Below, piece by piece: positions 1 through 64,000 of a DNA stretch of 64,000 nt. Each line of letters starts with the position of its first letter. Positions within the stretch are counted from its first letter, which is position 1. The notes below the pieces were generated by a model. That model was given only the letters and a program-made list of their open reading frames with translations. It did not search any database and was not told the origin of the DNA. The DNA lies in assembly GCA_963732075.1 (NCBI GenBank), contig CAVSYD010000005.1:46483-110482 (forward strand). Direction: 5' to 3'. Source of the stretch: an uncultured Actinomycetes bacterium. Its GTDB lineage: Bacteria > Actinomycetota > Thermoleophilia > Gaiellales > JAICJC01. The position numbers and the translations under genes are program-made.

Positions 1-398
1 ATGACGCGGTAGTAATGCAGGCTCGGGTCCACTGGACCCACGCCCCAAAGATCAGCCTGTTTTTGCCCATCATGAAAATCAGTTGCGGCTATAACTACCA
101 TTGAGGCAGAGAGATTGTTCAATTCAGAATCTCCGCGCACAAACTCCACGCGTTCCCCAATCTTTGCAGGTCTTCCAATGCACAGCACAACGTATCCACG
201 CGCTTCCATAGTTCGCTGGCACAACTGCTCTATCGTTTCCGTCATCGATCTGCACTCTCCATACAGACACCCGCAAATTCCTACCGTGAATGCCATCATG
301 GCGACTCTCCACCCGTTATGAATTTGCAGATATCCCGTAATAGAAGAACAGCCCACCATGCCTATGAACCTAGCCACCACGCTGCCAGTAATTTTCAT
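1..398 (-). CDS. hypothetical protein, 3' end cut by the window edge
   Basis: Open frame from ATG at 398 runs off the left edge, so it has no stop and is absent from the ORF track. Its start overlaps the stop of ORF 395..577 in an ATGA motif. N-terminus is hydrophobic. No family recognised. Confidence 0.4.
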   Translation of the reverse strand, partial: MKITGSVVARFIGMVGCSSITGYLQIHNGWRVAMMAFTVGICGCLYGECRSMTETIEQLCQRTMEARGYVVLCIGRPAKIGERVEFVRGDSELNNLSASMVVIAATDFHDGQKQADLWGVGPVDPSLHYYRV

Positions 399-577
399 CT
401 CTCCCCCAACTGCCTTTCATAGTGCTCGAAGTGCTCCTGATACACCTTCCGCGATGCCCTGATCGCCGCTGACCGCGCCATGAGCTTCGCCGCCATCCAA
501 TCCAGCCAGTCAGGGCTAAACCAGCGTGGGCTAGCTAGGGAGCCGAAGACGAGGATGACGAGGAGGAGGGCGGTCAT
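395..577 (-). CDS. small membrane protein (60 aa), hypothetical
   Basis: ORF track. N-terminal hydrophobic helix MTALLLVILVFGSLA. 4-nt overlaps with both neighbours suggest translational coupling. Confidence 0.45.
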   Translation of the reverse strand: MTALLLVILVFGSLASPRWFSPDWLDWMAAKLMARSAAIRASRKVYQEHFEHYERQLGER

Positions 578-726
578 ACCTCCCTAGCCTCATACTGCGC
601 GCTAGGCAGACCATTTGTCAGCATCCATTCCATTGCCGCCTTCTCGGTCTTGAAAAGCGTAGTGCTGCCCTTGCCGTCCGAGTGAGACATGCGTGAACCG
701 TCTTTCTTGTTGATCACTTCGTACAT
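574..726 (-). CDS. hypothetical protein (50 aa)
   Basis: Internal ATG of ORF 574..795 is preceded by AGAAGGAGAAAAT (Shine-Dalgarno). Product MYEVINKKDGSR... No family recognised. Confidence 0.45.
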   Translation of the reverse strand: MYEVINKKDGSRMSHSDGKGSTTLFKTEKAAMEWMLTNGLPSAQYEAREV

Positions 727-801
727 ATTTTCTCCTTCTAAATTTCCCCGCTCAGGGCCTCGCGGCGACCGTCCCCCGGCATCCACGAAACCCACGAGCG
801 G

Positions 802-1041
802 TTATTGGGTTTTCTTTTTCCCACAAGCCATCGCGTTAGTGATCGCGCAACAAGCCCTTAACGTGATTCCGTTCCCGGCGGAACAAACGGAGGCTATCCC
901 GTCCTTGAACCGAATCTCCCCTGCTCGGTTCCACACAGGAAAGGAGTCACGCACCCGAATGAACATACAGATCGCGCTTCTCGGAGCTTTAGGGGACCGG
1001 GCCGCCGCTATGGCAGTGAGTTTGTTGCCGATGGTCCCCAA
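802..1041 (-). CDS. hypothetical Cys-rich protein (TTG start, uncertain)
   Basis: ORF track. It fills the gap in the co-directional operon. The start codon is weak and an opposite-strand ORF 689..1060 competes. Confidence 0.3.
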   Translation of the reverse strand: MGTIGNKLTAIAAARSPKAPRSAICMFIRVRDSFPVWNRAGEIRFKDGIASVCSAGNGITLRACCAITNAMACGKKKTQ

Positions 1042-1063
1042 TCACGACGAGACGCCGTGAATC

Positions 1064-2695
1064 CTAAAATAGCCTTCCGTCTGGCGGCTTGCCGTCCCCC
1101 GCCTTCTCTCCCACCTCCGCCGCGATGTCGGCAACGGTCCTGCCTGCCTCCGCCTTCGCCGCCGTCTCATTGGCCGTCTTGAAAATCTGCATCTTATCCC
1201 AGACCTGCTTATAGTTCTGCGCCGTGATGGACTCGTAACTTTCATTCCCGGTCACGGACATCAGATAGACCCTGAATACCGCCTCCTCAAGGCCGTAAGG
1301 GTTACTGGGAGACTTCAGAAACGTCTGCTTCGTCCGCTCCCGCCACTTCGCGTCATCGGTCGACGGCATAGGCGGGCGGGAAGTGCCGGGAAGAGTGGCC
1401 CCAGGTGCGCCCGGCAATGGGTTAGGAAGGGTTACCGGCACACTCGGCTTCTCCGGCGCCAGCGGCTCGACATGGACCGGCGTAGGCTCGGTAGCGATGA
1501 CGGGTGGCTCCGCTACAGGTTCCTTTGGTTGCCGCGGCGCGCGCTGGCGCTGCTCGGAGAGCTTGGCGGATAACTCCTCCGTCTTTACCTGCGTGGCCTT
1601 AGCCGCCTGAGCGCTACCCGCATCCTCAGTACCCTCTCCACCGTCCTCCTCATCGTAGTCTGCTGTGATGTCCACAGCCTCGGGATAGAACTCTGCGGCG
1701 ATAGCTGGCGCTGATAACTGCGGAACCATCTCGATCTCTTCCACATGGCGCGCGGTGACTGCCCGCGGAACCCACGCGTTTGCCTCGAACCTGGCGCGGA
1801 GGGCCTTCATGTCTTCGGCGCGAAGCTCTAGGGATACGCCGTACTGCGTAGCCGCTTGCCCGTTGTGATTGGTACGGAAAGGCGAGAGGATCATCTTTAG
1901 CGGTAAGCCAATGATGGAGGAACCCACTCGCCCCGCTGATTGTCGCATAGATTCAATGGCAGAGAAAATCTGCGACGATGAGCGAAAACTGGTTGTGTGA
2001 AAATATGCCGTCGCCCCGAGGCGCATATTGTTGGCGAGCTGGAAATTCAGGGTTACGCCCGGCTTGCACCCGCCTCCGTCCTGAGCGTAGAGGCAGCCAT
2101 CCAGCCAGCACGGCTGGCAGTCGTAGAATTTAAGGCCGGCCGTATTGGCTTTCTCCCAAATCGGGAACAGCGGAGAGTCCTTCGCTGGAATCATCTTTGT
2201 GGACCGATCAGCGTTGACGCCGTCCCCATGACACTTCAATTCCGACGCGCTCCACATCTGATATTCGCCCTGGTAGGGATTGTCGGACATCAGCACGATA
2301 TCGATCTCCCGCGGCGTTTCCCCGTGCGCCTCAATGGCCGCAAAGTCCGGCTCGAATACTTCCACCGTCTTGCCGCCATCCTCGACCACTGACCGCTTGG
2401 TAAACGTGAAGAAAGGCAGTTTCTGTGGGCGATTACTGACCGCTGCTTCCTTGAAGTGCTCGGCGTGGAAGGCTTCGGCTTCGGCGCGGGTGGATACTTG
2501 GGCGACAGTCTTCATGGTTAGCTTTTTGTCATTCCAGACGCCGTAGCGTATGATCCACTTGCCTTTCCATAGATAGATGCTGGAGGCGCGGCCTTTGGGG
2601 ATGCCGATGGAGACCTTGAGAACACGGCTTTCCCTGATGATAGGAGCCTTGCTCTCCCGGTCGTGGGTGATTCCGAATAAAACGTTTTTGATCAT
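1064..2695 (-). CDS. 543-aa hypothetical protein: Cys cluster, acidic/Pro-rich linker, C-terminal domain; last gene of the recombination module
   Basis: ATG at 2695 (MIKNVLFG...) overlaps the stop of ORF 2692..2874 as ATGA. Motifs CHGDG, CQPCWLDGC, GGGCKPG, then DYDEEDGGEGTED and a Pro-rich stretch. No known family recognised by eye. Confidence 0.6.
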   Translation of the reverse strand: MIKNVLFGITHDRESKAPIIRESRVLKVSIGIPKGRASSIYLWKGKWIIRYGVWNDKKLTMKTVAQVSTRAEAEAFHAEHFKEAAVSNRPQKLPFFTFTKRSVVEDGGKTVEVFEPDFAAIEAHGETPREIDIVLMSDNPYQGEYQMWSASELKCHGDGVNADRSTKMIPAKDSPLFPIWEKANTAGLKFYDCQPCWLDGCLYAQDGGGCKPGVTLNFQLANNMRLGATAYFHTTSFRSSSQIFSAIESMRQSAGRVGSSIIGLPLKMILSPFRTNHNGQAATQYGVSLELRAEDMKALRARFEANAWVPRAVTARHVEEIEMVPQLSAPAIAAEFYPEAVDITADYDEEDGGEGTEDAGSAQAAKATQVKTEELSAKLSEQRQRAPRQPKEPVAEPPVIATEPTPVHVEPLAPEKPSVPVTLPNPLPGAPGATLPGTSRPPMPSTDDAKWRERTKQTFLKSPSNPYGLEEAVFRVYLMSVTGNESYESITAQNYKQVWDKMQIFKTANETAAKAEAGRTVADIAAEVGEKAGDGKPPDGRLF

Positions 2696-2874
2696 GCTGT
2701 TTTCTCTGCGTAGATCCTTTCCAAAATCTCTTCCTGCCTGTCGCTGATGGAACCGTACCCAACAAACTGTCCAGTAACGGACTCCATGAAATGCTCCTCC
2801 CAATCGTTCAGCCCGCGTCCTTCGTTGTTGATGCGATCGATCCATTCGGCGATGACCTGCTTAGGCTTGGTCAT
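2692..2874 (-). CDS. hypothetical protein (60 aa)
   Basis: ORF track. 4-nt overlaps on both sides. Natural-looking composition (MTKPKQVIAEWIDRINNEGRG...). Confidence 0.5.
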   Translation of the reverse strand: MTKPKQVIAEWIDRINNEGRGLNDWEEHFMESVTGQFVGYGSISDRQEEILERIYAEKTA

Positions 2875-3053
2875 TCTTTCTCCTTAAATTCGCATCTCTC
2901 GCTGCACTCACACTGCCCCCAGTTACATTCTGCGGTAGAGCCAGTGCTCTTAAATTTACAGCGGCACTCCTCCTCGCACGGCTCGCCCGCGCACCACAGC
3001 CAGCCCACGCAGAGGACGGCGAACATGATGGTGGCGGCGGTTAGGTCAGTCAT
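2871..3053 (-). CDS. small membrane-anchored Cys-rich protein (60 aa)
   Basis: ORF track. N-terminal TM segment (ATIMFAVLCVGWLWC) followed by 8 Cys in 35 aa. Overlaps both neighbours by 4 nt. Confidence 0.5.
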   Translation of the reverse strand: MTDLTAATIMFAVLCVGWLWCAGEPCEEECRCKFKSTGSTAECNWGQCECSERCEFKEKE

Positions 3054-3805
3054 AATCCTAGCCTCTCCAGTTCCACGCGAAGTGCATCCTTCGTGCTGCC
3101 AGGGAAGTCTTTACCGAGCACCCATCCCGCGAAGCCCGGATCTTGACTGACCTTCTTGCCCCGCGTCTTTGCTCCGAAGTTGAAGCAAACGTCTCCATCC
3201 GCATCGCGGTAGAGCTTGCCGGATAGGTCCACAAAATCTAGCTCATCGCGCTTGGAGAATGTGGCGAGATCCGCCAGGGGCATCGATTCCATGTCATACA
3301 TCGACAATTGCCCCATAAGGACGTCTACCGTTGCGGCAGCGTCGGCAAGCGCCCCATGCGCTCCCTCGTGCGAACGCCCGCAGAACTTCTTTACCGCTGC
3401 TATGAGGTCGCGCGGCTCTTTCTTGGCGAAGATACCGAAGGCGTCGATGATGGAAACATTGGAGATGTCTAGCACCAGCCCGCATCGGCGGAACTCTTCA
3501 TCCAGCATCGGAAGGTCAAGTGATCGGATGTTATAGCCTAGCAGGTCCTTGCCTTGAAGTCCGCGCAGGATGGCCGCCGCGAACTGTTTGAACGGTGGCT
3601 TATCGGCCACCATGGCGTCCGTGATTCCGTGTACCTTCGTGGCACCCTCGCCGATCGGCATCCCAGGATTGAACACTTGCTCGAAACTATTGCGCTTGCC
3701 GTCTGGATGCAGGACCATGACGCCGAGAGACACGATGCGGTCGAGTACGGGGTCGGTGCCCGTGGTTTCGATGTCGATGCTGGCGAGGGGGCGGGTTAAC
3801 TTCAT
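3050..3805 (-). CDS. DnaQ-like DEDDh 3'-5' exonuclease
   Basis: Exo I motif SIDIETTG, Exo II GYNIRSLDLPML, Exo III HGALADAAATVDVL (H-x4-D). These are typical of the DNA polymerase III epsilon / RNase T family. Confidence 0.85.
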   Translation of the reverse strand: MKLTRPLASIDIETTGTDPVLDRIVSLGVMVLHPDGKRNSFEQVFNPGMPIGEGATKVHGITDAMVADKPPFKQFAAAILRGLQGKDLLGYNIRSLDLPMLDEEFRRCGLVLDISNVSIIDAFGIFAKKEPRDLIAAVKKFCGRSHEGAHGALADAAATVDVLMGQLSMYDMESMPLADLATFSKRDELDFVDLSGKLYRDADGDVCFNFGAKTRGKKVSQDPGFAGWVLGKDFPGSTKDALRVELERLGL

Positions 3806-4732
3806 TCACTTCCCTCCCTTCGCCGGATATAAACGCAAAGGCCGCTCTTTGTGCTCGGGAACCACGTACTGCTTCTTTGTGAACTCGTAAAACTGAATCT
3901 TAGCCCCGCCGGATGAAACCATAGTCCGATCTCCAAGAGCGCACTCTAGCTCCGCTTTAGTTTCCTCGAATAGTTCGCTGGCTTCCTTACGAAGATCGCG
4001 CCGCTCAATAAACTCCTGAACCAATGGCCTTAATGACTCGTCTGGCGTGTAGTCCGACTCTGGGGCTAGCTCCACCAGCGCTGATCCTTGGCAGGTAACG
4101 CGAAACTCGCATTGCTGACACCTACGGTCGTCGGGCTCCAGCGCGTCGGGGATGGGGCCATTCTCGACGGTGGCCCAGAAGGCAGGCCCAGCCGCCAGCA
4201 TCTCCGCGTGCAACTTGGCGTCTGCCTCGTGGTCCCAATACATCAGGTTCCCATCGTCGCGGCATCCTATAGCGAATGATCCCCACGTCGCGCCAGTGAC
4301 CATCATGCCCCACTGGAGTTGGAGGATGTAATCTTCCGGTAGTCCCTCGCGCTTGTACTTGTAGAAGGCGGCGCGACCGCAGGATTTGATTTCGAGGACG
4401 CCGAAGCCCTCGCCGTGATCGCCGTAATCTTTCCATACAAAGCGATCCACGTTCACTCGGAGTTCAGTGTGAATGGGATGCGAATAGACGTGCATCTGAA
4501 TCTCAAGATGCCGCGACGTCTGCTTCGCATACTTCTCCGCGAACCACGGCTCCAGGAATTGCCCTAGCGCCATGGCGTCCGTTTCTTCGCGTGGGAAGTC
4601 TTCCGGGGTGGATCGTTTGCCGTACCATAGGCGGCGTTGGCAGCCCCATCCGATGTTGAAGAGGGATGCGGCATCTGAACCACCTATCCCAAGCTTGCGC
4701 TCTGCCAGAAATGCGGCTCGGTCGGTGGTCAT
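3806..4732 (-). CDS. YqaJ-like PD-(D/E)XK recombination exonuclease with a Cas4/AddB-type Cys motif
   Basis: N-terminal KLGIGGSDAASLF (YqaJ signature). Candidate catalytic VNVDRF and GVLEIKS (D...ExK). One N-terminal Cys (GWGCQRR) plus C-terminal CQQCEFRVTC (C-x2-C-x5-C). Confidence 0.8.
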   Translation of the reverse strand: MTTDRAAFLAERKLGIGGSDAASLFNIGWGCQRRLWYGKRSTPEDFPREETDAMALGQFLEPWFAEKYAKQTSRHLEIQMHVYSHPIHTELRVNVDRFVWKDYGDHGEGFGVLEIKSCGRAAFYKYKREGLPEDYILQLQWGMMVTGATWGSFAIGCRDDGNLMYWDHEADAKLHAEMLAAGPAFWATVENGPIPDALEPDDRRCQQCEFRVTCQGSALVELAPESDYTPDESLRPLVQEFIERRDLRKEASELFEETKAELECALGDRTMVSSGGAKIQFYEFTKKQYVVPEHKERPLRLYPAKGGK

Positions 4733-5064
4733 GCCTGCGCGACCTCAATCTCCGCCTCATCATCGGGCGACAGTAGCGGGTCGCAGTCCCATTCAATCGG
4801 TCGCCGAACGAGCCTGCAAACCTTGCTCCGATCAATCCAAATAGTGAAGCCGGGGACCGTGAGCGACTTGTATTTGATCGAGGCGTACTGATCATCGTCG
4901 CGGCCCATGTCCTTATCGAACTTTCCGCCAATGGCCTTAATGAGCGCTATGACCTCATTCTTGGATGAGCAGAACACATTCAACGATGGGGCTAATAGCG
5001 GCGCGTCCACGTCATATGCATCGGCCAGTTTTCTCAGCGTAGCGGCTACTTCTTTGCTTGTCAT
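4729..5064 (-). CDS. hypothetical protein (111 aa), first gene of the leftward operon
   Basis: ORF track. ATG at 5064 is preceded by GAGGAGA. Overlaps the downstream exonuclease gene by 4 nt. Confidence 0.55.
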   Translation of the reverse strand: MTSKEVAATLRKLADAYDVDAPLLAPSLNVFCSSKNEVIALIKAIGGKFDKDMGRDDDQYASIKYKSLTVPGFTIWIDRSKVCRLVRRPIEWDCDPLLSPDDEAEIEVAQA

Positions 5065-5091
5065 GTCTCTTTTACTCTCCTCGCGAAACCC

Positions 5092-5120
5092 ATGCTACAA
5101 CGGAGCGCGGAGGTTGTCAA
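5092..5120 (-). promoter_or_regulatory. candidate sigma70-type leftward promoter
   Basis: On the minus strand: TTGACA (5120..5115), 17-nt spacer, TAGCAT (5097..5092), then GAGGAGA and ATG at 5064. Confidence 0.5.
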
Positions 5121-5130
5121 CAGCAAAGTG

Positions 5131-5159
5131 TTGACTTGTGAAAATAAATGCTGTATGCT
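5131..5159 (+). promoter_or_regulatory. candidate sigma70-type rightward promoter; its -35 box is one arm of an inverted repeat with the leftward -35 box
   Basis: TTGACT (5131..5136), 17-nt spacer, TATGCT (5154..5159). Inverted repeat GTCAACA-6 nt-TGTTGAC spans 5116..5135. The predicted transcription start lies at or next to ATG 5167. Confidence 0.5.
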
Positions 5160-5166
5160 TTTCCAC

Positions 5167-5319
5167 ATGGACACAGAGCCAATGAAAACGGTCGCCATCC
5201 CTGAAGAGCTGCATGCTTCCCTCAAGGCCATAGCCGATGAGCGCGGTATGAAACTCAGGATTCTAATTGAACGCGCCCTGCGCTCGTTCGCGGCTAAGAA
5301 AGAAAAGACGGCAGCATGA
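5167..5319 (+). CDS. ribbon-helix-helix (Arc/CopG/MetJ-like) DNA-binding protein, probable switch repressor
   Basis: MDTEPMKTVAIPEELHASLKAIADERGMKLRILIERALRSF fits a beta-strand, helix, helix RHH pattern. The start could instead be 5182. The ORF-track start at 5092 lies inside the promoter region. Confidence 0.65.
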   Translation: MDTEPMKTVAIPEELHASLKAIADERGMKLRILIERALRSFAAKKEKTAA

Positions 5320-5792
5320 CTTGGGTATACTTGGCAAAAAGTTCCGATGGGTCAACTTTGAAGATTGGCCGTAGCTGTAATCCGAATAGGCGAATGGGGC
5401 AATTGCGAAGACATGCCATCCAAGTACTTAAGCGTGACGTTGGTAGCTTTACGCTTATTCACGCCATGCGCGGAGGACCCAAGCTAGAGAGGGCCATGCA
5501 ATACCTTTTTATTCCGCGATTCGGAAGGCCGGGATATGAATGGTTTTCGTTCTCGGATGAGATCGTAGATTTCTTCCTCGGTGGAGAAAAGCCTCCAGAG
5601 CCAAAAGAATGGAGGCAGGCAATCGTATACCGGTACCAAGAAAAGAAGCGTCTAGCCATTGCTGAAAAATGGCGTCTACATTGGGCCTTAGAGCGTGCTA
5701 CATGGGGCGATGTGGATGATGATGGAAATAAGGTGCCATCCCTGATTATCCACCGCGCCCTGGAGCGCGAGCGCAAGGAAGCGGGCATATGA
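5316..5792 (+). CDS. T5orf172 / MUG113 (GIY-YIG-superfamily-like) domain protein
   Basis: WVYLAKSSDGSTLKIGRSCNPNRRMGQL ... LERAMQYLF ... GYEWFSF matches the T5orf172 pattern (vY..., KIG.t.n...R, E..lH, EWF). ATGA overlap with the RHH gene. Confidence 0.65.
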   Translation: MTWVYLAKSSDGSTLKIGRSCNPNRRMGQLRRHAIQVLKRDVGSFTLIHAMRGGPKLERAMQYLFIPRFGRPGYEWFSFSDEIVDFFLGGEKPPEPKEWRQAIVYRYQEKKRLAIAEKWRLHWALERATWGDVDDDGNKVPSLIIHRALERERKEAGI

Positions 5793-5953
5793 CCGGCCAC
5801 TGTTCCCGCTGCAAAGTAAAGCTGGACGATAAGAACTCCAATGACACGACCAGAATGAGGCAGGCCGGGCAGTGCCGCTCATGCGCCGCGGTCTACATGA
5901 TTGCGTGGAGGAAACGCCGTAAGGCTAAGCGCTGCGCTATCCTAACCCCATGA
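5789..5953 (+). CDS. 54-aa zinc-ribbon-like protein (below the ORF-track length cutoff)
   Basis: My translation: MTGHCSRCKVKLDDKNSNDTTRMRQAGQCRSCAAVYMIAWRKRRKAKRCAILTP. It has CxxC...CxxC and a basic tail. ATGA overlaps on both sides. Confidence 0.5.
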   Translation: MTGHCSRCKVKLDDKNSNDTTRMRQAGQCRSCAAVYMIAWRKRRKAKRCAILTP

Positions 5954-6303
5954 AGCCCATCTTGCTTTTCCTGCTCTCTGCGCTCGCTCTCTGCGCCCAA
6001 ATACCGCCCGGTTGCGTTGCCAATGTCCACTGTGTCAGCCTGTCATGGACTGACACCGCCAACCCGGCCGGTACGACCTATAACGTCTATCGCGCGTCGG
6101 GACTGTGTAGCGGCACTCCGGCCTTCACGCAGATCATCGCTGGAGTGGTTCCCAAGATATACGCGGACCAGACGGTAACTACGGGGACATGGTGTTATGC
6201 AGTTACTGCGGCTGGAGGCGGGCTCGAGTCAGCTAAAAGCGCCCCGGTGCAAGCCGTGATAACGCTGTTCGCGCCGCAAGCAGTTTTTGCTACGGGGCAG
6301 TGA
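5950..6303 (+). CDS. secreted fibronectin type III-like protein
   Basis: Signal peptide MKPILLFLLSALALCAQ. FN3-like pattern VSLSWTD...YNVYRA...YADQTV..G.WCYAVTA...ES. Confidence 0.6.
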   Translation: MKPILLFLLSALALCAQIPPGCVANVHCVSLSWTDTANPAGTTYNVYRASGLCSGTPAFTQIIAGVVPKIYADQTVTTGTWCYAVTAAGGGLESAKSAPVQAVITLFAPQAVFATGQ

Positions 6304-6333
6304 GTGGTGCGGTCGCATTCCTGAACCTTACCA

Positions 6334-6855
6334 TCACTGATTGGTCATCTGAACAGAGTCGAAAACCGCCGAACTACCGCTTGCCGAGAGGGTAGCACCC
6401 GTGTTGTTAGTGCAGACGATACCCCAGATTGCCGGGACGGCCCCTCCGAAGGCAGCCGCGATGGAATAGGGGCCTGCCGTATACGTGGTCGCATTGGCCA
6501 CGGCATTGATAATCCCGATCTGGATTAGGTTTGTAGGGCTCGTGAGTGTCTGGCCGGCATCCGTACCTGTTACTCCATCGGTGCAGGTCGAAGTCCCGCC
6601 CACGCAGCCGTAGGCGTATATGATAACGGTGCCCGTTGCGGACACGCCCGAGGCACCGGTCTTGGCAATGACATACACTTGCTCGTCCACATCCAGATTG
6701 GTGGTGTTGGCTACCGACGCCGATCCGCGACTGCTGTTGTTTGTCAGTGAAGCAAGCGTAATGGTGAGGGACGTATTGGTTGCTCGATAGCTGGGCTTGA
6801 TTGTGGTTGCCAGCAACATAGTTGGAATGAGAAGAAAGGCTAGTAGTTTTTTCAT
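6334..6855 (-). CDS. secreted beta-rich hypothetical protein (173 aa), last gene of the large minus-strand operon
   Basis: Signal-peptide-like N-terminus MKKLLAFLLIPTMLLA. Thr/Ser/Gly/Ala/Asn-rich. Starts 2 nt downstream of the GH16 stop. Confidence 0.6.
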   Translation of the reverse strand: MKKLLAFLLIPTMLLATTIKPSYRATNTSLTITLASLTNNSSRGSASVANTTNLDVDEQVYVIAKTGASGVSATGTVIIYAYGCVGGTSTCTDGVTGTDAGQTLTSPTNLIQIGIINAVANATTYTAGPYSIAAAFGGAVPAIWGIVCTNNTGATLSASGSSAVFDSVQMTNQ

Positions 6856-6857
6856 AA

Positions 6858-7826
6858 TTATTGAATCACCGGCCCACCCGTAGATACCGGACCACCGCGA
6901 ATGGAGGCTGCGCCAGAGCTTATATTGCCCCCGGCCAAGCGTGCCATGCGGGCCAGCGGTCGCAAGGCGAGGGCCGGCACGGGAGGCTGAAAGTCGTCAA
7001 AGAAGATCGTCGACCCCGCCAGATTTAGAACCTGCACGTAATCGGTATAGTGCGAAGCCGGGAGATTGCCATTCGTAGGCGTACCTCCCACGCCGCCAGT
7101 CTGGGTCAAAATGATCATAAACATTGGCAGGCTCATAGCCTGATTACAACTTGCCTGCTGGACGCCATCCATTGAAATTGAGATGGTAGTCGAAGTCCAG
7201 TGCATGCTGTAGGTGTGCCAGTTAGTGTCTACCGCGAATGTGGCGTCACAGACCCCAAACCCAGGATTGGCAATGTGGAACTGACACCAGCCACCAGAAT
7301 TGTAGCACTCCAGCATGTCTATTTCGGTGTAGTTGGCCGCACTTAGATTTGGGCAACCGTCAAAACCCGTATCTCCGGAGAACTTATTTGAATTCTGGCA
7401 ATTGGCCCCGAGTAGCCAGTGAGACGGCCATAGATTCGTGTTGGAGTTCGGATATTTTGTTCTGAAAATAACGGTTCCAAAGGTGAAGTTGAAGGTGTTC
7501 CACTGAATCTGTCCGGTTGTGTACGACCATGACGCTGGGGTGGTGTTGACGGTCCCGTCTGCGTTGAAATTACCGCAGGTCGAAGCTACAGCCGTAGTCG
7601 TGATGACCAGGTTCCCGTTTATCTGATTAACGCCAGAGGGCATATTACATTCGGTTTCATTCTGCCCGTACTCGCCGTGTCTGGAAACGACAGTCCACTG
7701 CTTGTTGAGCTGCCCCTGCGAGAGTGTCTGGCATACCGGCGACTTCCAACTGAGCGTGGCACCGCAGCCGTGCTGAGCAAGCGCGCATGCGGGCAAAAGG
7801 AAAAGTAAAGCAATGAGAGATTTCAC
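6858..7826 (-). CDS. secreted glycoside hydrolase family 16 (laminarinase / beta-glucanase-like)
   Basis: GTG start. Signal peptide KSLIALLFLLPACALAQ. GH16 catalytic motif YTEIDMLE (E-x-D-x-x-E) and WPSHWLLG. Confidence 0.85.
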   Translation of the reverse strand: MKSLIALLFLLPACALAQHGCGATLSWKSPVCQTLSQGQLNKQWTVVSRHGEYGQNETECNMPSGVNQINGNLVITTTAVASTCGNFNADGTVNTTPASWSYTTGQIQWNTFNFTFGTVIFRTKYPNSNTNLWPSHWLLGANCQNSNKFSGDTGFDGCPNLSAANYTEIDMLECYNSGGWCQFHIANPGFGVCDATFAVDTNWHTYSMHWTSTTISISMDGVQQASCNQAMSLPMFMIILTQTGGVGGTPTNGNLPASHYTDYVQVLNLAGSTIFFDDFQPPVPALALRPLARMARLAGGNISSGAASIRGGPVSTGGPVIQ

Positions 7827-7828
7827 AT

Positions 7829-8617
7829 CTAATCCTTAATCGCGATGGAGGCAGTTACGATATGGCTGGTGGGCGATTGATTTACGGTAGGTGCCCCGCC
7901 ATTGGTGGAATTTAGCAGATGCGCTTGAAAATCTCCGCCTGGATTAGAGTTGTCGTTTGTGTAAGCTGGCGTTCCGCTTGGAGCACTACAGGCACCCCCG
8001 CAAGACCCTATTGTGGCTATAAAGTCGTTTCCTCCGGTCAGTGTAAGGGCCGTTCCCACACAGGCAGTACAATTAACTGTCACCAGATTGGAACCAGACA
8101 CATCGAAGGATGCCGAGGTAGAACTTGAAAATTCCCAAAATTCAGCTAGTTGTTGATTGGCTCCAGCCGTTACTGTTAGCGTAGTCCCAACGGCTGTCAG
8201 GGATGCGCAATAGGCCATGCTCACCCATCCTGCGGTCGCATCCCCCGCCGATGTATTTGCCTGCACGGTCCACGATGTTGAACAGCCAGTAGCGCTGGTA
8301 ATGGTCTGGTTGGCACCAAATGCAGCGGCAATAATGCCGAAATGCCCAGCGGTCGGGTTGGTTATCGTGATAGCGCAAGTTGAACCTGAGCAGGTATTAA
8401 ATTTCGCCTGCGTGAAGGTAAAGGTCCCGCTACCGGCACCTTGAGCGTGGACCATTCCGTTGGCGTTAAACGGGGCTCCCTGCGGAACGAAGAAGCGCAA
8501 ATTGTGGTCTACGAATGGAGGAGTTTTAAGCGTTACATTGACAGTCTTATAGTGAAAGAAATCCGGGGTTGCTCCGAAGGAAGCTGTCACCGCAACTATC
8601 CCCAAGATCCATTTCAT
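7829..8617 (-). CDS. secreted Cys-containing beta-rich protein (262 aa), paralog-like to 19478..20239
   Basis: ATG at 8617 overlaps the upstream stop as ATGA. Signal peptide MKWILGIVAVTASFGA. Architecture resembles the 253-aa protein. Confidence 0.6.
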   Translation of the reverse strand: MKWILGIVAVTASFGATPDFFHYKTVNVTLKTPPFVDHNLRFFVPQGAPFNANGMVHAQGAGSGTFTFTQAKFNTCSGSTCAITITNPTAGHFGIIAAAFGANQTITSATGCSTSWTVQANTSAGDATAGWVSMAYCASLTAVGTTLTVTAGANQQLAEFWEFSSSTSASFDVSGSNLVTVNCTACVGTALTLTGGNDFIATIGSCGGACSAPSGTPAYTNDNSNPGGDFQAHLLNSTNGGAPTVNQSPTSHIVTASIAIKD

Positions 8618-11600
8618 CGGATTACCTTCCAATTGAGAGTGATCGACCCCGGATCTACTGTTCCAGAAGTCCAATTGCAACCTTCGAAGTTGACAGTGTC
8701 GGCGGTCGGATAAGCGTTAATGCTGAATCCTCCCGTTGAGGCCGGGACGTAGCCTGTCACGGCCTTGATGGAAGCGTTGGTGGTGAATAGGATAACGTCT
8801 GTTGAAAGCGTCCCTGTAGCTGTATCGGTAATGACCGTGGCACAGGCCCCGCTTGCCGTTGATGCGAAGTCTACGGCCTTGGCTCCGTGGGCAATTACCT
8901 GGGCGAGCGTAGCGTCCCCGGCGGCGGTCCCGGCGGTGATCCCGTGTATGCTGGTTTGATTGGCCAGCGCTACGGCGATGTTGGCGGTCGGGAGGACGCC
9001 GGTCACATCGGCGGTGAGGGAGACAGCAGAACTGGTAACAGTTTGCGTTGATCCGGCAAAGTGCGCTATTCCCGCGCCTGGGGAAGACGCATTGACTACC
9101 GTTCCTGGAAGATCCGCCAATGCGGCAGTCTGGTATCCAGGGGCCGCAGTGGACCCGGTGTTGTTCATCCAAAATTTATGCGCCGCTGCCGTGGCTAGTG
9201 TGGCTGTAACCACGCCAGTGGAGGCGCTGTTATTGATCAGCGTTCCATCGCCAGTGAATGACGTCACCGGTGCTGCCGTAGCCGCGAACGGCATGACGCC
9301 GCCAGAACGCTGTGTGAAGATGTTGGCCGTCGCCGCATTGGTAGAGAACGCAATCGTATAGTCCACGAATAACGCCGCCGTAAGATCGATGTTCGATGAA
9401 ACCGCGGTGTTCGTATCTACGAAGATCGAATCCGCCGTAGTGGTGAGAGCGCCAAGATCCACCGCTAAGGGACCATGAATCTCAAGGTTTCCAGTCGCGC
9501 CTGTCGTGTGCGTGTAGCCCATTACCGCAAGGTTCCAGTTGTTGTTGGTCACGGCCGCAATTGTAGCCGTGCTCACGATGGAGATGAGGGTCACGACCGT
9601 TCCCGATCCGCAACCGCTAATTGTGCAGAGCTTTATTTTAAGCGTGATGGTCGGAGTCTGCGCGGTCTGGGTCGTATAGACTCCAGCCCCATCGAATAGA
9701 AATGGCTGATTGGCACTGTTGAAATATCCAGCACCGAGGCTCAGCTCCATGAGTTGCTGGTCGGACGTGGTGTTGGTGTTGACCGTTGCAGGAGTGGTGC
9801 TGGTAACTGAGTTCCCCGCGCCCGCCCCCCCTGGACATGCCTGGAAGCTCGGATCTGAAGACGCACCGTTAGAGAGATAGCATTGTCCGCTCGTACCGGG
9901 GCTTGTGGCGACGATGGCGCTGGTGGTTTCTCCAACAAGTGGGCCGTGCGCAGTGAAGGTTCCGGCCCCGGTGCCACCGCTACCTACGGCCACAGCGGTA
10001 TTGAAAGTCTGAACGCCCGTGAATGTCTGACCGGCATCCGTCCTTGCGGTTGTAAAACTCGTGGTCGGGGTCGTCTCGGTAATTCCATCTGTCGATGCGA
10101 TCGTGAGGCTGTTTTGGACAGCAAATGTTTTAGCATTGGTGATCGAAAGCGTCCCGGTAGATGCTGTAATTGCCAATCCGTTAATACTAGTCTGGTTCGC
10201 CAAAGATGCAGGAAGTTGAGCGGTAGTAGCCGATCCGCTCAGATTCGAGAACGCCGGCTGCGCCTTGGATATCACGCCGGCCGCCGATACCGCAGTCAAG
10301 AAATTATTAGATGCTCCAGTGTCCGGCACAACCGTATTACTGACGGTCGAGGAATTATTGTCCATCGAGGAAAAGATGTGATTTGTGGAATCCCACCACC
10401 ATCGTCCATCGGAAGCTGGCGGAGTGCCGGGCTTGGAAATTTCCGGTCCCATTGCGCCCGCCACGGTAGAAGAGCATCCGGTTCCGTTGACAGTTGAACC
10501 GTCCGCTCCCACCTCAAATTCCTGCGTAGTGGTTGCGCTCAGCGTAGGATCAACCGTGCAAGTATTAGTCGCGGATGCACCATAGGAAACAGTCCTTCCG
10601 CCCGTACCGTCTTGCGTCCATGCGATCGAGAATTTGGCCCCAGCGGTTTTGTTCGTAAAAGTCACCGATGTTACGTTGGCAGTCAAGGCACCAGGCTCAA
10701 CGCGCACAGGCGACTTAACGGAAACATCGGCAAGGGAAAACGTGGGGGTAGCGGAGAAGGCTGGATTGGTAGCAGTTGAACCCGTGAATACCGATGTAGC
10801 TCCGCCGCCAGAGTACTGCGGGATGTTCAATGTCCCTCCCGAATAGGTGGCCGCGCCGCTCGATCCCGTGGTAGTAAGGGTGAATAGCGCCTGAGTGTTC
10901 AACATCGTCGCAATCTGCGCAGCGGTGAGGGCCAATGGTGCAGCCGGGGAGCCCGTATTGTTCCCCATGATGGAATTCGCGGCTAGGTTGGCCATCTTGG
11001 AAAGTGATATTGCCCCAGCACCGATAGTCAACGCAGGGAAGGTAGTGGTCGCGTCCCCGGTGAACACACCGGAGTTAACCATCTTGGCGGCGGTGATCGC
11101 GCCCGCGCCGATTGTCAGCGCCGGGAACGTTGTCGTTGCGTCGCCGGTGAACACTCCAGCGTTGATTAGCTTGGCCGCCGTCACGTTGGCATTTGTGATG
11201 TCGGCGGTGACGATCAAGCCGCCAGCGGTTGCTCCCGTGGTGGTTGTGTTGTGTAGGACGCCTGTGGTGAACCCGCCTGGAACCTTGAATGCGGAGGTGG
11301 CCATCGCGGAGAGGTCTAGGACGGCGGACGCCCCGCCGGCGAGCGTATGAGATGCCATGGTGATGACCCAATCCACAGAGGACGCGCACGCGCTGGAGCC
11401 ATTGTTAATCACGATCTGACCAGCAGACCCTCCAACCGAGCATCCAGAACCAGCAGAGAACGCGGTCCACGTATTCGTCGCCGTGCAACCGTAATAGGTG
11501 CCTCCATCGATCAGTATCGGCGTCTGTCCTGGTGTACATGTGGCGGTTGTATGGTCGCCAGAAAGAACCGGTCGGAAGCTAGCCGAGAATCCTTGCGGGA

Positions 11601-11682
11601 ATGGATTAACCACGGGCGCTATCTGAGCGCGAAGGCACAGCGGTATCAGTAGGATCAGCAACGCGCGAAGCATGCGGGTCAT
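8614..11682 (-). CDS. 1022-aa secreted tail-fibre-like protein
   Basis: Signal peptide MTRMLRALLILLIPLCLRAQ. Long Thr/Gly/Ser/Ala-rich beta-type sequence. Internal 29-aa tandem duplication. Its C-terminal 88-aa module is shared with the 617-aa protein. Confidence 0.7.
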   Translation of the reverse strand: MTRMLRALLILLIPLCLRAQIAPVVNPFPQGFSASFRPVLSGDHTTATCTPGQTPILIDGGTYYGCTATNTWTAFSAGSGCSVGGSAGQIVINNGSSACASSVDWVITMASHTLAGGASAVLDLSAMATSAFKVPGGFTTGVLHNTTTTGATAGGLIVTADITNANVTAAKLINAGVFTGDATTTFPALTIGAGAITAAKMVNSGVFTGDATTTFPALTIGAGAISLSKMANLAANSIMGNNTGSPAAPLALTAAQIATMLNTQALFTLTTTGSSGAATYSGGTLNIPQYSGGGATSVFTGSTATNPAFSATPTFSLADVSVKSPVRVEPGALTANVTSVTFTNKTAGAKFSIAWTQDGTGGRTVSYGASATNTCTVDPTLSATTTQEFEVGADGSTVNGTGCSSTVAGAMGPEISKPGTPPASDGRWWWDSTNHIFSSMDNNSSTVSNTVVPDTGASNNFLTAVSAAGVISKAQPAFSNLSGSATTAQLPASLANQTSINGLAITASTGTLSITNAKTFAVQNSLTIASTDGITETTPTTSFTTARTDAGQTFTGVQTFNTAVAVGSGGTGAGTFTAHGPLVGETTSAIVATSPGTSGQCYLSNGASSDPSFQACPGGAGAGNSVTSTTPATVNTNTTSDQQLMELSLGAGYFNSANQPFLFDGAGVYTTQTAQTPTITLKIKLCTISGCGSGTVVTLISIVSTATIAAVTNNNWNLAVMGYTHTTGATGNLEIHGPLAVDLGALTTTADSIFVDTNTAVSSNIDLTAALFVDYTIAFSTNAATANIFTQRSGGVMPFAATAAPVTSFTGDGTLINNSASTGVVTATLATAAAHKFWMNNTGSTAAPGYQTAALADLPGTVVNASSPGAGIAHFAGSTQTVTSSAVSLTADVTGVLPTANIAVALANQTSIHGITAGTAAGDATLAQVIAHGAKAVDFASTASGACATVITDTATGTLSTDVILFTTNASIKAVTGYVPASTGGFSINAYPTADTVNFEGCNWTSGTVDPGSITLNWKVIR
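11000..11171 (-). repeat. in-frame tandem duplication (2 x about 29 aa) inside the 1022-aa gene
   Basis: NAGVFTGDATTTFPALTIGAGAITAAKM followed by NSGVFTGDATTTFPALTIGAGAISLSKM. The DNA copies differ mostly at synonymous sites. Coordinates are approximate. Confidence 0.7.
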
Positions 11683-11746
11683 GAGTTTTCCTTTGCTTGA
11701 TGGTACCTTAAACTGATGATGGATGGAGGGTACGGCCAGGGGAATA

Positions 11747-11794
11747 CTTAGTTGTGGCTGGCTAGACGGTCTTAGTTGTGGCTGGCTAGACGTT
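11747..11794. repeat. 24-bp tandem direct duplication with a 22-nt perfect core
   Basis: cttagttgtggctggctagacg occurs at 11747..11768 and again at 11771..11792. The upstream copy (in gene direction) encodes the last six codons plus the stop of gene 11772..12053. Confidence 0.9.
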
Positions 11795-12053
11795 TGCCGT
11801 TTTCCAGGTCACGGAGACGTTCTTCATGGTCCTCTATGCGCTCTTCGCGAATGGATGAATTGCTGATCGCTACCGTCAGCGCCTGCGTAGCCGCTGCATT
11901 CACCTGCAATTGAACCAGCAGTTTATCGAAGTCTTTTTCGAGCCGTTCCACGCGATACCTCAAAACGTAGGCGGTTCCAATTGCGGCTGCCAGACTCAAC
12001 AGCAGAGCCAAGGCCGAAACCAGGACGCCAGTCGCCGCAAGGTTCATTTGCAC
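11772..12053 (-). CDS. N-terminally membrane-anchored coiled-coil protein (93 aa)
   Basis: TM segment ATGVLVSALALLLSLAAAIGTAYVL, then a heptad-like charged region (ERLEKDFDKLLVQLQ...EERLRDLEN). Confidence 0.5.
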   Translation of the reverse strand: MQMNLAATGVLVSALALLLSLAAAIGTAYVLRYRVERLEKDFDKLLVQLQVNAAATQALTVAISNSSIREERIEDHEERLRDLENGKRLASHN

Positions 12054-12082
12054 TTATAGATCCATGATTGAAGGCGTTGCAC

Positions 12083-12367
12083 TTACTTGGTGGGCTCCTG
12101 ATGGATCTCGGTAACTTTGACCACTTGTCCTTCAGGGGTGAGAGTAGTTGCGACCGTAGATTGCCCAGCCTTCTCGCCGCTTGGGGTGAGCGCGTAAGCC
12201 TGAATGCCAAGAACCATCTGAATGCCCTGAAAGGCCACGCCAAAGAAACTTGTGAGTGCCACTAATTGAGTCGGGTTCATCTGCGAAAAGGCGGGTATCA
12301 AATATTGAACCGCGGCCCCCAGTATGATCATCGACAGGTGAACGGCAATCGCCAAGTTTCGAGACAT
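12083..12367 (-). CDS. small multi-TM membrane protein (94 aa), holin-like by size and topology only
   Basis: Hydrophobic segments LAIAVHLSMIILGAAVQYLI and LVALTSFFGVAFQGIQMVLGI. No family recognised. Confidence 0.5.
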   Translation of the reverse strand: MSRNLAIAVHLSMIILGAAVQYLIPAFSQMNPTQLVALTSFFGVAFQGIQMVLGIQAYALTPSGEKAGQSTVATTLTPEGQVVKVTEIHQEPTK

Positions 12368-12515
12368 TTGACTCCTTGAAGGTTCAGCGTAACACTATGC
12401 TAGCCGCAATACAAAGGCCCCACGCCTTCCGAGGGATGCGTCTCGGTTAGCGCGGGGCCTTGGTATCCCCACTTAAGGGGCCTTTAAGGGTTATGTGCAG
12501 TCTGAAACTATCTTA

Positions 12516-12758
12516 CTACGGAGTCGTGCTCCCCATCGCATCGAGCGCGGTGGTAGCCGCATCGAGCTTGGTCACTTCCGTAGCCGCCTGCGCCGCCAGG
12601 TCCTTCGCGGTTTGCAGGTCAGTGGCGGATGCGATCTGCGCCAGCAGCGCGGTAATGCGCGCCTGGATCGCGGTGATGTCCGCTGAAATCTTGTCTGAGT
12701 CGGTATCGATCTGGGCCAGCGCGGATTTGGTTGCCGCGAGGTCGTCGGTGAGAGCCAT
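12516..12758 (-). CDS. Ala/Thr/Asp-rich coiled-coil protein (80 aa)
   Basis: ORF track. AAAAAGGAGAAT lies upstream of the ATG. Helical low-complexity composition. Confidence 0.5.
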   Translation of the reverse strand: MALTDDLAATKSALAQIDTDSDKISADITAIQARITALLAQIASATDLQTAKDLAAQAATEVTKLDAATTALDAMGSTTP

Positions 12759-12760
12759 GT

Positions 12761-12934
12761 CTAATTCTCCTTTTTTACGGTCAGTTGGGTGAGCTGTACT
12801 ACAGATTTGTGAAGCTTCGCGGCAGTAGATTGAGCTTGCAATGCGAGCGCGTGCAGATCACTGGCCAGAACGGCATACTGGTCGGCCGCTTTCCCCCGAA
12901 GGGTGATCTCGATGTCCGGTGAGCAGTCTAGCAT
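12761..12934 (-). CDS. 57-aa hypothetical protein (below the ORF-track cutoff)
   Basis: My translation: MLDCSPDIEITLRGKAADQYAVLASDLHALALQAQSTAAKLHKSVVQLTQLTVKKEN. Its stop lies 2 nt before the next ATG. Confidence 0.35.
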   Translation of the reverse strand: MLDCSPDIEITLRGKAADQYAVLASDLHALALQAQSTAAKLHKSVVQLTQLTVKKEN

Positions 12935-12980
12935 TAGATTCGCCTAAAAGAGTCTACCATGACCGAATGACGGCACGGTG

Positions 12981-13181
12981 TCACCTATGGTAAGGATAAA
13001 ACACCGGCCCCGAGCCGAACATCCCCGCGAGCAAGTAGATTAACCAGATGGCAACGAAGACGATCACGATAACCCTGATAATCCGCGCAATCGCTGCATC
13101 CATTGGTATTTGAGTGATGCCCCATAGGATCACGCCGACGATCAGTAGCGTGACTAGGATCTGAACTAGCGGGAATGGCAT
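12981..13181 (-). CDS. two-TM small membrane protein (66 aa), resembles the Thivi_2564-type family
   Basis: MPFPLVQILVTLLIVGVILWGITQIPMDAAIARIIRVIVIVFVAIWLIYLL. The pattern recalls a widespread small membrane protein family; this is from memory, not a search. Confidence 0.55.
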   Translation of the reverse strand: MPFPLVQILVTLLIVGVILWGITQIPMDAAIARIIRVIVIVFVAIWLIYLLAGMFGSGPVFYPYHR

Positions 13182-13227
13182 AGCTGCACCTCAAGGATTA
13201 TATAGCATGTGTGGGGCCTAACGACTT

Positions 13228-13265
13228 GGGCGCTACCCCTTTCGAGATAGCGCCCTTTTGGTTTT
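13228..13265 (+). terminator. rho-independent terminator-like hairpin oriented on the plus strand
   Basis: GGGCGCTA (13228..13235), 12-nt loop, TAGCGCCC (13248..13255), then TTTTGGTTTT. The T-tract is present only in the plus orientation. Confidence 0.45.
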
Positions 13266-13446
13266 GGCTGGAGCACTTGCCGCCGATTTCACCGGAACAC
13301 GTCATAAGCTTTACAACGTTTCACCGGATGCGCGTTCCCATCCGGATCACTTCGCAATCCCATCGGCTTTATTGCATCGGTCTTACGGTCTCACACCCCA
13401 GCCCTCTTTGTTGGGTTGGGAATCCTTTACGAAAGAACATTATATA

Positions 13447-13689
13447 CTACGCTCCCACCGTTCCGTAGTACTTATTCACGGCCTCCGCCACCACCTCGCA
13501 AAGCGACTGAGCCAATGCAACCGGCACAGCCACCTTGCTATTGATCTGCTGCAAGGATGCCAGCGCCGGCGCTATGTCGGCGTACAGCGCGGCGCCAGTG
13601 AGCGTCTTGGATGCGAGCATCGCACGAATTGAGCCGATTAGGCCGAGTATCTCCGTGACGAGCGCGAAGTAGGCGAAGAAGGTGCTCAC
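13447..13689 (-). CDS. hypothetical protein (80 aa)
   Basis: ORF track. 4-nt overlap with the upstream gene. Hydrophobic N-terminus. Confidence 0.5.
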   Translation of the reverse strand: MSTFFAYFALVTEILGLIGSIRAMLASKTLTGAALYADIAPALASLQQINSKVAVPVALAQSLCEVVAEAVNKYYGTVGA

Positions 13690-14093
13690 GGGATGATGAC
13701 CGTAACCCCGCGCCCGGTGCCGACTTCGACCGTGTAGAGCGTGCTATACGCAGCCGGGACACCTTGAACGAGTCCCAATTGCTCATAGGAGTAGTTCCAG
13801 AACTCCGAAGGTCCTGCGTTGGCCTTGAGTGTTTCATCCAGATCGGCGGGGTACGGCGGGCTGTTCGGTGCTTGCTGGTTAGCAATCTCCGCGTACCATC
13901 CGAGGATCTGTTGCTGAGTGAAGGTGAACTGGTTGTAGGGAATGCCGACAACCACAGTTCCGGCGAGTAAATCGCTGGAATAGCCGGACAGAGCGCCGTT
14001 GTAGATGGTAACCACGGTCTGCCTTTGCTGGTAGGAGAGCACGGGGTTGATTTTTGCCGCGAAAGGCAATTTTGGGTCGAGCTGAAATGACAT
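13686..14093 (-). CDS. hypothetical protein (135 aa)
   Basis: ORF track. ATAAGGAGAAAATCA lies upstream of the ATG. No family recognised. Confidence 0.55.
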   Translation of the reverse strand: MSFQLDPKLPFAAKINPVLSYQQRQTVVTIYNGALSGYSSDLLAGTVVVGIPYNQFTFTQQQILGWYAEIANQQAPNSPPYPADLDETLKANAGPSEFWNYSYEQLGLVQGVPAAYSTLYTVEVGTGRGVTVIIP

Positions 14094-14203
14094 TGATTTT
14101 CTCCTTATCTGACTATGGAGCGTTCCGTAGCTCCCGAGGTGGTCAACCTCACGCTACGCAGTCGCGAGAAACTCGCGTGAGCGAGAAAGTAACAACTACG
14201 AGA

Positions 14204-14602
14204 TCAAGTTTGGCTTTGTGCTCCGCCATCGCGTATTTCATCCGGCTCTTCTTCTGGATGCGTTTCACAACCTTCGAATCTTCCAGCAATGAAAGCATCG
14301 AAGTTGATCGCGGCTTCAACCATAGCGTTCATGGTTGCGGGTTGGATGACGGGTCCATTCCCGGCCCGCTGTTGATTGTACGCCTCTCTTAGATAATCTG
14401 CGTCTTTGATGATAAGCCCCTGATATGCCTGAATGGCCATCATGAGCGCTGTGGTGCGACGCTTCTCCGACTTTGTAAGATCCATTGTGGTCTTGGTCGG
14501 ATCGAAGGCAATATCATGCTCCTCCAGCACCGATAAGTCCCCCGGCGTCCCATCTGGGTGCGTGGCGGTTATTTCTACCTCTGGTAATTTTGACTTTGAC
14601 AT
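14204..14602 (-). CDS. hypothetical protein (132 aa)
   Basis: Internal ATG at 14602 is preceded by AAAGGAGAAAAAG. Product MSKSKLPEVEITATHPDG... Confidence 0.55.
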   Translation of the reverse strand: MSKSKLPEVEITATHPDGTPGDLSVLEEHDIAFDPTKTTMDLTKSEKRRTTALMMAIQAYQGLIIKDADYLREAYNQQRAGNGPVIQPATMNAMVEAAINFDAFIAGRFEGCETHPEEEPDEIRDGGAQSQT

Positions 14603-14644
14603 CTTTTTCTCCTTTGCCGTGACTAGCGGCAAGCCCACTATACC

Positions 14645-15913
14645 CTAGTGTACCCCACCATGCAAGCTCACCGCACCGTGATACTGAATGGATGGGTTAC
14701 CGGTAACCGGAGGAGACAGGCTCAACCTGAGCGCCGGCCAGATGTGCGCCCCGCCCATGCCAAAGAAGAACCCGGTCCATTTGTATCCGCCGATGGAGCC
14801 GTTCCCCAGTTCCCCCGTGATGTTCACATAACGTGAATCGCAATAAACGCCCGTGGTCCACGCGCACTTACCCCAGATGCCGCCATAGACCGTGTCGCCG
14901 AAGGCAATCGCCGCGGTGCATTGGGATGGCCCCAGCAGGCATTGCGAGATTGCGTACTCATTCACATCGGCGAAGGACTCCTGCGCGTTGACGCGCTCGG
15001 GCTGTTCGCTGTCGCCGTTGGTGTCGGGAGGGTCTCCGGTCAGCCCGCTATAGCCGCACGCTGTGAGCGGGCCAGCGCCGTGAATTGAGATGAAGGTCGG
15101 GGACGGGTTGGCAACAAGAAACGGCTCACATTCGAGGGTGACGCGTCCATAGTACGCGCCAAGAGTATTAGGATTGAATCCGACATCATGGAACCACTGA
15201 GCCGCGCCTGGGATGAGTGCCTTGAAGCCATTCGCTACCGTGGAATCTGGGGCGTAGTTCCCGAGCCACGACATCACCTTGGTATTGATGCCGTGCATGA
15301 AGGGTTGCTCGTAGTAGCCGCCCGGACCAACTCCGAAGTTAGCCGAATCGTACATATAGGCGGTGCCGCTTGGATGCGCTGCGGCCGTCACGCCAACGTC
15401 CCAAGGACGGTTTAGCGTAATTTGCGTAGAACTGTTGAAAGTGCAGGCCCATGCCTCGGATTGAAGGAGATTGTCAGAATCCAAGCCGGTTAGACCGAAG
15501 GCCGTCATGCCGCCGAAGTTGTTAGCCGCGCCTGGGCCGAGGCCTTGCATATTGTTCTGCACGAGGTAGGTAAAAGTCCCGCTTGCGCCATTCCAAGGTG
15601 CCGCCAGCGTTACGGTTGAACCAGAGAAAGTAAACTGCAAAACACCCACGTATTGAGGACTACTCATGTTGTCCCAAATGACGATGTTGTAATTCTGGTT
15701 GTCCATCGGCGGGAGCGTGGCGTTTGTGCCGAGCGTACCAGTTATCTTAGTTGCCGTCGTTGAGCCGTTGGTCACTGTGATGGTTCCGGTATCGGTGCCG
15801 CCGCACATGTTGGCCGTCATTCCAGTACCGGTAACTATGGCTGACCCATTGGTCATCGTCACAATGCGATTAGGGGCTTGGCCGGGGAATAGCGCGGGCT
15901 GAATCAGCCCCAC
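14645..15913 (-). CDS. 422-aa beta-rich hypothetical protein; may be the C-terminal continuation of the 1176-aa protein
   Basis: GTG start overlaps the 1176-aa gene end by 10 nt. No signal peptide and no Shine-Dalgarno. The frame stays open about 90 nt upstream of the start. Confidence 0.55.
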   Translation of the reverse strand: MGLIQPALFPGQAPNRIVTMTNGSAIVTGTGMTANMCGGTDTGTITVTNGSTTATKITGTLGTNATLPPMDNQNYNIVIWDNMSSPQYVGVLQFTFSGSTVTLAAPWNGASGTFTYLVQNNMQGLGPGAANNFGGMTAFGLTGLDSDNLLQSEAWACTFNSSTQITLNRPWDVGVTAAAHPSGTAYMYDSANFGVGPGGYYEQPFMHGINTKVMSWLGNYAPDSTVANGFKALIPGAAQWFHDVGFNPNTLGAYYGRVTLECEPFLVANPSPTFISIHGAGPLTACGYSGLTGDPPDTNGDSEQPERVNAQESFADVNEYAISQCLLGPSQCTAAIAFGDTVYGGIWGKCAWTTGVYCDSRYVNITGELGNGSIGGYKWTGFFFGMGGAHIWPALRLSLSPPVTGNPSIQYHGAVSLHGGVH

Positions 15914-18900
15914 CGCGTAGGAGTTGTCCGCGTGGGCGCAGTGGTTGGTCTGTCGACCGAGCGCCCAGCGCCAGACCCAGCGGACCCGAGCGCGGTAAGC
16001 CAGTTCGCCTTATTGGTCGAGTCCGGATCGTACAGCGCGGCCTGCGTGAAGAAGTTCAGTAGGTAGGCTTGGTCGCGCGTATCCGAAGGGTTCGTATTAT
16101 TGCAAGCACCGTGCCATGTGTTATAGAAACCCACACCGGTAGATGCCCACGGGCGAAGGTCGGACCATTGCGTAATAGCTTGGCTGTTTAGAACGGTATT
16201 CGTTAGTCCTCCCATGTGGCCTCCACCCGATAACAGCGGAGCGGAGCAACCAAGAAAGCCTGATGCTATCTGAGGGTCTCGGATCCAGTAATTGCCAATT
16301 GCATTGGCCTGGAGAAGCCACGCATTGATACCAGAGCGATAGTATGCCGCACGAAGCGCAAAATCCGTTCCATAGAATTGCGGCCCAAACGCCGAGCACG
16401 CTCCAATGTCGTTTTTGTAAGAGAATGCTTGGCCGGTTTGCGCTTGCAGTCCCGACCCAAACGGCCCGCTGATATCGAAGATTGCAATCGCGAAGGCCAG
16501 GGTATTCGACTCGCAACCTTGCGCGTCTTGCAGGAATCGGTATGTTCCTGCGAGGCCCATTCCATAGATGGGTGCCGCCGCATCCGTGAAGTCCGTAGCC
16601 AGATATTGCGTCCCCGTGATTTTGTAGGACAGGCCGGAGGCGTCGTCCGCATCGGAAGGAAAGGGATGGTCCACCGTTAGGCTCGTGGTCGAGTTCACCG
16701 CGGTGATGAGCCTCCAAAAGGTGAACGTATTCACTACCGGGGTTCCACTTAAGGCTCCAAAGCTGGTGGAATCAACGGGGATTGAGAACTTATTGGCCGC
16801 AGTCACGGTAACGGTAAAGGTTCCGTTTATAGCGGTCCAAGAGCCTGTGCCTCCCGAGATTTTAATTACGTCTCCGCTAATGTAGCTATGATTTGTTACC
16901 GTCGTCAAGACTGCGGGATTGGCGTTTGTGGCAGAAGAGATTGTAAGACCGTTAGCGGTGGTCGTGCCGGAAACAACAATCATGCTGCCGATCGTACCGG
17001 TGCCGTTCTGGTTGTACTTTATGGTTCCCGCGTTGGCGGTTGGGTCTAGCGTCCAATTCGTTCCAGAGCCCGTTATTGTGGTCGATGAATGCGTTACTGA
17101 AACAGTTCCAGTGGTGTAAATGACCGGGCCGGGAGGGCCTGGAGCCCCGGCGGGGCAAACCGGGCGCACCAGATCGGTAGCGAATAGCGTGCCGGTTCCC
17201 TTGACGGCCATGTCCGCCACAACCGTGCCCGTGCTCCAGGAATTGGCCTGCCCCGTTACTGCCGTTGCGACAGGAGGCGTGGGCGAGAGGCCGCGCCCGT
17301 CATAGCCAATCGTCAGGGTCGCGTCCCCCGTGGTCGCCGTAGTCCCTGTAATGCGGATTATCTCGCCGCCATAGCCGCCGATGACGGCCCAGCACGGCAA
17401 AGTGGTCAGACAGGTTAGATTCTGCGATGTGTGAATTGCGATGCTGGTCGTGGTTGCGTTGATGCCGCCATTCAGTGTCGCTCCCGCCGGTGATCCCGTC
17501 GTACCAAATCCGCGGCCAAACATGTTGTAGTCAATTGACCCAGACGCGCGTGTGTTCCATGCTGCCGCCTCCGCTGGATAGGGGTTATTGTCGTCCTGCA
17601 AGATGGCCGCTTCTATATTGCGCTCGTCTTCGTAGCACCAGGGATTGTACCCGAGGGCAATCATGGGCCCATAGATTTGCGTGGTGTTTGGATCGGTCTG
17701 GATGACCACGCCGTTAGCGTCAATCCCAATCGCACCGATGGTAAGGTCCGCGCAGTTCTCCCCGTTCATGTCAGTCAGGCAAAGACGCGCCGTGTATTCT
17801 CCGGCAATCACCCCGGTTACTGTTGTCGTGGCGCTGGTGGAACTCGTTATGGTAGGACTATTCGGACCTGCGATGATAGACCATTTGTAGGTAAGCCCGC
17901 CTGTCCCGGTGCTAGAGGTGCCCACAAGCTGATTCACGTGGTTCCCGCTCGTGTCCCAAGGCGTGCCGATCTGCGGATTGTTGACCACCCAGCATGGCGC
18001 GGTGGTAGTGGTGCGCAGGACAGGCGTAGCGGTAGCGGTGAGAGGCTTGAACGCGAACCCTTCCGCCCCGTATCCTTCCGAGTTCATCGCGCACTGCACC
18101 TGAGCCGTGGTGCTCGCTGCAATTTGATCCACGACCATCAAGAAGGGCCTGATGGTGTCTTGAAAACGAAGATTCCACCCCGCCGCCGGAATAGTAGGAG
18201 CGCCGCCGCAGAATCCTAAGTTGAGGTCGCCCACTACCGTCGTGTATGGACCGGATATCATGTCGCCTAAGCCATCCGGGCCGCCGAAGCCTGCGGAATT
18301 AGAGAAGCCAGGTTCCTGCACCCCGATGCCGCTATAGGCCACGCCCAAAATAAACTGATTCTTGATGCCGGGAAGCGGCGCTCCCGCTTGCGTTGGTATG
18401 GTAAACGAAATTGTATCTGGACTCGCCGTGGTTGGGACTTCCGCGGTAAAGATTGCTCCTGGGGTATTCGAGAAGTCCCCGAGCGGCCCGGAGACATTGG
18501 CATACATTTGCTTCCACTTAAGCCCCAGCGTGTCAGAAATAATGTATTTTGGGAGAACGCTGATGGGCCAGAGGTTTACAAACGTGTTTATCAGGTGGCT
18601 CGCAGCGGGGCCACACGAGATGGGAGCGGTGCCTCCGATGAAAGGCATGTTAGGGGTGGCATTGGGATAGTTCCCAGCCGCAAAACAAGTGCCCGGCAGC
18701 CCTCGCTGATCCACGGTGAAGTGCTGCGTACCGGGTGCGGTTCCGGTTATCGCAGTTACGCGTAGTTTCTCCGTGCCTGTATTTCCTACGTTGAAATCGG
18801 AAAGGTACACGTAGAACGGAACCGGCGGCCAATCGCAATGCACTCCTAGGCCACAGGGTATTGTGTCAACGTCGAACCCGGTAGCCCCGGAGGTGATGTT

Positions 18901-19434
18901 GGCATGCAGACCACCCTGAGTTAGCTGCGGGCCGGTAGTCACTACTTCAATGAAGGCACGCCCTTTCACGAAGCTCGGGAAGGTTACCTGCCCGGTGTTT
19001 TGGAAAACCCATGCCCCCTGAGCACCCTGCTCGCAAAATATATTACCAGCCACAAGAGAATGGGAACAGTTAGTGGTCGTGTGCGCGATGGTGATGTTGA
19101 TGATCGGAGACGATCCCATATTGCCCATCGAATCCATTGAGGTCACCTGGAACGTATGAGCCCCCACGCCCAGCGAACTTGCGTAAAGCGTGCCTTGCCA
19201 GACTTGGTTGGACAGCGTGCAGAATCCCGTCATGATGCAGGAGCTTCCATCGAAGAGCACGTCCGTGGACACGATGGAACCAGTGGTAGTGGTGGCCGTG
19301 CCTGTCATCTGATACAGGTTGTATATTGTGTCGCTCGGCTGCGGGTTGGCTATCGTGACGGTAACCGCCGCGCTCGCAGTAGATGATAGAATGATGGCCA
19401 TGAAAACCATCAAGAGAGTCTGGCGCAATTTCAT
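15904..19434 (-). CDS. 1176-aa secreted multidomain protein (Ig-like N-terminus, PKD-like segment, small beta-barrel module, helical C-terminal region)
   Basis: Signal peptide MKLRQTLLMVFMAIILSSTASA. PKD-like segment GGLTYKWSIIAGPN...YTARLCLTDMNGE. Module ATNANPAVLTT...ISGGTGSWTAINGTFTV is shared with the 200-aa protein. Confidence 0.7.
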   Translation of the reverse strand: MKLRQTLLMVFMAIILSSTASAAVTVTIANPQPSDTIYNLYQMTGTATTTTGSIVSTDVLFDGSSCIMTGFCTLSNQVWQGTLYASSLGVGAHTFQVTSMDSMGNMGSSPIINITIAHTTTNCSHSLVAGNIFCEQGAQGAWVFQNTGQVTFPSFVKGRAFIEVVTTGPQLTQGGLHANITSGATGFDVDTIPCGLGVHCDWPPVPFYVYLSDFNVGNTGTEKLRVTAITGTAPGTQHFTVDQRGLPGTCFAAGNYPNATPNMPFIGGTAPISCGPAASHLINTFVNLWPISVLPKYIISDTLGLKWKQMYANVSGPLGDFSNTPGAIFTAEVPTTASPDTISFTIPTQAGAPLPGIKNQFILGVAYSGIGVQEPGFSNSAGFGGPDGLGDMISGPYTTVVGDLNLGFCGGAPTIPAAGWNLRFQDTIRPFLMVVDQIAASTTAQVQCAMNSEGYGAEGFAFKPLTATATPVLRTTTTAPCWVVNNPQIGTPWDTSGNHVNQLVGTSSTGTGGLTYKWSIIAGPNSPTITSSTSATTTVTGVIAGEYTARLCLTDMNGENCADLTIGAIGIDANGVVIQTDPNTTQIYGPMIALGYNPWCYEDERNIEAAILQDDNNPYPAEAAAWNTRASGSIDYNMFGRGFGTTGSPAGATLNGGINATTTSIAIHTSQNLTCLTTLPCWAVIGGYGGEIIRITGTTATTGDATLTIGYDGRGLSPTPPVATAVTGQANSWSTGTVVADMAVKGTGTLFATDLVRPVCPAGAPGPPGPVIYTTGTVSVTHSSTTITGSGTNWTLDPTANAGTIKYNQNGTGTIGSMIVVSGTTTANGLTISSATNANPAVLTTVTNHSYISGDVIKISGGTGSWTAINGTFTVTVTAANKFSIPVDSTSFGALSGTPVVNTFTFWRLITAVNSTTSLTVDHPFPSDADDASGLSYKITGTQYLATDFTDAAAPIYGMGLAGTYRFLQDAQGCESNTLAFAIAIFDISGPFGSGLQAQTGQAFSYKNDIGACSAFGPQFYGTDFALRAAYYRSGINAWLLQANAIGNYWIRDPQIASGFLGCSAPLLSGGGHMGGLTNTVLNSQAITQWSDLRPWASTGVGFYNTWHGACNNTNPSDTRDQAYLLNFFTQAALYDPDSTNKANWLTALGSAGSGAGRSVDRPTTAPTRTTPTRWG

Positions 19435-19477
19435 GAATCTTCTTTCCTCTGTCGATCAGGGCGGGGACGTGAACGAG

Positions 19478-20239
19478 CTATAGCCCCTTTAGCGCTAGGT
19501 TCCAGCCCACAATACCGGACCATCCGGACCCTCCATTGCTGACCGACCATTGAGGATTTGTGGCACCCGCGGCCGTGATGATCTTATAGCCTATCGCTCC
19601 ATCCATCGTGGCCGCTGCACAAGTACTTATCGCCAAGGTATAGCTTGAATTTATGGCATTGGTTCCGTCTGCTGCGCAATAAGCAGCTATTCCGGAAACA
19701 ACAATATCATTGGCAAACCCGGTGGTGATGCTGCCAGGCTGAAAGGTTAAAATTCCAGCCCCGGAAGATGTCACCGAACTTATGATGCTTCCGTCCAGCG
19801 CTCCACTACCGCTGACCGTAATACCAGCAATCCAGCAGGCTGCCATGCAATTACTAAAAGAGACTGTTACGGTGGCTCCTGCTGCTGGCGTCAATGTATA
19901 ACAAAGCTGACCTGAAGAAACGGATCCTGCGCCTCCGCTTGCAATCCCGACACAAGTAAATGAGTTGCTTGGCGTGCTGGTGATAGCAAGGGGGTCGCTG
20001 GTATCACAGTGTTGAGAGAAACATCCGGATACCACTATCAAAGCGGTGGACCCGGTGTTGGTAATGGCCGCCGTGGTTCCCGTGGCCGCTCCTGTGGTTT
20101 GCTGGGCATCGATGAAGGTCGGTGGGGTAGGCGTGGTGCTGCATGATGCCCCATTTCCGCACCCGCCTCCGCCGAGTCCCGGCATGAACTGCGCGTGGAG
20201 CGCTAAGCTGACGAGAAATAAACCAATGAGTGTTTTCAT
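19478..20239 (-). CDS. secreted Cys-containing beta-rich protein (253 aa), paralog-like to 7829..8617
   Basis: ATG at 20239 overlaps the upstream stop as ATGA. Signal peptide MKTLIGLFLVSLALHAQ. Confidence 0.6.
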   Translation of the reverse strand: MKTLIGLFLVSLALHAQFMPGLGGGGCGNGASCSTTPTPPTFIDAQQTTGAATGTTAAITNTGSTALIVVSGCFSQHCDTSDPLAITSTPSNSFTCVGIASGGAGSVSSGQLCYTLTPAAGATVTVSFSNCMAACWIAGITVSGSGALDGSIISSVTSSGAGILTFQPGSITTGFANDIVVSGIAAYCAADGTNAINSSYTLAISTCAAATMDGAIGYKIITAAGATNPQWSVSNGGSGWSGIVGWNLALKGL

Positions 20240-20796
20240 CTTAAAATCTGAGCGTTCAGCGTTACAGCCCCAGGAGTGATAGAGGAGGTTGTATTGTTGC
20301 AAACTGAAACGTTGATCGTGTCAGCAGTGGGGTAGACCTTGAGTGTCAGCATTCCGCCTGTGGCGGGGCTGTACCCCGTCACTGCGTCCGTATTGGCATT
20401 GAACGAAGTGTTGATGGTGTCCGTTGTCAGCGTGCCGGTAGCGCTCAGCGTTTCTACGCGGCAGGTGGCGCTTGTTAGAATGCTCGTCGACAGGGCCTTG
20501 GTGCCGGTAAAGAAACCGCCCCGCATCACGATAACGTTGACCGTGACGGCCCCTGGAGTGATAGACAATCCCGTGTTATTGCAAACCGAGAAGTTTACAG
20601 TGTCTGCCGTGGGATACGCTTTGACTACAAGGATTCCCCCGGTAGTGGGGGCATACCCGGTAACCGCATCGGTATTCGCGTTGAAATTAGCGAGAATGTT
20701 ATCTGTGGTGAGAGTGCCTGTCGCGGCCAGAGTTTCAACCCGGCATGTCGCTGAGGAAAGAGCGGAGGTGGAAAGCGCCTTGGTGCCGCCGAATAT
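20236..20796 (-). repeat. two tandem copies of a ~92-aa C-terminal module; a third copy ends the 1022-aa gene at about 8617..8880
   Basis: GTKALSTS..SATCRVETL.ATGTLTTD......FNANTDAVTGY.P.TGG.L..K.YPTADT.N.SVCNNT...ITPGAVT.N. The 1022-aa gene ends ...TGTLSTDVILFTTNASIKAVTGYVPASTGGFSINAYPTADTVNFEGCNWTSGTVDPGSITLNWKVIR. Confidence 0.8.
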
Positions 20797-22089
20797 CTTG
20801 GTTGGAAGCCCCCCGCCGCCACCGCTAGCGCACGCCGACCCCACCGACGTACATAATGTTCCGCCGGTGCCGGAGAGCGCTGTAACAGCCGTGCCAGCTA
20901 TCTTGAAGCTATTCCCAGTGCCAGCCGTGTCGTAGGTTTTGTTGGTCAGGGTGTCAGTGGTGGCCTTGGCGATTAACGTGTCCGTGGCTGCCGGAATGGT
21001 GATGGTTCCAGATGCGGCGGCTGTCGCCTGAACTACAGTTCCCCCGCTTGCGGAACCTGGAAAGCCAGCCCCAGGAGGACAATCAAAGCACCACATTGGC
21101 GCTAAGGCTTGAAGCGTTGAGGATGAGGAAGCATAGAAAGATTGAAAATTGGTCTTCCCTGCTGGCGTTGGGAATATAGTGAAGTCTCCAAGGCCACTCA
21201 TGCCCGCGCATGTGAAGGTGCGACCTGGCGTACCGTCATTGGTTAACTTGATTGTGAGAAGCTGTCCAGTCACGAACCCCGATATGGTCCCGCACGTAAT
21301 GTTCGCCCCAAGCGTGGCAGTGATGGTCAGAACCGTGCCAGAGCCACCAGAGATGGGTGGCGCGGTGGTTATGGTGCCGAGAGGCGTAAGTGCGGCTCCA
21401 CCTCCGCTACTGCATGGAGCGCTGGAGGCATCCACGTGAACACAATCCCCTGATGATCCAGTAACTACCGCTGGAGTGCCTGAAGTGGCTTTGATTACGC
21501 CCGTTAATGATCCCAATCCACCGCATGTCCCGCTCGTCCCATTCACCTTAACGCAATCCGTGGGCGAACCCGTCACCGCGGACGGAACCCCCGCGGTCGC
21601 ATAAATCACTCCGGTCAACAGCCCAAGCCCAGCGCACGGAGCCCATACGACAGTGCTGCCAGTATACTGAATGCAATATTGAGCCATCGCCCCAGAAGTG
21701 TCTAACTGCGACAACTGAATGATCGCCGGATTTGGACCAGCCGCACAAGAGAATCCGCATGGATTTGGAGTTGTCGGGATGGTCCATGTCATCGAATAGG
21801 CCGGCGCTCCGGTCAAATGAAAGTTCGCCGTATAGAAAGATGGCTGTGGCGTCGCGGTCGTATTCGCGTATAGTTGGACCGAGAAGGTGCCCGTGGAGGG
21901 GTCTAGGTTCACTGTCGTAGGGGCATTGCTGACAACGTGCCCGCCCGGTGCTGTGAATGGGCGATTGGGCGTCACCACGATGTAGCCGGTGGCGTGGACT
22001 CCTGCCGAAATCTCAACCGTCCACGAAACGGTGTTGAGCTGCGCAAATGCAGCCCCCGTTAATCCGACCAGTAAGGCTAATAGTTTCAT
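20236..22089 (-). CDS. 617-aa secreted tail-fibre-like protein with a duplicated C-terminal module
   Basis: ATG at 22089 overlaps the upstream stop as ATGA. Signal peptide MKLLALLVGLTGAAFAQ. Fibre-like repeats LTGVIYATAGVPSAVTGSPTDCV and LTGVIKATSGTPAVVTGSSGDCV. Confidence 0.7.
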   Translation of the reverse strand: MKLLALLVGLTGAAFAQLNTVSWTVEISAGVHATGYIVVTPNRPFTAPGGHVVSNAPTTVNLDPSTGTFSVQLYANTTATPQPSFYTANFHLTGAPAYSMTWTIPTTPNPCGFSCAAGPNPAIIQLSQLDTSGAMAQYCIQYTGSTVVWAPCAGLGLLTGVIYATAGVPSAVTGSPTDCVKVNGTSGTCGGLGSLTGVIKATSGTPAVVTGSSGDCVHVDASSAPCSSGGGAALTPLGTITTAPPISGGSGTVLTITATLGANITCGTISGFVTGQLLTIKLTNDGTPGRTFTCAGMSGLGDFTIFPTPAGKTNFQSFYASSSSTLQALAPMWCFDCPPGAGFPGSASGGTVVQATAAASGTITIPAATDTLIAKATTDTLTNKTYDTAGTGNSFKIAGTAVTALSGTGGTLCTSVGSACASGGGGGLPTKIFGGTKALSTSALSSATCRVETLAATGTLTTDNILANFNANTDAVTGYAPTTGGILVVKAYPTADTVNFSVCNNTGLSITPGAVTVNVIVMRGGFFTGTKALSTSILTSATCRVETLSATGTLTTDTINTSFNANTDAVTGYSPATGGMLTLKVYPTADTINVSVCNNTTSSITPGAVTLNAQILR

Positions 22090-22688
22090 TGATAGCTCGA
22101 CGGCGCCGCGCACGGGAATTTCATAGACGTTTGGCCGCCCACGAGATTAGACAGCGTCCCCGACGATGGCACAGGCACGGTCCACGCAATGATGGTAGGG
22201 TTTCCGCCGGCATCCGATACGATCGGGCTCACAGACCATACCGAAGCGGTGGCCTTTGGCGCGCGCGTAGACATTACGATGCTTTGCGCACCCCATGCAC
22301 CGAACCCGCTGGTGTCCACATTGATGGAGAGCGCGTTCGCCGACGTCGGCGTTACAAGATGGAAGCCGTTGAGTGTCGCCCATCCGCCCGTCGCCCCTGA
22401 GATGAAGACGAGAGCCACCTGCGTTACCCCGGTCGCAAAATATAACCCGTGCGCAGTCGCCGTCATGATGCCTGGGTTGGCGTTGCTGACCGTGGTAACA
22501 GCAATAGTAGACGTGCTCTGTGACGACAACGCCTTGCACGTGTAATCCGCTACGCCCGCCGTGTAGTGGATAATCGTCGTCACCGCGTCTTGTGGAGGGA
22601 GCGAAGAGATGATGACGTTCGATTGCGCCCACGCGAGGGCCGGAGTCAGCAGTAACAGTAGTCGCATTCTCGTAAGTCGCATGAGCAT
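22086..22688 (-). CDS. 200-aa secreted protein with a small beta-barrel module
   Basis: Signal peptide MRLLLLLTPALAWAQ. Module VSNANPGIMTATAHGL...ISGATGGWATLNGFHLVT..SANALSINVDTSGFGAWG. Confidence 0.6.
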   Translation of the reverse strand: MLMRLTRMRLLLLLTPALAWAQSNVIISSLPPQDAVTTIIHYTAGVADYTCKALSSQSTSTIAVTTVSNANPGIMTATAHGLYFATGVTQVALVFISGATGGWATLNGFHLVTPTSANALSINVDTSGFGAWGAQSIVMSTRAPKATASVWSVSPIVSDAGGNPTIIAWTVPVPSSGTLSNLVGGQTSMKFPCAAPSSYQ

Positions 22689-22691
22689 AGT

Positions 22692-23561
22692 TTACCTTTC
22701 AGGTGGACCGAGCGGAGGAGGGCCATCGGATGACGTCGCTCCCATCTTCTTCTTTATCAGGTCGTTCAATTCCTGGACCCTCGTGCCGTGAAACTGATCA
22801 TTGATGCGGCTGTTCTTGGCGTACGATGTCCCGAGCTCCGCATCCGCCTTCTTTACGAAATCCATGTAGGACTGCCCCGGCTTCACTTCGGAGATGTTGT
22901 TCTTCACCGCATAGCTTGCGAGCGCCTCATCTTTTGCGGTAGCCGCGGCCCTGCGCTTATCGATGATGGCTTGCTCTAGTTCGGAGAGGTTGGCATTGCC
23001 TGTGGGCTTGGGGGTTGTATCTGCCGTATCCGTGTACATAAGTGGTTTGCCGTCCTCCTGAAGCATAACTGGACGTCCGTTGGCTTGGGGGAATTCCGGC
23101 GGGGGCGGACCCGGTGGCGTTGCGGCCCGCTTGTCCACGGTTGCCTTTGCTCTGTTCAGTGCTTGGGTAGCGGGATTGGGTTGTTCCCCCGGTACGGGGA
23201 CCGTGCGCCCAGATGGAAGCACACGCGATGGTGGCTGGATCGGCGTGAGGTCGGGGATATGATTCCCATAAGCCTGCCCCTGCGTCGGGGTGCGCGGCGT
23301 CGGCGTGGCTTGCACGGGGGGCTTGAGTGGCCCCGGAGTGCGGCCGGACGGAAGCGTGCCGGGTATAGGGCTCAGGTCCGGAATCTGATTCTGATAAGCA
23401 CTCCCCTGAATGACCGGTGCCCGAGGCGTAGTCGGTGCCTTCGGTGGTATCGCTACCGGTCCCGGCTTACGTCCCGTTATCGTTTCCGTTGCTGGTATCG
23501 GACTTAGGTCCGGGATTGGCTGCGGATCTACTGGGGGCACGTCTATACCACCCTTTGGCAT
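22692..23561 (-). CDS. Pro-rich repeat protein with a helical C-terminal domain; 5' end uncertain
   Basis: ATG at 23561 (MPKGGIDVPP...). An alternative GTG at 23609 lies at the compositional junction. Three IPDL(S/T)PI-containing repeats. Confidence 0.5.
   Translation of the reverse strand: MPKGGIDVPPVDPQPIPDLSPIPATETITGRKPGPVAIPPKAPTTPRAPVIQGSAYQNQIPDLSPIPGTLPSGRTPGPLKPPVQATPTPRTPTQGQAYGNHIPDLTPIQPPSRVLPSGRTVPVPGEQPNPATQALNRAKATVDKRAATPPGPPPPEFPQANGRPVMLQEDGKPLMYTDTADTTPKPTGNANLSELEQAIIDKRRAAATAKDEALASYAVKNNISEVKPGQSYMDFVKKADAELGTSYAKNSRINDQFHGTRVQELNDLIKKKMGATSSDGPPPLGPPER
23163..23516 (-). repeat. three tandem Pro-rich repeats of about 32-44 aa
   Basis: IPDLSPIPATETITGRKPGP..., IPDLSPIPGTLPSGRTPGP..., IPDLTPIQPPSRVLPSGRTVPVP... 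Confidence 0.75.
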
Positions 23562-23599
23562 CTGGCTATAGCGATAATCCGCGAGGCCTTGCTTGCCGC

Positions 23600-23620
23600 C
23601 CTGAACCACTTTCCCGGCAG
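23600..23620. other. approximate compositional / taxonomic breakpoint between segment A and segment B
   Basis: GC and codon style change within about 100 bp. A STAS-like reading frame loses its expected stop here and reads into unrelated sequence. Confidence 0.6.
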
Positions 23621-23923
23621 CGTCGCAACGGCCTCGTGGAAGGTGTCGGCGCTGAGGATCCGTCCGTGCCTGCCCATCCGCAGGTCTATGGACACCCGGT
23701 ATGTGTGGCACAGCTCGGCCGCCTCGAACAGGACATGGGTGCCGTCGGGATCGAGCCAATCGAGCTCCGAGCAGTCGATCTCGATCCGCTTCACTTCGGC
23801 ATCCGCCAATGCCGCGACCACGGCCAGAAGCACGCCGATCGAAATTGGCCAGCCCGACTCCCCTCCAGCCGAAGCCGCACACACCCGGCCTCGACCGGCG
23901 AGGCGGTGATCTTGAGCGACCAA
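23612..23923 (-). pseudogene. STAS-domain (anti-sigma-factor antagonist-like) gene fragment, 3' end cut at the junction
   Basis: VKRIEIDCSELDWLDPDGTHVLFEAAELCHTYRVSIDLRMGRHGRILSADTFHEAVATL resembles the C-terminal two-thirds of SpoIIAA/RsbV-type STAS. The frame then continues 25 codons into segment A. Confidence 0.35.
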
Positions 23924-24023
23924 TCCGACACCGCCCGCACCTTCCGTGCTCGACCGACCACCGACTACAGCCGCGCGTAGCGTAGCTCCGGTTTATCGCG
24001 CCCGGATGGGAGGACTGCCGGGC

Positions 24024-24224
24024 CTACGTGGAGAGACTGACGCGCCTGCGCAGCTGCGCGATGAGCTCGAGTTCGAGGTCGTGGTCGCCGCCCGCCTCGT
24101 CGGCGGCAATCTCTTCGATCATGAGCGGGAGTGAGGCGATACAGATGCTCTCGCCCTGTTGCCTGAGGATGACCTCGAACCGGCGTACGGCGCGAGACGT
24201 CGCGGAGCCGGGCTCGCCGGTCAC
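24024..24224 (-). CDS. hypothetical protein (66 aa)
   Basis: GTG start overlaps the MarR-frame stop as GTGA. Natural-looking composition (RRFEVILRQQGESICIASLPLMIEEIAADEAGG...). Confidence 0.4.
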   Translation of the reverse strand: MTGEPGSATSRAVRRFEVILRQQGESICIASLPLMIEEIAADEAGGDHDLELELIAQLRRRVSLST

Positions 24225-24637
24225 GCCGGCTGCCTGGAGAGATGGCTGCGCGCCTCGTCGAGGTGTTCAGGCAGCTGCTCGCGTCGCGGCGGACGGCGGC
24301 AACGGCAGCGCGGAGCCGGTCGGCTCGGGCGTCGCTGAGCTGGACGAGGGCCGTCCGGCCGTCGCCGTTGGCGGCGCTGCGGACGACCAGGCCGGCCGCT
24401 CCGGTTCGGTCCACGAGCTCGGTGACGGAGCTCTGGGCGAGCTGGAGAACCTCTGCCAGCTGCCCGATCGAGCGGGTTTGGCTCGCGTCCGGGGCACCCT
24501 GGATTGCGAGCAGCAGGAGATAGCGCTGAGGCGTGAGACCGACCTCGCGCACGGCGGCATCTCCGTGGGCGAGGCCGGCGCAGAACGCGCCGGAACTCCG
24601 CCGCGCGCAGGATCTCGTCCTGGGTTACGGCTGGCAT
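24221..24637 (-). pseudogene. MarR-family transcriptional regulator, interrupted by about two frameshifts
   Basis: MPAVTQDEILRAAEFRR in one frame. REVGLTPQRYLLLLAIQGAPDASQTRSIGQLAEVLQLAQSSVTELVDRTGAAGLVVRSAANGDGRTALVQLS (winged helix-turn-helix) in a second. The C-terminus returns to the first frame. Confidence 0.65.
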
Positions 24638-24659
24638 ACGAGCCCACCGTAGCAGAATC

Positions 24660-24688
24660 ATCGTGATACGATGCATCGGGATACGATG
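24660..24688. promoter_or_regulatory. operator-like overlapping palindromes and a direct repeat in the MarR divergent intergenic region
   Basis: ATCGTGATACGAT (24660..24672) and CGATGCATCG (24669..24678) are palindromic. GATACGATG is repeated at 24665 and 24680. The region is locally AT-rich. Confidence 0.4.
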
Positions 24689-24720
24689 GAGTTTGCCGTC
24701 CAACTGCCAGGAGGTTCCCG

Positions 24721-24906
24721 ATGACGGCTCACCCTCAACCGGATCTACGCCGCGGATCGTTTGCCGACGGCCAGTCCGTGCGCCCGGCCGAGCCTCGGCC
24801 CGAGGGCCGCTTCAGCACCGGTCAGGAGGGCGCAAGGCCGCGCCCGTCGCGCCGGCACATCCGCCTCCAGCGGCCCCACCGGGAGGCCGGCGGCCGCAGA
24901 GAGTGA
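24721..24906 (+). CDS. small hypothetical protein with GSFA-type motifs; 3' part may be frameshifted
   Basis: Strong Shine-Dalgarno CCAGGAGG 6 nt upstream of the ATG. RRGSFADGQ and EGRFSTGQEG resemble short repeats of small actinobacterial stress proteins; this is from memory. Confidence 0.4.
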   Translation: MTAHPQPDLRRGSFADGQSVRPAEPRPEGRFSTGQEGARPRPSRRHIRLQRPHREAGGRRE

Positions 24907-24935
24907 TTATCATCTGAGGTGACTGAGGGGGTGCC

Positions 24936-25506
24936 ATGGTTGGGGAGGCGGTTCTCGAGGATGTGGGTTCGGGAGTTGCGCCGGCAAGCCCCGGCTGGTT
25001 CGTCGTGAATGTGCGCGACGCGGCGTGGATCCACAACGAAGCGTTCGGTGCCCGCTGCGTCTTCGAGTCTGACCGGCGAGTCCTGCGCGACACCCCCGAC
25101 CGGGACGACCAGCGCTTCGGCCAGGTGGGGATCACACTGGCGGTGCTCGAGCCGGGCCGACCGAGCGGTCTCTACCACGCCGAGTCGGCGGAGGAGTCGT
25201 TTCGTCCTCCAGGGGGAGTGCGCACTCCTGATCGAGGGCGATGAGCGACCACTGCGGCAGTGGGACTTCGTCCATTGCCCGGGAGGCCCGCGCACGCGTT
25301 TGTCGGAACGGGTGGGGCTCACCGGTGCGTTCTGCTCATGGTCGGGCCCGACCAGAGGAAAAGACAATCGTGTATCCGCCGCTCCTCGCTCGCATTGCGC
25401 CAGGGTGCGGGGGTGCGAGACGAGACCGACTCGCCAGCCGAGGCGTATGGCATATCTGCCACATTGGCGGCCCGGCCCACCCCAACCCCAAGCCGAGCTT
25501 CCGTGA
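24936..25506 (+). pseudogene. cupin-domain protein, several frameshifts
   Basis: GWFVVNVRDAAW...LEPGRPSGLYHAES, then FVLQGECALLIEGDERPLRQWDFVHCP, then HAFVGTGG..CVLLMVG...LALRQGAGVRDETDSPAEAY. These pieces lie in three different frames. Confidence 0.6.
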
Positions 25507-25539
25507 ACAGCAGAAAGCCACAGGATAGGGAGGCCCGCG

Positions 25540-26251
25540 ATGCCTGAACCGCGACAGATCACAGCGCTACTCGAGCTGGAGCGGGACCAGGAGGGGGTGT
25601 TCTCCGAGTGCCTCACGGCCGCCGAGCGGGGCGAGCGCGGTACCCAAGGAACACCCCGCACCGAAGGACTACTTCGCTCATGTACTAGGCGGAAAGCGAC
25701 AGATGCTGCAAGCCCTGGTCGCGGCACGCACAGGCGCCGTCCCGGACGCGAGCCACGACGCACAGGAGGTGTTCGAAGCGAATGCCGACCGCTCGTTCGA
25801 CGATCTCGAGCGCGAAGCCGGTCAGGTGGCCGCCGATCTCCGAAGGGAGGTCGAACACCTCGACCGGGACTCCCTCGGTTCATCACCCGAGTGGGTCTCC
25901 GACGACACGCTCGCCGACGAGATCATCCAGCAGTGCGTCACCCACGGCCTCGTCCAGCTCTTCGAGCCACTGTGCGCACGCGGCCACACGGATCAGGCAC
26001 TCCAAACGCAGCTCCGGTTCATCGCCGCGCTGCCACCCGACACGAGCGTGCTCCAGCGATCACGGGCGCTGTACAACCTCGGCTGCCTCCACCTCAGAGC
26101 CGGCCACGCAGATGACGCCGTCATATCGATCCGCGCCGCAGGACAGCTTCGACCCACGCTCCTCGAAAATGCCAGACAGGACCCGGACCTGGCACCGATC
26201 AAAGACGGGCTGTCCCAGGGCGAAGGTTTGGGCGCCCCACTCGGCGGGTAG
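25540..26251 (+). pseudogene. hypothetical protein, apparently one frameshift near 25650
   Basis: MPEPRQITALLELERDQEGVFSECLTAAE in one frame continues as YFAHVLGGKRQMLQALVAARTG... in the frame of ORF 25703..26251. The C-terminus is helical-repeat-like. Confidence 0.4.
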
Positions 26252-26260
26252 CGCATTCGC

Positions 26261-26524
26261 ATGTGGTCAAACCTGATCGGACTCGCGCTCTGCATGTTCC
26301 TCCTCGTGCTGTGGCTGGGCGCGAGGCGGGAGGATCGCGAAGCGATACAGCGCGACTGCCACCATCAGTGGACGCTGGATTCCCTCTACGGCGAAGGCGA
26401 GATGTGGTTCCGGCGCTGCACCGTGTGCGGCAAACAGGAGCCGGTCCCAAACCCCAAGCGCACACCGCCGCGACTGCATGATGAACGAGCACGCATCGCG
26501 AGTCGACGCCGCATGCACAAGTAG
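26261..26524 (+). CDS. small membrane-anchored protein with a CxxC motif (87 aa)
   Basis: ORF track. TM segment LIGLALCMFLLVLWLG, then CHHQW...CTVCGK. Confidence 0.4.
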   Translation: MWSNLIGLALCMFLLVLWLGARREDREAIQRDCHHQWTLDSLYGEGEMWFRRCTVCGKQEPVPNPKRTPPRLHDERARIASRRRMHK

Positions 26525-26562
26525 GCACCTGCTGAGCCCGGGAGCAGCCCTGCAGGGCGACG

Positions 26563-28053
26563 TTAATCGCTCGCGGTCAAGGGCGTGGCGACATCTTCGA
26601 GCTGACGCTTTTCGGCGTCCACTCCGAGCCACACCTCGATCACCCCGGCGGCGATCATCAGAGCCGCTCCGAGCAGGTAGCCGAGAAACACCGTGGTGCG
26701 GTTGCCGGTGGCGATGTGTGTCCGTAGAGCGCCGGCCCGATGATCCCGCCCATGCCGGTGCCGACCGCGTAGAAGAACGCGATCGCCATCGCGCGCATCT
26801 CGATCGGGAAGATCTCGCTCGACGGTCAGGTACGCGGAGCTCGCTCCGGCGGAGGCGAAGAAGAAGATCACGCGACCACCCGAGCGTGAGCTCGTCGCGC
26901 TCGAGCAGCCCTGCTGGAACAGCCACCCGACGACGCCAGGAGCACGCCGGAGAAGACGTAGGTGCACGGCGATCATCGGCTCGGCGGCCGAGCGAGTCGA
27001 AGAGGCGGCCCGAGCAGGAGCGGGCCGAGGAAGTTGCCGAGCGGCGAAGGGCAGCAGATAGCAGCCGACGCGGTCGGCGGCGACGCTGATAGAAGTCGTG
27101 AGCACGAGCGCGTAGGTGAAGAAGATCGCGTTGTAGAGGAACGCCTGCGAGACCATCAGCGCGAGCCCGAGCACCGAGCGGCGCGGGTAGTCGCCGACGA
27201 GCAGCGTGCGGGCGATCGTCGCCGAACCCGATCGGCTCGCGCTGGCGCACCTCGATCGTCCGCTCGGCGGCTCGGGCAGCGGCTCGCCGGTGCCGCGCTC
27301 GACGCGCTCGCTCGATGTCGCCGCGACAACCTCTGCCTCGGTCGTCCGCCTGGCCGTGGGTCATCAGCCAGCGCGGGCTCTCGGGCAGGAACTGCCGCAG
27401 CAGCGAGCACGACCAGCCCGAGCACGCGCCGATGCCGAAGCCGAGCCGCCAGCCGAGCGCCGACGGCGAAGCAGCGTCGGGTCGAGAAGCACGAGCGACG
27501 CCAGCCGCGCCGACCGCAGTGCCGATCCAGTAGAGCCGTTGATCGCGAGGTCGACCCAGCCGCGCACGCCGCGCGGGGATCAGCTCGTCGATCGCCGAGT
27601 TGATCGCCGAGTACTCGCCGCCGATGCCCGCGCCGGTGAAGAACGCGGCAGATCGCGAACGCTCGCAGGAGTTCCAGGAGAATGCCGTCGCCGGCGGTCG
27701 CGACCAGGTACAGGCCGAGCGTGACCATGAACAGCCGCTTGCGCCCGAAGCGGTCGGTCAGGTAGCCGAACACGAGCGCGCCCGAGGACCGCGCCGGCCA
27801 CGTAGATCGATGCCGCGCAGGCCGACCTGCGGTCGGCGTGAGGCGCGAGCGTGCTCGGTCTTCTCGAGCTGGCCGCAGATCGCGCCGACGATCGTGACCT
27901 CGAGCCCGTCGAGGATCCAGACCATGCCGAGCGCGAGACGACCAGCCAGTGCCAGCGCGACCACGGCAGGCGGTCGAGGCGAGCGGGGACGTCGGTCTCG
28001 ACGACGTCCCCGCCGGCGGCCAGACGGGGCCCCCACAGGCCGGAGGCGCTCAC
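26563..28053 (-). pseudogene. MFS transporter (sugar-porter / metabolite:H+ symporter-like), at least five frameshifts
   Basis: Fragments are spread over three frames: ARLDRLPWSRWHW, LGMVWILDGLEVTIVGA, FGYLTDRFGRKRLFMVTLGLYLVATA, RGWVDLAINGS, PESPRWLMTHGQ-type loop, LGLALMVSQAFLYNAIFFTYALVL, TVFLGYLLGAALMIAAGVIEVWLGVDAEKRQLEDVA. Confidence 0.7.
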
Positions 28054-28220
28054 CGCGCCGGCCCCGCGCCGCCGGGATGTGACCGCGGCACCTGCGCCGG
28101 TGTGAGCGACCGCACGTGCTTGTCCTTCTTGCCGGCCTCCAAGCGCGCGACCCGGCCCTCCAGGGCCTCGACCGCGCGTTCGAGCGAAACCAATCTGCCG
28201 ATGTCCGAATCCTGGTTCAT
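28050..28220 (-). CDS. small coiled-coil protein (56 aa)
   Basis: MNQDSDIGRLVSLERAVEALEGRVARLEAGKKDKH... Its stop overlaps the MFS GTG start as GTGA. Confidence 0.4.
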   Translation of the reverse strand: MNQDSDIGRLVSLERAVEALEGRVARLEAGKKDKHVRSLTPAQVPRSHPGGAGPAR

Positions 28221-28263
28221 GTGATGCGGATTCCCGGCGCCTGGCGGGCCCAAACCTGGCCGG

Positions 28264-28593
28264 CTACGGGGTATCCGCTCGGCGTTTGAGGTCGGGTTTG
28301 GAGACGACGATGTATGACTCGCGTTCTTCGACCACCACCTCGACGGCGAGATCCTCGTGTCCGGGGTAGACAATGAACCGGTCGACGGGCTTCACGACCT
28401 GCACGTACTCCGCGAGCGGCAATTCGACGGCACGTGAGCAGGCGGGGTTGTCGCATTCGCACACGAACGGCACCGGTTCGTCGGGGGCCACGCCTCCGGC
28501 TTCCTCGAGCGCGGCCCGACGCTCGTTGTGGGCCTGGAACGCCCGTTCGTTCTTCTCGGCGCGAGTGAGACGCGTGTTGCCGTTTGAACTCAT
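28264..28593 (-). CDS. hypothetical protein (109 aa)
   Basis: Internal ATG (MSSNGNTRLTRAEKNERAFQAHNERRAALEE...FVCECDNPACSR...). The upstream part of the ORF-track frame is Arg/Pro/Gly-rich and looks non-coding. Confidence 0.55.
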   Translation of the reverse strand: MSSNGNTRLTRAEKNERAFQAHNERRAALEEAGGVAPDEPVPFVCECDNPACSRAVELPLAEYVQVVKPVDRFIVYPGHEDLAVEVVVEERESYIVVSKPDLKRRADTP

Positions 28594-28953
28594 GAACGAC
28601 CGGCCCTCGCGGCGGGTTCGTGTTTGGCATCCTCGCGAGCGGGGCACATCGGTCTCGTTCCCATATGACGAATGCACCCGACCCACATCCACCGCCGCAG
28701 CCGGACGAGCCGAACCCGCCGGCTCCGCCGCACCCCGACGTCCCGGCACCGACGGCTTGACCGGCGCCACGAGCCCTGATCAGCAATGAGAGGGAACGAT
28801 CGCACGCCGGACGCCAGTTTTCCCCACGGTGACGTGTTCGAAACGTTTGCATCGCGGGGCGCAGCGAGCCCGCGGGTGCACGCCCGCCCGAGGTTTCGTC
28901 CCGCGCGGGAGCGGGCATTGCCGACAGATGACCAGGGCACGGGGGGTAGTTCG

Positions 28954-29346
28954 ATGGGATCCGAGTCGGAGGGACGTCTGGGTGAGTGGCGGTTCGCCGC
29001 CACCCCAGAGCACGTGCCACTGATGCGGCACGCCGTGGTGGGGATGGTCGAGGGCCTCGGCATCGATCGGGATGCCGTCGCCCTGGCGGTGACAGAGGCG
29101 GTCGCGAACGCGGTTCGCCATGCCTATCCCGGAGGCCCCGGCGAGGTGCGGGTGGTGGTTTCTGTCGTCGGCGACGGGGTGGTCGTGTCGGTGAGCGACG
29201 ACGGCATCGGGGTGCGGGGGTTCACCGCGACTCAGAGCCCGGGCGTCGGGCTCGGACTGGGGCTGATCAGAGCGCTGGCCGACCGGGTGCGCATCGAGCC
29301 GGGGAGCAACGGCACGCTGGTCGAGATGGTCTTCGAACGGGCCTGA
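28954..29346 (+). CDS. anti-sigma-factor serine kinase (RsbW/SpoIIAB-like HATPase)
   Basis: MGSESEG... with N-box-like TEAVANAVRHAY and G-box-like DDGIGV...GVGLGLGLI. Confidence 0.75.
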   Translation: MGSESEGRLGEWRFAATPEHVPLMRHAVVGMVEGLGIDRDAVALAVTEAVANAVRHAYPGGPGEVRVVVSVVGDGVVVSVSDDGIGVRGFTATQSPGVGLGLGLIRALADRVRIEPGSNGTLVEMVFERA

Positions 29347-29712
29347 CTACCCCTGGGAGCCGCTCGCGGCCGAGAGTGCCGCCGCCCGAGTCGGGTACAC
29401 GGTGATCAGCTCGGAGATCGAAACGAGATCGAACAGCCGGGCCACCGGGCCTCCGGGCGGCGCCACCGCCACCAGGGCGCCTCGGCCGCTCCCGTCCTGT
29501 TCAGCACGGCGATACCCATCCACGAGCACCCCCACGATGCTGCTGTCGATGAACTCGGTCTGCGAAAGGTCGACGATCACATCGCCGCCGGCGCCCGCGA
29601 TTCGCTCGATCTCCGACCGGAGCTCCGGCGCCGTTGAGACGTCGTGCTCGCCAAGCAGGGCGAGCACATGGACGTCGTCCTCCGGCACCACCTCGATGCG
29701 ACCGACGCTCAT
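29347..29712 (-). CDS. STAS-domain anti-sigma-factor antagonist (RsbV/SpoIIAA-like)
   Basis: LLGEHDVSTAPELRSEI...VIVDLSQTEFIDSSIVGVLV. ATG at 29712 is preceded by GGAGGGG. Confidence 0.8.
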   Translation of the reverse strand: MSVGRIEVVPEDDVHVLALLGEHDVSTAPELRSEIERIAGAGGDVIVDLSQTEFIDSSIVGVLVDGYRRAEQDGSGRGALVAVAPPGGPVARLFDLVSISELITVYPTRAAALSAASGSQG

Positions 29713-29779
29713 AGCCCCTCCGGCTCCCACGGCGACAGTCGATCTTAGCGTCCGCCGCCCTGCAGGACGGCTCGTTCCC

Positions 29780-30547
29780 CTATGCCGCCTCTTCGGGTAC
29801 CAGCTGGTCGCGCAAGGCGTCGAACGACCTGCGCAGCAGTCGCGAGACGTGCATCTGGCTGATGCCGGTTCGGTCGGCGATCTCGGACTGCGTCAGCCCG
29901 TGGTACACGCGCAGGGCGACGATCTCGCGTTCCCGGGACGGCAGGGTGCGCAACGCCTGTGAAACGACGTCGCCGTCAGCCACCGCTTCGAAGCCGCGCT
30001 CCTCGCACACGAGCGCAGGATCGGCGTTCAGCCGCTCCTCCGTCGTGCCGCCGTCGACGCGGGCGGGCTCGTTGAGCGATTGCGCCGTGTATGCCCGCTG
30101 CGCCGCCACCGCCTCGGCGATCGTTTCCGGCGGCTCCCCGATCGCGTCGCCGAGCTCCTCGAGCGTCGGCGGGCGGCCGAGCTCATGTCCCAGTCGCAGC
30201 CGGGTCGCCGACACACGCCGGACGAGCTCCTGGAGCGAGCGGGGCATGCGCACAGCCCACCCGTGATCGCGGAAGAGGTGCATGATCTCACCCTCGATGG
30301 TGCGGGCCGCGTAGGCCCGCAGCGGCACTCCTCGCGAGGGCTCGTACCGGTCGACGGCGTGGATCAGACCGACATACGCGGTCTGAACGACGTCCTCGTG
30401 AGCGAGCCCACGCCCCTTGTAGCGGCGGGCGATCGACCGCGCCAGCCCCAGGTTCCGTTTCACCACCTCTTCGCGACAGCGCTCGTCACCATCACGGCGA
30501 TAGACGGCGAGCAACTCAATATCGGTTCGATGGGCACCAGCTTCCAC
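29780..30547 (-). CDS. group 3 sigma-70 family factor (SigB/SigF type)
   Basis: Region 2: LARSIARRYKGRGLAHEDVVQTAYVGLIHAVDRYEP. Region 4 helix-turn-helix: LTQSEIADRTGISQMHVSRLLRRS. Confidence 0.85.
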   Translation of the reverse strand: MEAGAHRTDIELLAVYRRDGDERCREEVVKRNLGLARSIARRYKGRGLAHEDVVQTAYVGLIHAVDRYEPSRGVPLRAYAARTIEGEIMHLFRDHGWAVRMPRSLQELVRRVSATRLRLGHELGRPPTLEELGDAIGEPPETIAEAVAAQRAYTAQSLNEPARVDGGTTEERLNADPALVCEERGFEAVADGDVVSQALRTLPSREREIVALRVYHGLTQSEIADRTGISQMHVSRLLRRSFDALRDQLVPEEAA

Positions 30548-30631
30548 GGTCGACTCCTTTCAGGGCCTGATACCGGATACTGTGCGCTCGCCCGCGTTCG
30601 TCAAACATCCGGTCGCAGGCGACCCGCCGGC

Positions 30632-30889
30632 TCACAGCCGGCGAAGCGGCGGTCGCTGCAGGCTGACCGTGACGCGGCCACCCTCAGCCGTCGCGCCGAG
30701 AGCCTCGAGTGCGGCCACCGACTCGCGGCACCAGGCGTCTCCGCCTCCGGAGATGGTCAGCACCGCACTCGCCCCCTCGAGAGCCGCCGTCACGGTGACG
30801 TCGCCGTCCCGGCAGCTCGTCACGATGCCGGCGACGGCCCTTCCGCGCGCGGTCTGCGGCAAGTGGCGGAAGACCGGCCTTGACTGCAA
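30632..30889 (-). CDS. possible small hypothetical protein upstream of the sigma factor gene
   Basis: Composition is more protein-like than the overlapping plus-strand frame. The two frames share third-codon positions, so GC3 cannot discriminate them. Confidence 0.3.
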   Translation of the reverse strand: MQSRPVFRHLPQTARGRAVAGIVTSCRDGDVTVTAALEGASAVLTISGGGDAWCRESVAALEALGATAEGGRVTVSLQRPPLRRL

Positions 30890-30968
30890 CAGCCGTCACC
30901 GCGTGGCGCGCGATCTCTCCCCGCGCCGGGGTGTCGGTGAGCCTGAGCGAGACGGTACCGTGCATGTG

Positions 30969-31373
30969 ATGGAGGGTGAGGATCTGCGCCTCATCGCCGA
31001 GCTGGTCGTGCCGGCGGACGCGAGCATGCTGACAGTGTGCCGTACGGTGCTGGCCGGGGTTGTGTCCGAACTGCCTCTGCCCGACGAGGCACTCGACGAC
31101 CTGAAGCTGGTGCTGTCGGAGCTCTGCTCCGACGCGATGGAGCGTACCGCCACGCCCGACGGCATGGTCGACATCGCCTTCCGGTGTTCGGACACCGAGA
31201 TCGAGGTGACTGTCGGCGACCACGCCGCCGGCAGTCCGGCCGACGGGCACGGGCACGGCCTGGGGTTCCCGCTCCTGCGGAGACTGTGCTCCCGGCTCGA
31301 CGCCGATCGCCAACCGGACGGGCCGGGGACAGTGGTCCGGTTTGCACAGAAGCTTCAGACGCTCGAGCGGTGA
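30969..31373 (+). CDS. second HATPase-like anti-sigma-factor-type protein
   Basis: MEGEDLRLIAELVVPADASMLTVCRTVLAGV...LVLSELCSDAMERT...GHGHGLGFPLLRRL. Divergent from the canonical N-box. Confidence 0.55.
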   Translation: MEGEDLRLIAELVVPADASMLTVCRTVLAGVVSELPLPDEALDDLKLVLSELCSDAMERTATPDGMVDIAFRCSDTEIEVTVGDHAAGSPADGHGHGLGFPLLRRLCSRLDADRQPDGPGTVVRFAQKLQTLER

Positions 31374-31744
31374 CCCTGCCTCAGCCGCTCGGCGCGATTG
31401 GCAATCTGGCTGTGCGACTCGTCCTCGGCGCCGATCAGCTCGTTGCGCGCCGGGGAGACACGGATCAGCTCGTCGAGTTTCAGGTTGAGCGCCTTGGCCT
31501 CACGACTGGAGGTGTGCTGCACCGCGCACACCATGACCAGCGTCATCAGTGACACCACCGCCGAGATCGTTGAGAGCACCCTCGCATCACCGGTCCCGAC
31601 AAGCGCGATCAGAACGAGCATGAGCACGTCGAAGACGACGACCGCGCAGAAGGTGATCTCGTGACCGAGGAGGTCGCTCACCCTGTCGATCAGCCGGCTT
31701 GATCGCCTCCGAGGAGGGGGCTTTGGGTCGGCGCGAGACACCAC
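31355..31744 (-). CDS. low-affinity iron permease (Fet4-like) family membrane protein
   Basis: VVSLMTLVMVCAVQHTSSREAKALNLKLDELIRV matches the family's conserved Q..Q.R...A...KLDELI segment; this is from memory. Confidence 0.6.
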   Translation of the reverse strand: MVSRADPKPPPRRRSSRLIDRVSDLLGHEITFCAVVVFDVLMLVLIALVGTGDARVLSTISAVVSLMTLVMVCAVQHTSSREAKALNLKLDELIRVSPARNELIGAEDESHSQIANRAERLRQGHRSSV

Positions 31745-33175
31745 CTACCGGAGCGCCCGCGCCCGCTTGTCGAGATCGCGCCAGAGCTCGGGGAACGTCG
31801 CCCGCGCCGCGGCCTTGCGATCATTTTGGACGTCCACGAGGGTCGTCGCGGCAATCTTCTCGCCGCCCGTCGGCGCCGTGGCGGCCAGATCTCGGAGCAG
31901 CGCCTGGGCAACGACCGCGTCCTGGTGCTCGCCGAGCACGTCCTGAACCCGCTTGGCGCGTTTGACGTAGCCCGCTGCTCCGTGGACCCCGGTGGCGGCG
32001 GCCAGCTCCGAGGCATACCGGGCGCGCTTGACCGCCTTTCGCACCTCGTGGAGATCCCGGTCGGCCGGGTCGGCGTTGAGACCGTGCACGAGCCGGCGGG
32101 CGCGGCGGTGCTCCCGCCGGGCTGCGTCTGCGAATGACATCCTGGAGCTCACGAATGCGGGCGCCGTGACGGCGACGTCGAGCCGGTTCAGAAGACTCAC
32201 GTACCACGCCTGCTCCAGTTCCGAGCGCAGCCGCACCTGCTGCTCGTCGCGCCGCGTCTGCAGCCGGCTCAGGAGCCGATGTGCTCCGGCCCGCTCGGGC
32301 TCGTCCAGACGGCTTGCCTCGATGCGCAAATCGGCGAGCATCACGTCCAGGTCGCGAACTTCGCCCAGCGCGGCACCGGCCAGTTTCAGCGGTCCGCGGA
32401 GGCTGTCGGCCCAGGTCCGGTCGAGCATCGGACGAGCCGCCCGCAGGATCGCGCGCAGCTCACGTGTCGCGACCCGCTGCTGGTGCACATCCTCGGGGTC
32501 GGTACCCAGACGCGTGCCGGGATCGTGCAGCAGGAGCCGGTGGTATTGCGCCTGCAGCATCGAGGCAACCCGGGCCTGCGCGCGACCGTTCACCGCATGC
32601 GCCGAGGACGGTCGGGAGAACCCGACGGCCTGAAGCAGCTTCGGCCGCCCGTCCGGGTCGGTCGCCCCGGCCTTCCGCAGCTTCTTCTCGAGCCGCCGAA
32701 GCGTCTTCGGCTTGCCCTCGACGAGCTCCACCTCGAGCTCGTCGAACGTCCGCACGACCGTGTCGTCGTCGTCAAGAACATCGACGCGATCCTCCACGAC
32801 CTCCGCCACCCCTGCACCCTCATCCTTCACGAGGACTCCCTCGCGGCGAGTGCGCAGGACCGCCACGCGCGAGAGGGTGCGCCGGCGGGTCAGCCCGATC
32901 AGGAGACGCGCGATCTCGTCGGGAATCCGTTCGTCCGGCGCGTCCCACTCGAGCTCGAGCCGTGCGCCCGATCGCGGCAGCTTCAACTGCCAACTGGCCC
33001 CCTCGGCGTCGATTCGGCGGCGCAGCGTGATGCCAGCATTCGCGAGCCGGAGATCGTCGGTGTCGTAGTACGCGGAGACGAGCGTCCGCTCGGTTATCGC
33101 CTCTCCCGGGAGAGACACCCCCTCGAACCGTGGGCCGGCCTGCAGCTTCACCTCGCGCTCGAGCGTCGACTTCAT
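31745..33175 (-). CDS. CYTH and CHAD domain-containing protein (triphosphate tunnel metalloenzyme plus polyphosphate-associated CHAD)
   Basis: N-terminal LEREVKL ... YYDTDDLRLANAGITLRRR (CYTH). VHQQRVATRELRAILRAARPML and later helical repeats (CHAD). Confidence 0.85.
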   Translation of the reverse strand: MKSTLEREVKLQAGPRFEGVSLPGEAITERTLVSAYYDTDDLRLANAGITLRRRIDAEGASWQLKLPRSGARLELEWDAPDERIPDEIARLLIGLTRRRTLSRVAVLRTRREGVLVKDEGAGVAEVVEDRVDVLDDDDTVVRTFDELEVELVEGKPKTLRRLEKKLRKAGATDPDGRPKLLQAVGFSRPSSAHAVNGRAQARVASMLQAQYHRLLLHDPGTRLGTDPEDVHQQRVATRELRAILRAARPMLDRTWADSLRGPLKLAGAALGEVRDLDVMLADLRIEASRLDEPERAGAHRLLSRLQTRRDEQQVRLRSELEQAWYVSLLNRLDVAVTAPAFVSSRMSFADAARREHRRARRLVHGLNADPADRDLHEVRKAVKRARYASELAAATGVHGAAGYVKRAKRVQDVLGEHQDAVVAQALLRDLAATAPTGGEKIAATTLVDVQNDRKAAARATFPELWRDLDKRARALR

Positions 33176-33504
33176 TTGCGTGCGTCCACCGCGCGGCGCA
33201 GTTCGTCCTTCGTCATGCTCGAGCGGCCGGGGATGTTGTGCTGGCGCGCCTCGTTCATGAGCTGCGCCTTCGTCCGTCCGCGGGGCCCGGAGCGATGCGA
33301 GCGCTGGCCACCTCGATGGGACGAGGACACGTCCTGCACCGAGCTGCGCGAGGCGGTCTTGGACTGGCCGCGCTGAGCCCGCTCCTTGTTGACCGTCCGC
33401 GCCGCAATCTCCTTGGCGCGTCGCGGCGACTCACCGGAGTCGCGCTCGCTCTCGACGATGTGCTCGTACTTGCGTTCCTGCTTCGGCGTCCATTCAACCG
33501 GCAT
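33172..33504 (-). CDS. small basic protein with a Rho-N/SAP-like C-terminal motif
   Basis: TKAQLMNEARQHNIPGRSSMTKDELRRAV. 4-nt overlap with the CYTH/CHAD gene. Confidence 0.55.
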   Translation of the reverse strand: MPVEWTPKQERKYEHIVESERDSGESPRRAKEIAARTVNKERAQRGQSKTASRSSVQDVSSSHRGGQRSHRSGPRGRTKAQLMNEARQHNIPGRSSMTKDELRRAVDARK

Positions 33505-33592
33505 GGTGCTCTCCTCTGCGGTCGGGTGCCTCCAGCTCTACCCCGGAAGCGGCTCCCCGCAAACCCAGCGCACAGGCGTCTATCGTGACGAA

Positions 33593-34087
33593 ATGGGCAC
33601 CGGCACCGACCCGCGCGAGTTCCCCCTCTCGGGGACGTTCCCGGCCCCGGCCTTCGTCGTCACGGCGTGTGCGGGAGACCGGCGAGGTGGCTGCCTGGTG
33701 GGCTTCGCCACCGAGGTCAGCATCTCCCCGGCCCGGTTCCTGGCCTGCATCTCGCGCCTCAACGCGACGTTCCCGGTGGCGAACTCGGCCGACCGTCTGG
33801 CGGTGCACGCGGTCACCGAGACGCAACGCGACCTGGCCGAGCTCTTCGGCGGCGAGACCGGCGACGATGTCGACAAGTTCAGTCTCTGCGAGTGGACGGC
33901 CGCGGCCGACGGCACGCCGATCCTGACGGCGTGTCCGACCTGGTTCCTCGGCCGCATCGTGGAGCGGATCGATCTCGGCGACCATGTCGGCTTCGTCCTT
34001 CACCCCGAGTCCTGGCACGACGGCGGCGCGATCACACAGCTCACGGTGCGCGAGCTGGACGAGATCGTGCCGGGGCATCCGGAGTGA
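33593..34087 (+). CDS. flavin reductase-like (FMN-binding split-barrel) protein
   Basis: FPAPAFVVTACAGDRRGGCLVGFATEVSISPARFLACIS...GDHVGFVL has the typical flavin reductase family layout. Start at ATG 33593. Confidence 0.65.
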   Translation: MGTGTDPREFPLSGTFPAPAFVVTACAGDRRGGCLVGFATEVSISPARFLACISRLNATFPVANSADRLAVHAVTETQRDLAELFGGETGDDVDKFSLCEWTAAADGTPILTACPTWFLGRIVERIDLGDHVGFVLHPESWHDGGAITQLTVRELDEIVPGHPE

Positions 34088-34156
34088 CCACGCATCCGGA
34101 CCGCGGGTGGATCCCCCGGCCACTACGATCCCGCTGGTGATGTTCCAGGGGTACGA

Positions 34157-36685
34157 GTGAACACCGTCCCGCCGGACACGTCCCAGCTGGCCGCCTTTCT
34201 CCTCGACGCGGTTGTCGAGAGCGTTCCGGTCGGAGTGCTCCTGCTCGACGGCGACCTGAACGTCATCCGCGCCAACGCGGCGCTATGCGAGTTGGTGGGA
34301 ACCGAGGAGGCGGCGCAGCTCGGCCGGTCGCTGCAGGCGGTGCTCCCGTGGATTCCCGAGGCCGCCGTGCGCCATGCGTTCGAGACCGGTGTCACTGCCG
34401 AGGACATCGCGCTCGGCACCGACGACGATGCCGGGCTGGCGCACCGGTTCACGGTCAGCCTGCGCCCCTCTCCACCGTCGCAGGCGTCCAGGCCGTGGCA
34501 TGCATCGTTCGCGATGTGGCCGACCTGGTTGCGTGGCGGCGCGGCCTGGGCGGGATCGAGCAACTCGTCGGCGCCCTCTCTGGTGCCGCCACGCAGGCCG
34601 AGGTCACCGAGATCATCCTCGAGCGCAGCCGCGATCTCATCGGCGCCGACACGGTCGCGGCCGTCCTGCATGCCGAGTCCGGCGACGAGCTCGAGATCGT
34701 GGGCACGGCCGGACTCGACGAGCGCACCGCCCGCGAGTGGAGCCGGTTCGACCTCGAGCTGCGCACGCCGACGGGGGCCGCCGTGCGCACCGGCGAGCCG
34801 ATCTTCCTCGAGGGGGATGACGCGCGCTGGGAGGAGTTCCCCGACATTCCGTTGCCCGCGGGGTTCACGGCCGCAGCCGTCCCGATCCGAGGCAGGCGGG
34901 GGGTGATCGGCGCGATCTCGTTTCGGTTCCCCCGTGGGCGCCGGCTCGAGCCTGGCGACCGCTCGGTCATGGTCACCCTCGGCGTGCACTACGGCCAGGC
35001 GCTCGACCGGGCACGGTTGTTCGAGGCGGCCGAGTCCGAGCGCCAGCGGCTCGAGGCGCTCATGGACCAGCTTCCCGTCGGCGTCGCGATCGCCGAGGCG
35101 CCGACCGGCCACATCGTCGCGGTGAACCCGAAGGCGACCGAGATCTGGCGGGCGCCCCCGGCGGGGGCGTGAGCCCATCACCGACGTCACCCCGTACATC
35201 GCGTTCCACCCGGACGGGCGCCGGTTCGACACTGGCGACTGGCCGATCGCCCGGAGCCTGGCGACCGGCGAGATCGTCGAGAGCGAGGAGATCGAGGTCG
35301 AGTTCGACGACGGTGCGCGCGGCTGGGTCAACATCAGCTCACGTCCCGTGCTCGACGCCGCCGGGCACGTGCTGGGCGCGGTCACGACGCTCGTCGACGT
35401 CACCGAGCCGCGCCGGCGCGAGACCGAGGCCCGGTTCCTCGCCGAGGCGACAGACCTCCTCACCGAGTCGCTCGACCCGGAGGAGGCGCTGCAGCGGCTC
35501 GCACGCCTCGTCGTGCCGCGGCTCGCCGACTGGTGCGCCGTCGACATCCGTGAGGGGTCGCGCATCCGCACGGTGGCGCTTGCGCACAGCGATCCTGCGA
35601 AGACCGAGCTCGGGCTCGAGCTCAACCGGCGCTATCCGACCGACCCCTCAAGCGACGCCGGCGTGGCCCTCGTGATGCGTACCGGGCGCTCGCAGCTCAC
35701 GCCGCGGCTCACCCGTGAGATGGTCGAGGCGGCGGCACCTGACGCCGAGTTCACCCGGCTCATATTCGACGAGCTCGGACTGCGCTCGGCGCTGACCGTG
35801 CCGCTGCAGGCGCGGGGCCGGCTCTTCGGGACGCTGACCCTCGTCTCGGCTGAGTCAGACCGCGTGTTCGACGAGCACGACGTGTCCTTTGCAGAGGACT
35901 TCGCGACCCACGCGGCGCTGGCCGTCGCAAACGCGCGGCTCTACGCCGAGCAGGAGCAGATCGCGAGCACGCTCCAGCGCAGCCTCCTGCCTCTGCGCCT
36001 ACCCGACCTGGCCAAGGTCGAGATGGAGGCGCGGTACCACGCGGCGGGCGAGCGAAACATGGTGGGGGGCGACTTCTACGACCTCTGGGAGATCGGCAAG
36101 GGCAGCTTCGGCATCGTCATCGGCGACGTTTGCGGCAAGGGTGCGGCGGCTGCCGCGCTGACCGCCCTGGCCCGGCACACGGTGCGCACCGCGTCGATCG
36201 CCCTGCCCGACCACCGTCCGGCCGACGTCATGCATGCGCTGAACGACGCCGTGATGAAGCGCGCCGGAAGCGGCCAGTTCTGCACGGTCGCCCACGCGTA
36301 TGCCGTGCCCGTCGCCGAGGGGTTCGATGTCACGATCGCATCCGGCGGCCATCCGCTGCCGTTCATCATCCGCGCCGACGGCACGGTGGAGCAGCCGGGC
36401 CGGCCCGGGACGCTGCTCGGCATCTTCCCCGACATCCAGGTGCACGAGCACCGCACCGTGCTGCGGGACGGCGATCAGATCGTGCTGTGGACAGATGGGG
36501 TGAGCGACCGCCGCGGCGACGGCGAGTTGTTCGGCGAGGAGCGCCTGCGGGAGCTGCTCGTCGCAAACGCGGGCCGCACGCCCGCCGAGATCGCAGACAC
36601 CGTCGAGTCGGCCGTGCTGGAGTTCTCGCAGACCCCCGCGCAGGACGACATCGCCATCGTGGTCGTGCGCATCCGTCCGGCCTAG
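34157..36685 (+). pseudogene. PAS-GAF-PAS-GAF-PP2C (SpoIIE/RsbU-like) phosphatase, two frameshifts
   Basis: PAS (VPVGVLLLDGDLNVIRANAA). Frame change near 34465 in a cccc run. GAF (ILERSRDLIGADTVAAVL...). PAS (LPVGVAIAEAPTGHIVAVNP). Frame change near 35160 in ccccc/ggggg runs. GAF, then PP2C (GGDFYD...IGDVCGKG...WTDGV). Confidence 0.8.
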
Positions 36686-36769
36686 CCGGCGGCCGATCCC
36701 GGCCGACTCCGGGATTGAGAACGTGGAAACCGGGTACACCCGCGGTGGCCACGACGAGCGAGGTGAGAC

Positions 36770-37627
36770 GTGCAGTACGGGCTGTCACTCCCAACAGGTG
36801 GAGAATGTGGAGATCCGCGCTTCCTCGTCGACCTCGCGGAGCGGGCGGAGGCCGCTGGATGGGATGGCCTCTTCCTCGAGGACTACGTCTGCTACGGCGG
36901 CGATCGGGCGACGCCGACCTGCAACGTGTGGGCGGTACTGGCGGCTCTGGCAGTGCGCACCCGGCGAATGCGACTGGGCACGGAGGTGACGCCCCTGACC
37001 CGGCGGCGGCCCTGGAACGTGGCCCGCGAGGCGGCCGCCGTCGACCAGCTCTCGGGCGGGCGCATGGTCCTCGGCGTCGGTCTGGGCGACACCGGCGAGG
37101 CGATCAACGCCGATGCGAGCTACCTCTCGTTTGGCGAGGAGGGGGACGCACGGACGCGCGGCGAGATGCTGGACGAGGGGCTCGAGATCATCGCTGGCCT
37201 CTGGGCGGGTGGGCAATTCAGCTTTCGCGGCAAGCACTACCAGGTCGATGACGTGACGTTCCTGCCGCAGCCTGTGCAGCAGCCCCGCATCCCGATCTGG
37301 ATCGGCGGCGGCTACCCAAATCCACGCCCGACGCGCCGCGCGCTGCGCTGGGATGGCTCCTGCCTTTACCGGGAGACGCATGGCGGCCCGTGGCAGGACA
37401 TGTCTCCGGACGACGTGCACGCCCTCCGCCTCGCCGCAGGCGATCGCGCATATACGATCGCTGTCGGAGGAAGTGGGCGCCGGGAGGACTGGGAGGCGGA
37501 GCGCGACCACATCCAGGCTGTGGCGGCGGCAGGCGCCGACTGGTGGATCGAGTGGGTCCCGCCGGGAGCGCGCGAGACCATGGTCGCCGCGGTCGAGCGA
37601 GGGAGCCTGCGGCCGGCGCAAGGATGA
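36770..37627 (+). CDS. LLM-class (luciferase-like) flavin/F420-dependent oxidoreductase
   Basis: GTG start preceded by GAGGTGA. AEAAGWDGLFLEDY...LGTEVTPLTRRRPWNVAREAAAVDQLSGGRMVLGVGLG is typical of the family. Confidence 0.75.
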   Translation: MQYGLSLPTGGECGDPRFLVDLAERAEAAGWDGLFLEDYVCYGGDRATPTCNVWAVLAALAVRTRRMRLGTEVTPLTRRRPWNVAREAAAVDQLSGGRMVLGVGLGDTGEAINADASYLSFGEEGDARTRGEMLDEGLEIIAGLWAGGQFSFRGKHYQVDDVTFLPQPVQQPRIPIWIGGGYPNPRPTRRALRWDGSCLYRETHGGPWQDMSPDDVHALRLAAGDRAYTIAVGGSGRREDWEAERDHIQAVAAAGADWWIEWVPPGARETMVAAVERGSLRPAQG

Positions 37628-37644
37628 GTCAGCGTGGCAGGTCC

Positions 37645-38373
37645 CTACACAGCCGCTTTCTCCGAGACATCCCTGATGAGGTCGATGGCGAGCGTCGCCT
37701 CGGCCAGGCCGATCATCGCGCCGATGGTGACCCCCAGCGCCGCCTCGTAGGCCGCGCCCGCGAGGAAGGGGTGCGGCAGGCCGGCGATGTGCAGACCGTG
37801 CAGCGCGGCGGATTCGATCAGGAGCGGAATGGTCACGACCCGGAAGGTCAACCAGAAGCTCGGCCACACCAGCCCAGCCGACCGGGCGAGGGCGGCCAAT
37901 ACTCCTTGCCGCTCGATGGCGATGACCGGCCCTGTCAGCGAAACAAGCGTGAGCGCGACCAGTCCAGGCACCAGGAACGCCAACGACAGGCCGACCGTGA
38001 CGATGATGATCAGAGCGTCGGCGGCTATCAACGACACCCACGGCAGACTGCGCACGACCTCGGACACCCGCACCACGCGGCCTCCGTGCTGGTGCTCGGA
38101 CACGATCCGTTCACTGAGCCCGCCGTAGAAGACGACGCCGGCCGAGGAGACCGCGCCCGCCAAGAGTGCGCCGACCCGGAGCACGGTCCCCAAACTCCCG
38201 CCCTGCCCGCGAGCAACGCTCTCCGCACCGAGTTGTGCGGCCGCGTCGGCGACACCGCCGATGGAAAACACGAGGAGCGCCATCGGCCCGAGCACACGAA
38301 ACCGATCCCGATACGTCGCGAATGCGCGACCGAAGATCGACCTCGCTGTGTAACGGACGGGATTGGGTGACAT
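37645..38373 (-). CDS. polytopic membrane protein, hypothetical
   Basis: ORF track. About six hydrophobic segments. No family recognised. Confidence 0.6.
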   Translation of the reverse strand: MSPNPVRYTARSIFGRAFATYRDRFRVLGPMALLVFSIGGVADAAAQLGAESVARGQGGSLGTVLRVGALLAGAVSSAGVVFYGGLSERIVSEHQHGGRVVRVSEVVRSLPWVSLIAADALIIIVTVGLSLAFLVPGLVALTLVSLTGPVIAIERQGVLAALARSAGLVWPSFWLTFRVVTIPLLIESAALHGLHIAGLPHPFLAGAAYEAALGVTIGAMIGLAEATLAIDLIRDVSEKAAV

Positions 38374-38434
38374 CCGGAAATCTCAAGGTACCGCCACGGC
38401 CGCGACGGCTTCGGAGGAACCGTTTCTCGCGAAC

Positions 38435-38716
38435 CTAGCTGGCCGATTTGGATCCTGCATTGACTCGGACATGTGTCCCGCCGGCGAGGAGCAGCCACCC
38501 GACGAGGTTCCCGGGCCGGCGGGTGGCGACGAGGCCGCCCACGCTCGCGTAGGCGACTCCCAGGATCGTCACGGCGGCGTCGTGGCCAAAGGGCGCCGTG
38601 AGACCCGCGTTGCCGCCGAGGTTGACCGCGTTCAGGGCGAGCGAGGCCGCGCCGGCCGTCGCGGCGACCGCCCACCCGGCGATCGCGACGCCCGACCGCT
38701 GCCAGGAGCTTGCCAT
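38435..38716 (-). CDS. 93-aa membrane fragment resembling the N-terminus of an actinobacterial sensor kinase (probable remnant)
   Basis: AVTILGVAYASVGGLVATRRPGNLVGWLLLAGG, then an abrupt stop. No kinase core follows. Confidence 0.4.
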   Translation of the reverse strand: MASSWQRSGVAIAGWAVAATAGAASLALNAVNLGGNAGLTAPFGHDAAVTILGVAYASVGGLVATRRPGNLVGWLLLAGGTHVRVNAGSKSAS

Positions 38717-38845
38717 CGCGCAAAACGTACCCCAGCGGGGGTTACGGGACCGTTACGGCCCCAGGCGATCGTCTTCGACTGCCTGTGGACGCATCTTTGG
38801 CTACGGACATCCGACTGCCGACGGTGGGGCAACCCTGGAAACAGC

Positions 38846-38871
38846 GAAACCCGCCTTTTCAAGCGGGTTTC
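38846..38871 (-). terminator. hairpin downstream of tRNA-Leu
   Basis: GAAACCCGC, 8-nt loop, GCGGGTTTC (9-bp stem), 5 nt beyond the tRNA 3' end. Confidence 0.5.
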
Positions 38872-38876
38872 GTGCA

Positions 38877-38963
<87 letters not shown>

Positions 38964-38991
38964 CGGGCCTGCGAGCAGGCAGTCTACCGCC

Positions 38992-39229
38992 CTAGAGCAG
39001 GAAGCCGAGCGCGATCACGTTCGCGGTGAAGAGGATGCCGACCAGGACGGTGAGGCGGGTCAGGTTGCGCTCCATCACCGCGGTGCCGCCGTAGCTCGAT
39101 CCGCCCGGGTTGAGCATGCCCGAGAGGCCCGGCATCCTTGCCCGAGTGCATCAGCACCAGCACGATCAGGCCGACGCCGAGCAGGACCTGAAGCCCGGAC
39201 AGGATCTGTGAAAGGAGGTGCGACGACAT
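38992..39229 (-). pseudogene. secG: preprotein translocase subunit SecG with a 1-nt insertion
   Basis: MSSHLLSQILSGLQVLLGVGLIVLVLMHSGKDAG, then after one extra base at gccgggcctctcg the frame reads LSGMLNPGGSSYGGTAVMERNLTRLTVLVGILFTANVIALGFLL*. Length is 238 nt. Confidence 0.8.
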
Positions 39230-39269
39230 CGGCCGAAAGTCTACCAGCGGCGCCCGGAATGTCTGTCTC

Positions 39270-40288
39270 TCAGCGCACCGCGACGGTGCCCGGCGCACCC
39301 TCCGCCAGCCGCCCGATCACCGGCCACGGCAGGCCGGCCGCGCGCTCGGCGGGGAGGCTGACGAAGAGGCCGCCGGAGGTCTGGGCGTCGCAGACCAGCA
39401 GCCGGTCGACCTCGCTCAGACCCGGCGCGAACTCGGCGTACTCGGCGGCCAGATCCAGGTTGGTGCGCGTCCCGCCGGGCACGTGACCCGCCTCGATCAG
39501 CTCGCGCACGCCGGGCAGCAGGCGGCACCGCACTCCAGTCGATCTGCGCCTGCAGGCCGGCACCGGCCGCGCAGCTCGCGGGCGTGGCCGACCAGGCCGA
39601 AGCCCGTCACGTCGGTGACCGCGTGCGGCGCGTGCGGCCCGCACCAGCCGGGCGGCCTCGGCGTTCAGCGTGGTCATCGACTCGACCGCCGCCTCGGCCA
39701 CCACGCCGCGGGCGGCTCGCCGCGCTTGAGGGCGGTGGTGACGATGCCCGTGCCGATCGGCTTGCTCAGCACCAGCACGTCGCCGGCCCGCCCGCCGGCG
39801 TTCGTCCAGATCTCGTCGGGGTGCGCGAAGCCGGTCACCGCCATCCCGTACTTGGGCTCGGGATCGTCGATCGAGTGGCCACCGGCGACGACCGCGCCCG
39901 CCGCCGCGGCGACGTCCGCCCCGCCGCGCAGGATCTCGCCGAGCAGCTCCATCGGCAGCGTCTTGGGGAACGCGACGACGTTCGAGCGCGAACGCCGGCC
40001 GCGCGCCCATCGCGTAGATGTCGGAGAAGGCGTTGGTCGCCGCGATCCGGCCGAACTGGTAGGGGTCGTCCACGAGCGGCGTGAAGAAGTCGATCGTCTG
40101 CACCACCGCCAGACTCGTCGGAGACCGCCACACCGCGGCGTCGTCCAGCCCCTCGTTGCCGACCATCAGCTCGGCCGACGCGAACCGGGGCAGCCCCGCC
40201 AGCACCTCGCGCAGCGATCCGGCCGGCAGCTTGCAGGCGCAGCCGGCGCCGTGGGAGAGCTGGGTCAGGCGGACGGCTGAGTGGACAT
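39270..40288 (-). pseudogene. selD: selenide, water dikinase (SelD, Cys type), at least four frameshifts
   Basis: RLTQLSHGAGCACKLP, VGNEGLDDAAVW, IDFFTPLVDDPYQFGRIAATNAFSDIYAMGA, GGHSIDDPEPKYGMAVTG, LVLSKPIGTGIVTTALK, AVTDVTGFGLVGHA-type segment, GGTRTNL. These are spread over three frames. Confidence 0.8.
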
Positions 40289-40354
40289 CGCCCGTTCAGT
40301 GTATGCCGGACGCACACCGCGACCGTCCCGGCGGCACGGGCGTAAACTGGGAGC

Positions 40355-41343
40355 ATGAAGACGCGCGAGTTCGGGACGTGCGGCATCACCGCCTCCGAGG
40401 TCGGGTTCGGCCTGTGGACGATCTCGACCGGCTGGTGGGGCGACGACTCCGACGAGAGCGCCATCGCGCTCCTCCGCGAGGCGTTCGACCTCGGGCATCA
40501 CGCTCTACGACACCGCCGACACGTACGGCGAGGGCCGCGGCGAGACGGCTGCTCCAGAAGGCGCTCGGCGACGTGCGCGACCAGATCACCATCGCGACCA
40601 AGTTCGGGTACGACATCTACTCGCCGTGGGAGCGCAAGGGCCACGTCGAGCGGCCGCACGACTGGTCGCCCGAGTACGTCCGCTATCGCGCTCGAGCAGA
40701 GCCTGGCACGGCTCGGCACCGACGCATCGACTCTACCAGCTGCACAACCCGCGGCATGGACGCGATCCAGTCCGACGACGGTGTTCGCGGTGCTCGAGGA
40801 GGCCAGGCGGCGGGCAAGATCCGCGGCTACGGCGTCGCGCTCGGGCCGGCGATCGGCTGGCGCGACGAGGGCGCTCGGGCGCTTCCGCAACCGGCACATG
40901 GCCGCCGCCCAGATCATCCACAACATGCTCGAGCAGGATCCCGGCCGCGAGCTGATCGACGGCCGCCCGGGAGGCGTCGTCGGCCTCATGATCCGCGTCC
41001 CCCACTCGTCGGGCATGCTCGAGGGGCACTACACGCGCGACACGGTGTTCGCCGAGAACGACCATCGCCGCCACCGGCCCAAGGAGTGGCTGACCGAGGG
41101 CCTGCGCAAGGTCGAGACGCTCGGGTTCCTGACCGAGGGCCGCACGCTCGGCCAGGCGGCGATCCAGTGGCTGCTGGCCGAGCCGGCCGTGACCACGGTG
41201 CTGCCGAACATCTACAACTCCGAGCAGCTGCACGAGTTCGCGGCCGCGCCGGACACGCCCGCGCTCACGGCCTACGAGCTCGCGCACGTGGCCGAGCTCT
41301 ACGCGAACGACTTCGCCCCGAGCCGGCCGCGACCGGCGCCTGA
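40355..41343 (+). pseudogene. aldo/keto reductase, at least five frameshifts
   Basis: MKTREFGTCGITASEVGFGLWT, TLYDTADTYGEGRGE, LGDVRDQITIATKFGY, ALEQSLARLGTD, LYQLHNP, GKIRGYGVALG, QIIHNMLEQDPG, VPHSSGMLEG. These are spread over three frames. Confidence 0.75.
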
Positions 41344-41739
41344 TCCTCGGCGAGCAGGGCGACCAGCTCGGAGCGCTCGGGCGGGGCGACCAGCGCCGCC
41401 GGACGACGCCGTCGGCGTCGACTAGAGCACCGTCGGCGTCGACCGCAGCGCCCAGCCGCTCGGCGGGCGCGCCGCCGCCGAGCTCGATCACGGTCACGCG
41501 TCCGGCGAGGTGCGCGGCGCGGCCGCGAGCCGGTTCAGCGACACCCGCGACGACGTCGAATAGGGGGTCGAGAACTGCACGAAGGCCCCCTGCGGCGGGA
41601 ACCGCTCGAGACCGAGCTGGGCCGCGGCCAGACGGGTGGGCACGATCGGGATCGTCCGCCGCCTGCGGCGGACGAGCGCAGCACGGGAGACGCCTGCGAT
41701 ACCGGCGCACCCCCCGACCAGCACCAGCCACTCGATCAT
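41341..41739 (-). pseudogene. membrane-anchored thioredoxin-like protein, frameshifted, with SxxS in place of CxxC; 3' boundary uncertain
   Basis: MIEWLVLVGGCAGIAG (TM), then AFVQFSTPYSTSSRVSLNRL, and in another frame AGRVTVIELGGGAPAERLG...DADGVVRRR. Confidence 0.4.
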
Positions 41740-42855
41740 CTGGGCGACACGATAGCGGGCCGAACCGCCCTGGATCGGACGGCGTGTGTCACAGAAGCGT
41801 CACCGATCTGCAACTGCATCTTTCGGGGGACTGTCCCCGGTTGGGGTGAGCGTGAGGTTGCGGCGCGGGCGAGCACCGCCTCGACGCGCTCGGCCTGCAG
41901 CGGGAGGGCATGCTCGGCGGCCACACGCACGGCCTCGCGGCAGGGCACCGGCAGAGCGGCGGCGGCCATCATGCCCGCGGCGATCGAGTCGACGTCGAGC
42001 GGGTCGACCAGCGCGCCGCAACGGGCGTTGAGCACCTCGGCCGGGCCGCCGACGCGGGTCGCCACCACCGGCCGGCCGCGCGCCAGCGCCTCGAGCATGG
42101 CCTGTCCCTGTGGCTCCTCGAGGCTGGGCAGGCAGACGACGTCCGCGGCCGCGATCTCGTCGGCCACGCCCTCGGCAGAAAGCCGGCCCGCGAAGCGCGT
42201 CCCCACCGGCGCGGCCACGCGCAGCGACTCCTCGAGCGGCCCTCCGCCGACGATCGTCAGCGTCCCCCCGCCCAGCTTGGCGAACGCCTGCAGCAGACGC
42301 TCGACGTTCTTGCGCCGCGTCAGCGAGCCGATGAACAGGAACCGGGGGCCGATGCCGGGTGCTCCGGGCGCCCGCGGCACCGGCCGCAGCCGATCGGTGT
42401 CGACGCCGCAGTCGATCACCTCGACCGCGACGTCGTCTGGCGCCGCCAGCATCTTCGCCACGTAGGCGGACACGCACACGACGGCCGCCGCACGCCGCAG
42501 CACCGGCTTGGTCAGCGCCGCGACCACCGGGCTGCTTGCGCATGTTGCGCACGTCGGTGCCGTGGGCGGTGATCACATAGGGCACGCCGGTCGCGATTGC
42601 CACCAGGCCGGTCGGCACCAGAAAGTGCGCATACACGACGTCGGGCCGGTGCGCCGCGACGGCGGCTCTGGCCTGGCGGGTCAGCCCGGCATACGCCCAC
42701 GGCGTCGAGACCGGGCCCCGCTCGCCGGCCTGAAGCCCCACGCGGCGGACGTCATGGCCGCGCTCCTGCAGCGCGTCGGCCATGCGGGCGACGAACACCC
42801 CGTACTCCGGCCGCTCGGGGCTCGGGTACATGTTGCTCACTAGCAGGATCCGCAT
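41736..42855 (-). pseudogene. GT4-family glycosyltransferase, one frameshift near 42525
   Basis: MRILLVSNMYPSPERPEYGVFV...VITAHGTDV in one frame. VCVSAYVAKML...FLFIGSLTRRKNV...LPSLEEPQGQAMLEALARGRPVVATRVGGPAEV in a second. Confidence 0.75.
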
Positions 42856-42891
42856 GCGCCAAGTGTAGAGGGTTCATTAGTGATGCCGGGC

Positions 42892-44916
42892 TCAGACGAG
42901 GTCGCGCGGGAACGTGAACGCCCAGGTCTCGGCGAACACGCAGTCGCCGTTCTCGAACGCCCGCACCACCACGTTGACGAGGAACCGCTCGGCGTCGCAG
43001 GTCATGACGCTCTCGGTCTCGCAGCGCGTCTGCCAGTCGCCGCGGCCGACCGTGCCGTCGGTGCGGCAGTGCACCCGGGCCGACAGCGGGTCGCCCTCGA
43101 CGATCGAGAAGGTCGTGCGGTTCTGGTCGGAGATCTCGAGGCCGTTCGGCAGGCGCGTGCGCCCGCCCACGTCCCAGTCGTAGACCAGGTCGACCCGGCC
43201 GGTGGCGAGATCGCGGTGCAGGCTGCGCCCCGCCGGACCGCCGTGGACGACCTCGGTGGGCATGCGCGGGGACTCCTCGGCCGGCAGAAAGCCGGGCAGG
43301 CCGGCGTCGCCCGGCCGGGGCTCGCGCACGGGCAGCGAAAGCGCGCTCGCGGCGCCCGCGTGGAGCGTGAGCGTGACCGGCTCGGGCGACGGCCACGCCC
43401 ACGGCCAGTAGGTGGGCGAGACGCCCACCCTGATGCGGCTCCCGGGCGCGAAGGCGTGCCCGATCGCGTCCAGCCTGACCGTGACGGTGAACGGCTCGCC
43501 CGGCGTGAGCGGCTGCGGATGCTCGTCGCTCTCGCGGTGCGTCAGGTTCTGGAGGGCGCGCGTCACGAGCGCCGAGGTGCCGTCCGCGAACACCTCGCAC
43601 AGCCGCACGCACACGAGCGCGCGAGGCCGATCCGATGCCAGGGTCAGCTCGACCTCGGGAAAGCCGAGGATCTCGAGCCGGCCGGGGAGCGGCTCGGAGG
43701 TGAACGTGAGGCTCATCCCGTCCATCGCCCGCTGGTCGCCGGGCCAGTCGGCCGGCTCGCCGTAGGGGCACCACGACCCGGCGTCGAGGCCCGCGGTCTG
43801 CTGCCCGGCGAACCGCAGCTCGGCCGGGGCACCCGGGGCCGGGCCAAGGCCGGACGCGTTCAGGTGCAGCCGCTGGGCCGCCACGCCCGGAGCCGGCCAC
43901 GCCGGCTCGGCCACCCACCGGCCGGGGCGCTCGCCGTAGCAGGTCGCGGGCGGGCTGGACTCCTGAATCCAGGCCCGCAGCATCGGCTCGTCCATGATGC
44001 CCGTGTCGGCCCCGCCCAGCCAGTGGTCGAACCAGCGCAGCACCTCCTGCAGGAAGCCGATCGTGGGGCCCGGCGGCCCCGCCTGCGGCCAGGCGTGCGC
44101 CCACGGCCCGATCAGTCCCTTTCGCGGGCCCGGCAGGCCGGCAAGCAGGCGCGGGATCGCGTTGGTGTACCCGTCCGACCAGCCGCCGACGGCGTACACG
44201 GCCGCCTCGATCCGGGAGTAGTCCTCGCACACCGAGCCCTGCTTCCAGTAGTCGTCGCGACGCTGGTGGGCAAGCCACGGCTCGATGAACGGCGGCGCCG
44301 AGGCCAGCCGCTCGAGCCACATGTCCCGCCAGCGGTCGCCCACGATCGCCGGATCGGGCGGCCACCCGTTCCAGCCGAGCATCGACGCCGCCCACTGCAG
44401 CATGTCCGAGCCGATGCAGCCGCCGTCGTAGTGGACGTCGTCGGCGTAGCGGTCGTCGGTCGAGCACAGCGTCACGATCGCCCGCAGCGCCGGCGGCCGA
44501 TGGGCTGCGACCTGGAGCGAGTTGAACCCACTCCAGGAGATGCCGATCATCCCCACCGCCCCGGTACACCACGGCTGCTCGGCAATCCAGGCGATCACCT
44601 CGCAGGCGTCGGACTGCTCCTGGGGCAGGTACTCGTCCTCGAGCAGCCCGTCGGATTCGCCCGCGCCGCGCATGTCGACCCGCACGCAGGCGTAGCCGTG
44701 TCCGGCCAGGTACGGATAGTGGCGCGAGTCGCGCACGGCCGTGCCGTCGTTCAGGCGGTAGGGCAGGAACTCGAAGATGGCGGGAACGGGGTGCGCCTCG
44801 GCGTCATCGGGCAGCCAGATCCGGGCCGCGAGGCGGCAGCCGTCGGCGAGAGTGATCCACGCGGTCGAGATCGTCCGGACACGGCGGGGATGGTCGGTGA
44901 CGAGCCGCATCGGCAC
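42892..44916 (-). CDS. CocE/NonD family hydrolase (X-Pro dipeptidyl-peptidase S15-like)
   Basis: ARIWLPDDAEAHPVPAIFEFLPYR...VRVDMRGAGESDG...GMIGISWSGFNSLQVAA. Intact 674-aa frame. Confidence 0.85.
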   Translation of the reverse strand: MPMRLVTDHPRRVRTISTAWITLADGCRLAARIWLPDDAEAHPVPAIFEFLPYRLNDGTAVRDSRHYPYLAGHGYACVRVDMRGAGESDGLLEDEYLPQEQSDACEVIAWIAEQPWCTGAVGMIGISWSGFNSLQVAAHRPPALRAIVTLCSTDDRYADDVHYDGGCIGSDMLQWAASMLGWNGWPPDPAIVGDRWRDMWLERLASAPPFIEPWLAHQRRDDYWKQGSVCEDYSRIEAAVYAVGGWSDGYTNAIPRLLAGLPGPRKGLIGPWAHAWPQAGPPGPTIGFLQEVLRWFDHWLGGADTGIMDEPMLRAWIQESSPPATCYGERPGRWVAEPAWPAPGVAAQRLHLNASGLGPAPGAPAELRFAGQQTAGLDAGSWCPYGEPADWPGDQRAMDGMSLTFTSEPLPGRLEILGFPEVELTLASDRPRALVCVRLCEVFADGTSALVTRALQNLTHRESDEHPQPLTPGEPFTVTVRLDAIGHAFAPGSRIRVGVSPTYWPWAWPSPEPVTLTLHAGAASALSLPVREPRPGDAGLPGFLPAEESPRMPTEVVHGGPAGRSLHRDLATGRVDLVYDWDVGGRTRLPNGLEISDQNRTTFSIVEGDPLSARVHCRTDGTVGRGDWQTRCETESVMTCDAERFLVNVVVRAFENGDCVFAETWAFTFPRDLV

Positions 44917-45055
44917 ATTTTAACCCGACCGCCGGGGGTGGGTGGTGAAACACCACCCGCGGCCACCCCAGCGGGGGGGTTGCCGGACGGCCGGTTGACG
45001 GCGAGAGTGGATTACATCCTCACGCGCGCCGCGATGGGGGTGCCTCCCTGACATG

Positions 45056-45091
45056 CGCCCGCCCGGCTGGACGTCCACCACTGGGCGGGCG
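45056..45091 (-). terminator. GC-rich hairpin just downstream of the 119-aa gene
   Basis: CGCCCGCCC (45056..45064), 18-nt loop, GGGCGGGCG (45083..45091). No T-tract. A second hairpin GGGTGGTG-aaa-CACCACCC lies near 44945. Confidence 0.35.
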
Positions 45092-45102
45092 CGGAGGAGG
45101 AT

Positions 45103-45462
45103 CTAACCGCGCGCGTGCGCCAGCAGCTCGCGGAAGCAGCCGAGCTCCTCCGAGGAGCTTGCGTCCACGCCGTTGAGTGCGATCTGAAGCTGCAGGCCGA
45201 AGGCCTCGAGCAGCGACTCGGGGCCGTCCTCGAGCGCCAGGGTGAAGCACAGGTACTCGCGCCCGGACTCCTCGCCCACGACCCGGAAGCGGCGGGCCGC
45301 AAGTGCCCGTGGGAGCGGCGCGCCGAACACGCACAGCCGCTCACCGGCCCGCTCGGCCTCGGTCGCGGGCGCGGCGATCAGCGTCCGCATGACACCGGAC
45401 AGGCTGCCGTCGACCGCGGTCGCGGCCCGCTCGATCAGACGCGGAAGCATGAGCTCCGGCAT
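45103..45462 (-). CDS. hypothetical protein (119 aa)
   Basis: ORF track. Protein-like composition. No family recognised. Confidence 0.5.
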   Translation of the reverse strand: MPELMLPRLIERAATAVDGSLSGVMRTLIAAPATEAERAGERLCVFGAPLPRALAARRFRVVGEESGREYLCFTLALEDGPESLLEAFGLQLQIALNGVDASSSEELGCFRELLAHARG

Positions 45463-45514
45463 GCCCCCACCGTAACCCGCCCCGCCCGCCCGGGAACCCC
45501 CCGGAATGGTGACA

Positions 45515-45691
45515 TCAGTTCGAGGACGACCCGCCCCCGGGAGCGACCGTGACCGTGGTTTCGACGGTCACGATCTCCCTGGTCGAGGTGTGCGCCGCGT
45601 GGCCCCGCGAGCCCAGTGCGAGGCCGACGACGATCCCGACGATCAGGACGACGGCGCAGCCGGCGATCCCGCGGATGTGGCGACGCAGCAC
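45515..45691 (-). CDS. possible small single-TM protein (58 aa, GTG start)
   Basis: VLRRHIRGIAGCAVVLIVGIVVGLALG... The start is chosen just inside the AT-rich intergenic region. The upstream part of the ORF-track frame is antisense to the repeat-protein gene. Confidence 0.35.
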   Translation of the reverse strand: MLRRHIRGIAGCAVVLIVGIVVGLALGSRGHAAHTSTREIVTVETTVTVAPGGGSSSN

Positions 45692-45779
45692 GCTGCGCAG
45701 GATAGCTGGCAGTTCACTCGTACAAACTTGCGTGTAAATCTTTTTGCGCTGATAACCGATACCTGGGGTAGGCGCAACA

Positions 45780-48700
45780 GTGACCCCAACCTCATTGAGG
45801 TGCTCGGTGAACGACCGCGGCCGACCGGCGTGGCCCCCATCGACCAGTGCTGCACTCCTGCGATCGCTTGGTATCGCCGCCGCTGCATGTGCCGTGGCGG
45901 CCGCTCCGGCGGCCGCGTATGTGCTCCACCAGGCCGCGGTCGCAGGCGTCACCGTCAAGATCTCGTCGCACCCGTCCGCAGCGGCGCGCAGCACCACCGC
46001 CAAGTTCGCGTGGAAGACGTCCGGGGGGCCGACGGCCGTCTCGTGCCGGCTCGACTCGGGCGCGTACAAGAAGTGCTCCCGGTCGCACTCCTACACCAAG
46101 CTGAAACAGGGCCTGCACACCTTCACGGTGCGGGCGACGAAGAGCGGCGCGAGCAAGAAGGTCGCCTACAAATGGCGGGTCGACACCGTCGCCCCCACGG
46201 CGCCCACGGTCACCGGAGGCAGCACCGCGTGGACAGCCGCGGCCGTCACCATCTCGGCCTCCGGCTCGACCGACAAGGGTGGGAGCGGAGTCGCCTCCTA
46301 CCAGCACCGCAGCTCGGCGAACGGCGGCACGTCGTGGAGCAGCGCCGTCGCGGGCGCGAGCGCCAAGATCACCGCCAACGGCACCACCTGGGTGCAGTTC
46401 CGCGCCCTCGACAAGGCAGGGAACGCGTCGGCGTGGGCACCCGCGGTCGCCGATCCGGCCGCCACGGCGGCGATCGACACCGTCCCGCCCTCGCTGCCGA
46501 CGCTCACCGGCGGCTCGACGACCTGGCAGGACGTGGCCTCGATGACCGTCCAGCCCGCCGGCACCCCGACCGATACCGAGTCGGGCTTTGCCGGCTACCA
46601 GTACCGCACGTCGAGCAACGGTGGCACCACCTGGTCGGCGGCGACCCCCGGAACCGCCGCGACGATCTCGGCCGAGGGCTTGACGCTGGTGCAGTTCCGG
46701 TCGGTGGACGCGGTCGGCAATGTCTCGGCCTGGGTGAACGGGACCGTGAGCATCGACCGCACGGCGCCGACCGCGCCGACCGACACCGGCGGCTCGGCAT
46801 CCTGGCAGGCCGGGCCCACCGTGACCGTCACGGCCGCGGGCTCGACCGACACGGGCTCGGGCGTCGCCGGGTACGAGTACGAGACCTCGACCAACGGCGG
46901 CAGCACGTGGTCGGCGGCCACCGCCGGGGCGAGCGCCGTCGTCTCGGCACAGGGCACAACGCTCGTGCAGTTCGCCGCGGTGGACGGCGTCGGCCTCGTC
47001 TCGCCGTGGACACAGGCGACCGTCAAGCTCGACCTGACCGCACCGACCGCGCCCACCGTCGCGGGCGGCTCGTCCACCTGGGTGAACGCCGCCTCGGGCA
47101 CGGTCACCGCGTCCGGCTCGACCGATTCCGGCGGCTCCGGGCTGTCCGGCTACCAGTACCGCACCTCCACCGACGGCGGCACCACATGGAGCGCAGCCGC
47201 CACCGGCGCGAGCGATGCGGTCACCGCCGAGGCCAACACGTGGGTGCAGTTCCGCAGCGTCGACACGGCCGGCAACACGTCGGCATGGACGCCCGCGACA
47301 CAGACCGCGGGTGCAACGGTGCGCCTCGACCGCACCGCTCCCACGACGCCCGTGGCCAGCGGCGGCTCATCGGGATGGTCGAACGCCGCGTCGATCACCG
47401 TCACCGCGGCGTCGACCGACGCCGGCAGCGGAGTCAAGAGCTACCAGTACGAGACGTCGACCAACGGCGGGTCGACCTGGTCGGCGGCGACGACCGGCTC
47501 GTCGGTCCTGGTCTCGGCCACCGGCCAGACGCTTGTGCAGTTCCAGGCAACCGACAATGTCGGCCTGAAGTCGGCCTGGTCGGGGGTCACCGCCGCCGGC
47601 ACCGTGCAGCTCGATCGCACGAATCCCACCGCCCCGTCATCCGTCACCGGCGGATCGGCGACCTGGTCGCTGACGGCACCGGTGACCGTCACGGCATCCG
47701 GCTCGAGCGATTCCGGCGGCTCCGGGCTCTCCGGCTACCAGTACCGCACCTCCACCGACGGTGGCACCACCTGGTCGGCGGCCCTGGCCGCACCGGCCGC
47801 CATCACCGGCGACGGCACCACCATCGTGCAGATGCGCGCGATCGACGCCGCCGGCAACGTCTCGGCGTGGGCACCGGCGTCGGCCGGCGTGAACAGCACC
47901 GTCAAGATCGACACCACCCCACCCACCGCCCCGATCGTCGCGGGCGGCACCGGCGGTTGGTCGAACGCCGCCTCGGCCACCGTCTCGGCATCGGGCTCGA
48001 CCGACTCCCCCGGCTCGGGCGTGAGCGGGTACGAGTACGAGACGTCCACGAACGGGGGCAGCTCCTGGTCCTCGGCCACCGCCGGCCCGTCGGTGGCGAT
48101 TTCGGCCGAGGGCACGACGACGGTGCGGTTCGCGGCGCTCGACGTCGCGGGGCACACCTCGGCGTGGGTGCAGACGAGCGTCCAACTCGACCGCACCGCG
48201 CCGTCGGCGCCCACCGTCACGGGCGGCTCGCTGACGTGGGCCGACATTGCGTCGCGCACCGTCACCGCGGCGGGCTCGACCGACGCCGGCGCCGGCCTCC
48301 AGGGCTACCAGTACCGCACCTCCACCAACGGCGGCAGCACGTGGTCGGCACCGGTCGCCGGATCCTCGCTGGTGGTCTCGGCCGAGGGCGAGACGCTGGT
48401 GCAGTTCCAGAGCATCGACACGGTCGGCAACGCCTCGGCCTGGACGCCGGCGCCGGACACGGCGGGGGCGACCGTGCGGCTCGACCGCACCCCGCCCACC
48501 GCACCGAGCGCCACCGGCGGATCGGCGTCGTGGCAGAACGCGAACACGCTTCCGATTTCGGCGAGCGGCGGCACGGACACGGCCTCCGGCATCGCCTCCT
48601 ACCAGTACCGGACGTCCACCACCGGTGGCTCGACCTGGTCGGTGGCCACGGCGGGCGCGCTGGTCAACGTGACCGCCCAGGGCACCACTCTGGTCGAGTT

Positions 48701-49655
48701 CCGGGCGGTTGACGGCGTCGGGCTCCTCTCACCCTGGTCGGCGATCTCGGCCGGCGGCACGGCCATGCTCGACCAGACGGCCCCCACCATCCCGACGGTC
48801 ACGGGCGGGTCGTCCAACTACCAGAGTGTCGCCTCGGTCACCATCTCGGCGAGCGGCTCCACCGATACGGGTGGGTCGGGCCTGGCCGGCTACCAGTACC
48901 GCACGGAGTTCGACACGCAGAACAACACCTGGTCGGCTGCGACGGACGGTTCGAGTGTGCAGATCGGCGCCGAGGGGCTGACCTTCGTCGAGTTCCGGTC
49001 GATCGACAACGCGGGGAACGTCTCGGCGTGGGCGCCCAATCCCGCCGTGCCCGCCAATATCGTCGAGATCGACCGCACGGCGCCGAGCATCCCCACCGTG
49101 AGCGGCGGATCGCTCTCGTGGCAGTCCGCGGCGACCGTGACGCTGACAGCAAACGGTGCGAGCGACGGCCTGAGCGTCTACACCGCGGGCGTGACCAGCT
49201 ACCAGTACCGCACGTCCACCAACGGGGGCACGTCCTGGTCGGCCGCAGCAACGGCCGGCGGCCCGTTGTCAGGTTCGGTGACGATCTCGGCCGAAGGCAC
49301 CACCCTGGTGCAGTTCCGGGCGGTGGACGGCGCCGGCAACGTGTCGGCGTGGACGCCCGCCACTCCGGACGCGACCGACACGGTCATGCTCGACCACACC
49401 GCCCCCACGCTGCCCACGATCGGCGGCGGCACCGGCGGATCGTGCACCGCCGGCCCGGTCACGCTGACCGCCTCAGGGTCGAGCGACGCCCTGTCGGGCT
49501 TCGGCCACTACGAGTCGATGGTGGGCACGGGCAGCATCGTGCAAGGCGCGAGCGTCGTGATCTCGGCGCACGGCACCGTGACCGTCAAGTTCCGGGCCGT
49601 CGACGCCGCCGGCAACGCGTCGGCCTGGGTCTCGACGAGCGTCTGTATCAGCTGA
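45780..49655 (+). CDS. 1291-aa secreted protein with 12 tandem Ig-like (OmpL47/HYR-type) repeats
   Basis: GTG start after an AT-rich intergenic region. Signal-like ALLRSLGIAAAACAVAAAPAAA. Repeat consensus D.TAPTAPTVTGGS..W.....TVTASGSTD.GSG..GYQYRTSTNGG.TWSAA..G....V.AEG.TLVQFR..D.AGN.SAW. Confidence 0.85.
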   Translation: MTPTSLRCSVNDRGRPAWPPSTSAALLRSLGIAAAACAVAAAPAAAYVLHQAAVAGVTVKISSHPSAAARSTTAKFAWKTSGGPTAVSCRLDSGAYKKCSRSHSYTKLKQGLHTFTVRATKSGASKKVAYKWRVDTVAPTAPTVTGGSTAWTAAAVTISASGSTDKGGSGVASYQHRSSANGGTSWSSAVAGASAKITANGTTWVQFRALDKAGNASAWAPAVADPAATAAIDTVPPSLPTLTGGSTTWQDVASMTVQPAGTPTDTESGFAGYQYRTSSNGGTTWSAATPGTAATISAEGLTLVQFRSVDAVGNVSAWVNGTVSIDRTAPTAPTDTGGSASWQAGPTVTVTAAGSTDTGSGVAGYEYETSTNGGSTWSAATAGASAVVSAQGTTLVQFAAVDGVGLVSPWTQATVKLDLTAPTAPTVAGGSSTWVNAASGTVTASGSTDSGGSGLSGYQYRTSTDGGTTWSAAATGASDAVTAEANTWVQFRSVDTAGNTSAWTPATQTAGATVRLDRTAPTTPVASGGSSGWSNAASITVTAASTDAGSGVKSYQYETSTNGGSTWSAATTGSSVLVSATGQTLVQFQATDNVGLKSAWSGVTAAGTVQLDRTNPTAPSSVTGGSATWSLTAPVTVTASGSSDSGGSGLSGYQYRTSTDGGTTWSAALAAPAAITGDGTTIVQMRAIDAAGNVSAWAPASAGVNSTVKIDTTPPTAPIVAGGTGGWSNAASATVSASGSTDSPGSGVSGYEYETSTNGGSSWSSATAGPSVAISAEGTTTVRFAALDVAGHTSAWVQTSVQLDRTAPSAPTVTGGSLTWADIASRTVTAAGSTDAGAGLQGYQYRTSTNGGSTWSAPVAGSSLVVSAEGETLVQFQSIDTVGNASAWTPAPDTAGATVRLDRTPPTAPSATGGSASWQNANTLPISASGGTDTASGIASYQYRTSTTGGSTWSVATAGALVNVTAQGTTLVEFRAVDGVGLLSPWSAISAGGTAMLDQTAPTIPTVTGGSSNYQSVASVTISASGSTDTGGSGLAGYQYRTEFDTQNNTWSAATDGSSVQIGAEGLTFVEFRSIDNAGNVSAWAPNPAVPANIVEIDRTAPSIPTVSGGSLSWQSAATVTLTANGASDGLSVYTAGVTSYQYRTSTNGGTSWSAAATAGGPLSGSVTISAEGTTLVQFRAVDGAGNVSAWTPATPDATDTVMLDHTAPTLPTIGGGTGGSCTAGPVTLTASGSSDALSGFGHYESMVGTGSIVQGASVVISAHGTVTVKFRAVDAAGNASAWVSTSVCIS
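46182..49652 (+). repeat. 12 in-frame tandem repeats of about 93-106 aa (about 280-320 bp)
   Basis: I checked repeat starts at 46182, 46476 and 46755. Repeats 3 to 8 alternate YEYETS/YQYETS-type and GGSGLSGYQYRTSTDGGTTW-type units. Confidence 0.9.
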
Positions 49656-50679
49656 CCGGCTCGTCGCGCCAGCTGGTGTAGCGGCCGGCGGTGTCCTCGC
49701 TCGGCTCGCCCAGCACCGGGTGCAGCGAGAGATCGGGCGAGTACCGGCTGGCGGGGACGGTGCGGCCGAGCGCCTCGGCCATCGCGCGGACGTGGTGCGG
49801 CGCGCCGCCGCAGCAGATGCCGATGAAGCGGACGCCGAGGTCGCGTGCGGCGACGGCGAAGTCGGCCATGTCAAAGCGGGTGCACGTGAACGGGTCGAGC
49901 GCGATCGGGAACACGCGCCGGCCGTCGTCGTCGCGCAGCGCCTGGAACGTCGCCTGGGACCGGGTCGTGCGGTAGGGCACCGGCTGTCCGGCGATGGGGC
50001 ACGAGACGGCCGCCCGCACCCGCTCGAGCAGTGGCAGCATGGTCGCCGGCCCGCGCGAGCAGTTGAGCCCGACGACGTCGGCCCCCGCGCCCTCGAGCCG
50101 CTTGCACGCCTCCTCGAAGCTGAAGCCGTCGATGGTTTTGTCCTCTGACGACGCGAACGTCACCACCGACGGGAGCCCGTGTTCGCGGATCACCTCAAGC
50201 CCAATCAGGGCCTCGCCGACGTAGTCGTTCGTCTCGGAGAGAATGAAGTCGGCGCCCTCCTCGGCCGCCCACCGCACCTGGTCGCGGTACATGCGGCGGA
50301 CGCGCTCGCCGCTGGCGACGGGGTCGGCCGGGTCGTACGCCCAGGTGTTGCAGATGTTGCCGGCAAGCATCGCACCACCGGTTTCGGCCGTCTCGCGGGC
50401 CAGCCGCAGCGCCTGCCGGTTGAGCGCCTCGACGTCGCCCTCGCGGCCGATCATGCGCAGCTTTTCCTCGTGGCCGTAGTAGGTGAAGGCGACCATCACG
50501 TCGGCGCCTGCGGCCAGGAACTCGCGGTGCAGCTCGGCCACCGCGTCGGGCCGGTCGAGCACCACCTCGGGGACGTACGGGCCGCTCTTCAGGTACCCGC
50601 GCCGCTCGAGCTCGAACAGGTAGCCCTCGGCCCCGAGCACCACCCCATCGTCATCGAGCCGCTCGAGCAGTCCAGGCAT
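49648..50679 (-). CDS. homocysteine S-methyltransferase family protein (BHMT-like)
   Basis: ATG at 50679 (MPGLLERLDDDGVVLGAEGYLFELERRGY). Zn-ligand motifs VVGLNCSRG and FIGICCGGAP. Confidence 0.85.
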   Translation of the reverse strand: MPGLLERLDDDGVVLGAEGYLFELERRGYLKSGPYVPEVVLDRPDAVAELHREFLAAGADVMVAFTYYGHEEKLRMIGREGDVEALNRQALRLARETAETGGAMLAGNICNTWAYDPADPVASGERVRRMYRDQVRWAAEEGADFILSETNDYVGEALIGLEVIREHGLPSVVTFASSEDKTIDGFSFEEACKRLEGAGADVVGLNCSRGPATMLPLLERVRAAVSCPIAGQPVPYRTTRSQATFQALRDDDGRRVFPIALDPFTCTRFDMADFAVAARDLGVRFIGICCGGAPHHVRAMAEALGRTVPASRYSPDLSLHPVLGEPSEDTAGRYTSWRDEPVS

Positions 50680-50693
50680 GCGGACAAGCGTAG

Positions 50694-51869
50694 CTAATAG
50701 CGCGGCAGTGCAGGCCCCTGGTAGAGGTCGTACTCGCCCTCGCGGGCGAAGCGCTCGACGCCGCGCGCGACGGCCTGCTCGTCGAGCTCCACCCCCAGCC
50801 CCGGGCCGGTCGGCACGGCCACCAGTCCGCGTTCGGGCCTGAACGGGCCGCCGGCGATCACGTCGCCGGTATACCAGCGCAGGAGCGACTGGCTGGGCAG
50901 ATCCACCGAAGGTGCGGCCGCCGCGATGTGCAGCGCGCACGCGGTGGCGATGCCCAGGTCGCCGCCGTAGAACCAGAAGCGGGCGCCCGCGCGGGCACAG
51001 TCGAGGATGAACCGGCGCGTCCCCGATACGCCGCCACACGCGGCGACATTCAGGACGAAGGCATCGGCAGCACCGAGCGACGTCGCGTTCCGGAGGTCGG
51101 TTTCGTGGGTCGAGAACGGCACCTGCGAGTCGCGCCGCAGCGCCGCCATCTCGCCCAGCGTGCCCACGGGTTCCTCGAGGTTGGCGATCCGGAGCGGCCG
51201 CAGCGCCTGCAGCGCTCGCCGCGCGGTCGGCACGCTCCACCCCATGTTCGCGTCCAGGCGCAGCACCCGGTCGGGGCCGATTGCCGCACGCACCTCGCGC
51301 ACCATGCGCAGCTCCTCCCGCAGCGGCCGCACCGCCACCTTGCCCTCGAAGCTGGGCGATCCGTGCGCTTCGACCATCGCCGCGCAGTAGCCGGCGACCT
51401 CGGCCGGGGTGCCCTCGCCGGCCGCCCCCGGGCCCGGGATCCGGTAGGCGAAGTACTCGGTGAACTCGACCGCGGGCCGCACGGCACCTCCGAAGAGATC
51501 GTGCAGGGGCACCGCCTGCGACCGCGCCTCGATGTCCCACAGCGCCATCTCGACACCTGCGAGCGCACGCGCCCGATCGCTGCGCGCACCCCGCTGCGCC
51601 GTCCTCAGGCGCTCGGCGCCCCGCCCCAGCTCCGCCCGCAGCTCCGGCAGCTTCCGCCCGACGATGCCTTCGCCGAGCTCGCCTGCGAGCGCCCCCGCGT
51701 CGTGCGGCGAGGGCGTCTCACCCAGGCCGCAGATGCCCTCGTCGGACGTGACCCGCAGGACGGTGCGGCTCATCCCCCAGTACGTGCCCGGCGCAAACAG
51801 GTATGGGGCGTCGAGCGGCACGTTCACCGGCCACGCCTCCACCCGCGCAACACGAGCGTCCGAGCGCAC
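50694..51869 (-). CDS. mandelate racemase / muconate lactonizing enzyme family (enolase superfamily) protein
   Basis: ICGLGET, VLRLDANMGWS, IANLEEP. GTG start assumed 8 nt after the upstream stop. Confidence 0.8.
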   Translation of the reverse strand: MRSDARVARVEAWPVNVPLDAPYLFAPGTYWGMSRTVLRVTSDEGICGLGETPSPHDAGALAGELGEGIVGRKLPELRAELGRGAERLRTAQRGARSDRARALAGVEMALWDIEARSQAVPLHDLFGGAVRPAVEFTEYFAYRIPGPGAAGEGTPAEVAGYCAAMVEAHGSPSFEGKVAVRPLREELRMVREVRAAIGPDRVLRLDANMGWSVPTARRALQALRPLRIANLEEPVGTLGEMAALRRDSQVPFSTHETDLRNATSLGAADAFVLNVAACGGVSGTRRFILDCARAGARFWFYGGDLGIATACALHIAAAAPSVDLPSQSLLRWYTGDVIAGGPFRPERGLVAVPTGPGLGVELDEQAVARGVERFAREGEYDLYQGPALPRY

Positions 51870-51877
51870 GCCACACG

Positions 51878-52651
51878 CTACACGGCACTGGCGATGAGCT
51901 GCTCCACGACTCCGGCGATGAGCGCCGGGTGCGTGTAGGGCACCGCATGCGACCCGTCCGGCACGACGAGCAGCCGGCCGCGCGGCAGCAGCTCCGCCAC
52001 CTCCTTCGCCCATTCCCGGCTGATGAAGCGGTCGTTGTCGCCGTGCACGACGACGGTTCGCTGGTGGATGTGCGGAAGCCGCTCCTCGATCCGGTCGGCC
52101 AGCGCCGAGCGGGCCATGGCGTGGAGGTCGCCCACCCCGCGGCGCGCGGTGTCGCGGAAGGCCAGCGTCACGAGCCCCGCCGGCTCGTGCGTGGACTGGT
52201 GCAGCGCCCGGAAGATCTGGTGGCGCGCGGCGCGCCTGGCCGGCTCGACCGTCGGGGCGATGAGCACCAGCGGCCCGACGCGCCGCGGCCGGCGCACGGC
52301 GAGCTCCGTCACGATCTGACACCCCATCGAGTTCGCGACGAAGGCCGGGCTGGAGAGCCCCACGACGTCGAGCCAGTCGCCGAGCGCGTCGGCCAGAGCG
52401 CCGATGCCCCCGGAGGCCGCCGGCCGTCCGCGGCGGCCGCGGCCGGGCAGGTCGGGGACGTACGTCGCGCACCGGGCCGCGATGACCTTCGCCAGCGGAA
52501 GCAGGTAGCGGCCGGACACGCCGTACCCGTGCACCAAGACGACGGGCGGCCCGGCTCCACCCACCCGGGAGTGGATCGACACGTCACCGACCTCGTCCCA
52601 ACGACTGACGACCGCCGCCGGCGGGCTCAAACCGTCGGCGACTTCGATCAA
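51878..52651 (-). CDS. alpha/beta hydrolase
   Basis: PPVVLVHGYGVSG, nucleophile elbow ANSMG, C-terminal DGSHAV. Confidence 0.8.
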   Translation of the reverse strand: MIEVADGLSPPAAVVSRWDEVGDVSIHSRVGGAGPPVVLVHGYGVSGRYLLPLAKVIAARCATYVPDLPGRGRRGRPAASGGIGALADALGDWLDVVGLSSPAFVANSMGCQIVTELAVRRPRRVGPLVLIAPTVEPARRAARHQIFRALHQSTHEPAGLVTLAFRDTARRGVGDLHAMARSALADRIEERLPHIHQRTVVVHGDNDRFISREWAKEVAELLPRGRLLVVPDGSHAVPYTHPALIAGVVEQLIASAV

Positions 52652-53343
52652 CGGCGCACCCGGACCGAGGGGAGAGCGCCGACCTCATCCTTGGACAGCC
52701 GCAGGGTCACGCTATCCGTCTCGACCTTCGCGACCGCGTCCATCGGGATCGTCACGTCGCGGCGGCCCCAGAGGTGTCCATGCTCGAGCACGAGGTGGGT
52801 GAGCGCACCGTCGTCGGTGAGAAACGCCTCCACGTGCCCCAGAAAATGGTCGTCAGCCGAGATCACTTCACTCGAGCGCCGGATCTCGACCTTGCCCTTT
52901 GGGACGCGGTCATAGGTCAGCTCGATGGGCTCGTCATAGCCGCCGCCGGTGACCACGCCGAGCTCCGGCGACTCGTACGGGACCGTGATCACGTCCTGGA
53001 CGCCAATGTCCCAGTCCGGATCGGACTTGGGCATGTCCTCGATCCGGATGGAGGCGGACTCGCGCACCGTCGTGAACCGGCTCGCCTCGTCGGCCGTGCA
53101 GCGAAGCGCGATCTCGCCCTCGCGGTCGCCGTCCGTGGCCATCTCAATCGGCACCAGGCGGGCGAGCCCGTCGTGGTGGTGCGGCTGCACCACCAGGTGG
53201 GTCACGCGCCGCTTCACCGGGTCGATCACGACGTCGGCCAACTCGCCGTACGGGCCGTCCTCGCAGCGAACGGCCCTCCCGGGCTCGAGACGTCCGAGTG
53301 AACTCATGCCGGACATGCTCGCACACATCGGAGCGCCTGCCAT
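52648..53343 (-). CDS. tandem PRC-barrel domain protein; start uncertain
   Basis: VRCEDGPYGELADVVIDPVKRRVTHLVV and VISADDHFLGHVEAFLTDDGALTHLVLEHG are two PRC-barrel-like units. Confidence 0.65.
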   Translation of the reverse strand: MAGAPMCASMSGMSSLGRLEPGRAVRCEDGPYGELADVVIDPVKRRVTHLVVQPHHHDGLARLVPIEMATDGDREGEIALRCTADEASRFTTVRESASIRIEDMPKSDPDWDIGVQDVITVPYESPELGVVTGGGYDEPIELTYDRVPKGKVEIRRSSEVISADDHFLGHVEAFLTDDGALTHLVLEHGHLWGRRDVTIPMDAVAKVETDSVTLRLSKDEVGALPSVRVRR

Positions 53344-53411
53344 CGTCCGGAGGGGATGAATCCCGGCAGAGCCCGGCTCTCACGCCCTGGCGTTGCGGTA
53401 CGTTGCTGTGC

Positions 53412-53759
53412 ATGAGGTTCGAGCACGGGCAGGTCGTCTATCTGCAGATCCCCGCGCTGGACGTGGCGACGTCGGCAGCCTTCTACGGCCAGGTCTTCGG
53501 ATGGCAGGTCGAGCCGCCCCAGTCCGGGTTCGAGGCTCCCGGCATGATCGGGCAGTGGGTGACCGACCGACCCGCGGTGGTCGACTCGGGCCCGCTCCTG
53601 TGGATCAACGTCGACGCCATCGATGCCACCCTCGATTCCGTGCGATCGAGCGGCGGCGAGGTGCTTGCACCGCCGTCGGCCGACGGCCCCCGGTGGCTTG
53701 CGACGATCCGCGATCCCGGGGGCAACGTGATCGGGCTTGCGCAGCACGGGCCGCGCTGA
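53412..53759 (+). CDS. VOC (glyoxalase/bleomycin-resistance) family protein
   Basis: VVYLQIPALDVATSAAFYGQVFGW...WLATIRDPGGNVIGLAQ. Confidence 0.75.
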   Translation: MRFEHGQVVYLQIPALDVATSAAFYGQVFGWQVEPPQSGFEAPGMIGQWVTDRPAVVDSGPLLWINVDAIDATLDSVRSSGGEVLAPPSADGPRWLATIRDPGGNVIGLAQHGPR

Positions 53760-53824
53760 GCGCTGTTACCAAACCGCCATCGCACCGCCGGGGGTCCGAC
53801 CAGAGCCGGCGGTACGGTGGGGGC

Positions 53825-54892
53825 ATGATCCGGGCAGCACTGGGAACGGTCGCCCTCGCCGGCCTGCTTGCGGTCGGCGCGCCGGCGGGCGGCGCGCGGG
53901 CCACGACGCCGACGCTCGCCGAGCTCGTCGGCCAGCGCCTGGTCGTGGCGTTCTCGGGCACCCACGCCGACGCGAACCTGCTCGCCCGGGTGAAGGCCGG
54001 ACAGGTGGGTGGCGTCATCCTGTTCGGGTCGAACGTCGCGACGCCCGCGCAGCTGACCGCGCTTGACCGGTCGCTGCAGGCGGCCGCGCAGGCCGGCGGC
54101 CAGCCGCCGCTGATCATCGCGACCGACCAGGAGGGCGGCGAGGTCAAGCGGATCCCGTGGGCGCCGCCCGGCCGGTCGGCGCAGCAACTCGGAACGCTGC
54201 CATCCTCGCAGTCGACGCGGGCCGGGTCGCGCACGGCGGCGGTACTCAAGGCGGACGGCGTGAACGTCGATCTGGCGCCCGTCGCCGACGTGCCCGCGGG
54301 CCCGCAGGACTTCATCCAGCAGCAGCAGCGGGCCTTCTCGACGAACCGGTTCACGGTCGCAGCCGACGCAGGCGCATTCGCGGGCGGACTCGAGGGCGGC
54401 GGCGTCTGGCCGACGCTCAAACACTTCCCCGGGCTCGGCCTGGCGACGGTGTCGACCGACCAGGCGCTGGTGCGGATCAACGCGCCCGCCGCGAAGCTGC
54501 GGAAGGGCCTCCTGCCGTACACGGTCGGCATACGCCGTGGCCTCGACCCGATCGTGATGCTCTCGACGGCCGTATACCCCGCGCTCGACTGGCGCGCCGC
54601 GGCCTGGTCGCCGCCGATCATCCACGGCCTGCTGCGAGGGACGCTTGGATTCTCGGGAGTCACCATCACCGACTCGCTGGACTCCGCCGCGGCCGACCGC
54701 CACCAATCCCTGAGCGGCGTCGCCCTGCGCAGCGCGCAGGCCGGCTGCGACCTGCTGCTCATCACCGGCTCGGAGGCCGAGAGCCGGGGCGTCTACGCAA
54801 GCCTGCGCAGCGCCGCTGCCTCGGGCGCCCTGCCGATGTCCCAGCTGACGGCGTCGTACAACCGCATCGTGGCGCTCAAGAGCCACCTGTGA
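53825..54892 (+). CDS. secreted glycoside hydrolase family 3 (NagZ-like beta-N-acetylhexosaminidase)
   Basis: Signal peptide MIRAALGTVALAGLLAVGAPAGGARA. IATDQEGGEVKRI, DLAPVADV, KHFPGLG. Confidence 0.8.
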   Translation: MIRAALGTVALAGLLAVGAPAGGARATTPTLAELVGQRLVVAFSGTHADANLLARVKAGQVGGVILFGSNVATPAQLTALDRSLQAAAQAGGQPPLIIATDQEGGEVKRIPWAPPGRSAQQLGTLPSSQSTRAGSRTAAVLKADGVNVDLAPVADVPAGPQDFIQQQQRAFSTNRFTVAADAGAFAGGLEGGGVWPTLKHFPGLGLATVSTDQALVRINAPAAKLRKGLLPYTVGIRRGLDPIVMLSTAVYPALDWRAAAWSPPIIHGLLRGTLGFSGVTITDSLDSAAADRHQSLSGVALRSAQAGCDLLLITGSEAESRGVYASLRSAAASGALPMSQLTASYNRIVALKSHL

Positions 54893-54893
54893 G

Positions 54894-55879
54894 GTGACCG
54901 TCCGGCGTGCACTGCTCCTGGCCGGACTCTGCGTCCTCGGGAGTGGCTGCGCCCCGATGCTGCATTTCACGGCTCAACCGGAGTCCCGTGCCCGGGTCGT
55001 CCCATGGACCGGCCACACCCGGCGATTGCCGCCGCCCCCCTCGCCGTGGGTACGGCAGGGGGCAGCATCCGCCCGGCGCTGCCGGGCGTCCGATTTCGGT
55101 CACGGCTCGGTCTTTATGCAGGGCGCGACGGGAGCGATGATCGGCGGAGTGCGACTGCGCGACACGGCGCATCACGCCTGCACGCTCAAAGGGATCCCCA
55201 CCCTCACCCTGGTCGCGCGCGACGGAGTGGTGATCCCGGCGCGACGCGACCGCGCCGGCCAGGATCTCTTGGGACAGCCCCGCTGGCCCCACTACCCGCA
55301 CGTCTCGCTGCGACCGGGCCAGGGTGCCGTCGTCCTGTTCATGTGGCGCGAATACTGCGGCCGAGCCCGGCTCGGAGCGGTTCGGCTCAAATGGCGGGGA
55401 GGGACGGTGACCGTGCCGTTCACAAACGGCGGAGCGCCGCGGTGCGATCCGCCACCGGCGCGCTCGGCGCTGTCGGTAGGGAGGTTCCAACCCGACCAGA
55501 GCGAGGCGCCGCCACCACGAGCCCAGCTGCCGCTCCGAGTCCACATCGCCGCGCCGCCCACCGGCGGGCCCGGCCGCCGGATCTCCTACAGAGTGACGCT
55601 CACCAACGAGTCTCGTCACACCGTCCACCTGCGGCGGTGCCCCGCCTACTGGCAGGGCCTGAGCACGGACGCGCGGCGGGTGACAGCGGTCCGGCGCGCG
55701 CTCGTCCTCAACTGCGGCTCGACGCCGACGATCGCGCCCGGAGCGCACGTCACCTACGCAATGCAGTGGACAATCCCGATCGGGGCCCGGCTGGACCGAA
55801 CGCGCTTGCCTGGGTGTTCGAGCCCGTCGGCACCGGCGCCACCGGAAAGACCGCGCTTCGAATCATCGGGGCCAGGTGA
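54894..55879 (+). pseudogene. DUF4232-like lipoprotein, one frameshift near 55780
   Basis: Lipobox LLAGLCVLGSGC. CRASDF...GATGAMIGGVRLRDTAHHACTLKGIPTLTLVARDG. The C-terminus continues in another frame as GPAGPNALAWVFEPVGTGATGKTALRIIGAR*. Confidence 0.55.
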
Positions 55880-55979
55880 GCCTTGTTGTCTATTGGGCAG
55901 CGGATCGACTATTGTGTCGAGCGTCACGATCGCGGGTCAACCGAATGCGGTGCGACGTGGCATCAAGGGCGAAGCGCAC

Positions 55980-56228
55980 ATGTCTCACATCCCATCGGCT
56001 CACGTCAGCCCCATGGCTGGGGACGTTCGGTACTGCCCGAAGTGCGGTCAGGCCAACAGCTCTCCGGCTCGGTACTGCGCCACATGCGGGATCTCCATGA
56101 CCGCGACCGCTGCCGACATCGACCGGCCGCGCCGCGATCAGGCCGGAGCCCCGCCACCCGAGGTCAGCGCGACCGGGTTACCGTGGCAGCTCGGCGGGTA
56201 TGTCCGCCGGTTCCTGCCGCGGCGCTAG
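55980..56228 (+). CDS. zinc-ribbon domain protein (82 aa)
   Basis: MSHIPSAHVSPMAGDVRYCPKCGQANSSPARYCATCG. Confidence 0.5.
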   Translation: MSHIPSAHVSPMAGDVRYCPKCGQANSSPARYCATCGISMTATAADIDRPRRDQAGAPPPEVSATGLPWQLGGYVRRFLPRR

Positions 56229-58063
56229 GACTTCCCCCGCGCCTGCTTTGAGCGCTGGCTCGCCCGCGACGACGCCTCCAGGACGGCCTTGCGGATGCGG
56301 ACGTCGGCGGGCGTCACCTCGACGCACTCGCCCTCCTGGATGTACTCGATCGCGCGGTCGAGGCTCATCTTGTGGGGCGGGTTGAGCCTGACCAGGACGT
56401 CCGCGTTGGAGCGCACGTTGGTCATCTGCTTCGCCTTGGTGATGTTGACGTCGAGGTCGCCGCTACGGCTGTTCTCGCCGACGATCATGCCCTCGTAGAC
56501 CTCCTCGCCGGAGTCGACGAAGAGGATGCCGCGCTCCTGCAGGCTCTGGATCGCGTACCCGGTCGCCTGGCCGCGGCGATCGGCGACCAGCGAGCCGTTG
56601 GGCCGCCCCTTGATGTCGCCCGCCCACGGCTGGTAGGACTCGAAGACGTGGTGGAGCTGGCCGGTGCCCCGCGTCTCGGTCTGGAACTCCGACCGGAAGC
56701 CGAGCAGACCGCGCGCGGGCACGAGGTGCTCGAGCCGCACCCATCCGGTGCCGTGGTTGGTCATGCTCTCCATGCGGCCCCTGCGCAGCGCGAGCGCCTG
56801 GATGACCACGCCGGAGTACTCCTCGGGCACGTCGATCGACACCCGCTCGACCGGCTCTTGCAGCTTGCCGGCGACGGTGCGGGTGACGACCTGCGGTTTC
56901 CCGATCGTCAGCTCGAACCCCTCGCGGCGCATCATCTCGGCCAGCACCGCGAACTGCATCTCGCCGCGGCCCTGCACCTCCCACGTATCGGGCCGGTCGG
57001 TGTCGAGCACGCGCAGGCCGACGTTGCCGAGCAGCTCGCGTTCGAGCCGGTCCTGGATCATCCGCGCGGTCAGCTTCGTGCCGCTCTGCCCGGCCAGAGG
57101 GCCGGTGTTCGTCGCGACGGTCACCGAGAGGCTGGGCTCGTCGATCACGATCAGCGGCAGCACCTGCGGATCGTCCGGGTCGGCGATCGTCTCGCCGATC
57201 ATCACCTCGGCGAGGCCCGCGACCGCGATGATCTCGCCCGGCCCGACCCGCTCGGCCGGCACCCGGTCGAGGCCCTCCGCGACGAGCAGCTCGGTCAGCT
57301 TGGTGCGGGTGATGGTCCCGTCCTGGCGGCACCAGGCGACGGTCGCCCCGCGCGTGATCTCGCCGTGGCGGACGCGGCAGAGCGCCAGCCGGCCGAGATA
57401 CGGCGAGGCGTCGAGATTGGCCACCTGCGCCTGGAAGGGATGCGCCGGGTCGAAGGTGGGCGCCGGGATGCTCGAGACGATCAGGTCGAACAGCGGCTTG
57501 ATGGTCTCGCCGGGCACGGCCGGGTCGAGGGTCGCGGTGCCGGCGCGCGCGTTCGTGTAGACGACGGGGAAGTCGATCTGGGACTCGTCGGCGTCCTCGT
57601 CGAAGAACAGCTCATAGACCTCATTGACGACCTCCGCGATGCGGGCGTCGGGACGGTCGATCTTGTTCACGACCAGGATCACGGGCAGCCTGGCCGCAAG
57701 TGCCTTTCGCAGTACGAACCGGGTCTGGGGCAGTGGCCCCTCGGACGCGTCCACGAGCAGAAGCACGCCGTCGACCATCGCCAGGCCGCGCTCGACCTCA
57801 CCGCCGAAGTCGGCGTGCCCGGGCGTATCGATGATGTTGATCTTCACGCCGCCGTAGCGGATGGCGGTGTTCTTTGCCAGGATCGTGATGCCGCGCTCGC
57901 GCTCGAGCCCGGCGTCCATCACCCGGTCGATCCGCTCCTCGTGCTCCGCGAAGGTCCCCGACTGCCGCAGCAGGGCGTCCACCAGCGTCGTCTTGCCATG
58001 GTCGACGTGGGCGATGATCGCGACGTTGCGGATGTCAGCGCGGATTTGCGGCTGCTCGGTCAT
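56225..58063 (-). CDS. typA: translational GTPase TypA/BipA
   Basis: ATG at 58063. IRNVAIIAHVDHGKTTLVDALLRQSG, DTPGHADFGGEVER, NKIDRPDAR and the full-length EF-G-like layout. Confidence 0.9.
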   Translation of the reverse strand: MTEQPQIRADIRNVAIIAHVDHGKTTLVDALLRQSGTFAEHEERIDRVMDAGLERERGITILAKNTAIRYGGVKINIIDTPGHADFGGEVERGLAMVDGVLLLVDASEGPLPQTRFVLRKALAARLPVILVVNKIDRPDARIAEVVNEVYELFFDEDADESQIDFPVVYTNARAGTATLDPAVPGETIKPLFDLIVSSIPAPTFDPAHPFQAQVANLDASPYLGRLALCRVRHGEITRGATVAWCRQDGTITRTKLTELLVAEGLDRVPAERVGPGEIIAVAGLAEVMIGETIADPDDPQVLPLIVIDEPSLSVTVATNTGPLAGQSGTKLTARMIQDRLERELLGNVGLRVLDTDRPDTWEVQGRGEMQFAVLAEMMRREGFELTIGKPQVVTRTVAGKLQEPVERVSIDVPEEYSGVVIQALALRRGRMESMTNHGTGWVRLEHLVPARGLLGFRSEFQTETRGTGQLHHVFESYQPWAGDIKGRPNGSLVADRRGQATGYAIQSLQERGILFVDSGEEVYEGMIVGENSRSGDLDVNITKAKQMTNVRSNADVLVRLNPPHKMSLDRAIEYIQEGECVEVTPADVRIRKAVLEASSRASQRSKQARGKS

Positions 58064-58103
58064 GTCGACTGAGGGTAGCCTCCGCGCCCTTTGGGCCCCG
58101 TGG

Positions 58104-58952
58104 CTACTCCGCGTTTTCTTCCCGGTGCTCTTCCCGCTTCTTTCGGACCTCGGTGAAGAGCGCTCCCTGAGCCGCGGCCGAGCCGGCCTCGCCGCCTCCG
58201 GGTCCGCGTAGGACGAACGCGAAGGCGACCGCCAGCGCCGCACCTACGAGCGGTCCCGCGACATACACCCAGTAGCTCGAGAAGTTGCCGCCGATCAGAT
58301 CCGGCCCGAACGTGCGCGCCGGGTTCATCGACGCGCCCGAGATCGGGCTGCCCCAGAGCCCCGCCAGGATGATGTAGGCACCCACGCCGAGCGCGCCGAT
58401 CACCCCCAGGTTCTGCGCTCCCGAGGCCGTCCCCAGGATCACGCTCACAAGGCCTAACGTGAGCACCGCCTCCATCAGGAACGCCTCGGTCGAGGTGAAC
58501 CCGGGCGCCGGGTAGTTCGAGCCGTATTTCGCCGAGGCGTTGATCACGCTCTGCGCGAACCACGCCGCCAGCGCCGCCCCGACCAACTGGGCCACGATGT
58601 AGCCGGGCACGCGCCGCCAGGGAAAGTCGCCGCGCAGCGAGAACGCGACGCTGACCGCCGGGTTCAGGTGGGCGCCCGACACCTTGCCCATGAACAGGAT
58701 GATTCCGAGCACCATCAGCCCCGGCGCGGTGACCGCGGCGGTGCGGCTGATCGTGTTGGGGAAGGCGTGGCTCATCACGCCACCGCCACACGCCACCAGC
58801 ACCAGGAAGAACGTCCCCAGGACCTCCGAGAACAGCCGCCGCCACTCCTGCGTCGGATCCTTGAAGTCCTCCATCGGCGTCATGACGTCCTTCTCGAACA
58901 CCGCCTCCATCCGCTCGCGGACACGCAGCTCACTCGGTTGTTCTTGGCTCAC
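58104..58952 (-). CDS. MIP-family aquaporin / glycerol facilitator
   Basis: Two NPA boxes (GAHLNPAVS, GASMNPART). GTG at 58952 is preceded by GAAGGG. An alternative ATG lies at 58910. Confidence 0.85.
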   Translation of the reverse strand: MSQEQPSELRVRERMEAVFEKDVMTPMEDFKDPTQEWRRLFSEVLGTFFLVLVACGGGVMSHAFPNTISRTAAVTAPGLMVLGIILFMGKVSGAHLNPAVSVAFSLRGDFPWRRVPGYIVAQLVGAALAAWFAQSVINASAKYGSNYPAPGFTSTEAFLMEAVLTLGLVSVILGTASGAQNLGVIGALGVGAYIILAGLWGSPISGASMNPARTFGPDLIGGNFSSYWVYVAGPLVGAALAVAFAFVLRGPGGGEAGSAAAQGALFTEVRKKREEHREENAE

Positions 58953-59044
58953 GGCAGGCACCCTTCGTTCGCGGTCACGCGACAAAGGAGCAAGGATGGC
59001 CCCGGCGCGAGCCGTGCGGTTCATCCCGTGAGGATGATCCGGGC

Positions 59045-59371
59045 CTAACGCCGGCCGCGCGTGGCCGCGCGAGCGAACCGGAAGGCGATCGACATCGCCC
59101 ACGCCGCGGCGGTGAAAAGGTCGCGCCAGAAGACGACCGCCGCCTTCGTCTTTCCGGAGGCGCGTTTCGTCGACTTCACCGCGGTCCCGACCTCGGACGA
59201 CGCCGAGGCCAGCTTGCCGACTCCCGGGGCGTCGCGCAGTAGCTCCGTGAAGAGCTTCGCGATCTCACGGAGATCGTCGAGACCGACCGGCGCGGCCCGC
59301 TTGCCGCCCGCGCTCGGCCCCGTCCAGCCCGCGTCGTCGTCGTCTCGGTGTGCGCTGCTCACGTGACCCAA
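59045..59371 (-). CDS. hypothetical protein (108 aa)
   Basis: ORF track. Mixed charged N-terminus and hydrophobic C-terminal segment. No family recognised. Confidence 0.4.
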   Translation of the reverse strand: MGHVSSAHRDDDDAGWTGPSAGGKRAAPVGLDDLREIAKLFTELLRDAPGVGKLASASSEVGTAVKSTKRASGKTKAAVVFWRDLFTAAAWAMSIAFRFARAATRGRR

Positions 59372-59476
59372 TCCTATCCACGATCACCCATCTGGGATGA
59401 GGAACCCGGCGACCGCGTGAGCGAAGGTGGTACGGTCGAAGGTGATCCCGGCCAAAGCCGGGTGTGAGGAGGACAC

Positions 59477-60967
59477 ATGACGACGATCGAAAGCAAGGCC
59501 ACCCCGGCCAAGGCCACGCCGGCAAAGCCGGCCCGCAAGCGTGCCCCTGCGGCAACTCGCAAGCGCGCCGACGTCACCCATCCGACGCTCGCCGAGCGGG
59601 TGGAGCGGGGCAAGGTGGCCCGGGCAGAGACACCTCGATCGAGTCACGGCGACTTTGCACCCGCATCCGACCGGGTCGATCCGATCGACTATCTGGTCCG
59701 CCAGGGCGAGTCGCGCGTCCAGGAGCTCCTGCCGATCCGGTACGGGCGGATGCTCGTCTCGCCGTTCACGTTCTACCGCGGCGCGGCGCTGATCATGGCG
59801 GCCGACCTCGCCACGACGCCAAGCTCCGGCCTGCGCGTCCAGCTCTGCGGCGACGCGCATCTGTCCAACTTCGGGGTCTTCGCCTCGCCCGAGCGCCGGC
59901 TGGTGTTCGACATCAACGACTTCGACGAGACCCTCCCGGGGCCATGGGAGTGGGACGTGAAGCGGCTGACGGCCAGCTTCACCGTCGCGGGGCGCGAGAA
60001 CGGGTACAAGCCCAAGCAGCGTGAGGGGATCGTGCTCGCCGCGGTCGCCGAGTACCGCCAGGCGATGGCCCGGTTCGCAGGCATGCAGAACCTCGACGTG
60101 TGGTACGCCCGGATGGAGGTCGACGAGCGGATGGCGGAGCTGCGCTCGCTGGCCGCCAAGAAGCTGGTGAAACGAGCGGAGCGCACCCTCGACAAGGCAC
60201 GCACGCGCGACAGCATGCAGGTGTTCGCGAAGCTCACCCGCGACGTCGACGGCGAGCCCAGGATCATCTCCGACCCGCCCCTCATCGAGCCGGTCTCCGA
60301 TCTCGCCGTGGGGGTCAAGGGCAAGCAGCTGCTTGCCGGCCTGCACTCCATCCTGAACAGCTACCGATCGACGCTCCAGCACGACCGCCGCATGCTCCTC
60401 GAGGAGTTCCGGCTGGTGGACGTGGCCCGCAAGGTCGTCGGTGTGGGGAGCGTCGGCACCCGCGCGTACATCGCGCTCATGCTCGGCCGCACGAACGAGG
60501 ATCCGCTCTTCCTCCAGCTCAAGGAGGCGCAGTCGTCGGTGCTCGAGGACTTCGTCGGCAAGAGCGACGTCCACAACTGCGGCGAGCGGGTGGTGAACGG
60601 CCAGCACCTCATGCAGGCCTCGAGCGACATCTTCCTCGGCTGGACGCATGTCGCCAGCGGGCTCGACGGCAAGGAGCGCGACTTCTACGGCCGCCAGCTC
60701 AAGGACTGGAAGGGGTCGGCCGAGGTCGAGCAGATGGTCCCGGAGGCGATGGTGCTCTACGCACGCATGTGCGCATGGACGCTCGCACGGGCGCATGCCC
60801 GCTCCGGCGATCGCGTCGCAATCGCCACGTATCTGGGTGGCAGCGACAGCTTCGACAAGGCCATCGCGAGGTTCTCCGAGGCGTACGCCGACCAGAACGA
60901 GCGCGACTACCAGGCCCTGGTGGACGCGGTCGCGAGCGGAAGGCTCCAGGCGAGGACCGGCCTCTGA
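59477..60967 (+). CDS. DUF2252 domain-containing protein
   Basis: LLPIRYGRMLVSPFTFYRGAALIMAADLA...CGDAHLSNFGVFASPERRLVFDINDFDETLPGPWEWDVKRL matches the DUF2252 conserved core (from memory). Shine-Dalgarno GAGGAGGA. Confidence 0.8.
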   Translation: MTTIESKATPAKATPAKPARKRAPAATRKRADVTHPTLAERVERGKVARAETPRSSHGDFAPASDRVDPIDYLVRQGESRVQELLPIRYGRMLVSPFTFYRGAALIMAADLATTPSSGLRVQLCGDAHLSNFGVFASPERRLVFDINDFDETLPGPWEWDVKRLTASFTVAGRENGYKPKQREGIVLAAVAEYRQAMARFAGMQNLDVWYARMEVDERMAELRSLAAKKLVKRAERTLDKARTRDSMQVFAKLTRDVDGEPRIISDPPLIEPVSDLAVGVKGKQLLAGLHSILNSYRSTLQHDRRMLLEEFRLVDVARKVVGVGSVGTRAYIALMLGRTNEDPLFLQLKEAQSSVLEDFVGKSDVHNCGERVVNGQHLMQASSDIFLGWTHVASGLDGKERDFYGRQLKDWKGSAEVEQMVPEAMVLYARMCAWTLARAHARSGDRVAIATYLGGSDSFDKAIARFSEAYADQNERDYQALVDAVASGRLQARTGL

Positions 60968-60980
60968 GCTCTCGGCCGGG

Positions 60981-61337
60981 CTAGTGGTTGGGATCCTCGA
61001 GCGCGGCGTCCACGTCGTAGCCGACCGCGAGCCCGACCTTGTGAGCGGCTGACACAGCGCGATCGCCGCCCACGACCGGGATCACGGCGACGAGGATGCC
61101 GACGAGCTCCTCGGCCGTGACCCCGGCCGACAGGGCGAACTCGGCAACATGCATATACGAGGACGGCGGGGCGTCGAGCGCGATGAGGGCGCCGAAGCGC
61201 GCGAGTGCCGCCTGCTCGCAGGTGAGTTGGGAAACGAGGACGTTCTCGGACTCATCCGGCCCGACAAGCTCGAAGAACATGTCGTCGCGGACGGCCAGCA
61301 TCCTGAGGATGCGGCAATAGTCCATGGCCCCATTCAA
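60981..61337 (-). CDS. carboxymuconolactone decarboxylase (AhpD-like) family protein
   Basis: ALIALDAPPSSYMHVAEFALSAGVTAEELVGILVAVIPVVGGDRAVSAA. The start could be the ATG at 61325. Confidence 0.6.
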   Translation of the reverse strand: MNGAMDYCRILRMLAVRDDMFFELVGPDESENVLVSQLTCEQAALARFGALIALDAPPSSYMHVAEFALSAGVTAEELVGILVAVIPVVGGDRAVSAAHKVGLAVGYDVDAALEDPNH

Positions 61338-61449
61338 GCGCCCGCACAGAGAGGGGCGTCATCCCGTGCGCATGAAATGGGTTGACGGATTGCCGCGCGC
61401 ACCGGCCGCACCGGGACCGCCGCCCCGCGCGGCCGGTGCGCGCGTGAAA

Positions 61450-61833
61450 TCAGCTCGCGAGCGCGTTCGCCTTGAGCTTGTTGAACTCGTCCTGGTTGAT
61501 CGCGCCGGAGTCGAGCAGTTCCTTCGCCTTGGCGATCTCGGAAGCGGATCCACCGGAGACGGTCCGTGCGCCGGTGTCGTACGCCGTCGCGACGGCGGCG
61601 ACCTGACGGGCCTGCCGCTCGGCCATCCCCTCGGAGTTCGAGACCATGTAGATGAGCAGCGTGATCAGCGGGAGGATCAGCAGCAGGATGAGCCACAGGG
61701 CTTTCTTGGCCCCCGACTCGTCGTGCCGGCGAAAGACATCCACGATGACCTGGAACAGCATCATGAAGTAGACGACCATGAAGAAGATCACGAGCAACGA
61801 CCACAGGAATTCGCCCAGAGACAGAATCGCCAT
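61450..61833 (-). CDS. PLD-nuclease-N-terminal-type membrane domain plus SHOCT domain protein
   Basis: LWSLLVIFFMVVYFMMLFQVIVDVF...KALWLILLLILPLITLLIYMV, then EIAKAKELLDSGAINQDEFNKLKANAL (SHOCT). Confidence 0.75.
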   Translation of the reverse strand: MAILSLGEFLWSLLVIFFMVVYFMMLFQVIVDVFRRHDESGAKKALWLILLLILPLITLLIYMVSNSEGMAERQARQVAAVATAYDTGARTVSGGSASEIAKAKELLDSGAINQDEFNKLKANALAS

Positions 61834-62033
61834 AGGTAGCTCCTTTCGTAGTGGGACGGGACGCGACCATCCTATCCTGCGGCCAGGACCGCCACCGGCC
61901 GGGACCCGCGACCGGGCACCGGTTCACCCCATCGGGGTGAGCAGCGCGGTATCCGCGCCGCTGTAGGGTCGACCCTGCGTTTTGGCACCCTCGAGCCCGT
62001 TGCAGCACCCGGAGAACCGCGGAGGTACGGCAC

Positions 62034-64000
62034 ATGAGCGACACCCCGATCGATCGAACCACCCTCCCGATTCGCCGCCCCCCGTTCCGGGGCACCACCA
62101 AGCGCACGCTCGACGGCTCCGAGCCGGACTGGAACTACGTCGCGCCGATCTCGCCGCCCGAGGGGGCACCGAACGTGCTCCTGGTTCTCACGGATGACGC
62201 GGGGTTTGGTAACCCGGGTACCTTCGGCGGCCCGATTCACACCCCGGCCCTCGATCGGCTGGCGCTGGGCGGGCTCAGGTACAACCGGTTCCATGTGACG
62301 GCGATGTGCTCTCCGACCCGAGCGGCCCTCATGACCGGCCGAAACCATCACGCGGTCGGCTACGGCATGGTGAGCGAGTTCGCCGGACCGTTTCCGGGCT
62401 ACTCGGCGATGCTGCCGAAGGACTGCATGCCGTTCGTGAAAACCCTGCAAGGAAACGGGTATTCGACGGCCTGCTTCGGCAAGTGGCACCTGACGCCCGA
62501 CCACATGCAGGGCCCGGGAGGGCCGTTCGACCGGTGGCCGAACGGCCTCGGGTTCGACTACTTCTGGGGTTTCCTGGGCGGCGAGTCGGGCCAGTTCGAC
62601 CCTGTGATCTTCGAGAACAACACCGCGATCGGGGTGCCCGAGGAGCAGGACTTCTATCTCCCCGACGCAATGGCCGACAAGACGATCGAGTGGCTTCACG
62701 GCGTGAGGGCTCACGACAACTTCAAGCCCTGGATGGCCTACTTCTCGACCGGGTGCAGCCACGCGCCGCACCAGGTGCCGGCTGACTGGTCAGAGAAGTA
62801 CCGTGGCGCATTCGACCAGGGCTGGGACAAGCTGCGCGAGGAAACCTTCGAGCGTCAGAAGGAGCTCGGCGTGGTTCCGCAAGACGCGGTGCTGACACCC
62901 CGCCCCGATGCCATGCCCGCGTGGGACACGCTCACCGAAAATCAGAAGCGCGTCTACGCACGCCAGATGGAGGTGTACGCGGGCTATAGCGAGAACGCCG
63001 ACTGGAACATCGGACGCGTGATCGACGCCATTGACGAGATGGGCGAACTCGAGAACACGATTGTGATCCACATCTGGGGCGACAACGGCGCCAGCATGGA
63101 GGGCACGCTCACCGGGTCATTCAATGAATGGACGATGATCAACGGACTGCCGCTGACCGACGAGCAGCAGCTCCAGTTGGTGCTCAAGTGGGGTGGACTC
63201 AAGGCCTGGGGCACCGATCTCATGGCTCCGCACTACTCCGCGGCGTGGGCGTGGGCCGGCAACTGCCCGTTCCAGTGGGGCAAGCAGGTCGCCTCGCACC
63301 TTGGCGGCACGCGTAACCCGATGGTCATCCACTGGCCCAAGGGCATCAAGGACGCGGGCGGCCTCCGGTCGCAGTTCACGCACGTCACGGACATCGGCCC
63401 CACCATCCTCGAGGCGGCGGGCATTCCCCAGCCGACACACATAGACGGGGTCGAGCAAAAGCCGATGCACGGGACGAGCCTCGTCTACTCGCTCGACGAT
63501 GCAAGCGCTGCGGAGCGGCACACGCAGCAGTACTTCGAGATCCTGGGCAACAAGGGGATGTACAAGGACGGCTGGTGGCTCTCCTGGATGATGCCAAGGA
63601 TCCCATGGAAGGCCGATCCGGACACGATCAGGGGGTTCGCGCCGGGCGTCTGGGATCCCGAGACCGACCCTGCGCTAGCTCTACTATCTGCCCGACGACT
63701 TCACCCAGGCGAATGACCTCGCCGCCCGGCATCCGGAGAAGGTCAGGGAACTCCAGGAGCTCTTCTGGGAGGAGGCCGAACAGAACAACGTGCTCCCGCT
63801 CCTCGGCGGCCTCACCACCTTCTTCGGAATGGCGCCGCCCCTGCCCACGCAGACCCAGTTCACCTACTACAGCGACGTCCAGAACGTTGCCTCCGGCATG
63901 ATCCCGAGGATCTTCAACCACTCCTACACGATCACCGCCGAGCTTGAGATCCCCCAGGGCGGGGCCGAAGGCGTGATCGTCGCCGAGGCGGATCATCTGG
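62034..64000 (+). pseudogene. arylsulfatase (formylglycine type), one frame break near 63676; 3' end beyond the window
   Basis: LVLTDDAGFG, CSPTRAALMTGRN (C-x-P-x-R), GKWHL. After gcgctagctc the frame changes and continues ELYYLPDDFTQANDLAARHPEKVRELQELFWEEAEQNNVLPL... to the window edge. Confidence 0.85.

Follow-up and report, generated by a model that had tools for sequence, protein, structure and literature searches.

We tentatively suggest that the 17-kb operon at positions 6,334 to 23,561 of the window (the whole 64,000-nt stretch analysed) is a phage late module for host-surface-binding and glycan-degrading proteins, which would be exported by Sec, fold in the periplasm and act free. The module would combine fibre-like glycan binders (the 1022- and 617-aa products), a GH16 glucanase, a multidomain protein of ~1,590 aa, a 253-aa protein that is its partner, and several small proteins rich in beta structure; holin- and spanin-like lysis genes lie between these putative host-surface genes. 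The large products carry predicted Sec/SPase-I signal peptides, mostly with Gln at +1, so they would be translocated unfolded into the periplasm, where disulfides may form from their many cysteines. Most likely, the exported proteins work outside the cytoplasm, free and not preassembled in virions. Late in infection they would bind and cut extracellular polysaccharide or envelope glycans of the host, and the progeny would thereby leave the matrix and avoid trapping on debris or on already infected cells. The export, localisation and function of the products we infer from their sequences.

All minus-strand ORFs of the operon are located where the first-pass annotation had placed them. There are 18 ORFs, or 17 genes, because the 1176- and 422-aa ORFs, which are fused in all homologues, form one gene; the split corresponds to a 1-nt deletion in a G run (CCC of the plus strand within 15957-15972). 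At eight of the 17 junctions the genes overlap by 4 nt or lie 2-3 nt apart; for instance, the 262-aa gene starts with its ATG (8617) within the stop of the 1022-aa gene (ATGA). The remaining junctions are gaps of 29-265 nt, save the overlap at the frameshift, and the 265-nt gap lies at 13182-13446 among the small ORFs. Hence, the earlier picture of about twenty tightly packed genes holds for their common direction and for these eight junctions, but not for the gene number or the other gaps. The features of the block are as follows.

1064..5792, Gp3-like protein, DnaQ-type exonuclease, YqaJ/RecE exonuclease and T5orf172/GIY-YIG nuclease of the same phage block
5950..6303, plus strand, divergent small protein of 117 aa, predicted to be secreted (signal peptide); FN3-like by eye only
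6334..6855, minus strand, 173-aa signal-peptide protein rich in Thr/Gly/Ser/Ala
6858..7826, minus strand, 322-aa signal-peptide GH16 endo-beta-glucanase-like enzyme (Pfam, PDB, NCBIfam)
7829..8617, minus strand, 262-aa signal-peptide protein with 8 Cys
8614..11682, minus strand, 1022-aa signal-peptide fibre-like protein (homologues, AlphaFold2, Foldseek, IMG/VR relatives)
11772..12053, minus strand, 93-aa candidate Rz-like i-spanin (transmembrane segment at the N-terminus, coiled coil)
12083..12367, minus strand, 94-aa multi-transmembrane holin-like protein (hydrophobic segments only)
12516..13689, minus strand, four small ORFs of 80, 57, 66 and 80 aa, two transmembrane and two Ala-rich and helical-looking
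13686..14602, minus strand, 135- and 132-aa proteins without signal peptide
14645..19434, minus strand, giant signal-peptide protein of ~1,590 aa (ORFs of 1176 and 422 aa)
19478..20239, minus strand, 253-aa signal-peptide protein with 10 Cys (tblastn to related viral genes, gene order)
20236..22089, minus strand, 617-aa signal-peptide fibre-like protein with 18 Cys
22086..22688, minus strand, 200-aa signal-peptide protein with a barrel module common to the giant protein
22692..23561, minus strand, 289-aa Pro-rich protein with three ~45-aa repeats, without signal peptide
23570..23600, sharp step in GC (56% to 70%) between the phage block and the Gaiellales chromosome

Classic Sec/SPase-I signal peptides are found on nine products, eight in the operon, as the first-pass annotation had noticed, and one on the divergent 117-aa protein. 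The eight have a positive n-region, a hydrophobic core and a small-x-small cleavage site. With a hyphen at the predicted cleavage, the sites are MKKLLAFLLIPTMLLA-TT (173 aa), ACALA-QH (322 aa), TASFG-AT (262 aa, ATG at 8617), LCLRA-QI (1022 aa), STASA-AV (1176 aa), LALHA-QF (253 aa, ATG at 20239), GAAFA-QL (617 aa, ATG at 22089), ALAWA-QS (200 aa) and LALCA-QI (the 117-aa product at 5950). Thus, Gln stands at +1 in six of the nine, and the A-Q end reported for five of the operon peptides and for the divergent protein is confirmed. A home-made, crude detector of signal peptides is positive for 9/9 of these products and for 1/51 control ORFs of this block (80 aa or longer), the sole control called being a small membrane protein. 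In the AlphaFold2 model of the 1022-aa protein residues 2-17 form a helix (pLDDT ~80). With the giant gene merged, nearly all large operon products have a signal peptide. Their composition is also extracytoplasmic: charged residues make up 4-9%, versus 20-31% in cytoplasmic proteins of the same block, and the mature Cys counts are 10, 8, 12, 10, 18, 2 and 4, mostly even. These products are therefore very probably exported. As to crossing of an outer membrane, domain searches found no T9SS C-terminal domain or other sorting signal.

The fibre-like build of the proteins also stands. BLASTP recovers the common modules described earlier: the tip module at residues 933-1022 of the 1022-aa protein matches residues 428-523 (E 5e-16) and 529-617 (E 6e-13) of the 617-aa protein, and the barrel module at residues 830-901 of the 1176-aa ORF matches residues 62-138 of the 200-aa protein (E 9e-9). 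The 1022-aa protein comprises, from its N-terminus, a Cys-hairpin motif, a repeat region, a beta-sandwich (300-480), a beta domain (650-790) and a lectin-like tip (925-1022), with domains taken from the AlphaFold2 model; the 617-aa protein has two LTGVI..VTGS..DCV repeats and two tandem tip modules. There are 143 modular homologues of the 1022-aa protein, with further relatives in IMG/VR. Homologues carry Mtd_N, Peptidase_S74, collagen and DUF5907 domains, and Foldseek, run against PDB and BFVD, hits C-terminal domains of tailspikes and, in BFVD, tail-fibre proteins. Caudoviricetes tail fibres and tailspikes (we compared the C-terminal domains of Pseudomonas phage LKA1 gp49 and phi297 gp61, Mtd-type fibres and SU10-type podovirus fibres) are alike in being modular, beta-rich and Thr/Gly/Ser/Ala-rich, with repeat shafts and a small lectin-like tip. 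The likeness extends to the beta-helix, pectate-lyase and esterase domains among cluster neighbours and to the place of the genes in late operons beside adaptor, portal and terminase genes. However, the present proteins have a Sec signal peptide where the virion-docking domain would be, they are very Cys-rich and very low in charge, and they stand up to nine genes in a row. Homologues that lack the signal peptide bear classical fibre N-termini instead, e.g. Mtd_N.

For the 322-aa product, the earlier assignment to GH16 is upheld by Pfam (3.7e-5), by the match of residues 101-258 to PDB 4bq1 (E 1.2e-7) and by the catalytic motif EIDMLE; NCBIfam adds a partial match to EglC. The giant protein consists of an Ig-like N-terminus, a PKD domain (503-560), an E1_FCCH-like barrel (830-901) and a large Cys-rich C-terminal domain. 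The family of this last domain counts 194 representatives, and at least 69 of its 92 full-length members have a signal peptide. The 173-aa protein has no match in Pfam, PHROG or NCBIfam, and the 117-aa protein none in Pfam. The mid-operon part (11772-13689) codes for small membrane and coiled-coil proteins, among which the 93-aa product matches the Rz-like spanins of PHROG 739 (3.3e-6).

The layout recurs in many related viral contigs, and real phages carry such genes. The signal peptide is retained in the homologues P0003-P0005 and present in 89 of 125 retrieved proteins (5 from the search with the 1176-aa ORF and 120 modular homologues of the 1022-aa protein). Among the related viral contigs, L010 encodes the large subunit of a terminase (PHROG 38, 2e-36) and has a match to the SU10 portal, while in L002 three signal-peptide genes come right after an SU10 adaptor-like gene; L009 carries DNA polymerase A and L007 an integrase. 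L007 is the closest relative of both the giant gene and its 253-aa partner. The latter matches genes for 251 and 250 aa in L007 and L010 by tblastn, and its placement directly upstream of the giant gene is conserved in relatives. In L011 and L096 eight to nine giant signal-peptide genes follow one another over more than 20 kb. Beta-helix, pectate-lyase and GDSL domains occur among the neighbours of the cluster in relatives, and lysis genes adjoin it in the window, L007, L009 and Tunturi 2. The same layout is found in Tunturi 1 and 2, which infect Tunturiibacter (Acidobacteriota), are podoviruses with ordinary tailed particles by EM and are apparently lytic. Their gp12-gp17 are six consecutive genes, all with signal peptides and 10-34 Cys; gp14 is pectate-lyase-like and gp17 has beta-helix and CHB_HEX_C domains.

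The first-pass annotation offered as one option an island of secreted or surface-bound adhesins and glycan degraders made from domesticated fibre modules. The secreted set is closest to the evidence of signal peptides, fibre modules and GH16. A domesticated bacterial island does not stand, because the same arrangement occurs in viral contigs with a large terminase subunit and matches to SU10-type portal and adaptor, and in both Tunturi phages. The counter-case, that the proteins would turn up in ordinary tailed virions, is borne out halfway: phages with tailed virions encode them, as genes.

Export of late phage proteins has parallels. The signal-peptide endolysin Lys44 of Oenococcus phage fOg44, the SAR endolysins (P1 Lyz, phage 21 R) and the spanins Rz/Rz1 are lysis proteins that phages export by Sec. 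They are similarly late proteins that reach the periplasm by the host Sec before lysis, and holin-, spanin- and endolysin-like genes occur among those of the present clusters. However, the products described here are of 170-1,600 aa, fibre- or glycanase-like, non-muralytic and many per genome. Soil phages also encode CAZymes, regarded as auxiliary metabolic genes, and the present GH16 glycoside hydrolase with its signal peptide is comparable to them; signal peptides are found on only ~5% of prophage CAZymes (PMC13507307). The present GH16 gene lies within a co-transcribed exported fibre-like set and does not look like a metabolic add-on. We found no published description of such an exported fibre-like phage module in the literature.

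A free-acting module has points against it. The fibre-like 1022- and 617-aa proteins have no recognisable catalytic domain, 17 kb for non-virion proteins is costly to a phage, and the signal-peptide genes occupy or adjoin the usual tail-fibre position of the genome. It is possible, though less probable than free action, that these are real receptor-binding fibres or tailspikes, which would pass through Sec, form disulfide-bonded trimers as they fold in the periplasm, and join fibre-less particles, built in the cytoplasm, only at or after lysis. In L002 the genes come after the adaptor-like gene, in L009 they follow large late-operon proteins without signal peptide, and in L007 they close the late operon, next to the integrase. 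Their modules correspond to true tail fibres, the tip resembling a lectin or tailspike, and Tunturi gp13, gp14 and gp17 are labelled in GenBank as tail fibre, pectin lyase/tail spike and virion structural protein. No other protein of the structural region differs as much between Tunturi 1 and 2 as gp17. The parts of L007 and L009 that could be read showed no other large candidate for receptor binding that lacks a signal peptide, and many cysteines would give robust particles in acid soil. However, we found no precedent for such assembly among tailed phages, and no conserved docking domain follows the signal peptide within one phage; BLASTP among the signal-peptide proteins of the window detects no common N-terminal one. 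The giant family, with Ig-like or LamG-like N-termini, is built like secreted multidomain enzymes. Tunturi 2 also has a separate tail module without signal peptides (adaptor-like gp31, 1307-aa gp32 and the lytic tail protein gp37) that could bind the receptor, and assembly after lysis would suffer from dilution.

It is unlikely that the proteins are cargo for lysogenic conversion or superinfection exclusion, that is, adhesins or receptor-masking or -destroying factors exported to the envelope of the lysogen, where they would alter its surface and so benefit both host and prophage. Such roles are the classical ones for exported phage proteins, e.g. Lom and Bor of lambda and Llp of T5; L007 has its integrase, and the divergent 117-aa protein, predicted to be secreted, is moron-like. 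Prophages of Porphyromonas gingivalis encode proteins with SPase-I signal peptides that expose Gln at +1 (Q-rule), as here, which were read as use of host secretion in the sense of conversion (Matrishin et al. 2023, PMC10367356); in the portion of that account drawn on here, they are a handful of Bacteroidota genes, not described as fibre-like or as a late structural operon. Against conversion, the cluster is present in Tunturi 1 and 2, where no integrase or recombinase is annotated, the genes are embedded in late operons, in close linkage with lysis and structural genes and not as separate morons, and the cluster, at 17 kb in this phage and over 20 kb in L011 and L096, is far larger than known exclusion genes.

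We give an equally small probability to a genuine integrated island of the Gaiellales chromosome, the proteins being secreted surface proteins of that bacterium. The block and genes of Gaiellales lie on one contig, where TypA has 96% identity to that of a Gaiellales MAG, and a single 676-kb contig is the recorded place of the identical proteins. However, GC rises by 14 points within ~30 bp (56.4% in the block, 70.4% in the flank), and no tRNA or recognisable integrase gene was found near the junction. The step lies inside a 126-aa high-GC ORF (23543-23923, minus strand), and the 289-aa gene, the first of the block, has neither phage sequence nor space for a promoter upstream. The signal peptides (Lys-rich n-region, Leu/Ile/Phe core, A-Q) resemble those of Tunturi and not the Ala/Arg-rich ones of the flank, and the Tunturi phages and all related viral loci have 51-59% GC. 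A long-read assembly, in which homopolymer errors occur, could account for the frameshift in the G run, and such an assembly can also be chimeric. Thus, the right end is a composition break and not the natural start of the operon, and the junction at ~23,570-23,600 is probably a chimeric join or misassembly. Positions 1-23,570 are best explained as part of the genome of a tailed phage, cut short, and not as a prophage belonging to the adjoining Gaiellales DNA. The Rz-like spanin implies a diderm host, and one homologue is labelled Acidobacteriota; the host is probably a diderm soil bacterium of the Acidobacteriota.

Truncation at this junction also accounts for the missing head genes: as noted before, no capsid, portal or terminase was found within the window by profile searches. 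Least likely of all is the structural module of a non-tailed virus maturing at the membrane, with the signal-peptide proteins as spikes: the absence of Caudoviricetes hallmarks says little since the window is truncated at an artificial-looking junction, and the 10 kb of L007 late genes without a Pfam entry (ten scanned against PHROGs without head or tail match; three proteins of ~155 aa in a row, besides several small membrane proteins) stand against the terminase and portal of L010, the podovirus particles of Tunturi 1 and 2, the 17-kb size of the module and recombination/exonuclease genes typical of tailed dsDNA phages. Membrane-assembled Inoviridae do have virion and receptor-binding proteins with signal peptides (g3p, g8p), but these filamentous phages have small ssDNA genomes, are extruded without lysis and lack terminase and portal, while the present relatives have terminase, portal and lysis genes. 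Thus, the membrane-assembled virus proposed in the first-pass annotation is unsupported for these relatives, and nothing supports its novel secreted particle, no sheath, tube or baseplate being found in the window or in relatives.

Hence, we retain the exported, free-acting late module as our preferred, tentative reading. As the same layout is present in two cultured podoviruses, the use of such proteins by phages is now open to experiment.

The large products of the minus-strand operon start with signal peptides (SPs) that are present, conserved and non-random. All eight SP-bearing N-termini singled out by the first-pass annotation are textbook Sec/SPase-I signals, with a positive n-region, a core of 7-15 residues and a small-x-small site, and the divergent 117-aa product at 5950 likewise has a classic one. 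A simple home-made heuristic, built on the charge of the n-region, a hydrophobic core of 9 residues and the -3/-1 rule, detected SPs in 9/9 of these proteins. It was positive for 1 of the 51 control ORFs of at least 80 aa from the same block, a small multi-transmembrane protein, and for 4 of 104 ORFs in the high-GC flank. The AlphaFold2 model of the 1022-aa protein has a helix at residues 2-17. The composition of the SP proteins is extracytoplasmic: Lys, Arg, Asp and Glu together make up 4-9% of their residues versus 20-31% in neighbouring cytoplasmic phage proteins, and their mature Cys counts are mostly even (10, 8, 12, 10, 18, 2 and 4). Such numbers of mature cysteines fit disulfide formation outside the cytoplasm. 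We suggest that the low charge and the mostly even Cys counts, both read from sequence, lend indirect support to translocation and cleavage.

Gln directly follows the predicted cleavage site in 6/9 SP proteins. Across the window (5950-22688), the cultured Tunturiibacter phage Tunturi 2 (L093 9802-22744) and the retrieved homologues (P0001-P0274), it is the first strongly polar residue past the hydrophobic core in 58/85 and 48/73 SP-like N-termini, usually as [AGSC]-Q. The pattern is Q-rule-like, in phages of Acidobacteriota. The Q-rule has been called exclusive to Bacteroidetes (PMC10653852), a view that the recurrent +1 Gln questions. We rejected the reading of the proteins as cargo of the T9SS of Bacteroidota, as no Por_Secre_tail or other C-terminal-domain match was found. 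The tip module shared by the 1022-aa and 617-aa proteins was considered as a T9SS C-terminal sorting signal and discarded: it has no Pfam match and is duplicated inside the 617-aa protein, so that it is not a terminal signal.

The 1022-aa protein has 143 modular homologues, which bear Mtd_N, Peptidase_S74, collagen and DUF5907 domains, and six IMG/VR viral contigs share its modules. SPs are present in 89 of the 125 proteins retrieved for the 1022-aa and 1176-aa proteins together; the homologues lacking them have classical tail-fibre N-termini, carrying Mtd_N, Peptidase_S74 or DUF5907. AlphaFold2, run with 50 homologues as input, returned confident beta-sandwich domains at residues 300-480 and at the tip (925-1022) and, with moderate confidence, a domain at 650-790; confidence was low where the shaft is presumed to lie. 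Foldseek matches of this model to the PDB are weak (E 0.16-0.4, probability 0.7-0.9); they comprise one H-type lectin and, at E 0.2-0.4, C-terminal domains from three tailspikes (LKA1, phi297 and Solidus). Against BFVD, 15 matches reach E<=1e-3; among them are proteins annotated as tail fibres, others described as 'phage tail repeat like', and one with Mtd_N. Because of these fold and homologue matches to tail fibres, the term 'fibre-like' is justified for the 1022-aa protein, and it extends to the 617-aa protein through shared modules, the C-terminal tip of the former recurring twice in tandem in the latter. The shared tip had been noticed in the first-pass annotation, as had the barrel module, which is indeed common to the 1176-aa and 200-aa proteins, and the GH16 assignment of the 322-aa protein. 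The last is borne out by Pfam (PF00722, 23.7 bits against a cutoff of 22) and PDB (4bq1, E 1.2e-7) matches, and the protein has the catalytic motif EIDMLE (GH16 pattern E-x-D-x-x-E).

Searches of cultured phages with tblastn gave one marginal match for the 1022-aa protein and none for the 422-aa part, and phmmer searches of the PDB with the 1022-, 1176-, 617- and 422-aa proteins gave no match. No docking domain was found at the N-termini, which are SPs followed by residues that differ among the proteins of one phage. Right behind the SP of the 1022-aa protein (residues ~48-72, window 11,460-11,520) there is a motif, ..LPATCTVGQ.AF.T.ATAGQN.Y.CTATNTW..., with two Cys, which recurs in many homologues and is modelled as a beta-hairpin. 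It may form a disulfide-locked, foldon-like trimerisation element.

The 1176-aa ORF, initially taken as a separate product, proved to be one part of a single ~1,590-aa gene, split from the 422-aa ORF by a 1-nt deletion in a G run. The missing G lies in the plus-strand CCC within 15957-15972, where the closest homologue reads through ...GSGAGALGRQTN..., and the 422-aa part is the C-terminus of the same protein in every homologue (P0002-P0005 plus about 190 other representatives of the family). With the frameshift mended, every large operon product has an SP. The deletion is either a long-read homopolymer error or a true pseudogenising mutation.

This giant protein has few close relatives, which lie in viral-looking contigs and keep the SP in all full-length cases; a scan of genome contigs with it found no relatives. 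Its C-terminal ~400 aa (window 14,645-15,913; P0127-P0274) define an uncharacterised domain family that has 194 or more representatives (at 50% identity) and conserved QQPFM, CEP, YGAxWG and KWxGFFFGMG..WPA.RL motifs. The domain always forms the C-terminus of its proteins, which are 900-2,170 aa long and nearly always have an SP, and a profile built from 30 sequences had no match in PDB or Pfam. AlphaFold2 modelling of the C-terminal ~670 aa from 6 sequences reached a mean pLDDT of 32, and the model was left out of the fold search. With its Ig-like N-terminus, PKD, barrels and large Cys-rich C-terminal domain, the giant more closely resembles a secreted enzyme or binder of several domains. The early impression that the operon proteins look like phage fibres holds for the 1022-aa and 617-aa proteins. 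Directly upstream of the giant gene, the related contigs L007, L009 and L010 encode a ~250-aa SP protein, which in L007 and L010 is homologous to the 253-aa protein of the window; a homologue search with the latter gave one match only.

The operon runs from 23,561 down to 6,334 and comprises 18 co-directional ORFs. It had been described as about twenty tightly packed co-directional genes; the co-directional run stands, and tight packing applies to only 8 of the 17 junctions (4-nt overlaps or 2-3 nt gaps); elsewhere 29-265 nt separate the ORFs, except at the frameshift overlap. The other features of the block are as follows.

Features of the phage block around the SP genes
Left part of the low-GC block: Gp3-like protein, DnaQ-type exonuclease (PHROG 192, 8e-40), YqaJ/RecE exonuclease and T5orf172/GIY-YIG nuclease, phage-type replication and recombination genes
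11772-13689, minus strand: small membrane and coiled-coil proteins in the centre of the operon
22,692-23,561, minus strand: Pro-rich 289-aa protein with no SP and no family match, encoded by the first gene of the block; IPDL(S/T)PI occurs in its three repeats of ~45 aa

Most operon products have no match in Pfam, PHROGs or NCBIfam, and a scan for promoters and terminators gave no excess above shuffled sequence. One of the small central proteins, of 93 aa, is a candidate i-spanin: it matches Rz-like spanins (PHROG 739, 3.3e-6) and by eye has the topology of an N-terminal transmembrane segment followed by a coiled coil; neither an endolysin nor a lipobox o-spanin lipoprotein was found near its gene. 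The otherwise compact operon contains 265 nt without a convincing ORF (13,182-13,446); an internal promoter or regulatory region may lie here, or a gene may have been disrupted by a further assembly error.

Clusters of SP genes recur in related viral contigs. In L010 there are genes for the large subunit of terminase (PHROG 38, 2e-36) and for a portal of the SU10 type. In L002 three SP genes follow a gene resembling SU10 adaptors (E 9.7e-6; at 26.6 bits it narrowly misses the Pfam cutoff of 27). Upstream of its SP cluster, L009 encodes three large SP-less proteins (551, 681 and 1012 aa); it also has a DNA polymerase A. Eight or nine consecutive SP genes, with products of up to 1,842 aa and one of them with a Pel9A-type beta-helix, are found in L011 and in L096, a 109-kb contig with a dCMP deaminase. 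SPs in L012 are confined to the fibre-like, GDSL-esterase and pectate-lyase genes, the other called genes having none. The late structural context of the SP genes is seen in L002, L010 and the cultured phages Tunturi 1 and Tunturi 2; the block in the window is truncated. L007 (Logan SRR29078233, 34.7 kb) has an integrase. No Pfam entry is on record for its late operon upstream of the SP cluster (1-10,000), and a PHROG scan of ten late genes found no head or tail proteins; a 603-aa protein has a lysin-like domain. Among the products of these 10,000 nt are several small membrane proteins and a very basic one of 305 aa, and three genes in a row encode proteins of ~155 aa. L007 may represent an as yet unclassified temperate virus, perhaps one without a tail.

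Descriptions of the earliest Acidobacteriota phage isolates date from 2025 (PMC11924767). Tunturi 1 and 2 are podoviruses under EM, and no integrase was annotated in either. In Tunturi 2 all six genes after the 'tail protein' gp11 start with an SP, for example MKKFIQLALLFILPAAASA followed by QT.

SP cluster of Tunturi 2 (L093 9802-22744), in gene order
gp12: 1,190 aa
gp13: 'tail fiber'
gp14: 'pectin lyase'
gp15
gp16
gp17: 'virion structural protein', 1,280 aa

The large proteins gp12, gp13, gp14 and gp17 contain 10-34 Cys; no SP and 0-8 Cys are found in TerL, portal, capsid and the adaptor-like tail module. The endolysin region comes after the cluster. Tunturi 1 (L098 10371-23028) has the same SP cluster, and in GenBank gp13, gp14 and gp17 of the two phages are labelled as tail fiber, tail spike or pectin lyase, and virion structural protein; all of these have SPs and 10-34 Cys. 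Among the cluster proteins compared between them, gp17 is the only clearly diverged one, with 89.6% identity and a 96-aa length difference. In the main text of PMC11924767, a term search found neither signal peptides nor 'mass spectrometry'. SP-bearing fibres are not a trait of all Acidobacteriota phages, since the fibre genes of Tunturi 3 (podovirus) and Tunturi 4 (siphovirus) have no SP; the trait thus marks particular phage lineages rather than the whole host phylum.

The window's own copy is damaged, being truncated, probably chimeric and disrupted by one frameshift. Positions 1 to ~23,570 have 56.4% GC and the remainder 70.4%, with the step within ~30 bp. It falls at 23,570-23,600, inside a 126-aa high-GC ORF (23543-23923, minus strand), and the first phage gene has no phage sequence upstream of it. 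There is no tRNA at the junction and no integrase gene was recognised nearby, which together with the GC step led us to reject a prophage of the contig's own Gaiellales. The flank itself is Gaiellales (Actinomycetota), its TypA being 96% identical to that of a Gaiellales MAG, and many related MAGs found through the TypA comparison belong to one series of large-contig assemblies. In GC the block matches both the related viral contigs (51-59%) and the Tunturiibacter phages. Its SPs share the style of the Tunturiibacter phage proteins, and those of the flank are different, Ala/Arg-rich. The candidate spanin would imply a diderm host. All this points to a host of the phage block other than the flank organism. 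A frameshift in a homopolymer run would fit a long-read assembly error. Taking together the GC step, the missing tRNA and integrase, the ORF-internal junction, the foreign SP style, the homopolymer frameshift and the assembly series, we consider that the join on this 676-kb contig is most probably an assembly chimera. The absence of capsid, portal and terminase genes from the window, pointed out in the first-pass annotation, stands, and the truncation of the block at the junction explains why head genes are unseen. The flank also encodes a 1,291-aa secreted protein (45,780-49,655, plus strand) with ~13 tandem ~95-aa repeats that look Ig- or FN3-like (..GGS..W....V.VTASGSTD.GSG..GYQYRTST.GG.TWS..).

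The modules described here are phage fibre, spike or enzyme modules. They are carried by real phages, of which at least some are tailed and lytic. The SP clusters adjoin or intermix with lysis genes, in or near the usual fibre position. We tentatively favour, at somewhat under an even chance, that the SP proteins act as free exported binders and degraders rather than joining the virion. The proteins would be translocated by Sec late in infection and would then fold in the periplasm. Once exported, they would as free proteins bind and degrade the extracellular polysaccharide and envelope glycans of the host; this degradation would aid release and spread and avoid readsorption. Enzyme content and adjacency to lysis genes fit such a role, and so do the lack of a common docking domain and the existence of an SP-less tail module in Tunturi 2. 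Tunturiibacter is described in the main text of PMC11924767 as producing extracellular polysaccharide-like substances.

Alternatively, the SP proteins could be true receptor-binding fibres or tailspikes of an Acidobacteriota phage lineage that includes Tunturi 1 and 2, not assembled in the cytoplasm, which we hold to be rather unlikely. Their genomic position and fibre homology argue for it, and no other large receptor-binding candidates are apparent in the parts of L007 and L009 read. The proteins would have to take a two-compartment route, with Sec export, oxidative periplasmic folding (pyroGlu N-termini, disulfides) and joining of fibre-less particles at or after lysis. We regard this route as similarly doubtful; no precedent for two-compartment assembly was found among tailed phages. 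Lysogenic conversion is unlikely as the main role, and the cluster was rejected as purely lysogenic cargo, since Tunturi 1 and 2 carry it and have no annotated integrase. The proposal of a membrane-assembled or filamentous virus is not supported, given the large terminase subunit, portal and lysis genes of the relatives and the podovirus Tunturi 2; L007, whose late genes match nothing known, stays unclassified. A secreted particle system is likewise not supported: there is no sheath, tube or baseplate match in Pfam or PHROGs in the window or related loci.

Exported phage proteins are known, namely signal-peptide and SAR endolysins, spanins, exclusion lipoproteins and the coat proteins of filamentous phages. 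The virion proteins of tailed phages are expected to have no SP, and one survey argued from missing SPs in favour of a phage origin for tail-fibre-type proteins. Porphyromonas gingivalis prophages encode a few Q-rule SP proteins (PMC10367356), and SPs are rare among soil prophage CAZymes, at ~5% (PMC13507307). We found no description in the literature of clusters of large tail-fibre- or tailspike-like late proteins all with SPs. From its genes, we rate the cluster as a putative phage host-recognition and depolymerase module routed through Sec. In this group of soil phages most or all large fibre-, spike- and depolymerase-like late proteins have SPs, conserved across many contigs and two cultured phages. 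Pipeline labels such as 'tail fiber' and 'virion structural protein' on these genes may mislead.

Last, the phenomenon of SP-bearing fibre-like clusters is real, recurrent and experimentally tractable, and the SP proteins offer glycan binders and enzymes that are stabilised by disulfides. Both outcomes are testable now, since Tunturi 1, Tunturi 2 and their host are in culture. If the proteins are receptor-binding, they would reach the particle by an extracytoplasmic route. If they act as free exported proteins, these phages would spend 20-40% of the genome on matrix-binding and matrix-degrading proteins, which would cast new light on how phages exit and spread in soil bacteria rich in polysaccharide.

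Follow-up and report, generated by a model that had tools for sequence, protein, structure and literature searches.

The window analysed here, a stretch of 64,000 nucleotides, contains a phage-like region (1 to about 23.5 kb) in which two fibre-like genes end in copies of one module and are each followed by a tightly coupled partner gene; no capsid or portal gene was found within this region. The features are listed below.

20236..22089, minus strand: coding sequence of the 617-aa protein, fibre-like and predicted to be exported, starting with ATG at 22089 (MKLLALL...) and ending in two terminal modules
22039..22089, minus strand: N-terminus of the 617-aa protein, MKLLALLVGLTGAAFAQ, signal-peptide-like from reading of the sequence and a crude n/h/c-region rule
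20521..20802, minus strand: module copy 1, 94 aa, 161.6 bits with the HMM; strands E6-14 to E92-99 in the tandem AlphaFold model
20239..20520, minus strand: module copy 2, 94 aa, 161.0 bits with the HMM; its end is the final sense codon of the 617-aa gene
19478..20239, minus strand: 253-aa partner, whose ATG (20239-20237) overlaps the TGA of the 617-aa gene (ATGA) and whose predicted signal peptide is followed by FMPGLGGGG
8614..11682, minus strand: coding sequence of the 1022-aa protein, a second fibre-like, predicted exported protein with the predicted signal peptide MTRMLRALLILLIPLCLRAQ and one terminal module
8617..8898, minus strand: module copy 3, of the 'type B' subfamily (..TNASIKAVTGY..CNWT..), 149.5 bits with the HMM
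7829..8617, minus strand: 262-aa partner, whose ATG (8617-8615) overlaps the TGA of the 1022-aa gene (ATGA), with the signal-peptide-like N-terminus MKWILGIVAVTASFGA

A GTG at 22113 is an alternative start of the 617-aa gene, giving an ORF of 625 aa (20236..22113) with the stop codon at 20236-20238. The HMM built from the three copies, searched against the six-frame translation of the window, recovered these three copies at 150–162 bits and no fourth module, the next-best match having an E value of 0.48. Copies 1 and 2 are arranged head-to-tail and share 72% identity across 94 aa without any gap, and copy 3 is 44–48% identical to the tandem copies. BLASTP between the 617-aa and the 1022-aa proteins aligned essentially the module region only (E = 1e-17 and 5e-17), together with one further segment at E = 0.012. 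The two Cys residues of the module (C20 and C74) are spaced by 54 residues, and the YPTADT.N motif is kept in all three copies. The initial annotation had described a two-Cys module that occurs in tandem in the 617-aa protein and as a diverged single copy in the 1022-aa protein; its coordinates, Cys spacing and motif were accurate by HMM, BLASTP and alignment of the three copies, and the similarity that it had noticed by eye is significant at the BLASTP E value given above.

The tandem copies showed 72% identity in protein versus 64.5% in DNA, with 45 synonymous and 26 non-synonymous codon differences, a dS of about 2.2 (saturated) and a dN/dS of about 0.12. Since dS is saturated and dN/dS is this low, purifying selection evidently maintains both copies, and the duplication in the 617-aa protein is, judged from these substitutions, an old one. 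A recent slip or an assembly artefact as the origin of the tandem was ruled out by the same values.

Further comparison of the module across the family revealed the near-invariant loops ATGT.TTD, FN.DPTAVTGY, YPT..VNFKVCNNT and ITPGA.TLNW, with variation limited to a few positions. Among 271 unique modules, both Cys residues were present in 266, both were absent in 4 and a single one was found in 1; such co-conservation is the pattern of a disulfide pair, and one disulfide probably holds the module. Modules drawn from thousands of clusters are 45–60% identical, the bodies attached to them fail to align with one another, and BLAST of the window proteins against all loci showed that the module alone is common to the 617-aa protein, the 1022-aa protein and 30+ loci. 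From these alignments, the module is regarded as the constant part and the bodies as the variable part of the carriers. Because the shared module is joined to unrelated bodies, it is portable in the sense that the initial annotation had intended, namely a discrete unit at the extreme C-terminus of fibre- or spike-like phage proteins, attached to unrelated bodies in ~100 phage contigs. The accompanying idea that the module diversifies host range was not supported as stated: the module is the most conserved part, whereas the bodies and the downstream gene are the variable parts. The module may still bind a conserved glycan.

The family had been noted as unfamiliar, and searches of Pfam, PHROGs, NCBIfam and the PDB sequences bore this out. 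Neither full protein matched Pfam-A 2025, PHROGs v4 or NCBIfam 20, and 45 isolated modules scanned singly against Pfam, PHROGs and NCBIfam at E<=5 gave scattered chance matches only. Profiles of 3 and of 45 sequences searched against the PDB by sequence likewise returned chance matches only, and tblastn of 50,697 deposited phage genomes with the 617-aa protein and the family-typical module P0006 found no match. The profile search that the initial annotation had recommended was carried out with the 45-module profile against 1.84 billion cluster representatives (clusters at 50% identity) and matched 3,519 protein clusters at E<=1e-3, 2,962 at E<=1e-10 and 1,307 at E<=1e-30. The matched proteins range from 135 to 1284 aa; the notion of a family of small proteins, suggested by a first search that gave only proteins of <=164 aa, was rejected, as the exhaustive search reaches 1284 aa. 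The module was found at the very last residue in all of the 149 best profile matches and in 76 of the 77 proteins of an earlier set. Two copies occur in 21 of these best 149 matches and three copies in 1, a multi-copy share (22/149) that is inflated because a score-ranked list favours multi-copy proteins; in the unranked sample of loci, tandem genes account for 5 of 111. Stand-alone members also exist, in which only a short linker separates the signal peptide from the module.

To place the family in its genomic setting, three scans of IMG/VR yielded 106 loci (14, 80 and 12), some of them on the same contig. At locus L001, the module genes lie between adaptor-like genes and a P22 gp10-like Phage_stabilise gene. 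The small members, located by exact-sequence look-up, were also placed in phage contigs: one of these contigs carries P22-type coat, adaptor-like and Phage_stabilise genes, with Laminin_G_3 and He_PIG proteins adjoining the module gene; in a second, the module gene is directly upstream of the lysis genes SLT and Peptidase_M15; and in a third, it lies in a siphovirus-like tail region. Malectin was also seen among the neighbours. Across the loci, neighbouring genes encode T7-type connector, SU10 adaptor, baseplate hub and endolysin domains. The bodies of 55 long carriers match Beta_helix, tail Collar, pectate lyase-like or Collagen in a few cases, and many match PHROGs that carry a tail-fibre or virion-structural annotation. 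This context, together with the C-terminal position, agrees with the placement of tailspike lectin and CBM domains at the end of a phage receptor-binding-type protein.

The species-representative genomes contributed 13 loci, 8 of which belong to Acidobacteriota MAGs (Bryobacteraceae, Terriglobia, Terracidiphilus and Acidobacteriaceae); 2 of these 8 loci are on contigs >600 kb, and the remaining MAG titles may stem from mis-binned viral contigs. With hosts read from MAG titles, the family appears to be carried by soil phages and prophages that are mostly linked to Acidobacteriota. It is also common in soil and peat viromes.

The AlphaFold2 model of a single module (m01063da996a4, copy 2; 65 sequences) reached a pLDDT of 94.2 and a pTM of 0.82 and is all-beta with six main strands, and the module is confidently predicted to be a six-stranded beta-sandwich. 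In the tandem AlphaFold model (pLDDT 92.7, pTM 0.83), three residues separate the last strand of copy 1 from the first strand of copy 2, and this short linker suggests that the two knobs form a rigid pair. Foldseek against BFVD returned 14 matches with E<1e-3 (TM 0.6–0.69, 14–24% identity) to uncharacterised Caudovirales proteins, which are either short (86–170 aa) or long with pectate-lyase, SGNH-hydrolase, collagen and Mtd-N regions. In the PDB, the best Foldseek matches were the tailspikes LKA1 gp49 (4RU4, TMq 0.56) and KP32gp38 (6TKU, TMq 0.62, rmsd 2.9 A), and none of the PDB fold matches was statistically significant (E 0.2–0.8, best 0.2, TM 0.56–0.62). For the tandem model, Foldseek gave no meaningful two-domain match in the PDB. 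With regard to the lectin or jelly-roll fold that had been anticipated, a beta-sandwich like those at tailspike ends was indeed predicted, but its resemblance to lectins and tailspikes of the PDB fell short of significance. By sequence, the module represents an undescribed domain family, and its fold and position place it among the C-terminal sandwiches of phage receptor-binding proteins.

Two known domains were considered and rejected. An H-type lectin (PF09458) has no Pfam match here, and the Helix pomatia H-type lectin is a lower PDB match (TMq 0.45–0.49, rmsd 4.7–5.3 A, prob 0.72). Peptidase_S74, an intramolecular chaperone that forms the helical, self-cleaving C-terminal domain of fibres and spikes, has no Pfam match either, and the predicted model is all-beta.

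In another reading, which is possible if doubtful, the module itself would bind the receptor or a glycan as the tip of the fibre, in the manner of a small lectin or CBM; the tandem arrangement would raise avidity, and stand-alone exported copies would act as free lectins. Its location at the extreme C-terminus is the one expected of a tip, and the modelled beta-sandwich weakly resembles the lectin and CBM ends of tailspikes as well as the Helix pomatia H-type lectin (TMq 0.49, prob 0.72). The recurrence of arrays of 2–3 copies and the existence of proteins with nothing but signal peptide, linker and module point the same way, and Asp, Asn, Thr and Tyr, which often abound in sugar sites, are frequent in the conserved loop FN.DPTAVTGY. 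However, the module is conserved whereas hosts and bodies differ, and given such strong conservation it could bind at most one common ligand rather than serve as the host-range variable element. Moreover, two different fibres of one phage bear the module, both in the window and at L011, L020 and L082, which speaks against a binding tip.

Most carriers appear to be exported proteins. By the crude n/h/c-region rule with which signal peptides were called, 125 of 142 carriers (~88%) have a signal-peptide-like N-terminus, compared with 65 of the 402 remaining ORFs at these loci. In the window, nine consecutive signal-peptide-like ORFs extend from 5950 to 22688 and include GH16 and a PKD protein; seven of them pass the n/h/c rule, and the 173-aa ORF and GH16 were assigned by visual inspection. 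No such N-termini are present on the recombination genes that lie left of this nine-ORF block. The conserved Cys pair would agree with export to an oxidising compartment. Literature searches on exported or signal-peptide tail fibres and on prophage fibres of Acidobacteria yielded no relevant work. Provided that the predicted signal peptides and disulfide hold true, these phages export their fibre proteins, and the question arises of when and where the fibres attach to virions.

Such export would also suit carriers that are not virion parts at all, namely phage-encoded proteins, such as depolymerases and lectins, exported by the infected or lysogenic cell, with the module anchoring them to the envelope or EPS or stabilising them. 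We consider this quite unlikely. The excess of signal-peptide-like N-termini among carriers, the co-conserved Cys pair, as expected in oxidising compartments, the run of nine such ORFs with GH16 and the PKD protein among them, and neighbours with Laminin_G_3, He_PIG and Malectin would all be accommodated, but the genes lie within tail operons, as at L001 between adaptor-like genes and Phage_stabilise, the bodies match PHROG tail-fibre and virion-structural families, Collar and Collagen, and the fold relatives are Caudovirales tail proteins. With a signal peptide at the N-terminus, a passenger that varies and a conserved C-terminal beta-sandwich of ~90 aa, the carriers also have the architecture expected if the module were a T9SS-like secretion or sorting signal read by an export or attachment machine. 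This reading seems highly improbable, considering that Pfam and NCBIfam gave no match to Por_Secre_tail or any other sorting domain, that tandem and triple copies occur, and that the module is encoded in phage tail regions. MAG titles point mostly to Acidobacteriota hosts, which to our knowledge lack T9SS.

The gene boundary downstream of the module is conserved as well. A downstream ORF is present after 101 of 111 non-redundant module genes, and its start lies at -4 (ATGA) in 72 of the 101 and at -1 to +1 in 22, which puts 94 of 101 within -4 to +1. By the crude rule, 94 of these 101 downstream ORFs are signal-peptide-like. The partners sort into 73 body clusters, yet a PGPG-type motif (such as SIPFPGPG, MFPGPG or GMGPGPG) is found in 58 of the 101, 2–5 residues past the predicted cleavage site, and spans 37 unrelated body clusters. 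For comparison, 9 of 884 background ORFs and none of the 142 module carriers have this motif (Fisher p about 6e-56); 38 of the 101 partners are without a recognised motif. For the 253-aa partner, a database search found one close homologue only, and at locus L011, where the gene order is the same, a relative with 44% identity is encoded. That the ~255-aa downstream proteins form one homologous family was rejected, the 253-aa and 262-aa partners being dissimilar, and an all-against-all BLAST of 29 partners gave 7 weak pairs. Pfam recognised Laminin_G_3 in 4, Gly_rich_2 in 3 and He_PIG in 1 of 28 partners and nothing else, with no homology to Tfa, gp38 or Caudo_TAP among them.

The subtype of the module and the motif of the partner vary together. 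At columns 41-42, modules followed by a PFPGPG partner tend to have AS (21 of 22 have A at column 41 and 17 of 22 have S at column 42), those followed by GMGPGPG have WG (W in all 11, G in 10 of them), and those followed by QYVP have WN (5 of 6), the type B found on the 1022-aa protein; the type-B pair of the window itself, formed by the 1022-aa protein and the 262-aa partner, has no QYVP motif. This co-variation can be explained by linkage, as the two sites are ~240 nt apart on one DNA block. In sequence terms, the conserved unit is a block across the gene boundary with variable sequence on either side, and the gene order, the coupling and the co-variation fit the pattern of a fibre with a downstream assembly or adhesin cassette. 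A module acting as a glycan-binding tip would leave both the near-universal ATGA-coupled partner and the co-variation of subtype and motif unexplained.

We therefore favour, tentatively and at a little less than an even chance, the reading that the module serves as a constant knob for assembly or docking in a receptor-binding cassette made up of two genes. From the conserved junction we infer physical docking, and from the terminal beta-sandwich trimerisation. By analogy with the lectin-like domains of tailspikes, the knob, acting at the C-terminal end, would determine the register or the oligomeric state of the fibre, and the co-translated partner would dock on its surface with an N-terminal peptide. 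The variable bodies and the partner would then carry the specificity, some partners being ConA-like lectins (Laminin_G_3), and the old duplication in the 617-aa protein would provide two rigidly stacked knobs. The main rival to the docking knob is the lectin tip, and a secreted non-virion factor and a sorting signal are less likely.

Several points count against a docking knob, among them the linkage that can explain the co-variation, the partners without a recognised motif, the lack of QYVP in the type-B pair of the window, the non-significant similarity to solved tailspike domains and the crude rule behind the signal peptides. The stand-alone proteins of signal peptide, linker and module would suit a free lectin equally well, and exported proteins would have to join virions that are built in the cytoplasm. 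An unlikely scenario is that soil phages, largely those of Acidobacteriota, make their receptor-binding apparatus from Sec-exported parts that acquire their disulfide in the periplasm, that the knob docks the PGPG-type N-terminal peptide of the downstream product to give a plug-and-play complex of two components, and that this complex joins the virion only at or after lysis or acts off the virion. If true, such a route of Sec export and docking would be a mode of fibre maturation and assembly undescribed for tailed phages.

The family, with >3,500 clusters, has been left unannotated by every library tried. A profile of the module would flag receptor-binding genes in phages of Acidobacteriota, for which we know of almost no cultured phages. 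The junction, consisting of the module, the ATGA overlap and a signal peptide with the PGPG motif, would mark the boundaries of exchangeable cassettes and could aid host prediction and engineering.

Comparison with known systems brings out what is shared and what is particular. The BFVD Caudovirales proteins (such as A0A6J4EGL6, A0A6J5MDX4, M4QBV6 and A0A088FAP1) adopt the same predicted fold (TM 0.64–0.69, E 1e-4) and likewise occur as short 86–170-aa proteins or at one end of long ones, but they are 14–24% identical, were missed by the sequence searches, and a function has been assigned to none. In KP32gp38, deletion and fusion experiments demonstrated that trimerisation requires the C-terminal lectin-like domain and that this domain alone suffices for it, and the CBM supports binding and activity (PMC13082707). 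KP32gp38 and LKA1 gp49, the best PDB fold matches (not significant), resemble the present carriers in that a small beta-sandwich ends a phage receptor-binding protein, and KP32gp38 shares the 'double C-domain' arrangement. In contrast, neither has sequence similarity to the module, and the module carriers have predicted signal peptides and a conserved Cys pair. Unlike in KP32gp38, the tandem consists of copies of the same family, modelled in another mutual orientation (TMq 0.31–0.34, rmsd about 13.7 A).

The partner gene has its own counterpart in KP32, where RBP2 docks on the branching domain of RBP1 via a short conserved N-terminal peptide and the RBP2 body varies (PMC13082707). Here too, many partners combine a short conserved N-terminal peptide with a variable body, but the platform of KP32 is near the N-terminus of RBP1, and docking in the present family is a proposal. 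Proteins with the T9SS C-terminal sorting domain are built like the carriers, with a variable passenger between a signal peptide and a conserved ~90-aa beta-sandwich at the very C-terminus; the carriers differ in having no match to its models, in their tandem copies, in being phage-encoded and in their non-Bacteroidota hosts.

In the gp37-gp38 pair of T2/S16 and the tail fibre-Tfa pairs of Mu, P2 and lambda, the product of the next gene acts on or binds the C-terminal end of the fibre, and the pair evolves as a cassette. The present pairs are alike in that a partner gene directly follows the fibre gene in a cassette-like manner. They differ in that no homology was detected, in the predicted signal peptides and PGPG-type motif of the partners, and in that the fibre end is conserved here and variable there. 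Compared with the known C-terminal sandwiches of phage receptor-binding proteins, the family differs in its predicted signal peptides, its probable disulfide pair, its reversed pattern of conservation and its conserved junction with the next gene.

The window changes composition along its length: the stretch from 1 to ~23 kb is phage-like with a GC content of 54-59%, and the part at 24-64 kb, of 66-73% GC, is chromosomal in gene content (TypA/BipA, homocysteine methyltransferase, CHAD/CYTH, and sulfatase). Features along this stretch are as follows:

near 23000-23900: GC boundary, a jump in GC content within window 1-64000
22692-23882, minus strand: predicted ORF with three ~43-aa proline-rich repeats, then a helical C-terminal part
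38877-38963: tRNA-Leu, in the high-GC portion among chromosomal genes

The GC transition falls within the predicted proline-rich ORF as called, whose repeat unit reads IPDLSPIP...GRKPGP... and for which no family match was found. There are two readings of the low-GC/high-GC junction: an assembly chimera, or a prophage or island whose composition is foreign. The NCBI/ENA record of the 617-aa module protein sits on a 676-kb contig.

Both module genes of the window overlap the gene downstream by an ATGA stop/start (20236-20239 and 8614-8617). In the window and loci L001-L125, other loci carrying the module, this downstream gene encodes a signal-peptide protein of ~255 aa; the overlap was found in 72 of the 101 module gene-partner pairs, and a PGPG-type motif directly follows the signal peptide in 58/101 partners. 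The same gene order as in the window recurs in one such locus, L011 (IMGVR_UViG_3300046514_000672), where positions 5626-12268 hold two module genes followed by genes for a 248-aa and then a 909-aa protein. The 248-aa protein shares 44% identity with the 253-aa partner of the window, and the 909-aa protein is 32% identical to the window's 1176-aa ORF over the latter's N-terminal half. The block is thereby conserved in a phage of 48.5% GC.

Upstream of their modules, the 617-aa protein (625-aa ORF) and the 1022-aa protein carry internal repeats, which are shaft-like motifs:

20236-22113, aa ~160-240 of the 625-aa ORF: two ~38-aa repeats, GL..LTGVI.AT.G.P..VTGS..DCV.V....
8614-11682, aa ~165-235 of the 1022-aa ORF: two ~33-aa repeats, TAAK.(I/V)N.GVFTGDATTTFPALTIGAGAI

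A weak common segment (37% identity, E 0.012) links aa 268-326 of the 625-aa ORF (..LTIKLTNDGTPGRTF..) with aa 333-389 of the 1022-aa ORF (..FSIAWTQDGTGGRTV...), and may be a further small shared domain. As for the modules, P0098 and three others from the searches have lost both canonical Cys together and gained a new Cys at the YPT position (KYCTAG, KFCTSG), which may serve alternative pairing or remain a free thiol.

Between the 422-aa and 1022-aa ORFs lies a minus-strand cluster of small ORFs of 66-144 aa (11772-14638). Hydrophobic helices, one or two per ORF, occur in several of them, and the cluster could encode holin- or lysis-type or membrane proteins. No relatives of these ORFs occurred among the collected module-carrying loci.

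Nine consecutive ORFs at 5950-22688 (117, 173, 322 (GH16), 262, 1022, 1176 (PKD), 253, 617, and 200 aa) have signal-peptide-like N-termini, mostly closed by AQ; the 173-aa ORF and the GH16 were judged by eye, and the other seven satisfied a crude n/h/c-region rule. Leftward of this run, the genes for recombination (YqaJ, RNase_T, Gp3-like, and T5orf172) lack such N-termini. Such a consecutive run is unusual for phage structural regions.

Follow-up and report, generated by a model that had tools for sequence, protein, structure and literature searches.

The window, by which we mean the whole 64,000-nt stretch of DNA analysed here, brings together two unlike pieces of DNA at about 23.6 kb: mid-GC, phage-like sequence on the left (segment A) and GC-rich sequence on the right (segment B), with one gene cut on each side. 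Judged in part by a Gaiellales name in a protein cluster, the lineage of segment B is probably an uncultured, Gaiellales-like member of the Actinomycetes. The features on which the argument turns are as follows.

1-23,606: segment A, mid-GC (~56%) phage-like DNA, recognised by GC and tetranucleotide profile and by Pfam and PHROG matches; extends beyond the left end of the window
22,692-23,606, minus strand: 3' part of a Pro-rich gene (~305 codons), placed by alignment to L002 and P0023; 5' part missing
23,607-23,624: breakpoint interval of 18 nt (minus strand GACGCTGCCGGGAAAGTG), matched in BLAST by neither set of relatives
23,625-23,973, minus strand: 5' part of a STAS-like gene (STAS_2 match); last 41 codons missing
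23,625-39,054: B1-like fragment, ~99.7% identical to five independent long-read assemblies, noisy patches excepted
26,717-27,936, minus strand: patch inside an MFS transporter gene, with ~12% private mismatches and ~44 private indel columns
38,877-38,963, minus strand: tRNA-Leu(GAG), beside the switch from B1-like to divergent sequence; one extra nt, at 38,913, compared with the B1 reference
39,055-64,000: B sequence of a different lineage, diverging from B1 by 4-10% of nucleotides as far as 48.4 kb at least

Segment A is phage-like DNA

The genes of segment A lie almost all on the minus strand, and intact, abutting ORFs cover 90% of it. Pfam and PHROG identify a Gp3-like protein (PF18897), an RNase_T exonuclease, a RecE/Cas4-like exonuclease and a T5orf172 protein; further products are a GH16-like protein and large secreted Ser/Thr/Gly-rich proteins. 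We take PF18897 to be the family to which phiC31 and phiBT1, two Streptomyces phages, owe their recombination directionality factors. When ten A proteins were compared with PHROG, the RecE-like exonuclease alone was recognised. In tblastn against a phage collection the Gp3-like protein had no match, and the A exonuclease found only matches of <30% identity, in phages of mixed hosts. In IMG/VR, exact 30-mers from either side of the join had no match and the protein of the A relative L002 had a weak match only. A 200-aa A protein, for which nothing was found in JGI metagenomes, occurs exactly in a separate Logan assembly.

As the earlier note had observed, A proteins carry signal peptides: nine have short, Lys/Leu-rich ones, of a kind presumably associated with diderm bacteria. 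Among the cellular homologues of the GH16-like protein is one with the name Terriglobales, and the phage of segment A probably had a diderm host such as Acidobacteriota. Among the 120 relatives listed for the Gp3-like protein, most lie on contigs of 45-71 kb and none on one larger than 126 kb, the majority of these contigs being short-read; a 106-kb A relative (L020) checked for host flanks held phage genes only. The Gp3-like gene stands ~37 kb into a 54.5-kb relative as against 20.7 kb in the window, an offset which implies that an upstream phage module of ~16 kb is missing at the junction. Compared with its relatives the phage thus appears incomplete, lacking this module and at least 187 codons of the Pro-rich gene.

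Composition and position of the join

GC content is 0.52-0.61 over 1-23,000 and 0.64-0.76 over 24,000-64,000, or ~0.56 for segment A and 0.70 for segment B as wholes, a gap of 14 points. An abrupt change within some 100 bp had been claimed for this place; the two sides do differ, but the step is not that sharp, since the Pro-rich gene on the A side already has 62-68% GC, the first 600 nt of B have only ~64-66%, and the maximum-likelihood change point falls at 23,095. The comparison of tetranucleotide profiles that had been recommended as a check separates the halves cleanly: chunks of A correlate at 0.84-0.91 with A and at 0.61-0.79 with B, chunks of B correlate at 0.96-0.99 with B, and the whole segments correlate with one another at 0.75. 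By composition and gene affiliation, the two sides belong to different organisms.

The exact position of the join comes from homology and not from GC. The A relative L002 matches the window in BLAST up to 23,606, and nine relatives of the B lineage match it down to exactly 23,625 and none beyond, so that the breakpoint is bracketed to 23,607-23,624. Read by eye, an alignment of these 18 nt to L002 shows 13/18 identical positions and a 3-nt gap, and they may be diverged A sequence.

Two genes are cut at the join. On the B side, STAS orthologues in the relatives are intact at 159 aa and end in FHEAVA followed by QPDVQAGLTSALEAYRLAARAAAESSMLAVRRAARRQPGRE and the stop, whereas the ORF in the window ends in FHEAVA followed by TLPGKWFRAASKASRIIAIARCQRVV and the stop, the chimeric frame running past the join to a stop at 23,543. 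The truncation reported by the earlier note is therefore real, as the relatives' ORF goes on, but it falls after FHEAVA rather than after FHEAVATL. Past 23,625, the relatives continue with the last 41 STAS codons and then with HTH_25, SCP2, GDE and oxidase genes. What remains of the STAS gene in the window is further disrupted by two indels that shift the frame, at 23,857 and 23,836.

On the A side, the Pro-rich gene contains three ~44-aa repeats with the motif IPDLSPIP (direct repeats D1 and D2). That it has no start of its own, as previously suggested, is borne out by two relatives. L002 extends the frame 561 nt upstream of 23,606, adding at least 187 codons and still open at the end of its contig. 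P0023, the one match found with the 396-aa junction ORF as query, is a distant homologue in which residues 271-483 align to query residues 167-380, with ~270 residues N-terminal of the aligned part; the 40.7-kb phage contig that encodes it has no further gene in common with the window.

The join in independent assemblies

A second occurrence of the same join in independent assemblies had been named, together with long reads spanning it at even coverage, as what would refute a chimera, and we did not find one. The native order (66-aa gene, 159-aa STAS, HTH_25, SCP2, GDE) occurs in ten places: five are ENA assemblies built from long reads, each of a different sample, and five are Logan contigs, with L007 and L003 giving further views of this B lineage. 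DNA was available for nine of the ten, each from a different sample or assembly; the join is in none of these, all of which stop matching at 23,625 and continue with native sequence. Nor does the junction 37-mer occur in JGI metagenome contigs or in IMG/VR. The related B assemblies are products of Microflora Danica, a long-read project that worked from Nanopore data alone with metaFlye and a single Medaka round (PMC12313526). By analogy with these relatives, the source contig is probably a Nanopore metaFlye assembly too.

Segment B is a mosaic with a noisy consensus

The genes of the window next to the junction are 99-100% identical to B1, and in the B1-like fragment that they open there are two patches of private noise, at 23.6-25.7 kb and at 26.7-27.9 kb. 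The second of these shatters the MFS transporter gene, which is intact, with 488 aa, in L003/L006, L012 and L014. At 39,055 (~39.05 kb), adjoining the tRNA-Leu, segment B switches lineage. To the right of this point the differences from B1 are biased to third codon positions, which indicates true divergence, and the 90% cluster of a DUF2252 protein at 59,477-60,967 holds no member from a B1 assembly.

Of 28 B genes, at least 12 are broken by error-like private indels, which cluster at 23.6-25.7, 26.7-27.9 and 39-42 kb. Homopolymer errors were rejected as their source, as most lie outside homopolymer runs; together with an excess of insertions over deletions, this fits a mixed-haplotype consensus better. 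The idea that quality collapses at the junction only, as under a single bridging read, was dropped because patches of the same type occur at 39-42 kb. Nor is the contrast between a clean A and a noisy B decisive, since the noise in B resembles that of a mixed-strain consensus and a real insert specific to one strain would also be clean.

Second gene copies on the source contig

The 676,496-bp source contig carries A and B proteins alike, and exact matches to proteins of both sides occur in run ERR11718639. The contig encodes an intact 147-aa STAS protein with the native C-terminus (P0192), which is not encoded in the window and is 89% identical to that of B1. It also encodes the oxidase of the native downstream region (P0031), with 91% identity to the B1 protein. 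Both belong to a lineage ~10% divergent in protein sequence, and a second, intact STAS from such a lineage on the same contig implies that the contig mixes populations. With the native downstream genes on the same contig, B-like DNA may lie to either side of segment A. The join may be a simple end-to-end fusion or, alternatively, one boundary of a B-A-B layout, for which a single chimeric read would be insufficient and a second false link would be needed.

No recombination signature at the boundary

The earlier note had found no integrase, tRNA or repeat at the boundary, and within the window this holds. Neither Pfam nor PHROG gave a match to an integrase or recombinase family among the 18 A-side ORFs in 23.6 kb. 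The only tRNA in the window is the tRNA-Leu, 15 kb from the junction. In the window, repeats that could pass for att sites at the junction do not exceed chance level, and an 11-nt inverted repeat flanking it was likewise judged to be at chance level. Adapter 10-mers, barcode remnants and Ns are absent from the junction.

At the one end of A that lies in the window, a prophage boundary at an att site is not seen, as the boundary cuts two ORFs and has no significant junction repeat; nor is a complete, collinear prophage, as the Pro-rich gene is cut short and the ~16-kb module is missing. A Mu-like phage or transposon has a defined terminus and a short target-site duplication. In L002 the gene that holds the junction runs on, so that the junction is not an element terminus, and the host duplication that an insertion would imply (at least 315 nt, ~10% diverged) is not a short target-site duplication. 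The boundary has the form of an illegitimate junction, without homology, between phage interior and host DNA, which is equally expected from a chimeric read.

Discussion

Here, we propose that the join at 23.6 kb is probably an artefact of long-read metagenome assembly and not biology. The earlier note had preferred a chimeric mis-assembly, and the present findings strengthen that reading: the join is private to this contig, both genes are cut, a recombination signature is lacking, and the contig holds a second STAS copy. A recent illegitimate insertion, which that note gave as the alternative, is less likely. The artefact is the most likely explanation because no independent assembly that we found shares the join. 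Three results, namely the second STAS and oxidase copies, the lineage switch and the frameshifted B patches, suggest that the consensus is a mosaic of populations that occurred together.

How might such a contig have arisen? The sample would have held an abundant phage A of ~56% GC, probably with a diderm host, along with two or more actinobacterial populations related to each other: B1 and a lineage that differs from B1 by ~5-10%. During assembly the B populations may have been collapsed, with switches between them, leaving a mosaic consensus with frameshifted hybrid patches. At 23,625 a B1-type path with a free end would then have been joined to the interior of the phage, in the Pro-rich gene and beside its tandem repeats, the source of the false join being probably a chimeric read or a false graph bridge. 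Several features are those of a metaFlye-type chimeric contig or strain mosaic: the switch of composition and taxonomy is abrupt, two genes are cut without a recombination signature, a single assembly has the join, the lineage switches and indel-rich patches occur nearby, and both populations are found in one run. Unlike in that model, the native downstream genes are present on this contig as a divergent copy, so that the layout may be B-A-B.

A real phage-host hybrid formed by illegitimate recombination is, in our estimate, unlikely. Here a truncated phage A would have been fused to a B1 fragment, from the cut STAS gene to the tRNA-Leu and beyond, as a defective element of the specialised-transducing kind, and would have integrated by homologous recombination in the manner of Campbell near the tRNA-Leu of a related actinobacterial chromosome, producing a partial duplication with an intact resident STAS (P0192) and an imported truncated copy. 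Such an event would account for the blunt, repeat-free cut through one phage gene and one host gene, which is the trace that illegitimate recombination leaves; for the second, intact and divergent STAS with its oxidase on the same contig; and for the end of the B1-like fragment beside a conserved tRNA-Leu, where the lineage switches. The Gp3-like protein (PF18897) encoded by A also speaks for it. Set against this are the GC gap and clearly unlike tetranucleotide profiles of the two sides, the nine Sec signal peptides and Terriglobales-like GH16 homologues, which point to a non-actinobacterial host, and 23.6 kb of A without an integrase. To these can be added the private frameshifting indels in the B1-like fragment, as expected of a poorly supported or mixed consensus, and the absence of the join from every independent assembly examined. 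That 0/120 listed Gp3-like relatives lie on a contig above 126 kb counts weakly in the same direction, as these contigs are mostly short-read. Above all, the hybrid needs a chain of rare events whose product then grew dominant in a soil population.

The closest known counterpart to such a hybrid is found in the specialised transducing phages lambda dgal and dbio, in which an illegitimate junction links phage interior to host DNA and the phage genes on one side are lost. Their heterogenotes are predicted to hold a resident and an imported copy of host genes, and two STAS copies are present here. Unlike in lambda, neither an att site nor an integrase was seen, the evidence of composition and signal peptides is for a different phylum, and the imported copy has indels like those of consensus errors. 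The cross-phylum version of this model, a physically real "transduction heterogenote" in which a phage of a diderm host picked up a 15-kb actinobacterial fragment and recombined near the tRNA-Leu into a related lineage, we regard as distinctly improbable.

It is very improbable that the contigs were concatenated after assembly, through an error of scaffolding, binning, curation or deposit that joined them without a gap. A blunt junction free of Ns and adapters, and material of three origins on one contig, would suit such an error. However, the contig has 676,496 bp under NCBI and ENA sources alike, so the join probably predates the deposit; no gap-free scaffolding step was found in the documented pipeline of the related project (PMC12313526), and a breakpoint within A is no obvious contig end.

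The least credible explanation is a degraded prophage remnant, in which legitimate integration nearby was followed by a deletion that took away the phage head module together with the 5' part of the Pro-rich gene, and also host DNA as far as the STAS 3' end. It would explain why both genes are truncated at a single point and why an upstream module present in relatives is absent, but the supposedly deleted host genes are intact elsewhere on the contig (P0192, P0031), the A genes are fully intact and show no decay, the tetranucleotide profile, signal peptides and GH16 homologues argue against the host range, and all other assemblies of the lineage lack it. An integrated prophage like phiC31, with a serine integrase and a Gp3-type recombination directionality factor, shares with segment A the Gp3-like protein (PF18897) and a position next to chromosomal DNA. 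It differs in that the boundary here falls within a phage gene and a host gene, that 23.6 kb hold neither an att repeat nor an integrase, and that this phage family is otherwise found on phage-sized contigs.

What, then, does the join mean? If it were real, it would be a remarkable case of illegitimate phage-host recombination across phyla in soil, and in its heterogenote form would imply cross-phylum entry of phage DNA; no tested result requires a real join. If, as we think, the join is an artefact, the main value of the finding is a quality flag on the deposited 676-kb contig, probably from a MAG, in which a phage and two or more related actinobacterial populations would be mixed. Phage-host links, prophage calls, horizontal transfer and pseudogene counts taken from this contig would then all be wrong, and its frameshifted B genes would be consensus errors rather than pseudogenes.

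Results

We propose that the join between segment A, the phage-like left part of the window, and segment B, its actinobacterial right part, is probably an assembly artefact. On the B side, which carries genes for MarR, STAS, cupin, MFS, a sigma factor, anti-sigma kinases and CYTH/CHAD, relatives were sought by a genome scan with the frame-corrected STAS sequence; further look-ups supplied five ENA assemblies built from long reads of separate samples, and contigs from five other runs in Logan, one of these without DNA. All ten share a native order of a 66-aa gene, STAS (159 aa), HTH_25 (253 aa), SCP2 and GDE, followed in the long loci by an oxidase as well, and in each of the nine loci aligned as DNA the match to the window stops at exactly 23,625. 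L003, identified by the scan (OY969804.1; the 3.79-Mb chromosome of a MAG, uncultured Actinomycetes bacterium isolate MFD00731.bin.c.4), matches the window over 33,942-23,625, and past that point it extends into 10 kb of high-GC sequence that is missing from the window. The STAS-like ORF ends ...FHEAVA-QPDVQAGLTSALEAYRLAARAAAESSMLAVRRAARRQPGRE-stop in the relatives and ...FHEAVA-TLPGKWFRAASKASRIIAIARCQRVV-stop in the window, making the latter the host gene minus 41 codons. The loss of the normal STAS end proposed in the earlier note thus stands, but the break falls after FHEAVA and not after FHEAVATL.

The A side is largely made up of intact, abutting ORFs, with the following features:

1-23,606, mostly minus strand: segment A, intact abutting ORFs over 90% of the segment
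22,086-22,688: 200-aa protein, with relative P0002 in its 90% cluster
Segment A: Gp3-like protein, PF18897 match
Segment A: RNase_T exonuclease, recognised family match
Segment A: RecE/Cas4-like exonuclease, recognised family match
Segment A: T5orf172 protein, recognised family match
Segment A: GH16-like protein, recognised family match
Segment A: PKD-domain protein, recognised family match

P0002 is encoded on L002 (JAWVGW010121305.1), a 1,982-bp NCBI metagenome contig that is 81-89% identical to the window from 21,990 to 23,606. Beyond 23,606, L002 runs on for 561 nt (187 codons in frame, still open at the contig end), an extension with no match anywhere in the window. The sole other homologue found for the Pro-rich gene cut at the junction, P0023 (554 aa), aligns through residues 271-483 to residues 167-380 of the window protein, an offset from which about 270 N-terminal residues would be expected. 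The phage gene is therefore short by at least 187 codons, in line with its having no clear start. Homology on the two sides narrows the breakpoint, first placed at 23560-23660, to 23,607-23,624; read from the alignments by eye, 13 of these 18 nt agree with L002, allowing a 3-nt gap, and the stretch is possibly diverged A sequence, in which case the junction would be essentially blunt. The Pro-rich gene also contains, at 23,100-23,560, three diverged tandem units of ~132 nt (~44 aa; motif IPDLSPIP...SGRTP), the last ~80 nt from the junction, and its repeat content differs in L002.

As had been noticed from the sequence alone, the boundary is free of marks of recombination: no integrase family was matched among the 18 A-side ORFs, the only tRNA in the window is a distant tRNA-Leu (38,877-38,963), and such repeats as lie near the junction are internal to the Pro-rich gene, apart from a few short matches at chance level. 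An 11-nt imperfect inverted repeat (23,578-23,588 / 23,630-23,640; TCCGCGAGGCC / GGCCTCGTGGA) brackets the junction and is likewise judged to be at chance level. Neither adapter 10-mers nor Ns were found at the junction, and the junction 37-mer has zero occurrences in JGI metagenome contigs and IMG/VR.

The abrupt switch between A and B is upheld by composition, which falls into two clean classes: GC is 0.52-0.61 across 1-23,000 and 0.64-0.76 across 24,000-64,000 in the window profile, while tetranucleotide correlations are 0.84-0.91 with the A profile for chunks left of ~24 kb, 0.96-0.99 with the B profile for chunks to the right, and 0.75 between A and B. Locally, however, the GC step is blurred (62-68% in the A-side Pro-rich gene, ~64-66% in the first 600 nt of B), and the maximum-likelihood GC change point, 23,095, lies off the true break.

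The contig sizes of Gp3-like relatives, mostly 45-71 kb with a maximum of 126 kb among the 120 homologues listed, are consistent with free phages whose genomes measure roughly 55-70 kb, and the family looks uncharacterised. The closest relative (69% identity) lies on a 54.5-kb Logan contig with the order large structural proteins, YqaJ exonuclease, Gp3-like protein and helicase. Its Gp3-like gene is ~37 kb from the contig start, against only 20.7 kb between the gene and the junction in the window, so that ~16 kb of phage, head module included, is missing at the junction. Nine A proteins have a short N-terminal signal peptide rich in Lys and Leu, in several cases ending ...AQ, in agreement with the A-Q signal peptides described earlier. 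These nine (5,950-22,688; Sec-type; including proteins of 1,176, 1,022 and 625 aa) are Ser/Thr/Gly/Ala-rich and without a PHROG match, which is unusual in a phage "structural" region. Short signal peptides would point to a diderm host. Many GH16-like homologues have carboxypeptidase-regulatory-like domains, and one cellular homologue is named Terriglobales. Together, the GH16 homologues, the short signal peptides and the 56% GC weakly suggest an Acidobacteriota-like host and not a 70%-GC actinobacterium.

Window quality was judged against five near-identical independent assemblies of lineage B1, an uncultured Gaiellales-like actinomycete, and nearly all differences are private to the window. 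They are dense in patches at 23.6-25.7 kb (~2% mismatches, 16 indel columns), 26.7-27.9 kb (26,717-27,936; ~12% mismatches, ~44 indel columns) and 39-42 kb (31 indel columns). Frameshifts disrupt no fewer than 12 of 28 B genes, among them STAS, MarR, cupin, MFS, SecG, GT4, AKR and AIRS, of which MFS, SecG, GT4, AKR and AIRS are shattered by the second and third patches; in the relatives MarR (152 aa), cupin (204 aa) and MFS (488 aa) are intact. The indels are mostly outside homopolymers, with more insertions than deletions, and mismatches in the MFS patch show a moderate third-position bias (47/32/74 by codon position). In our reading the noisy patches are not pseudogenes but a consensus drawn from two mixed lineages. 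An arylsulfatase-like ORF at 62,034-63,716 (560 aa, mostly ~800 aa in its 90% cluster) is probably cut short by a further consensus error. Long-read loci of the same lineage in ERZ25039518 and ERZ25039522 (L005/L010 and L013) also carry single frameshifts, with MFS called as 250 or 226 aa and GDE split, which indicates that occasional indel errors are common in this data set. No comparable damage was seen in segment A: a separate Logan assembly (run ERR11718639) encodes its 200-aa protein without any difference. Since a 242-aa protein of the B side is likewise present unchanged in that run, phage and actinobacterium occur together in one sample.

Exact look-ups place A-side and B-side window proteins on one 676,496-bp contig, listed under NCBI and ENA, together with two proteins not encoded in the window. 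P0192 is an intact 147-aa STAS with a native C-terminus, sharing 89% identity with P0187 of B1; P0031 is a 422-aa oxidase, 91% identical to the copy that lies 3.6 kb past the breakpoint in relatives. Because their 90% clusters hold one member per other assembly, from the native locus, the two most plausibly represent the native locus of another lineage, roughly 10% divergent, that is also present on the source contig. The junction-proximal window genes are 99-100% identical to B1, as is (~99.7%) the stretch 28.0-39.05 kb; divergence then rises to 4-10%, starting at 39,055 (92 nt from the tRNA-Leu 5' end) and reaching at least to 48.4 kb. Differences to the right of 39,055 fall predominantly at third codon positions (16/7/82 by position in a peptidase S15 gene) and hence reflect real evolutionary divergence; the switch is either an assembly strain-switch point or a recombination boundary. 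Further observations are a 1-nt insertion at 38,913 in the tRNA-Leu relative to B1 and a plus-strand ORF (45,780-49,655; 1,291 aa; ~1,278 aa in its B1 orthologue) with internal repeats of ~276 nt, units 72-93% identical.

Discussion

How might such a contig arise? The relatives were generated in the Microflora Danica long-read project, which used Nanopore-only data, metaFlye and one round of Medaka (PMC12313526), and we infer that the window's own contig came from the same metaFlye/Medaka pipeline. Related populations in such data can be collapsed into a mosaic consensus, and free ends can be connected by a chimeric read or by a spurious bridge via an abundant phage. The chimeric mis-join preferred in the earlier note is supported by the absence of the join from all other assemblies examined. 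Its main difficulty is that P0192 and P0031 share the contig, so that A may have B-like DNA on either side, in which case two false links would be needed.

That B-A-B layout would also result if a real phage-host hybrid had integrated in Campbell fashion, as happens in a specialised-transduction heterogenote. We nevertheless regard a hybrid as unlikely: composition and host range are mismatched, no integrase was matched in the 23.6 kb of A and no att site was seen, the supposedly imported fragment carries error-like indels, the join is missing from every other assembly examined, and a chain of rare events is required. Post-assembly concatenation, a variant of the artefact reading, is given little weight, and a prophage remnant with a deletion, which the intact second locus contradicts, slightly less.

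The junction is thus most likely not a biological feature, and the contig is unfit for conclusions about phage-host links, prophages, horizontal transfer or pseudogenes.
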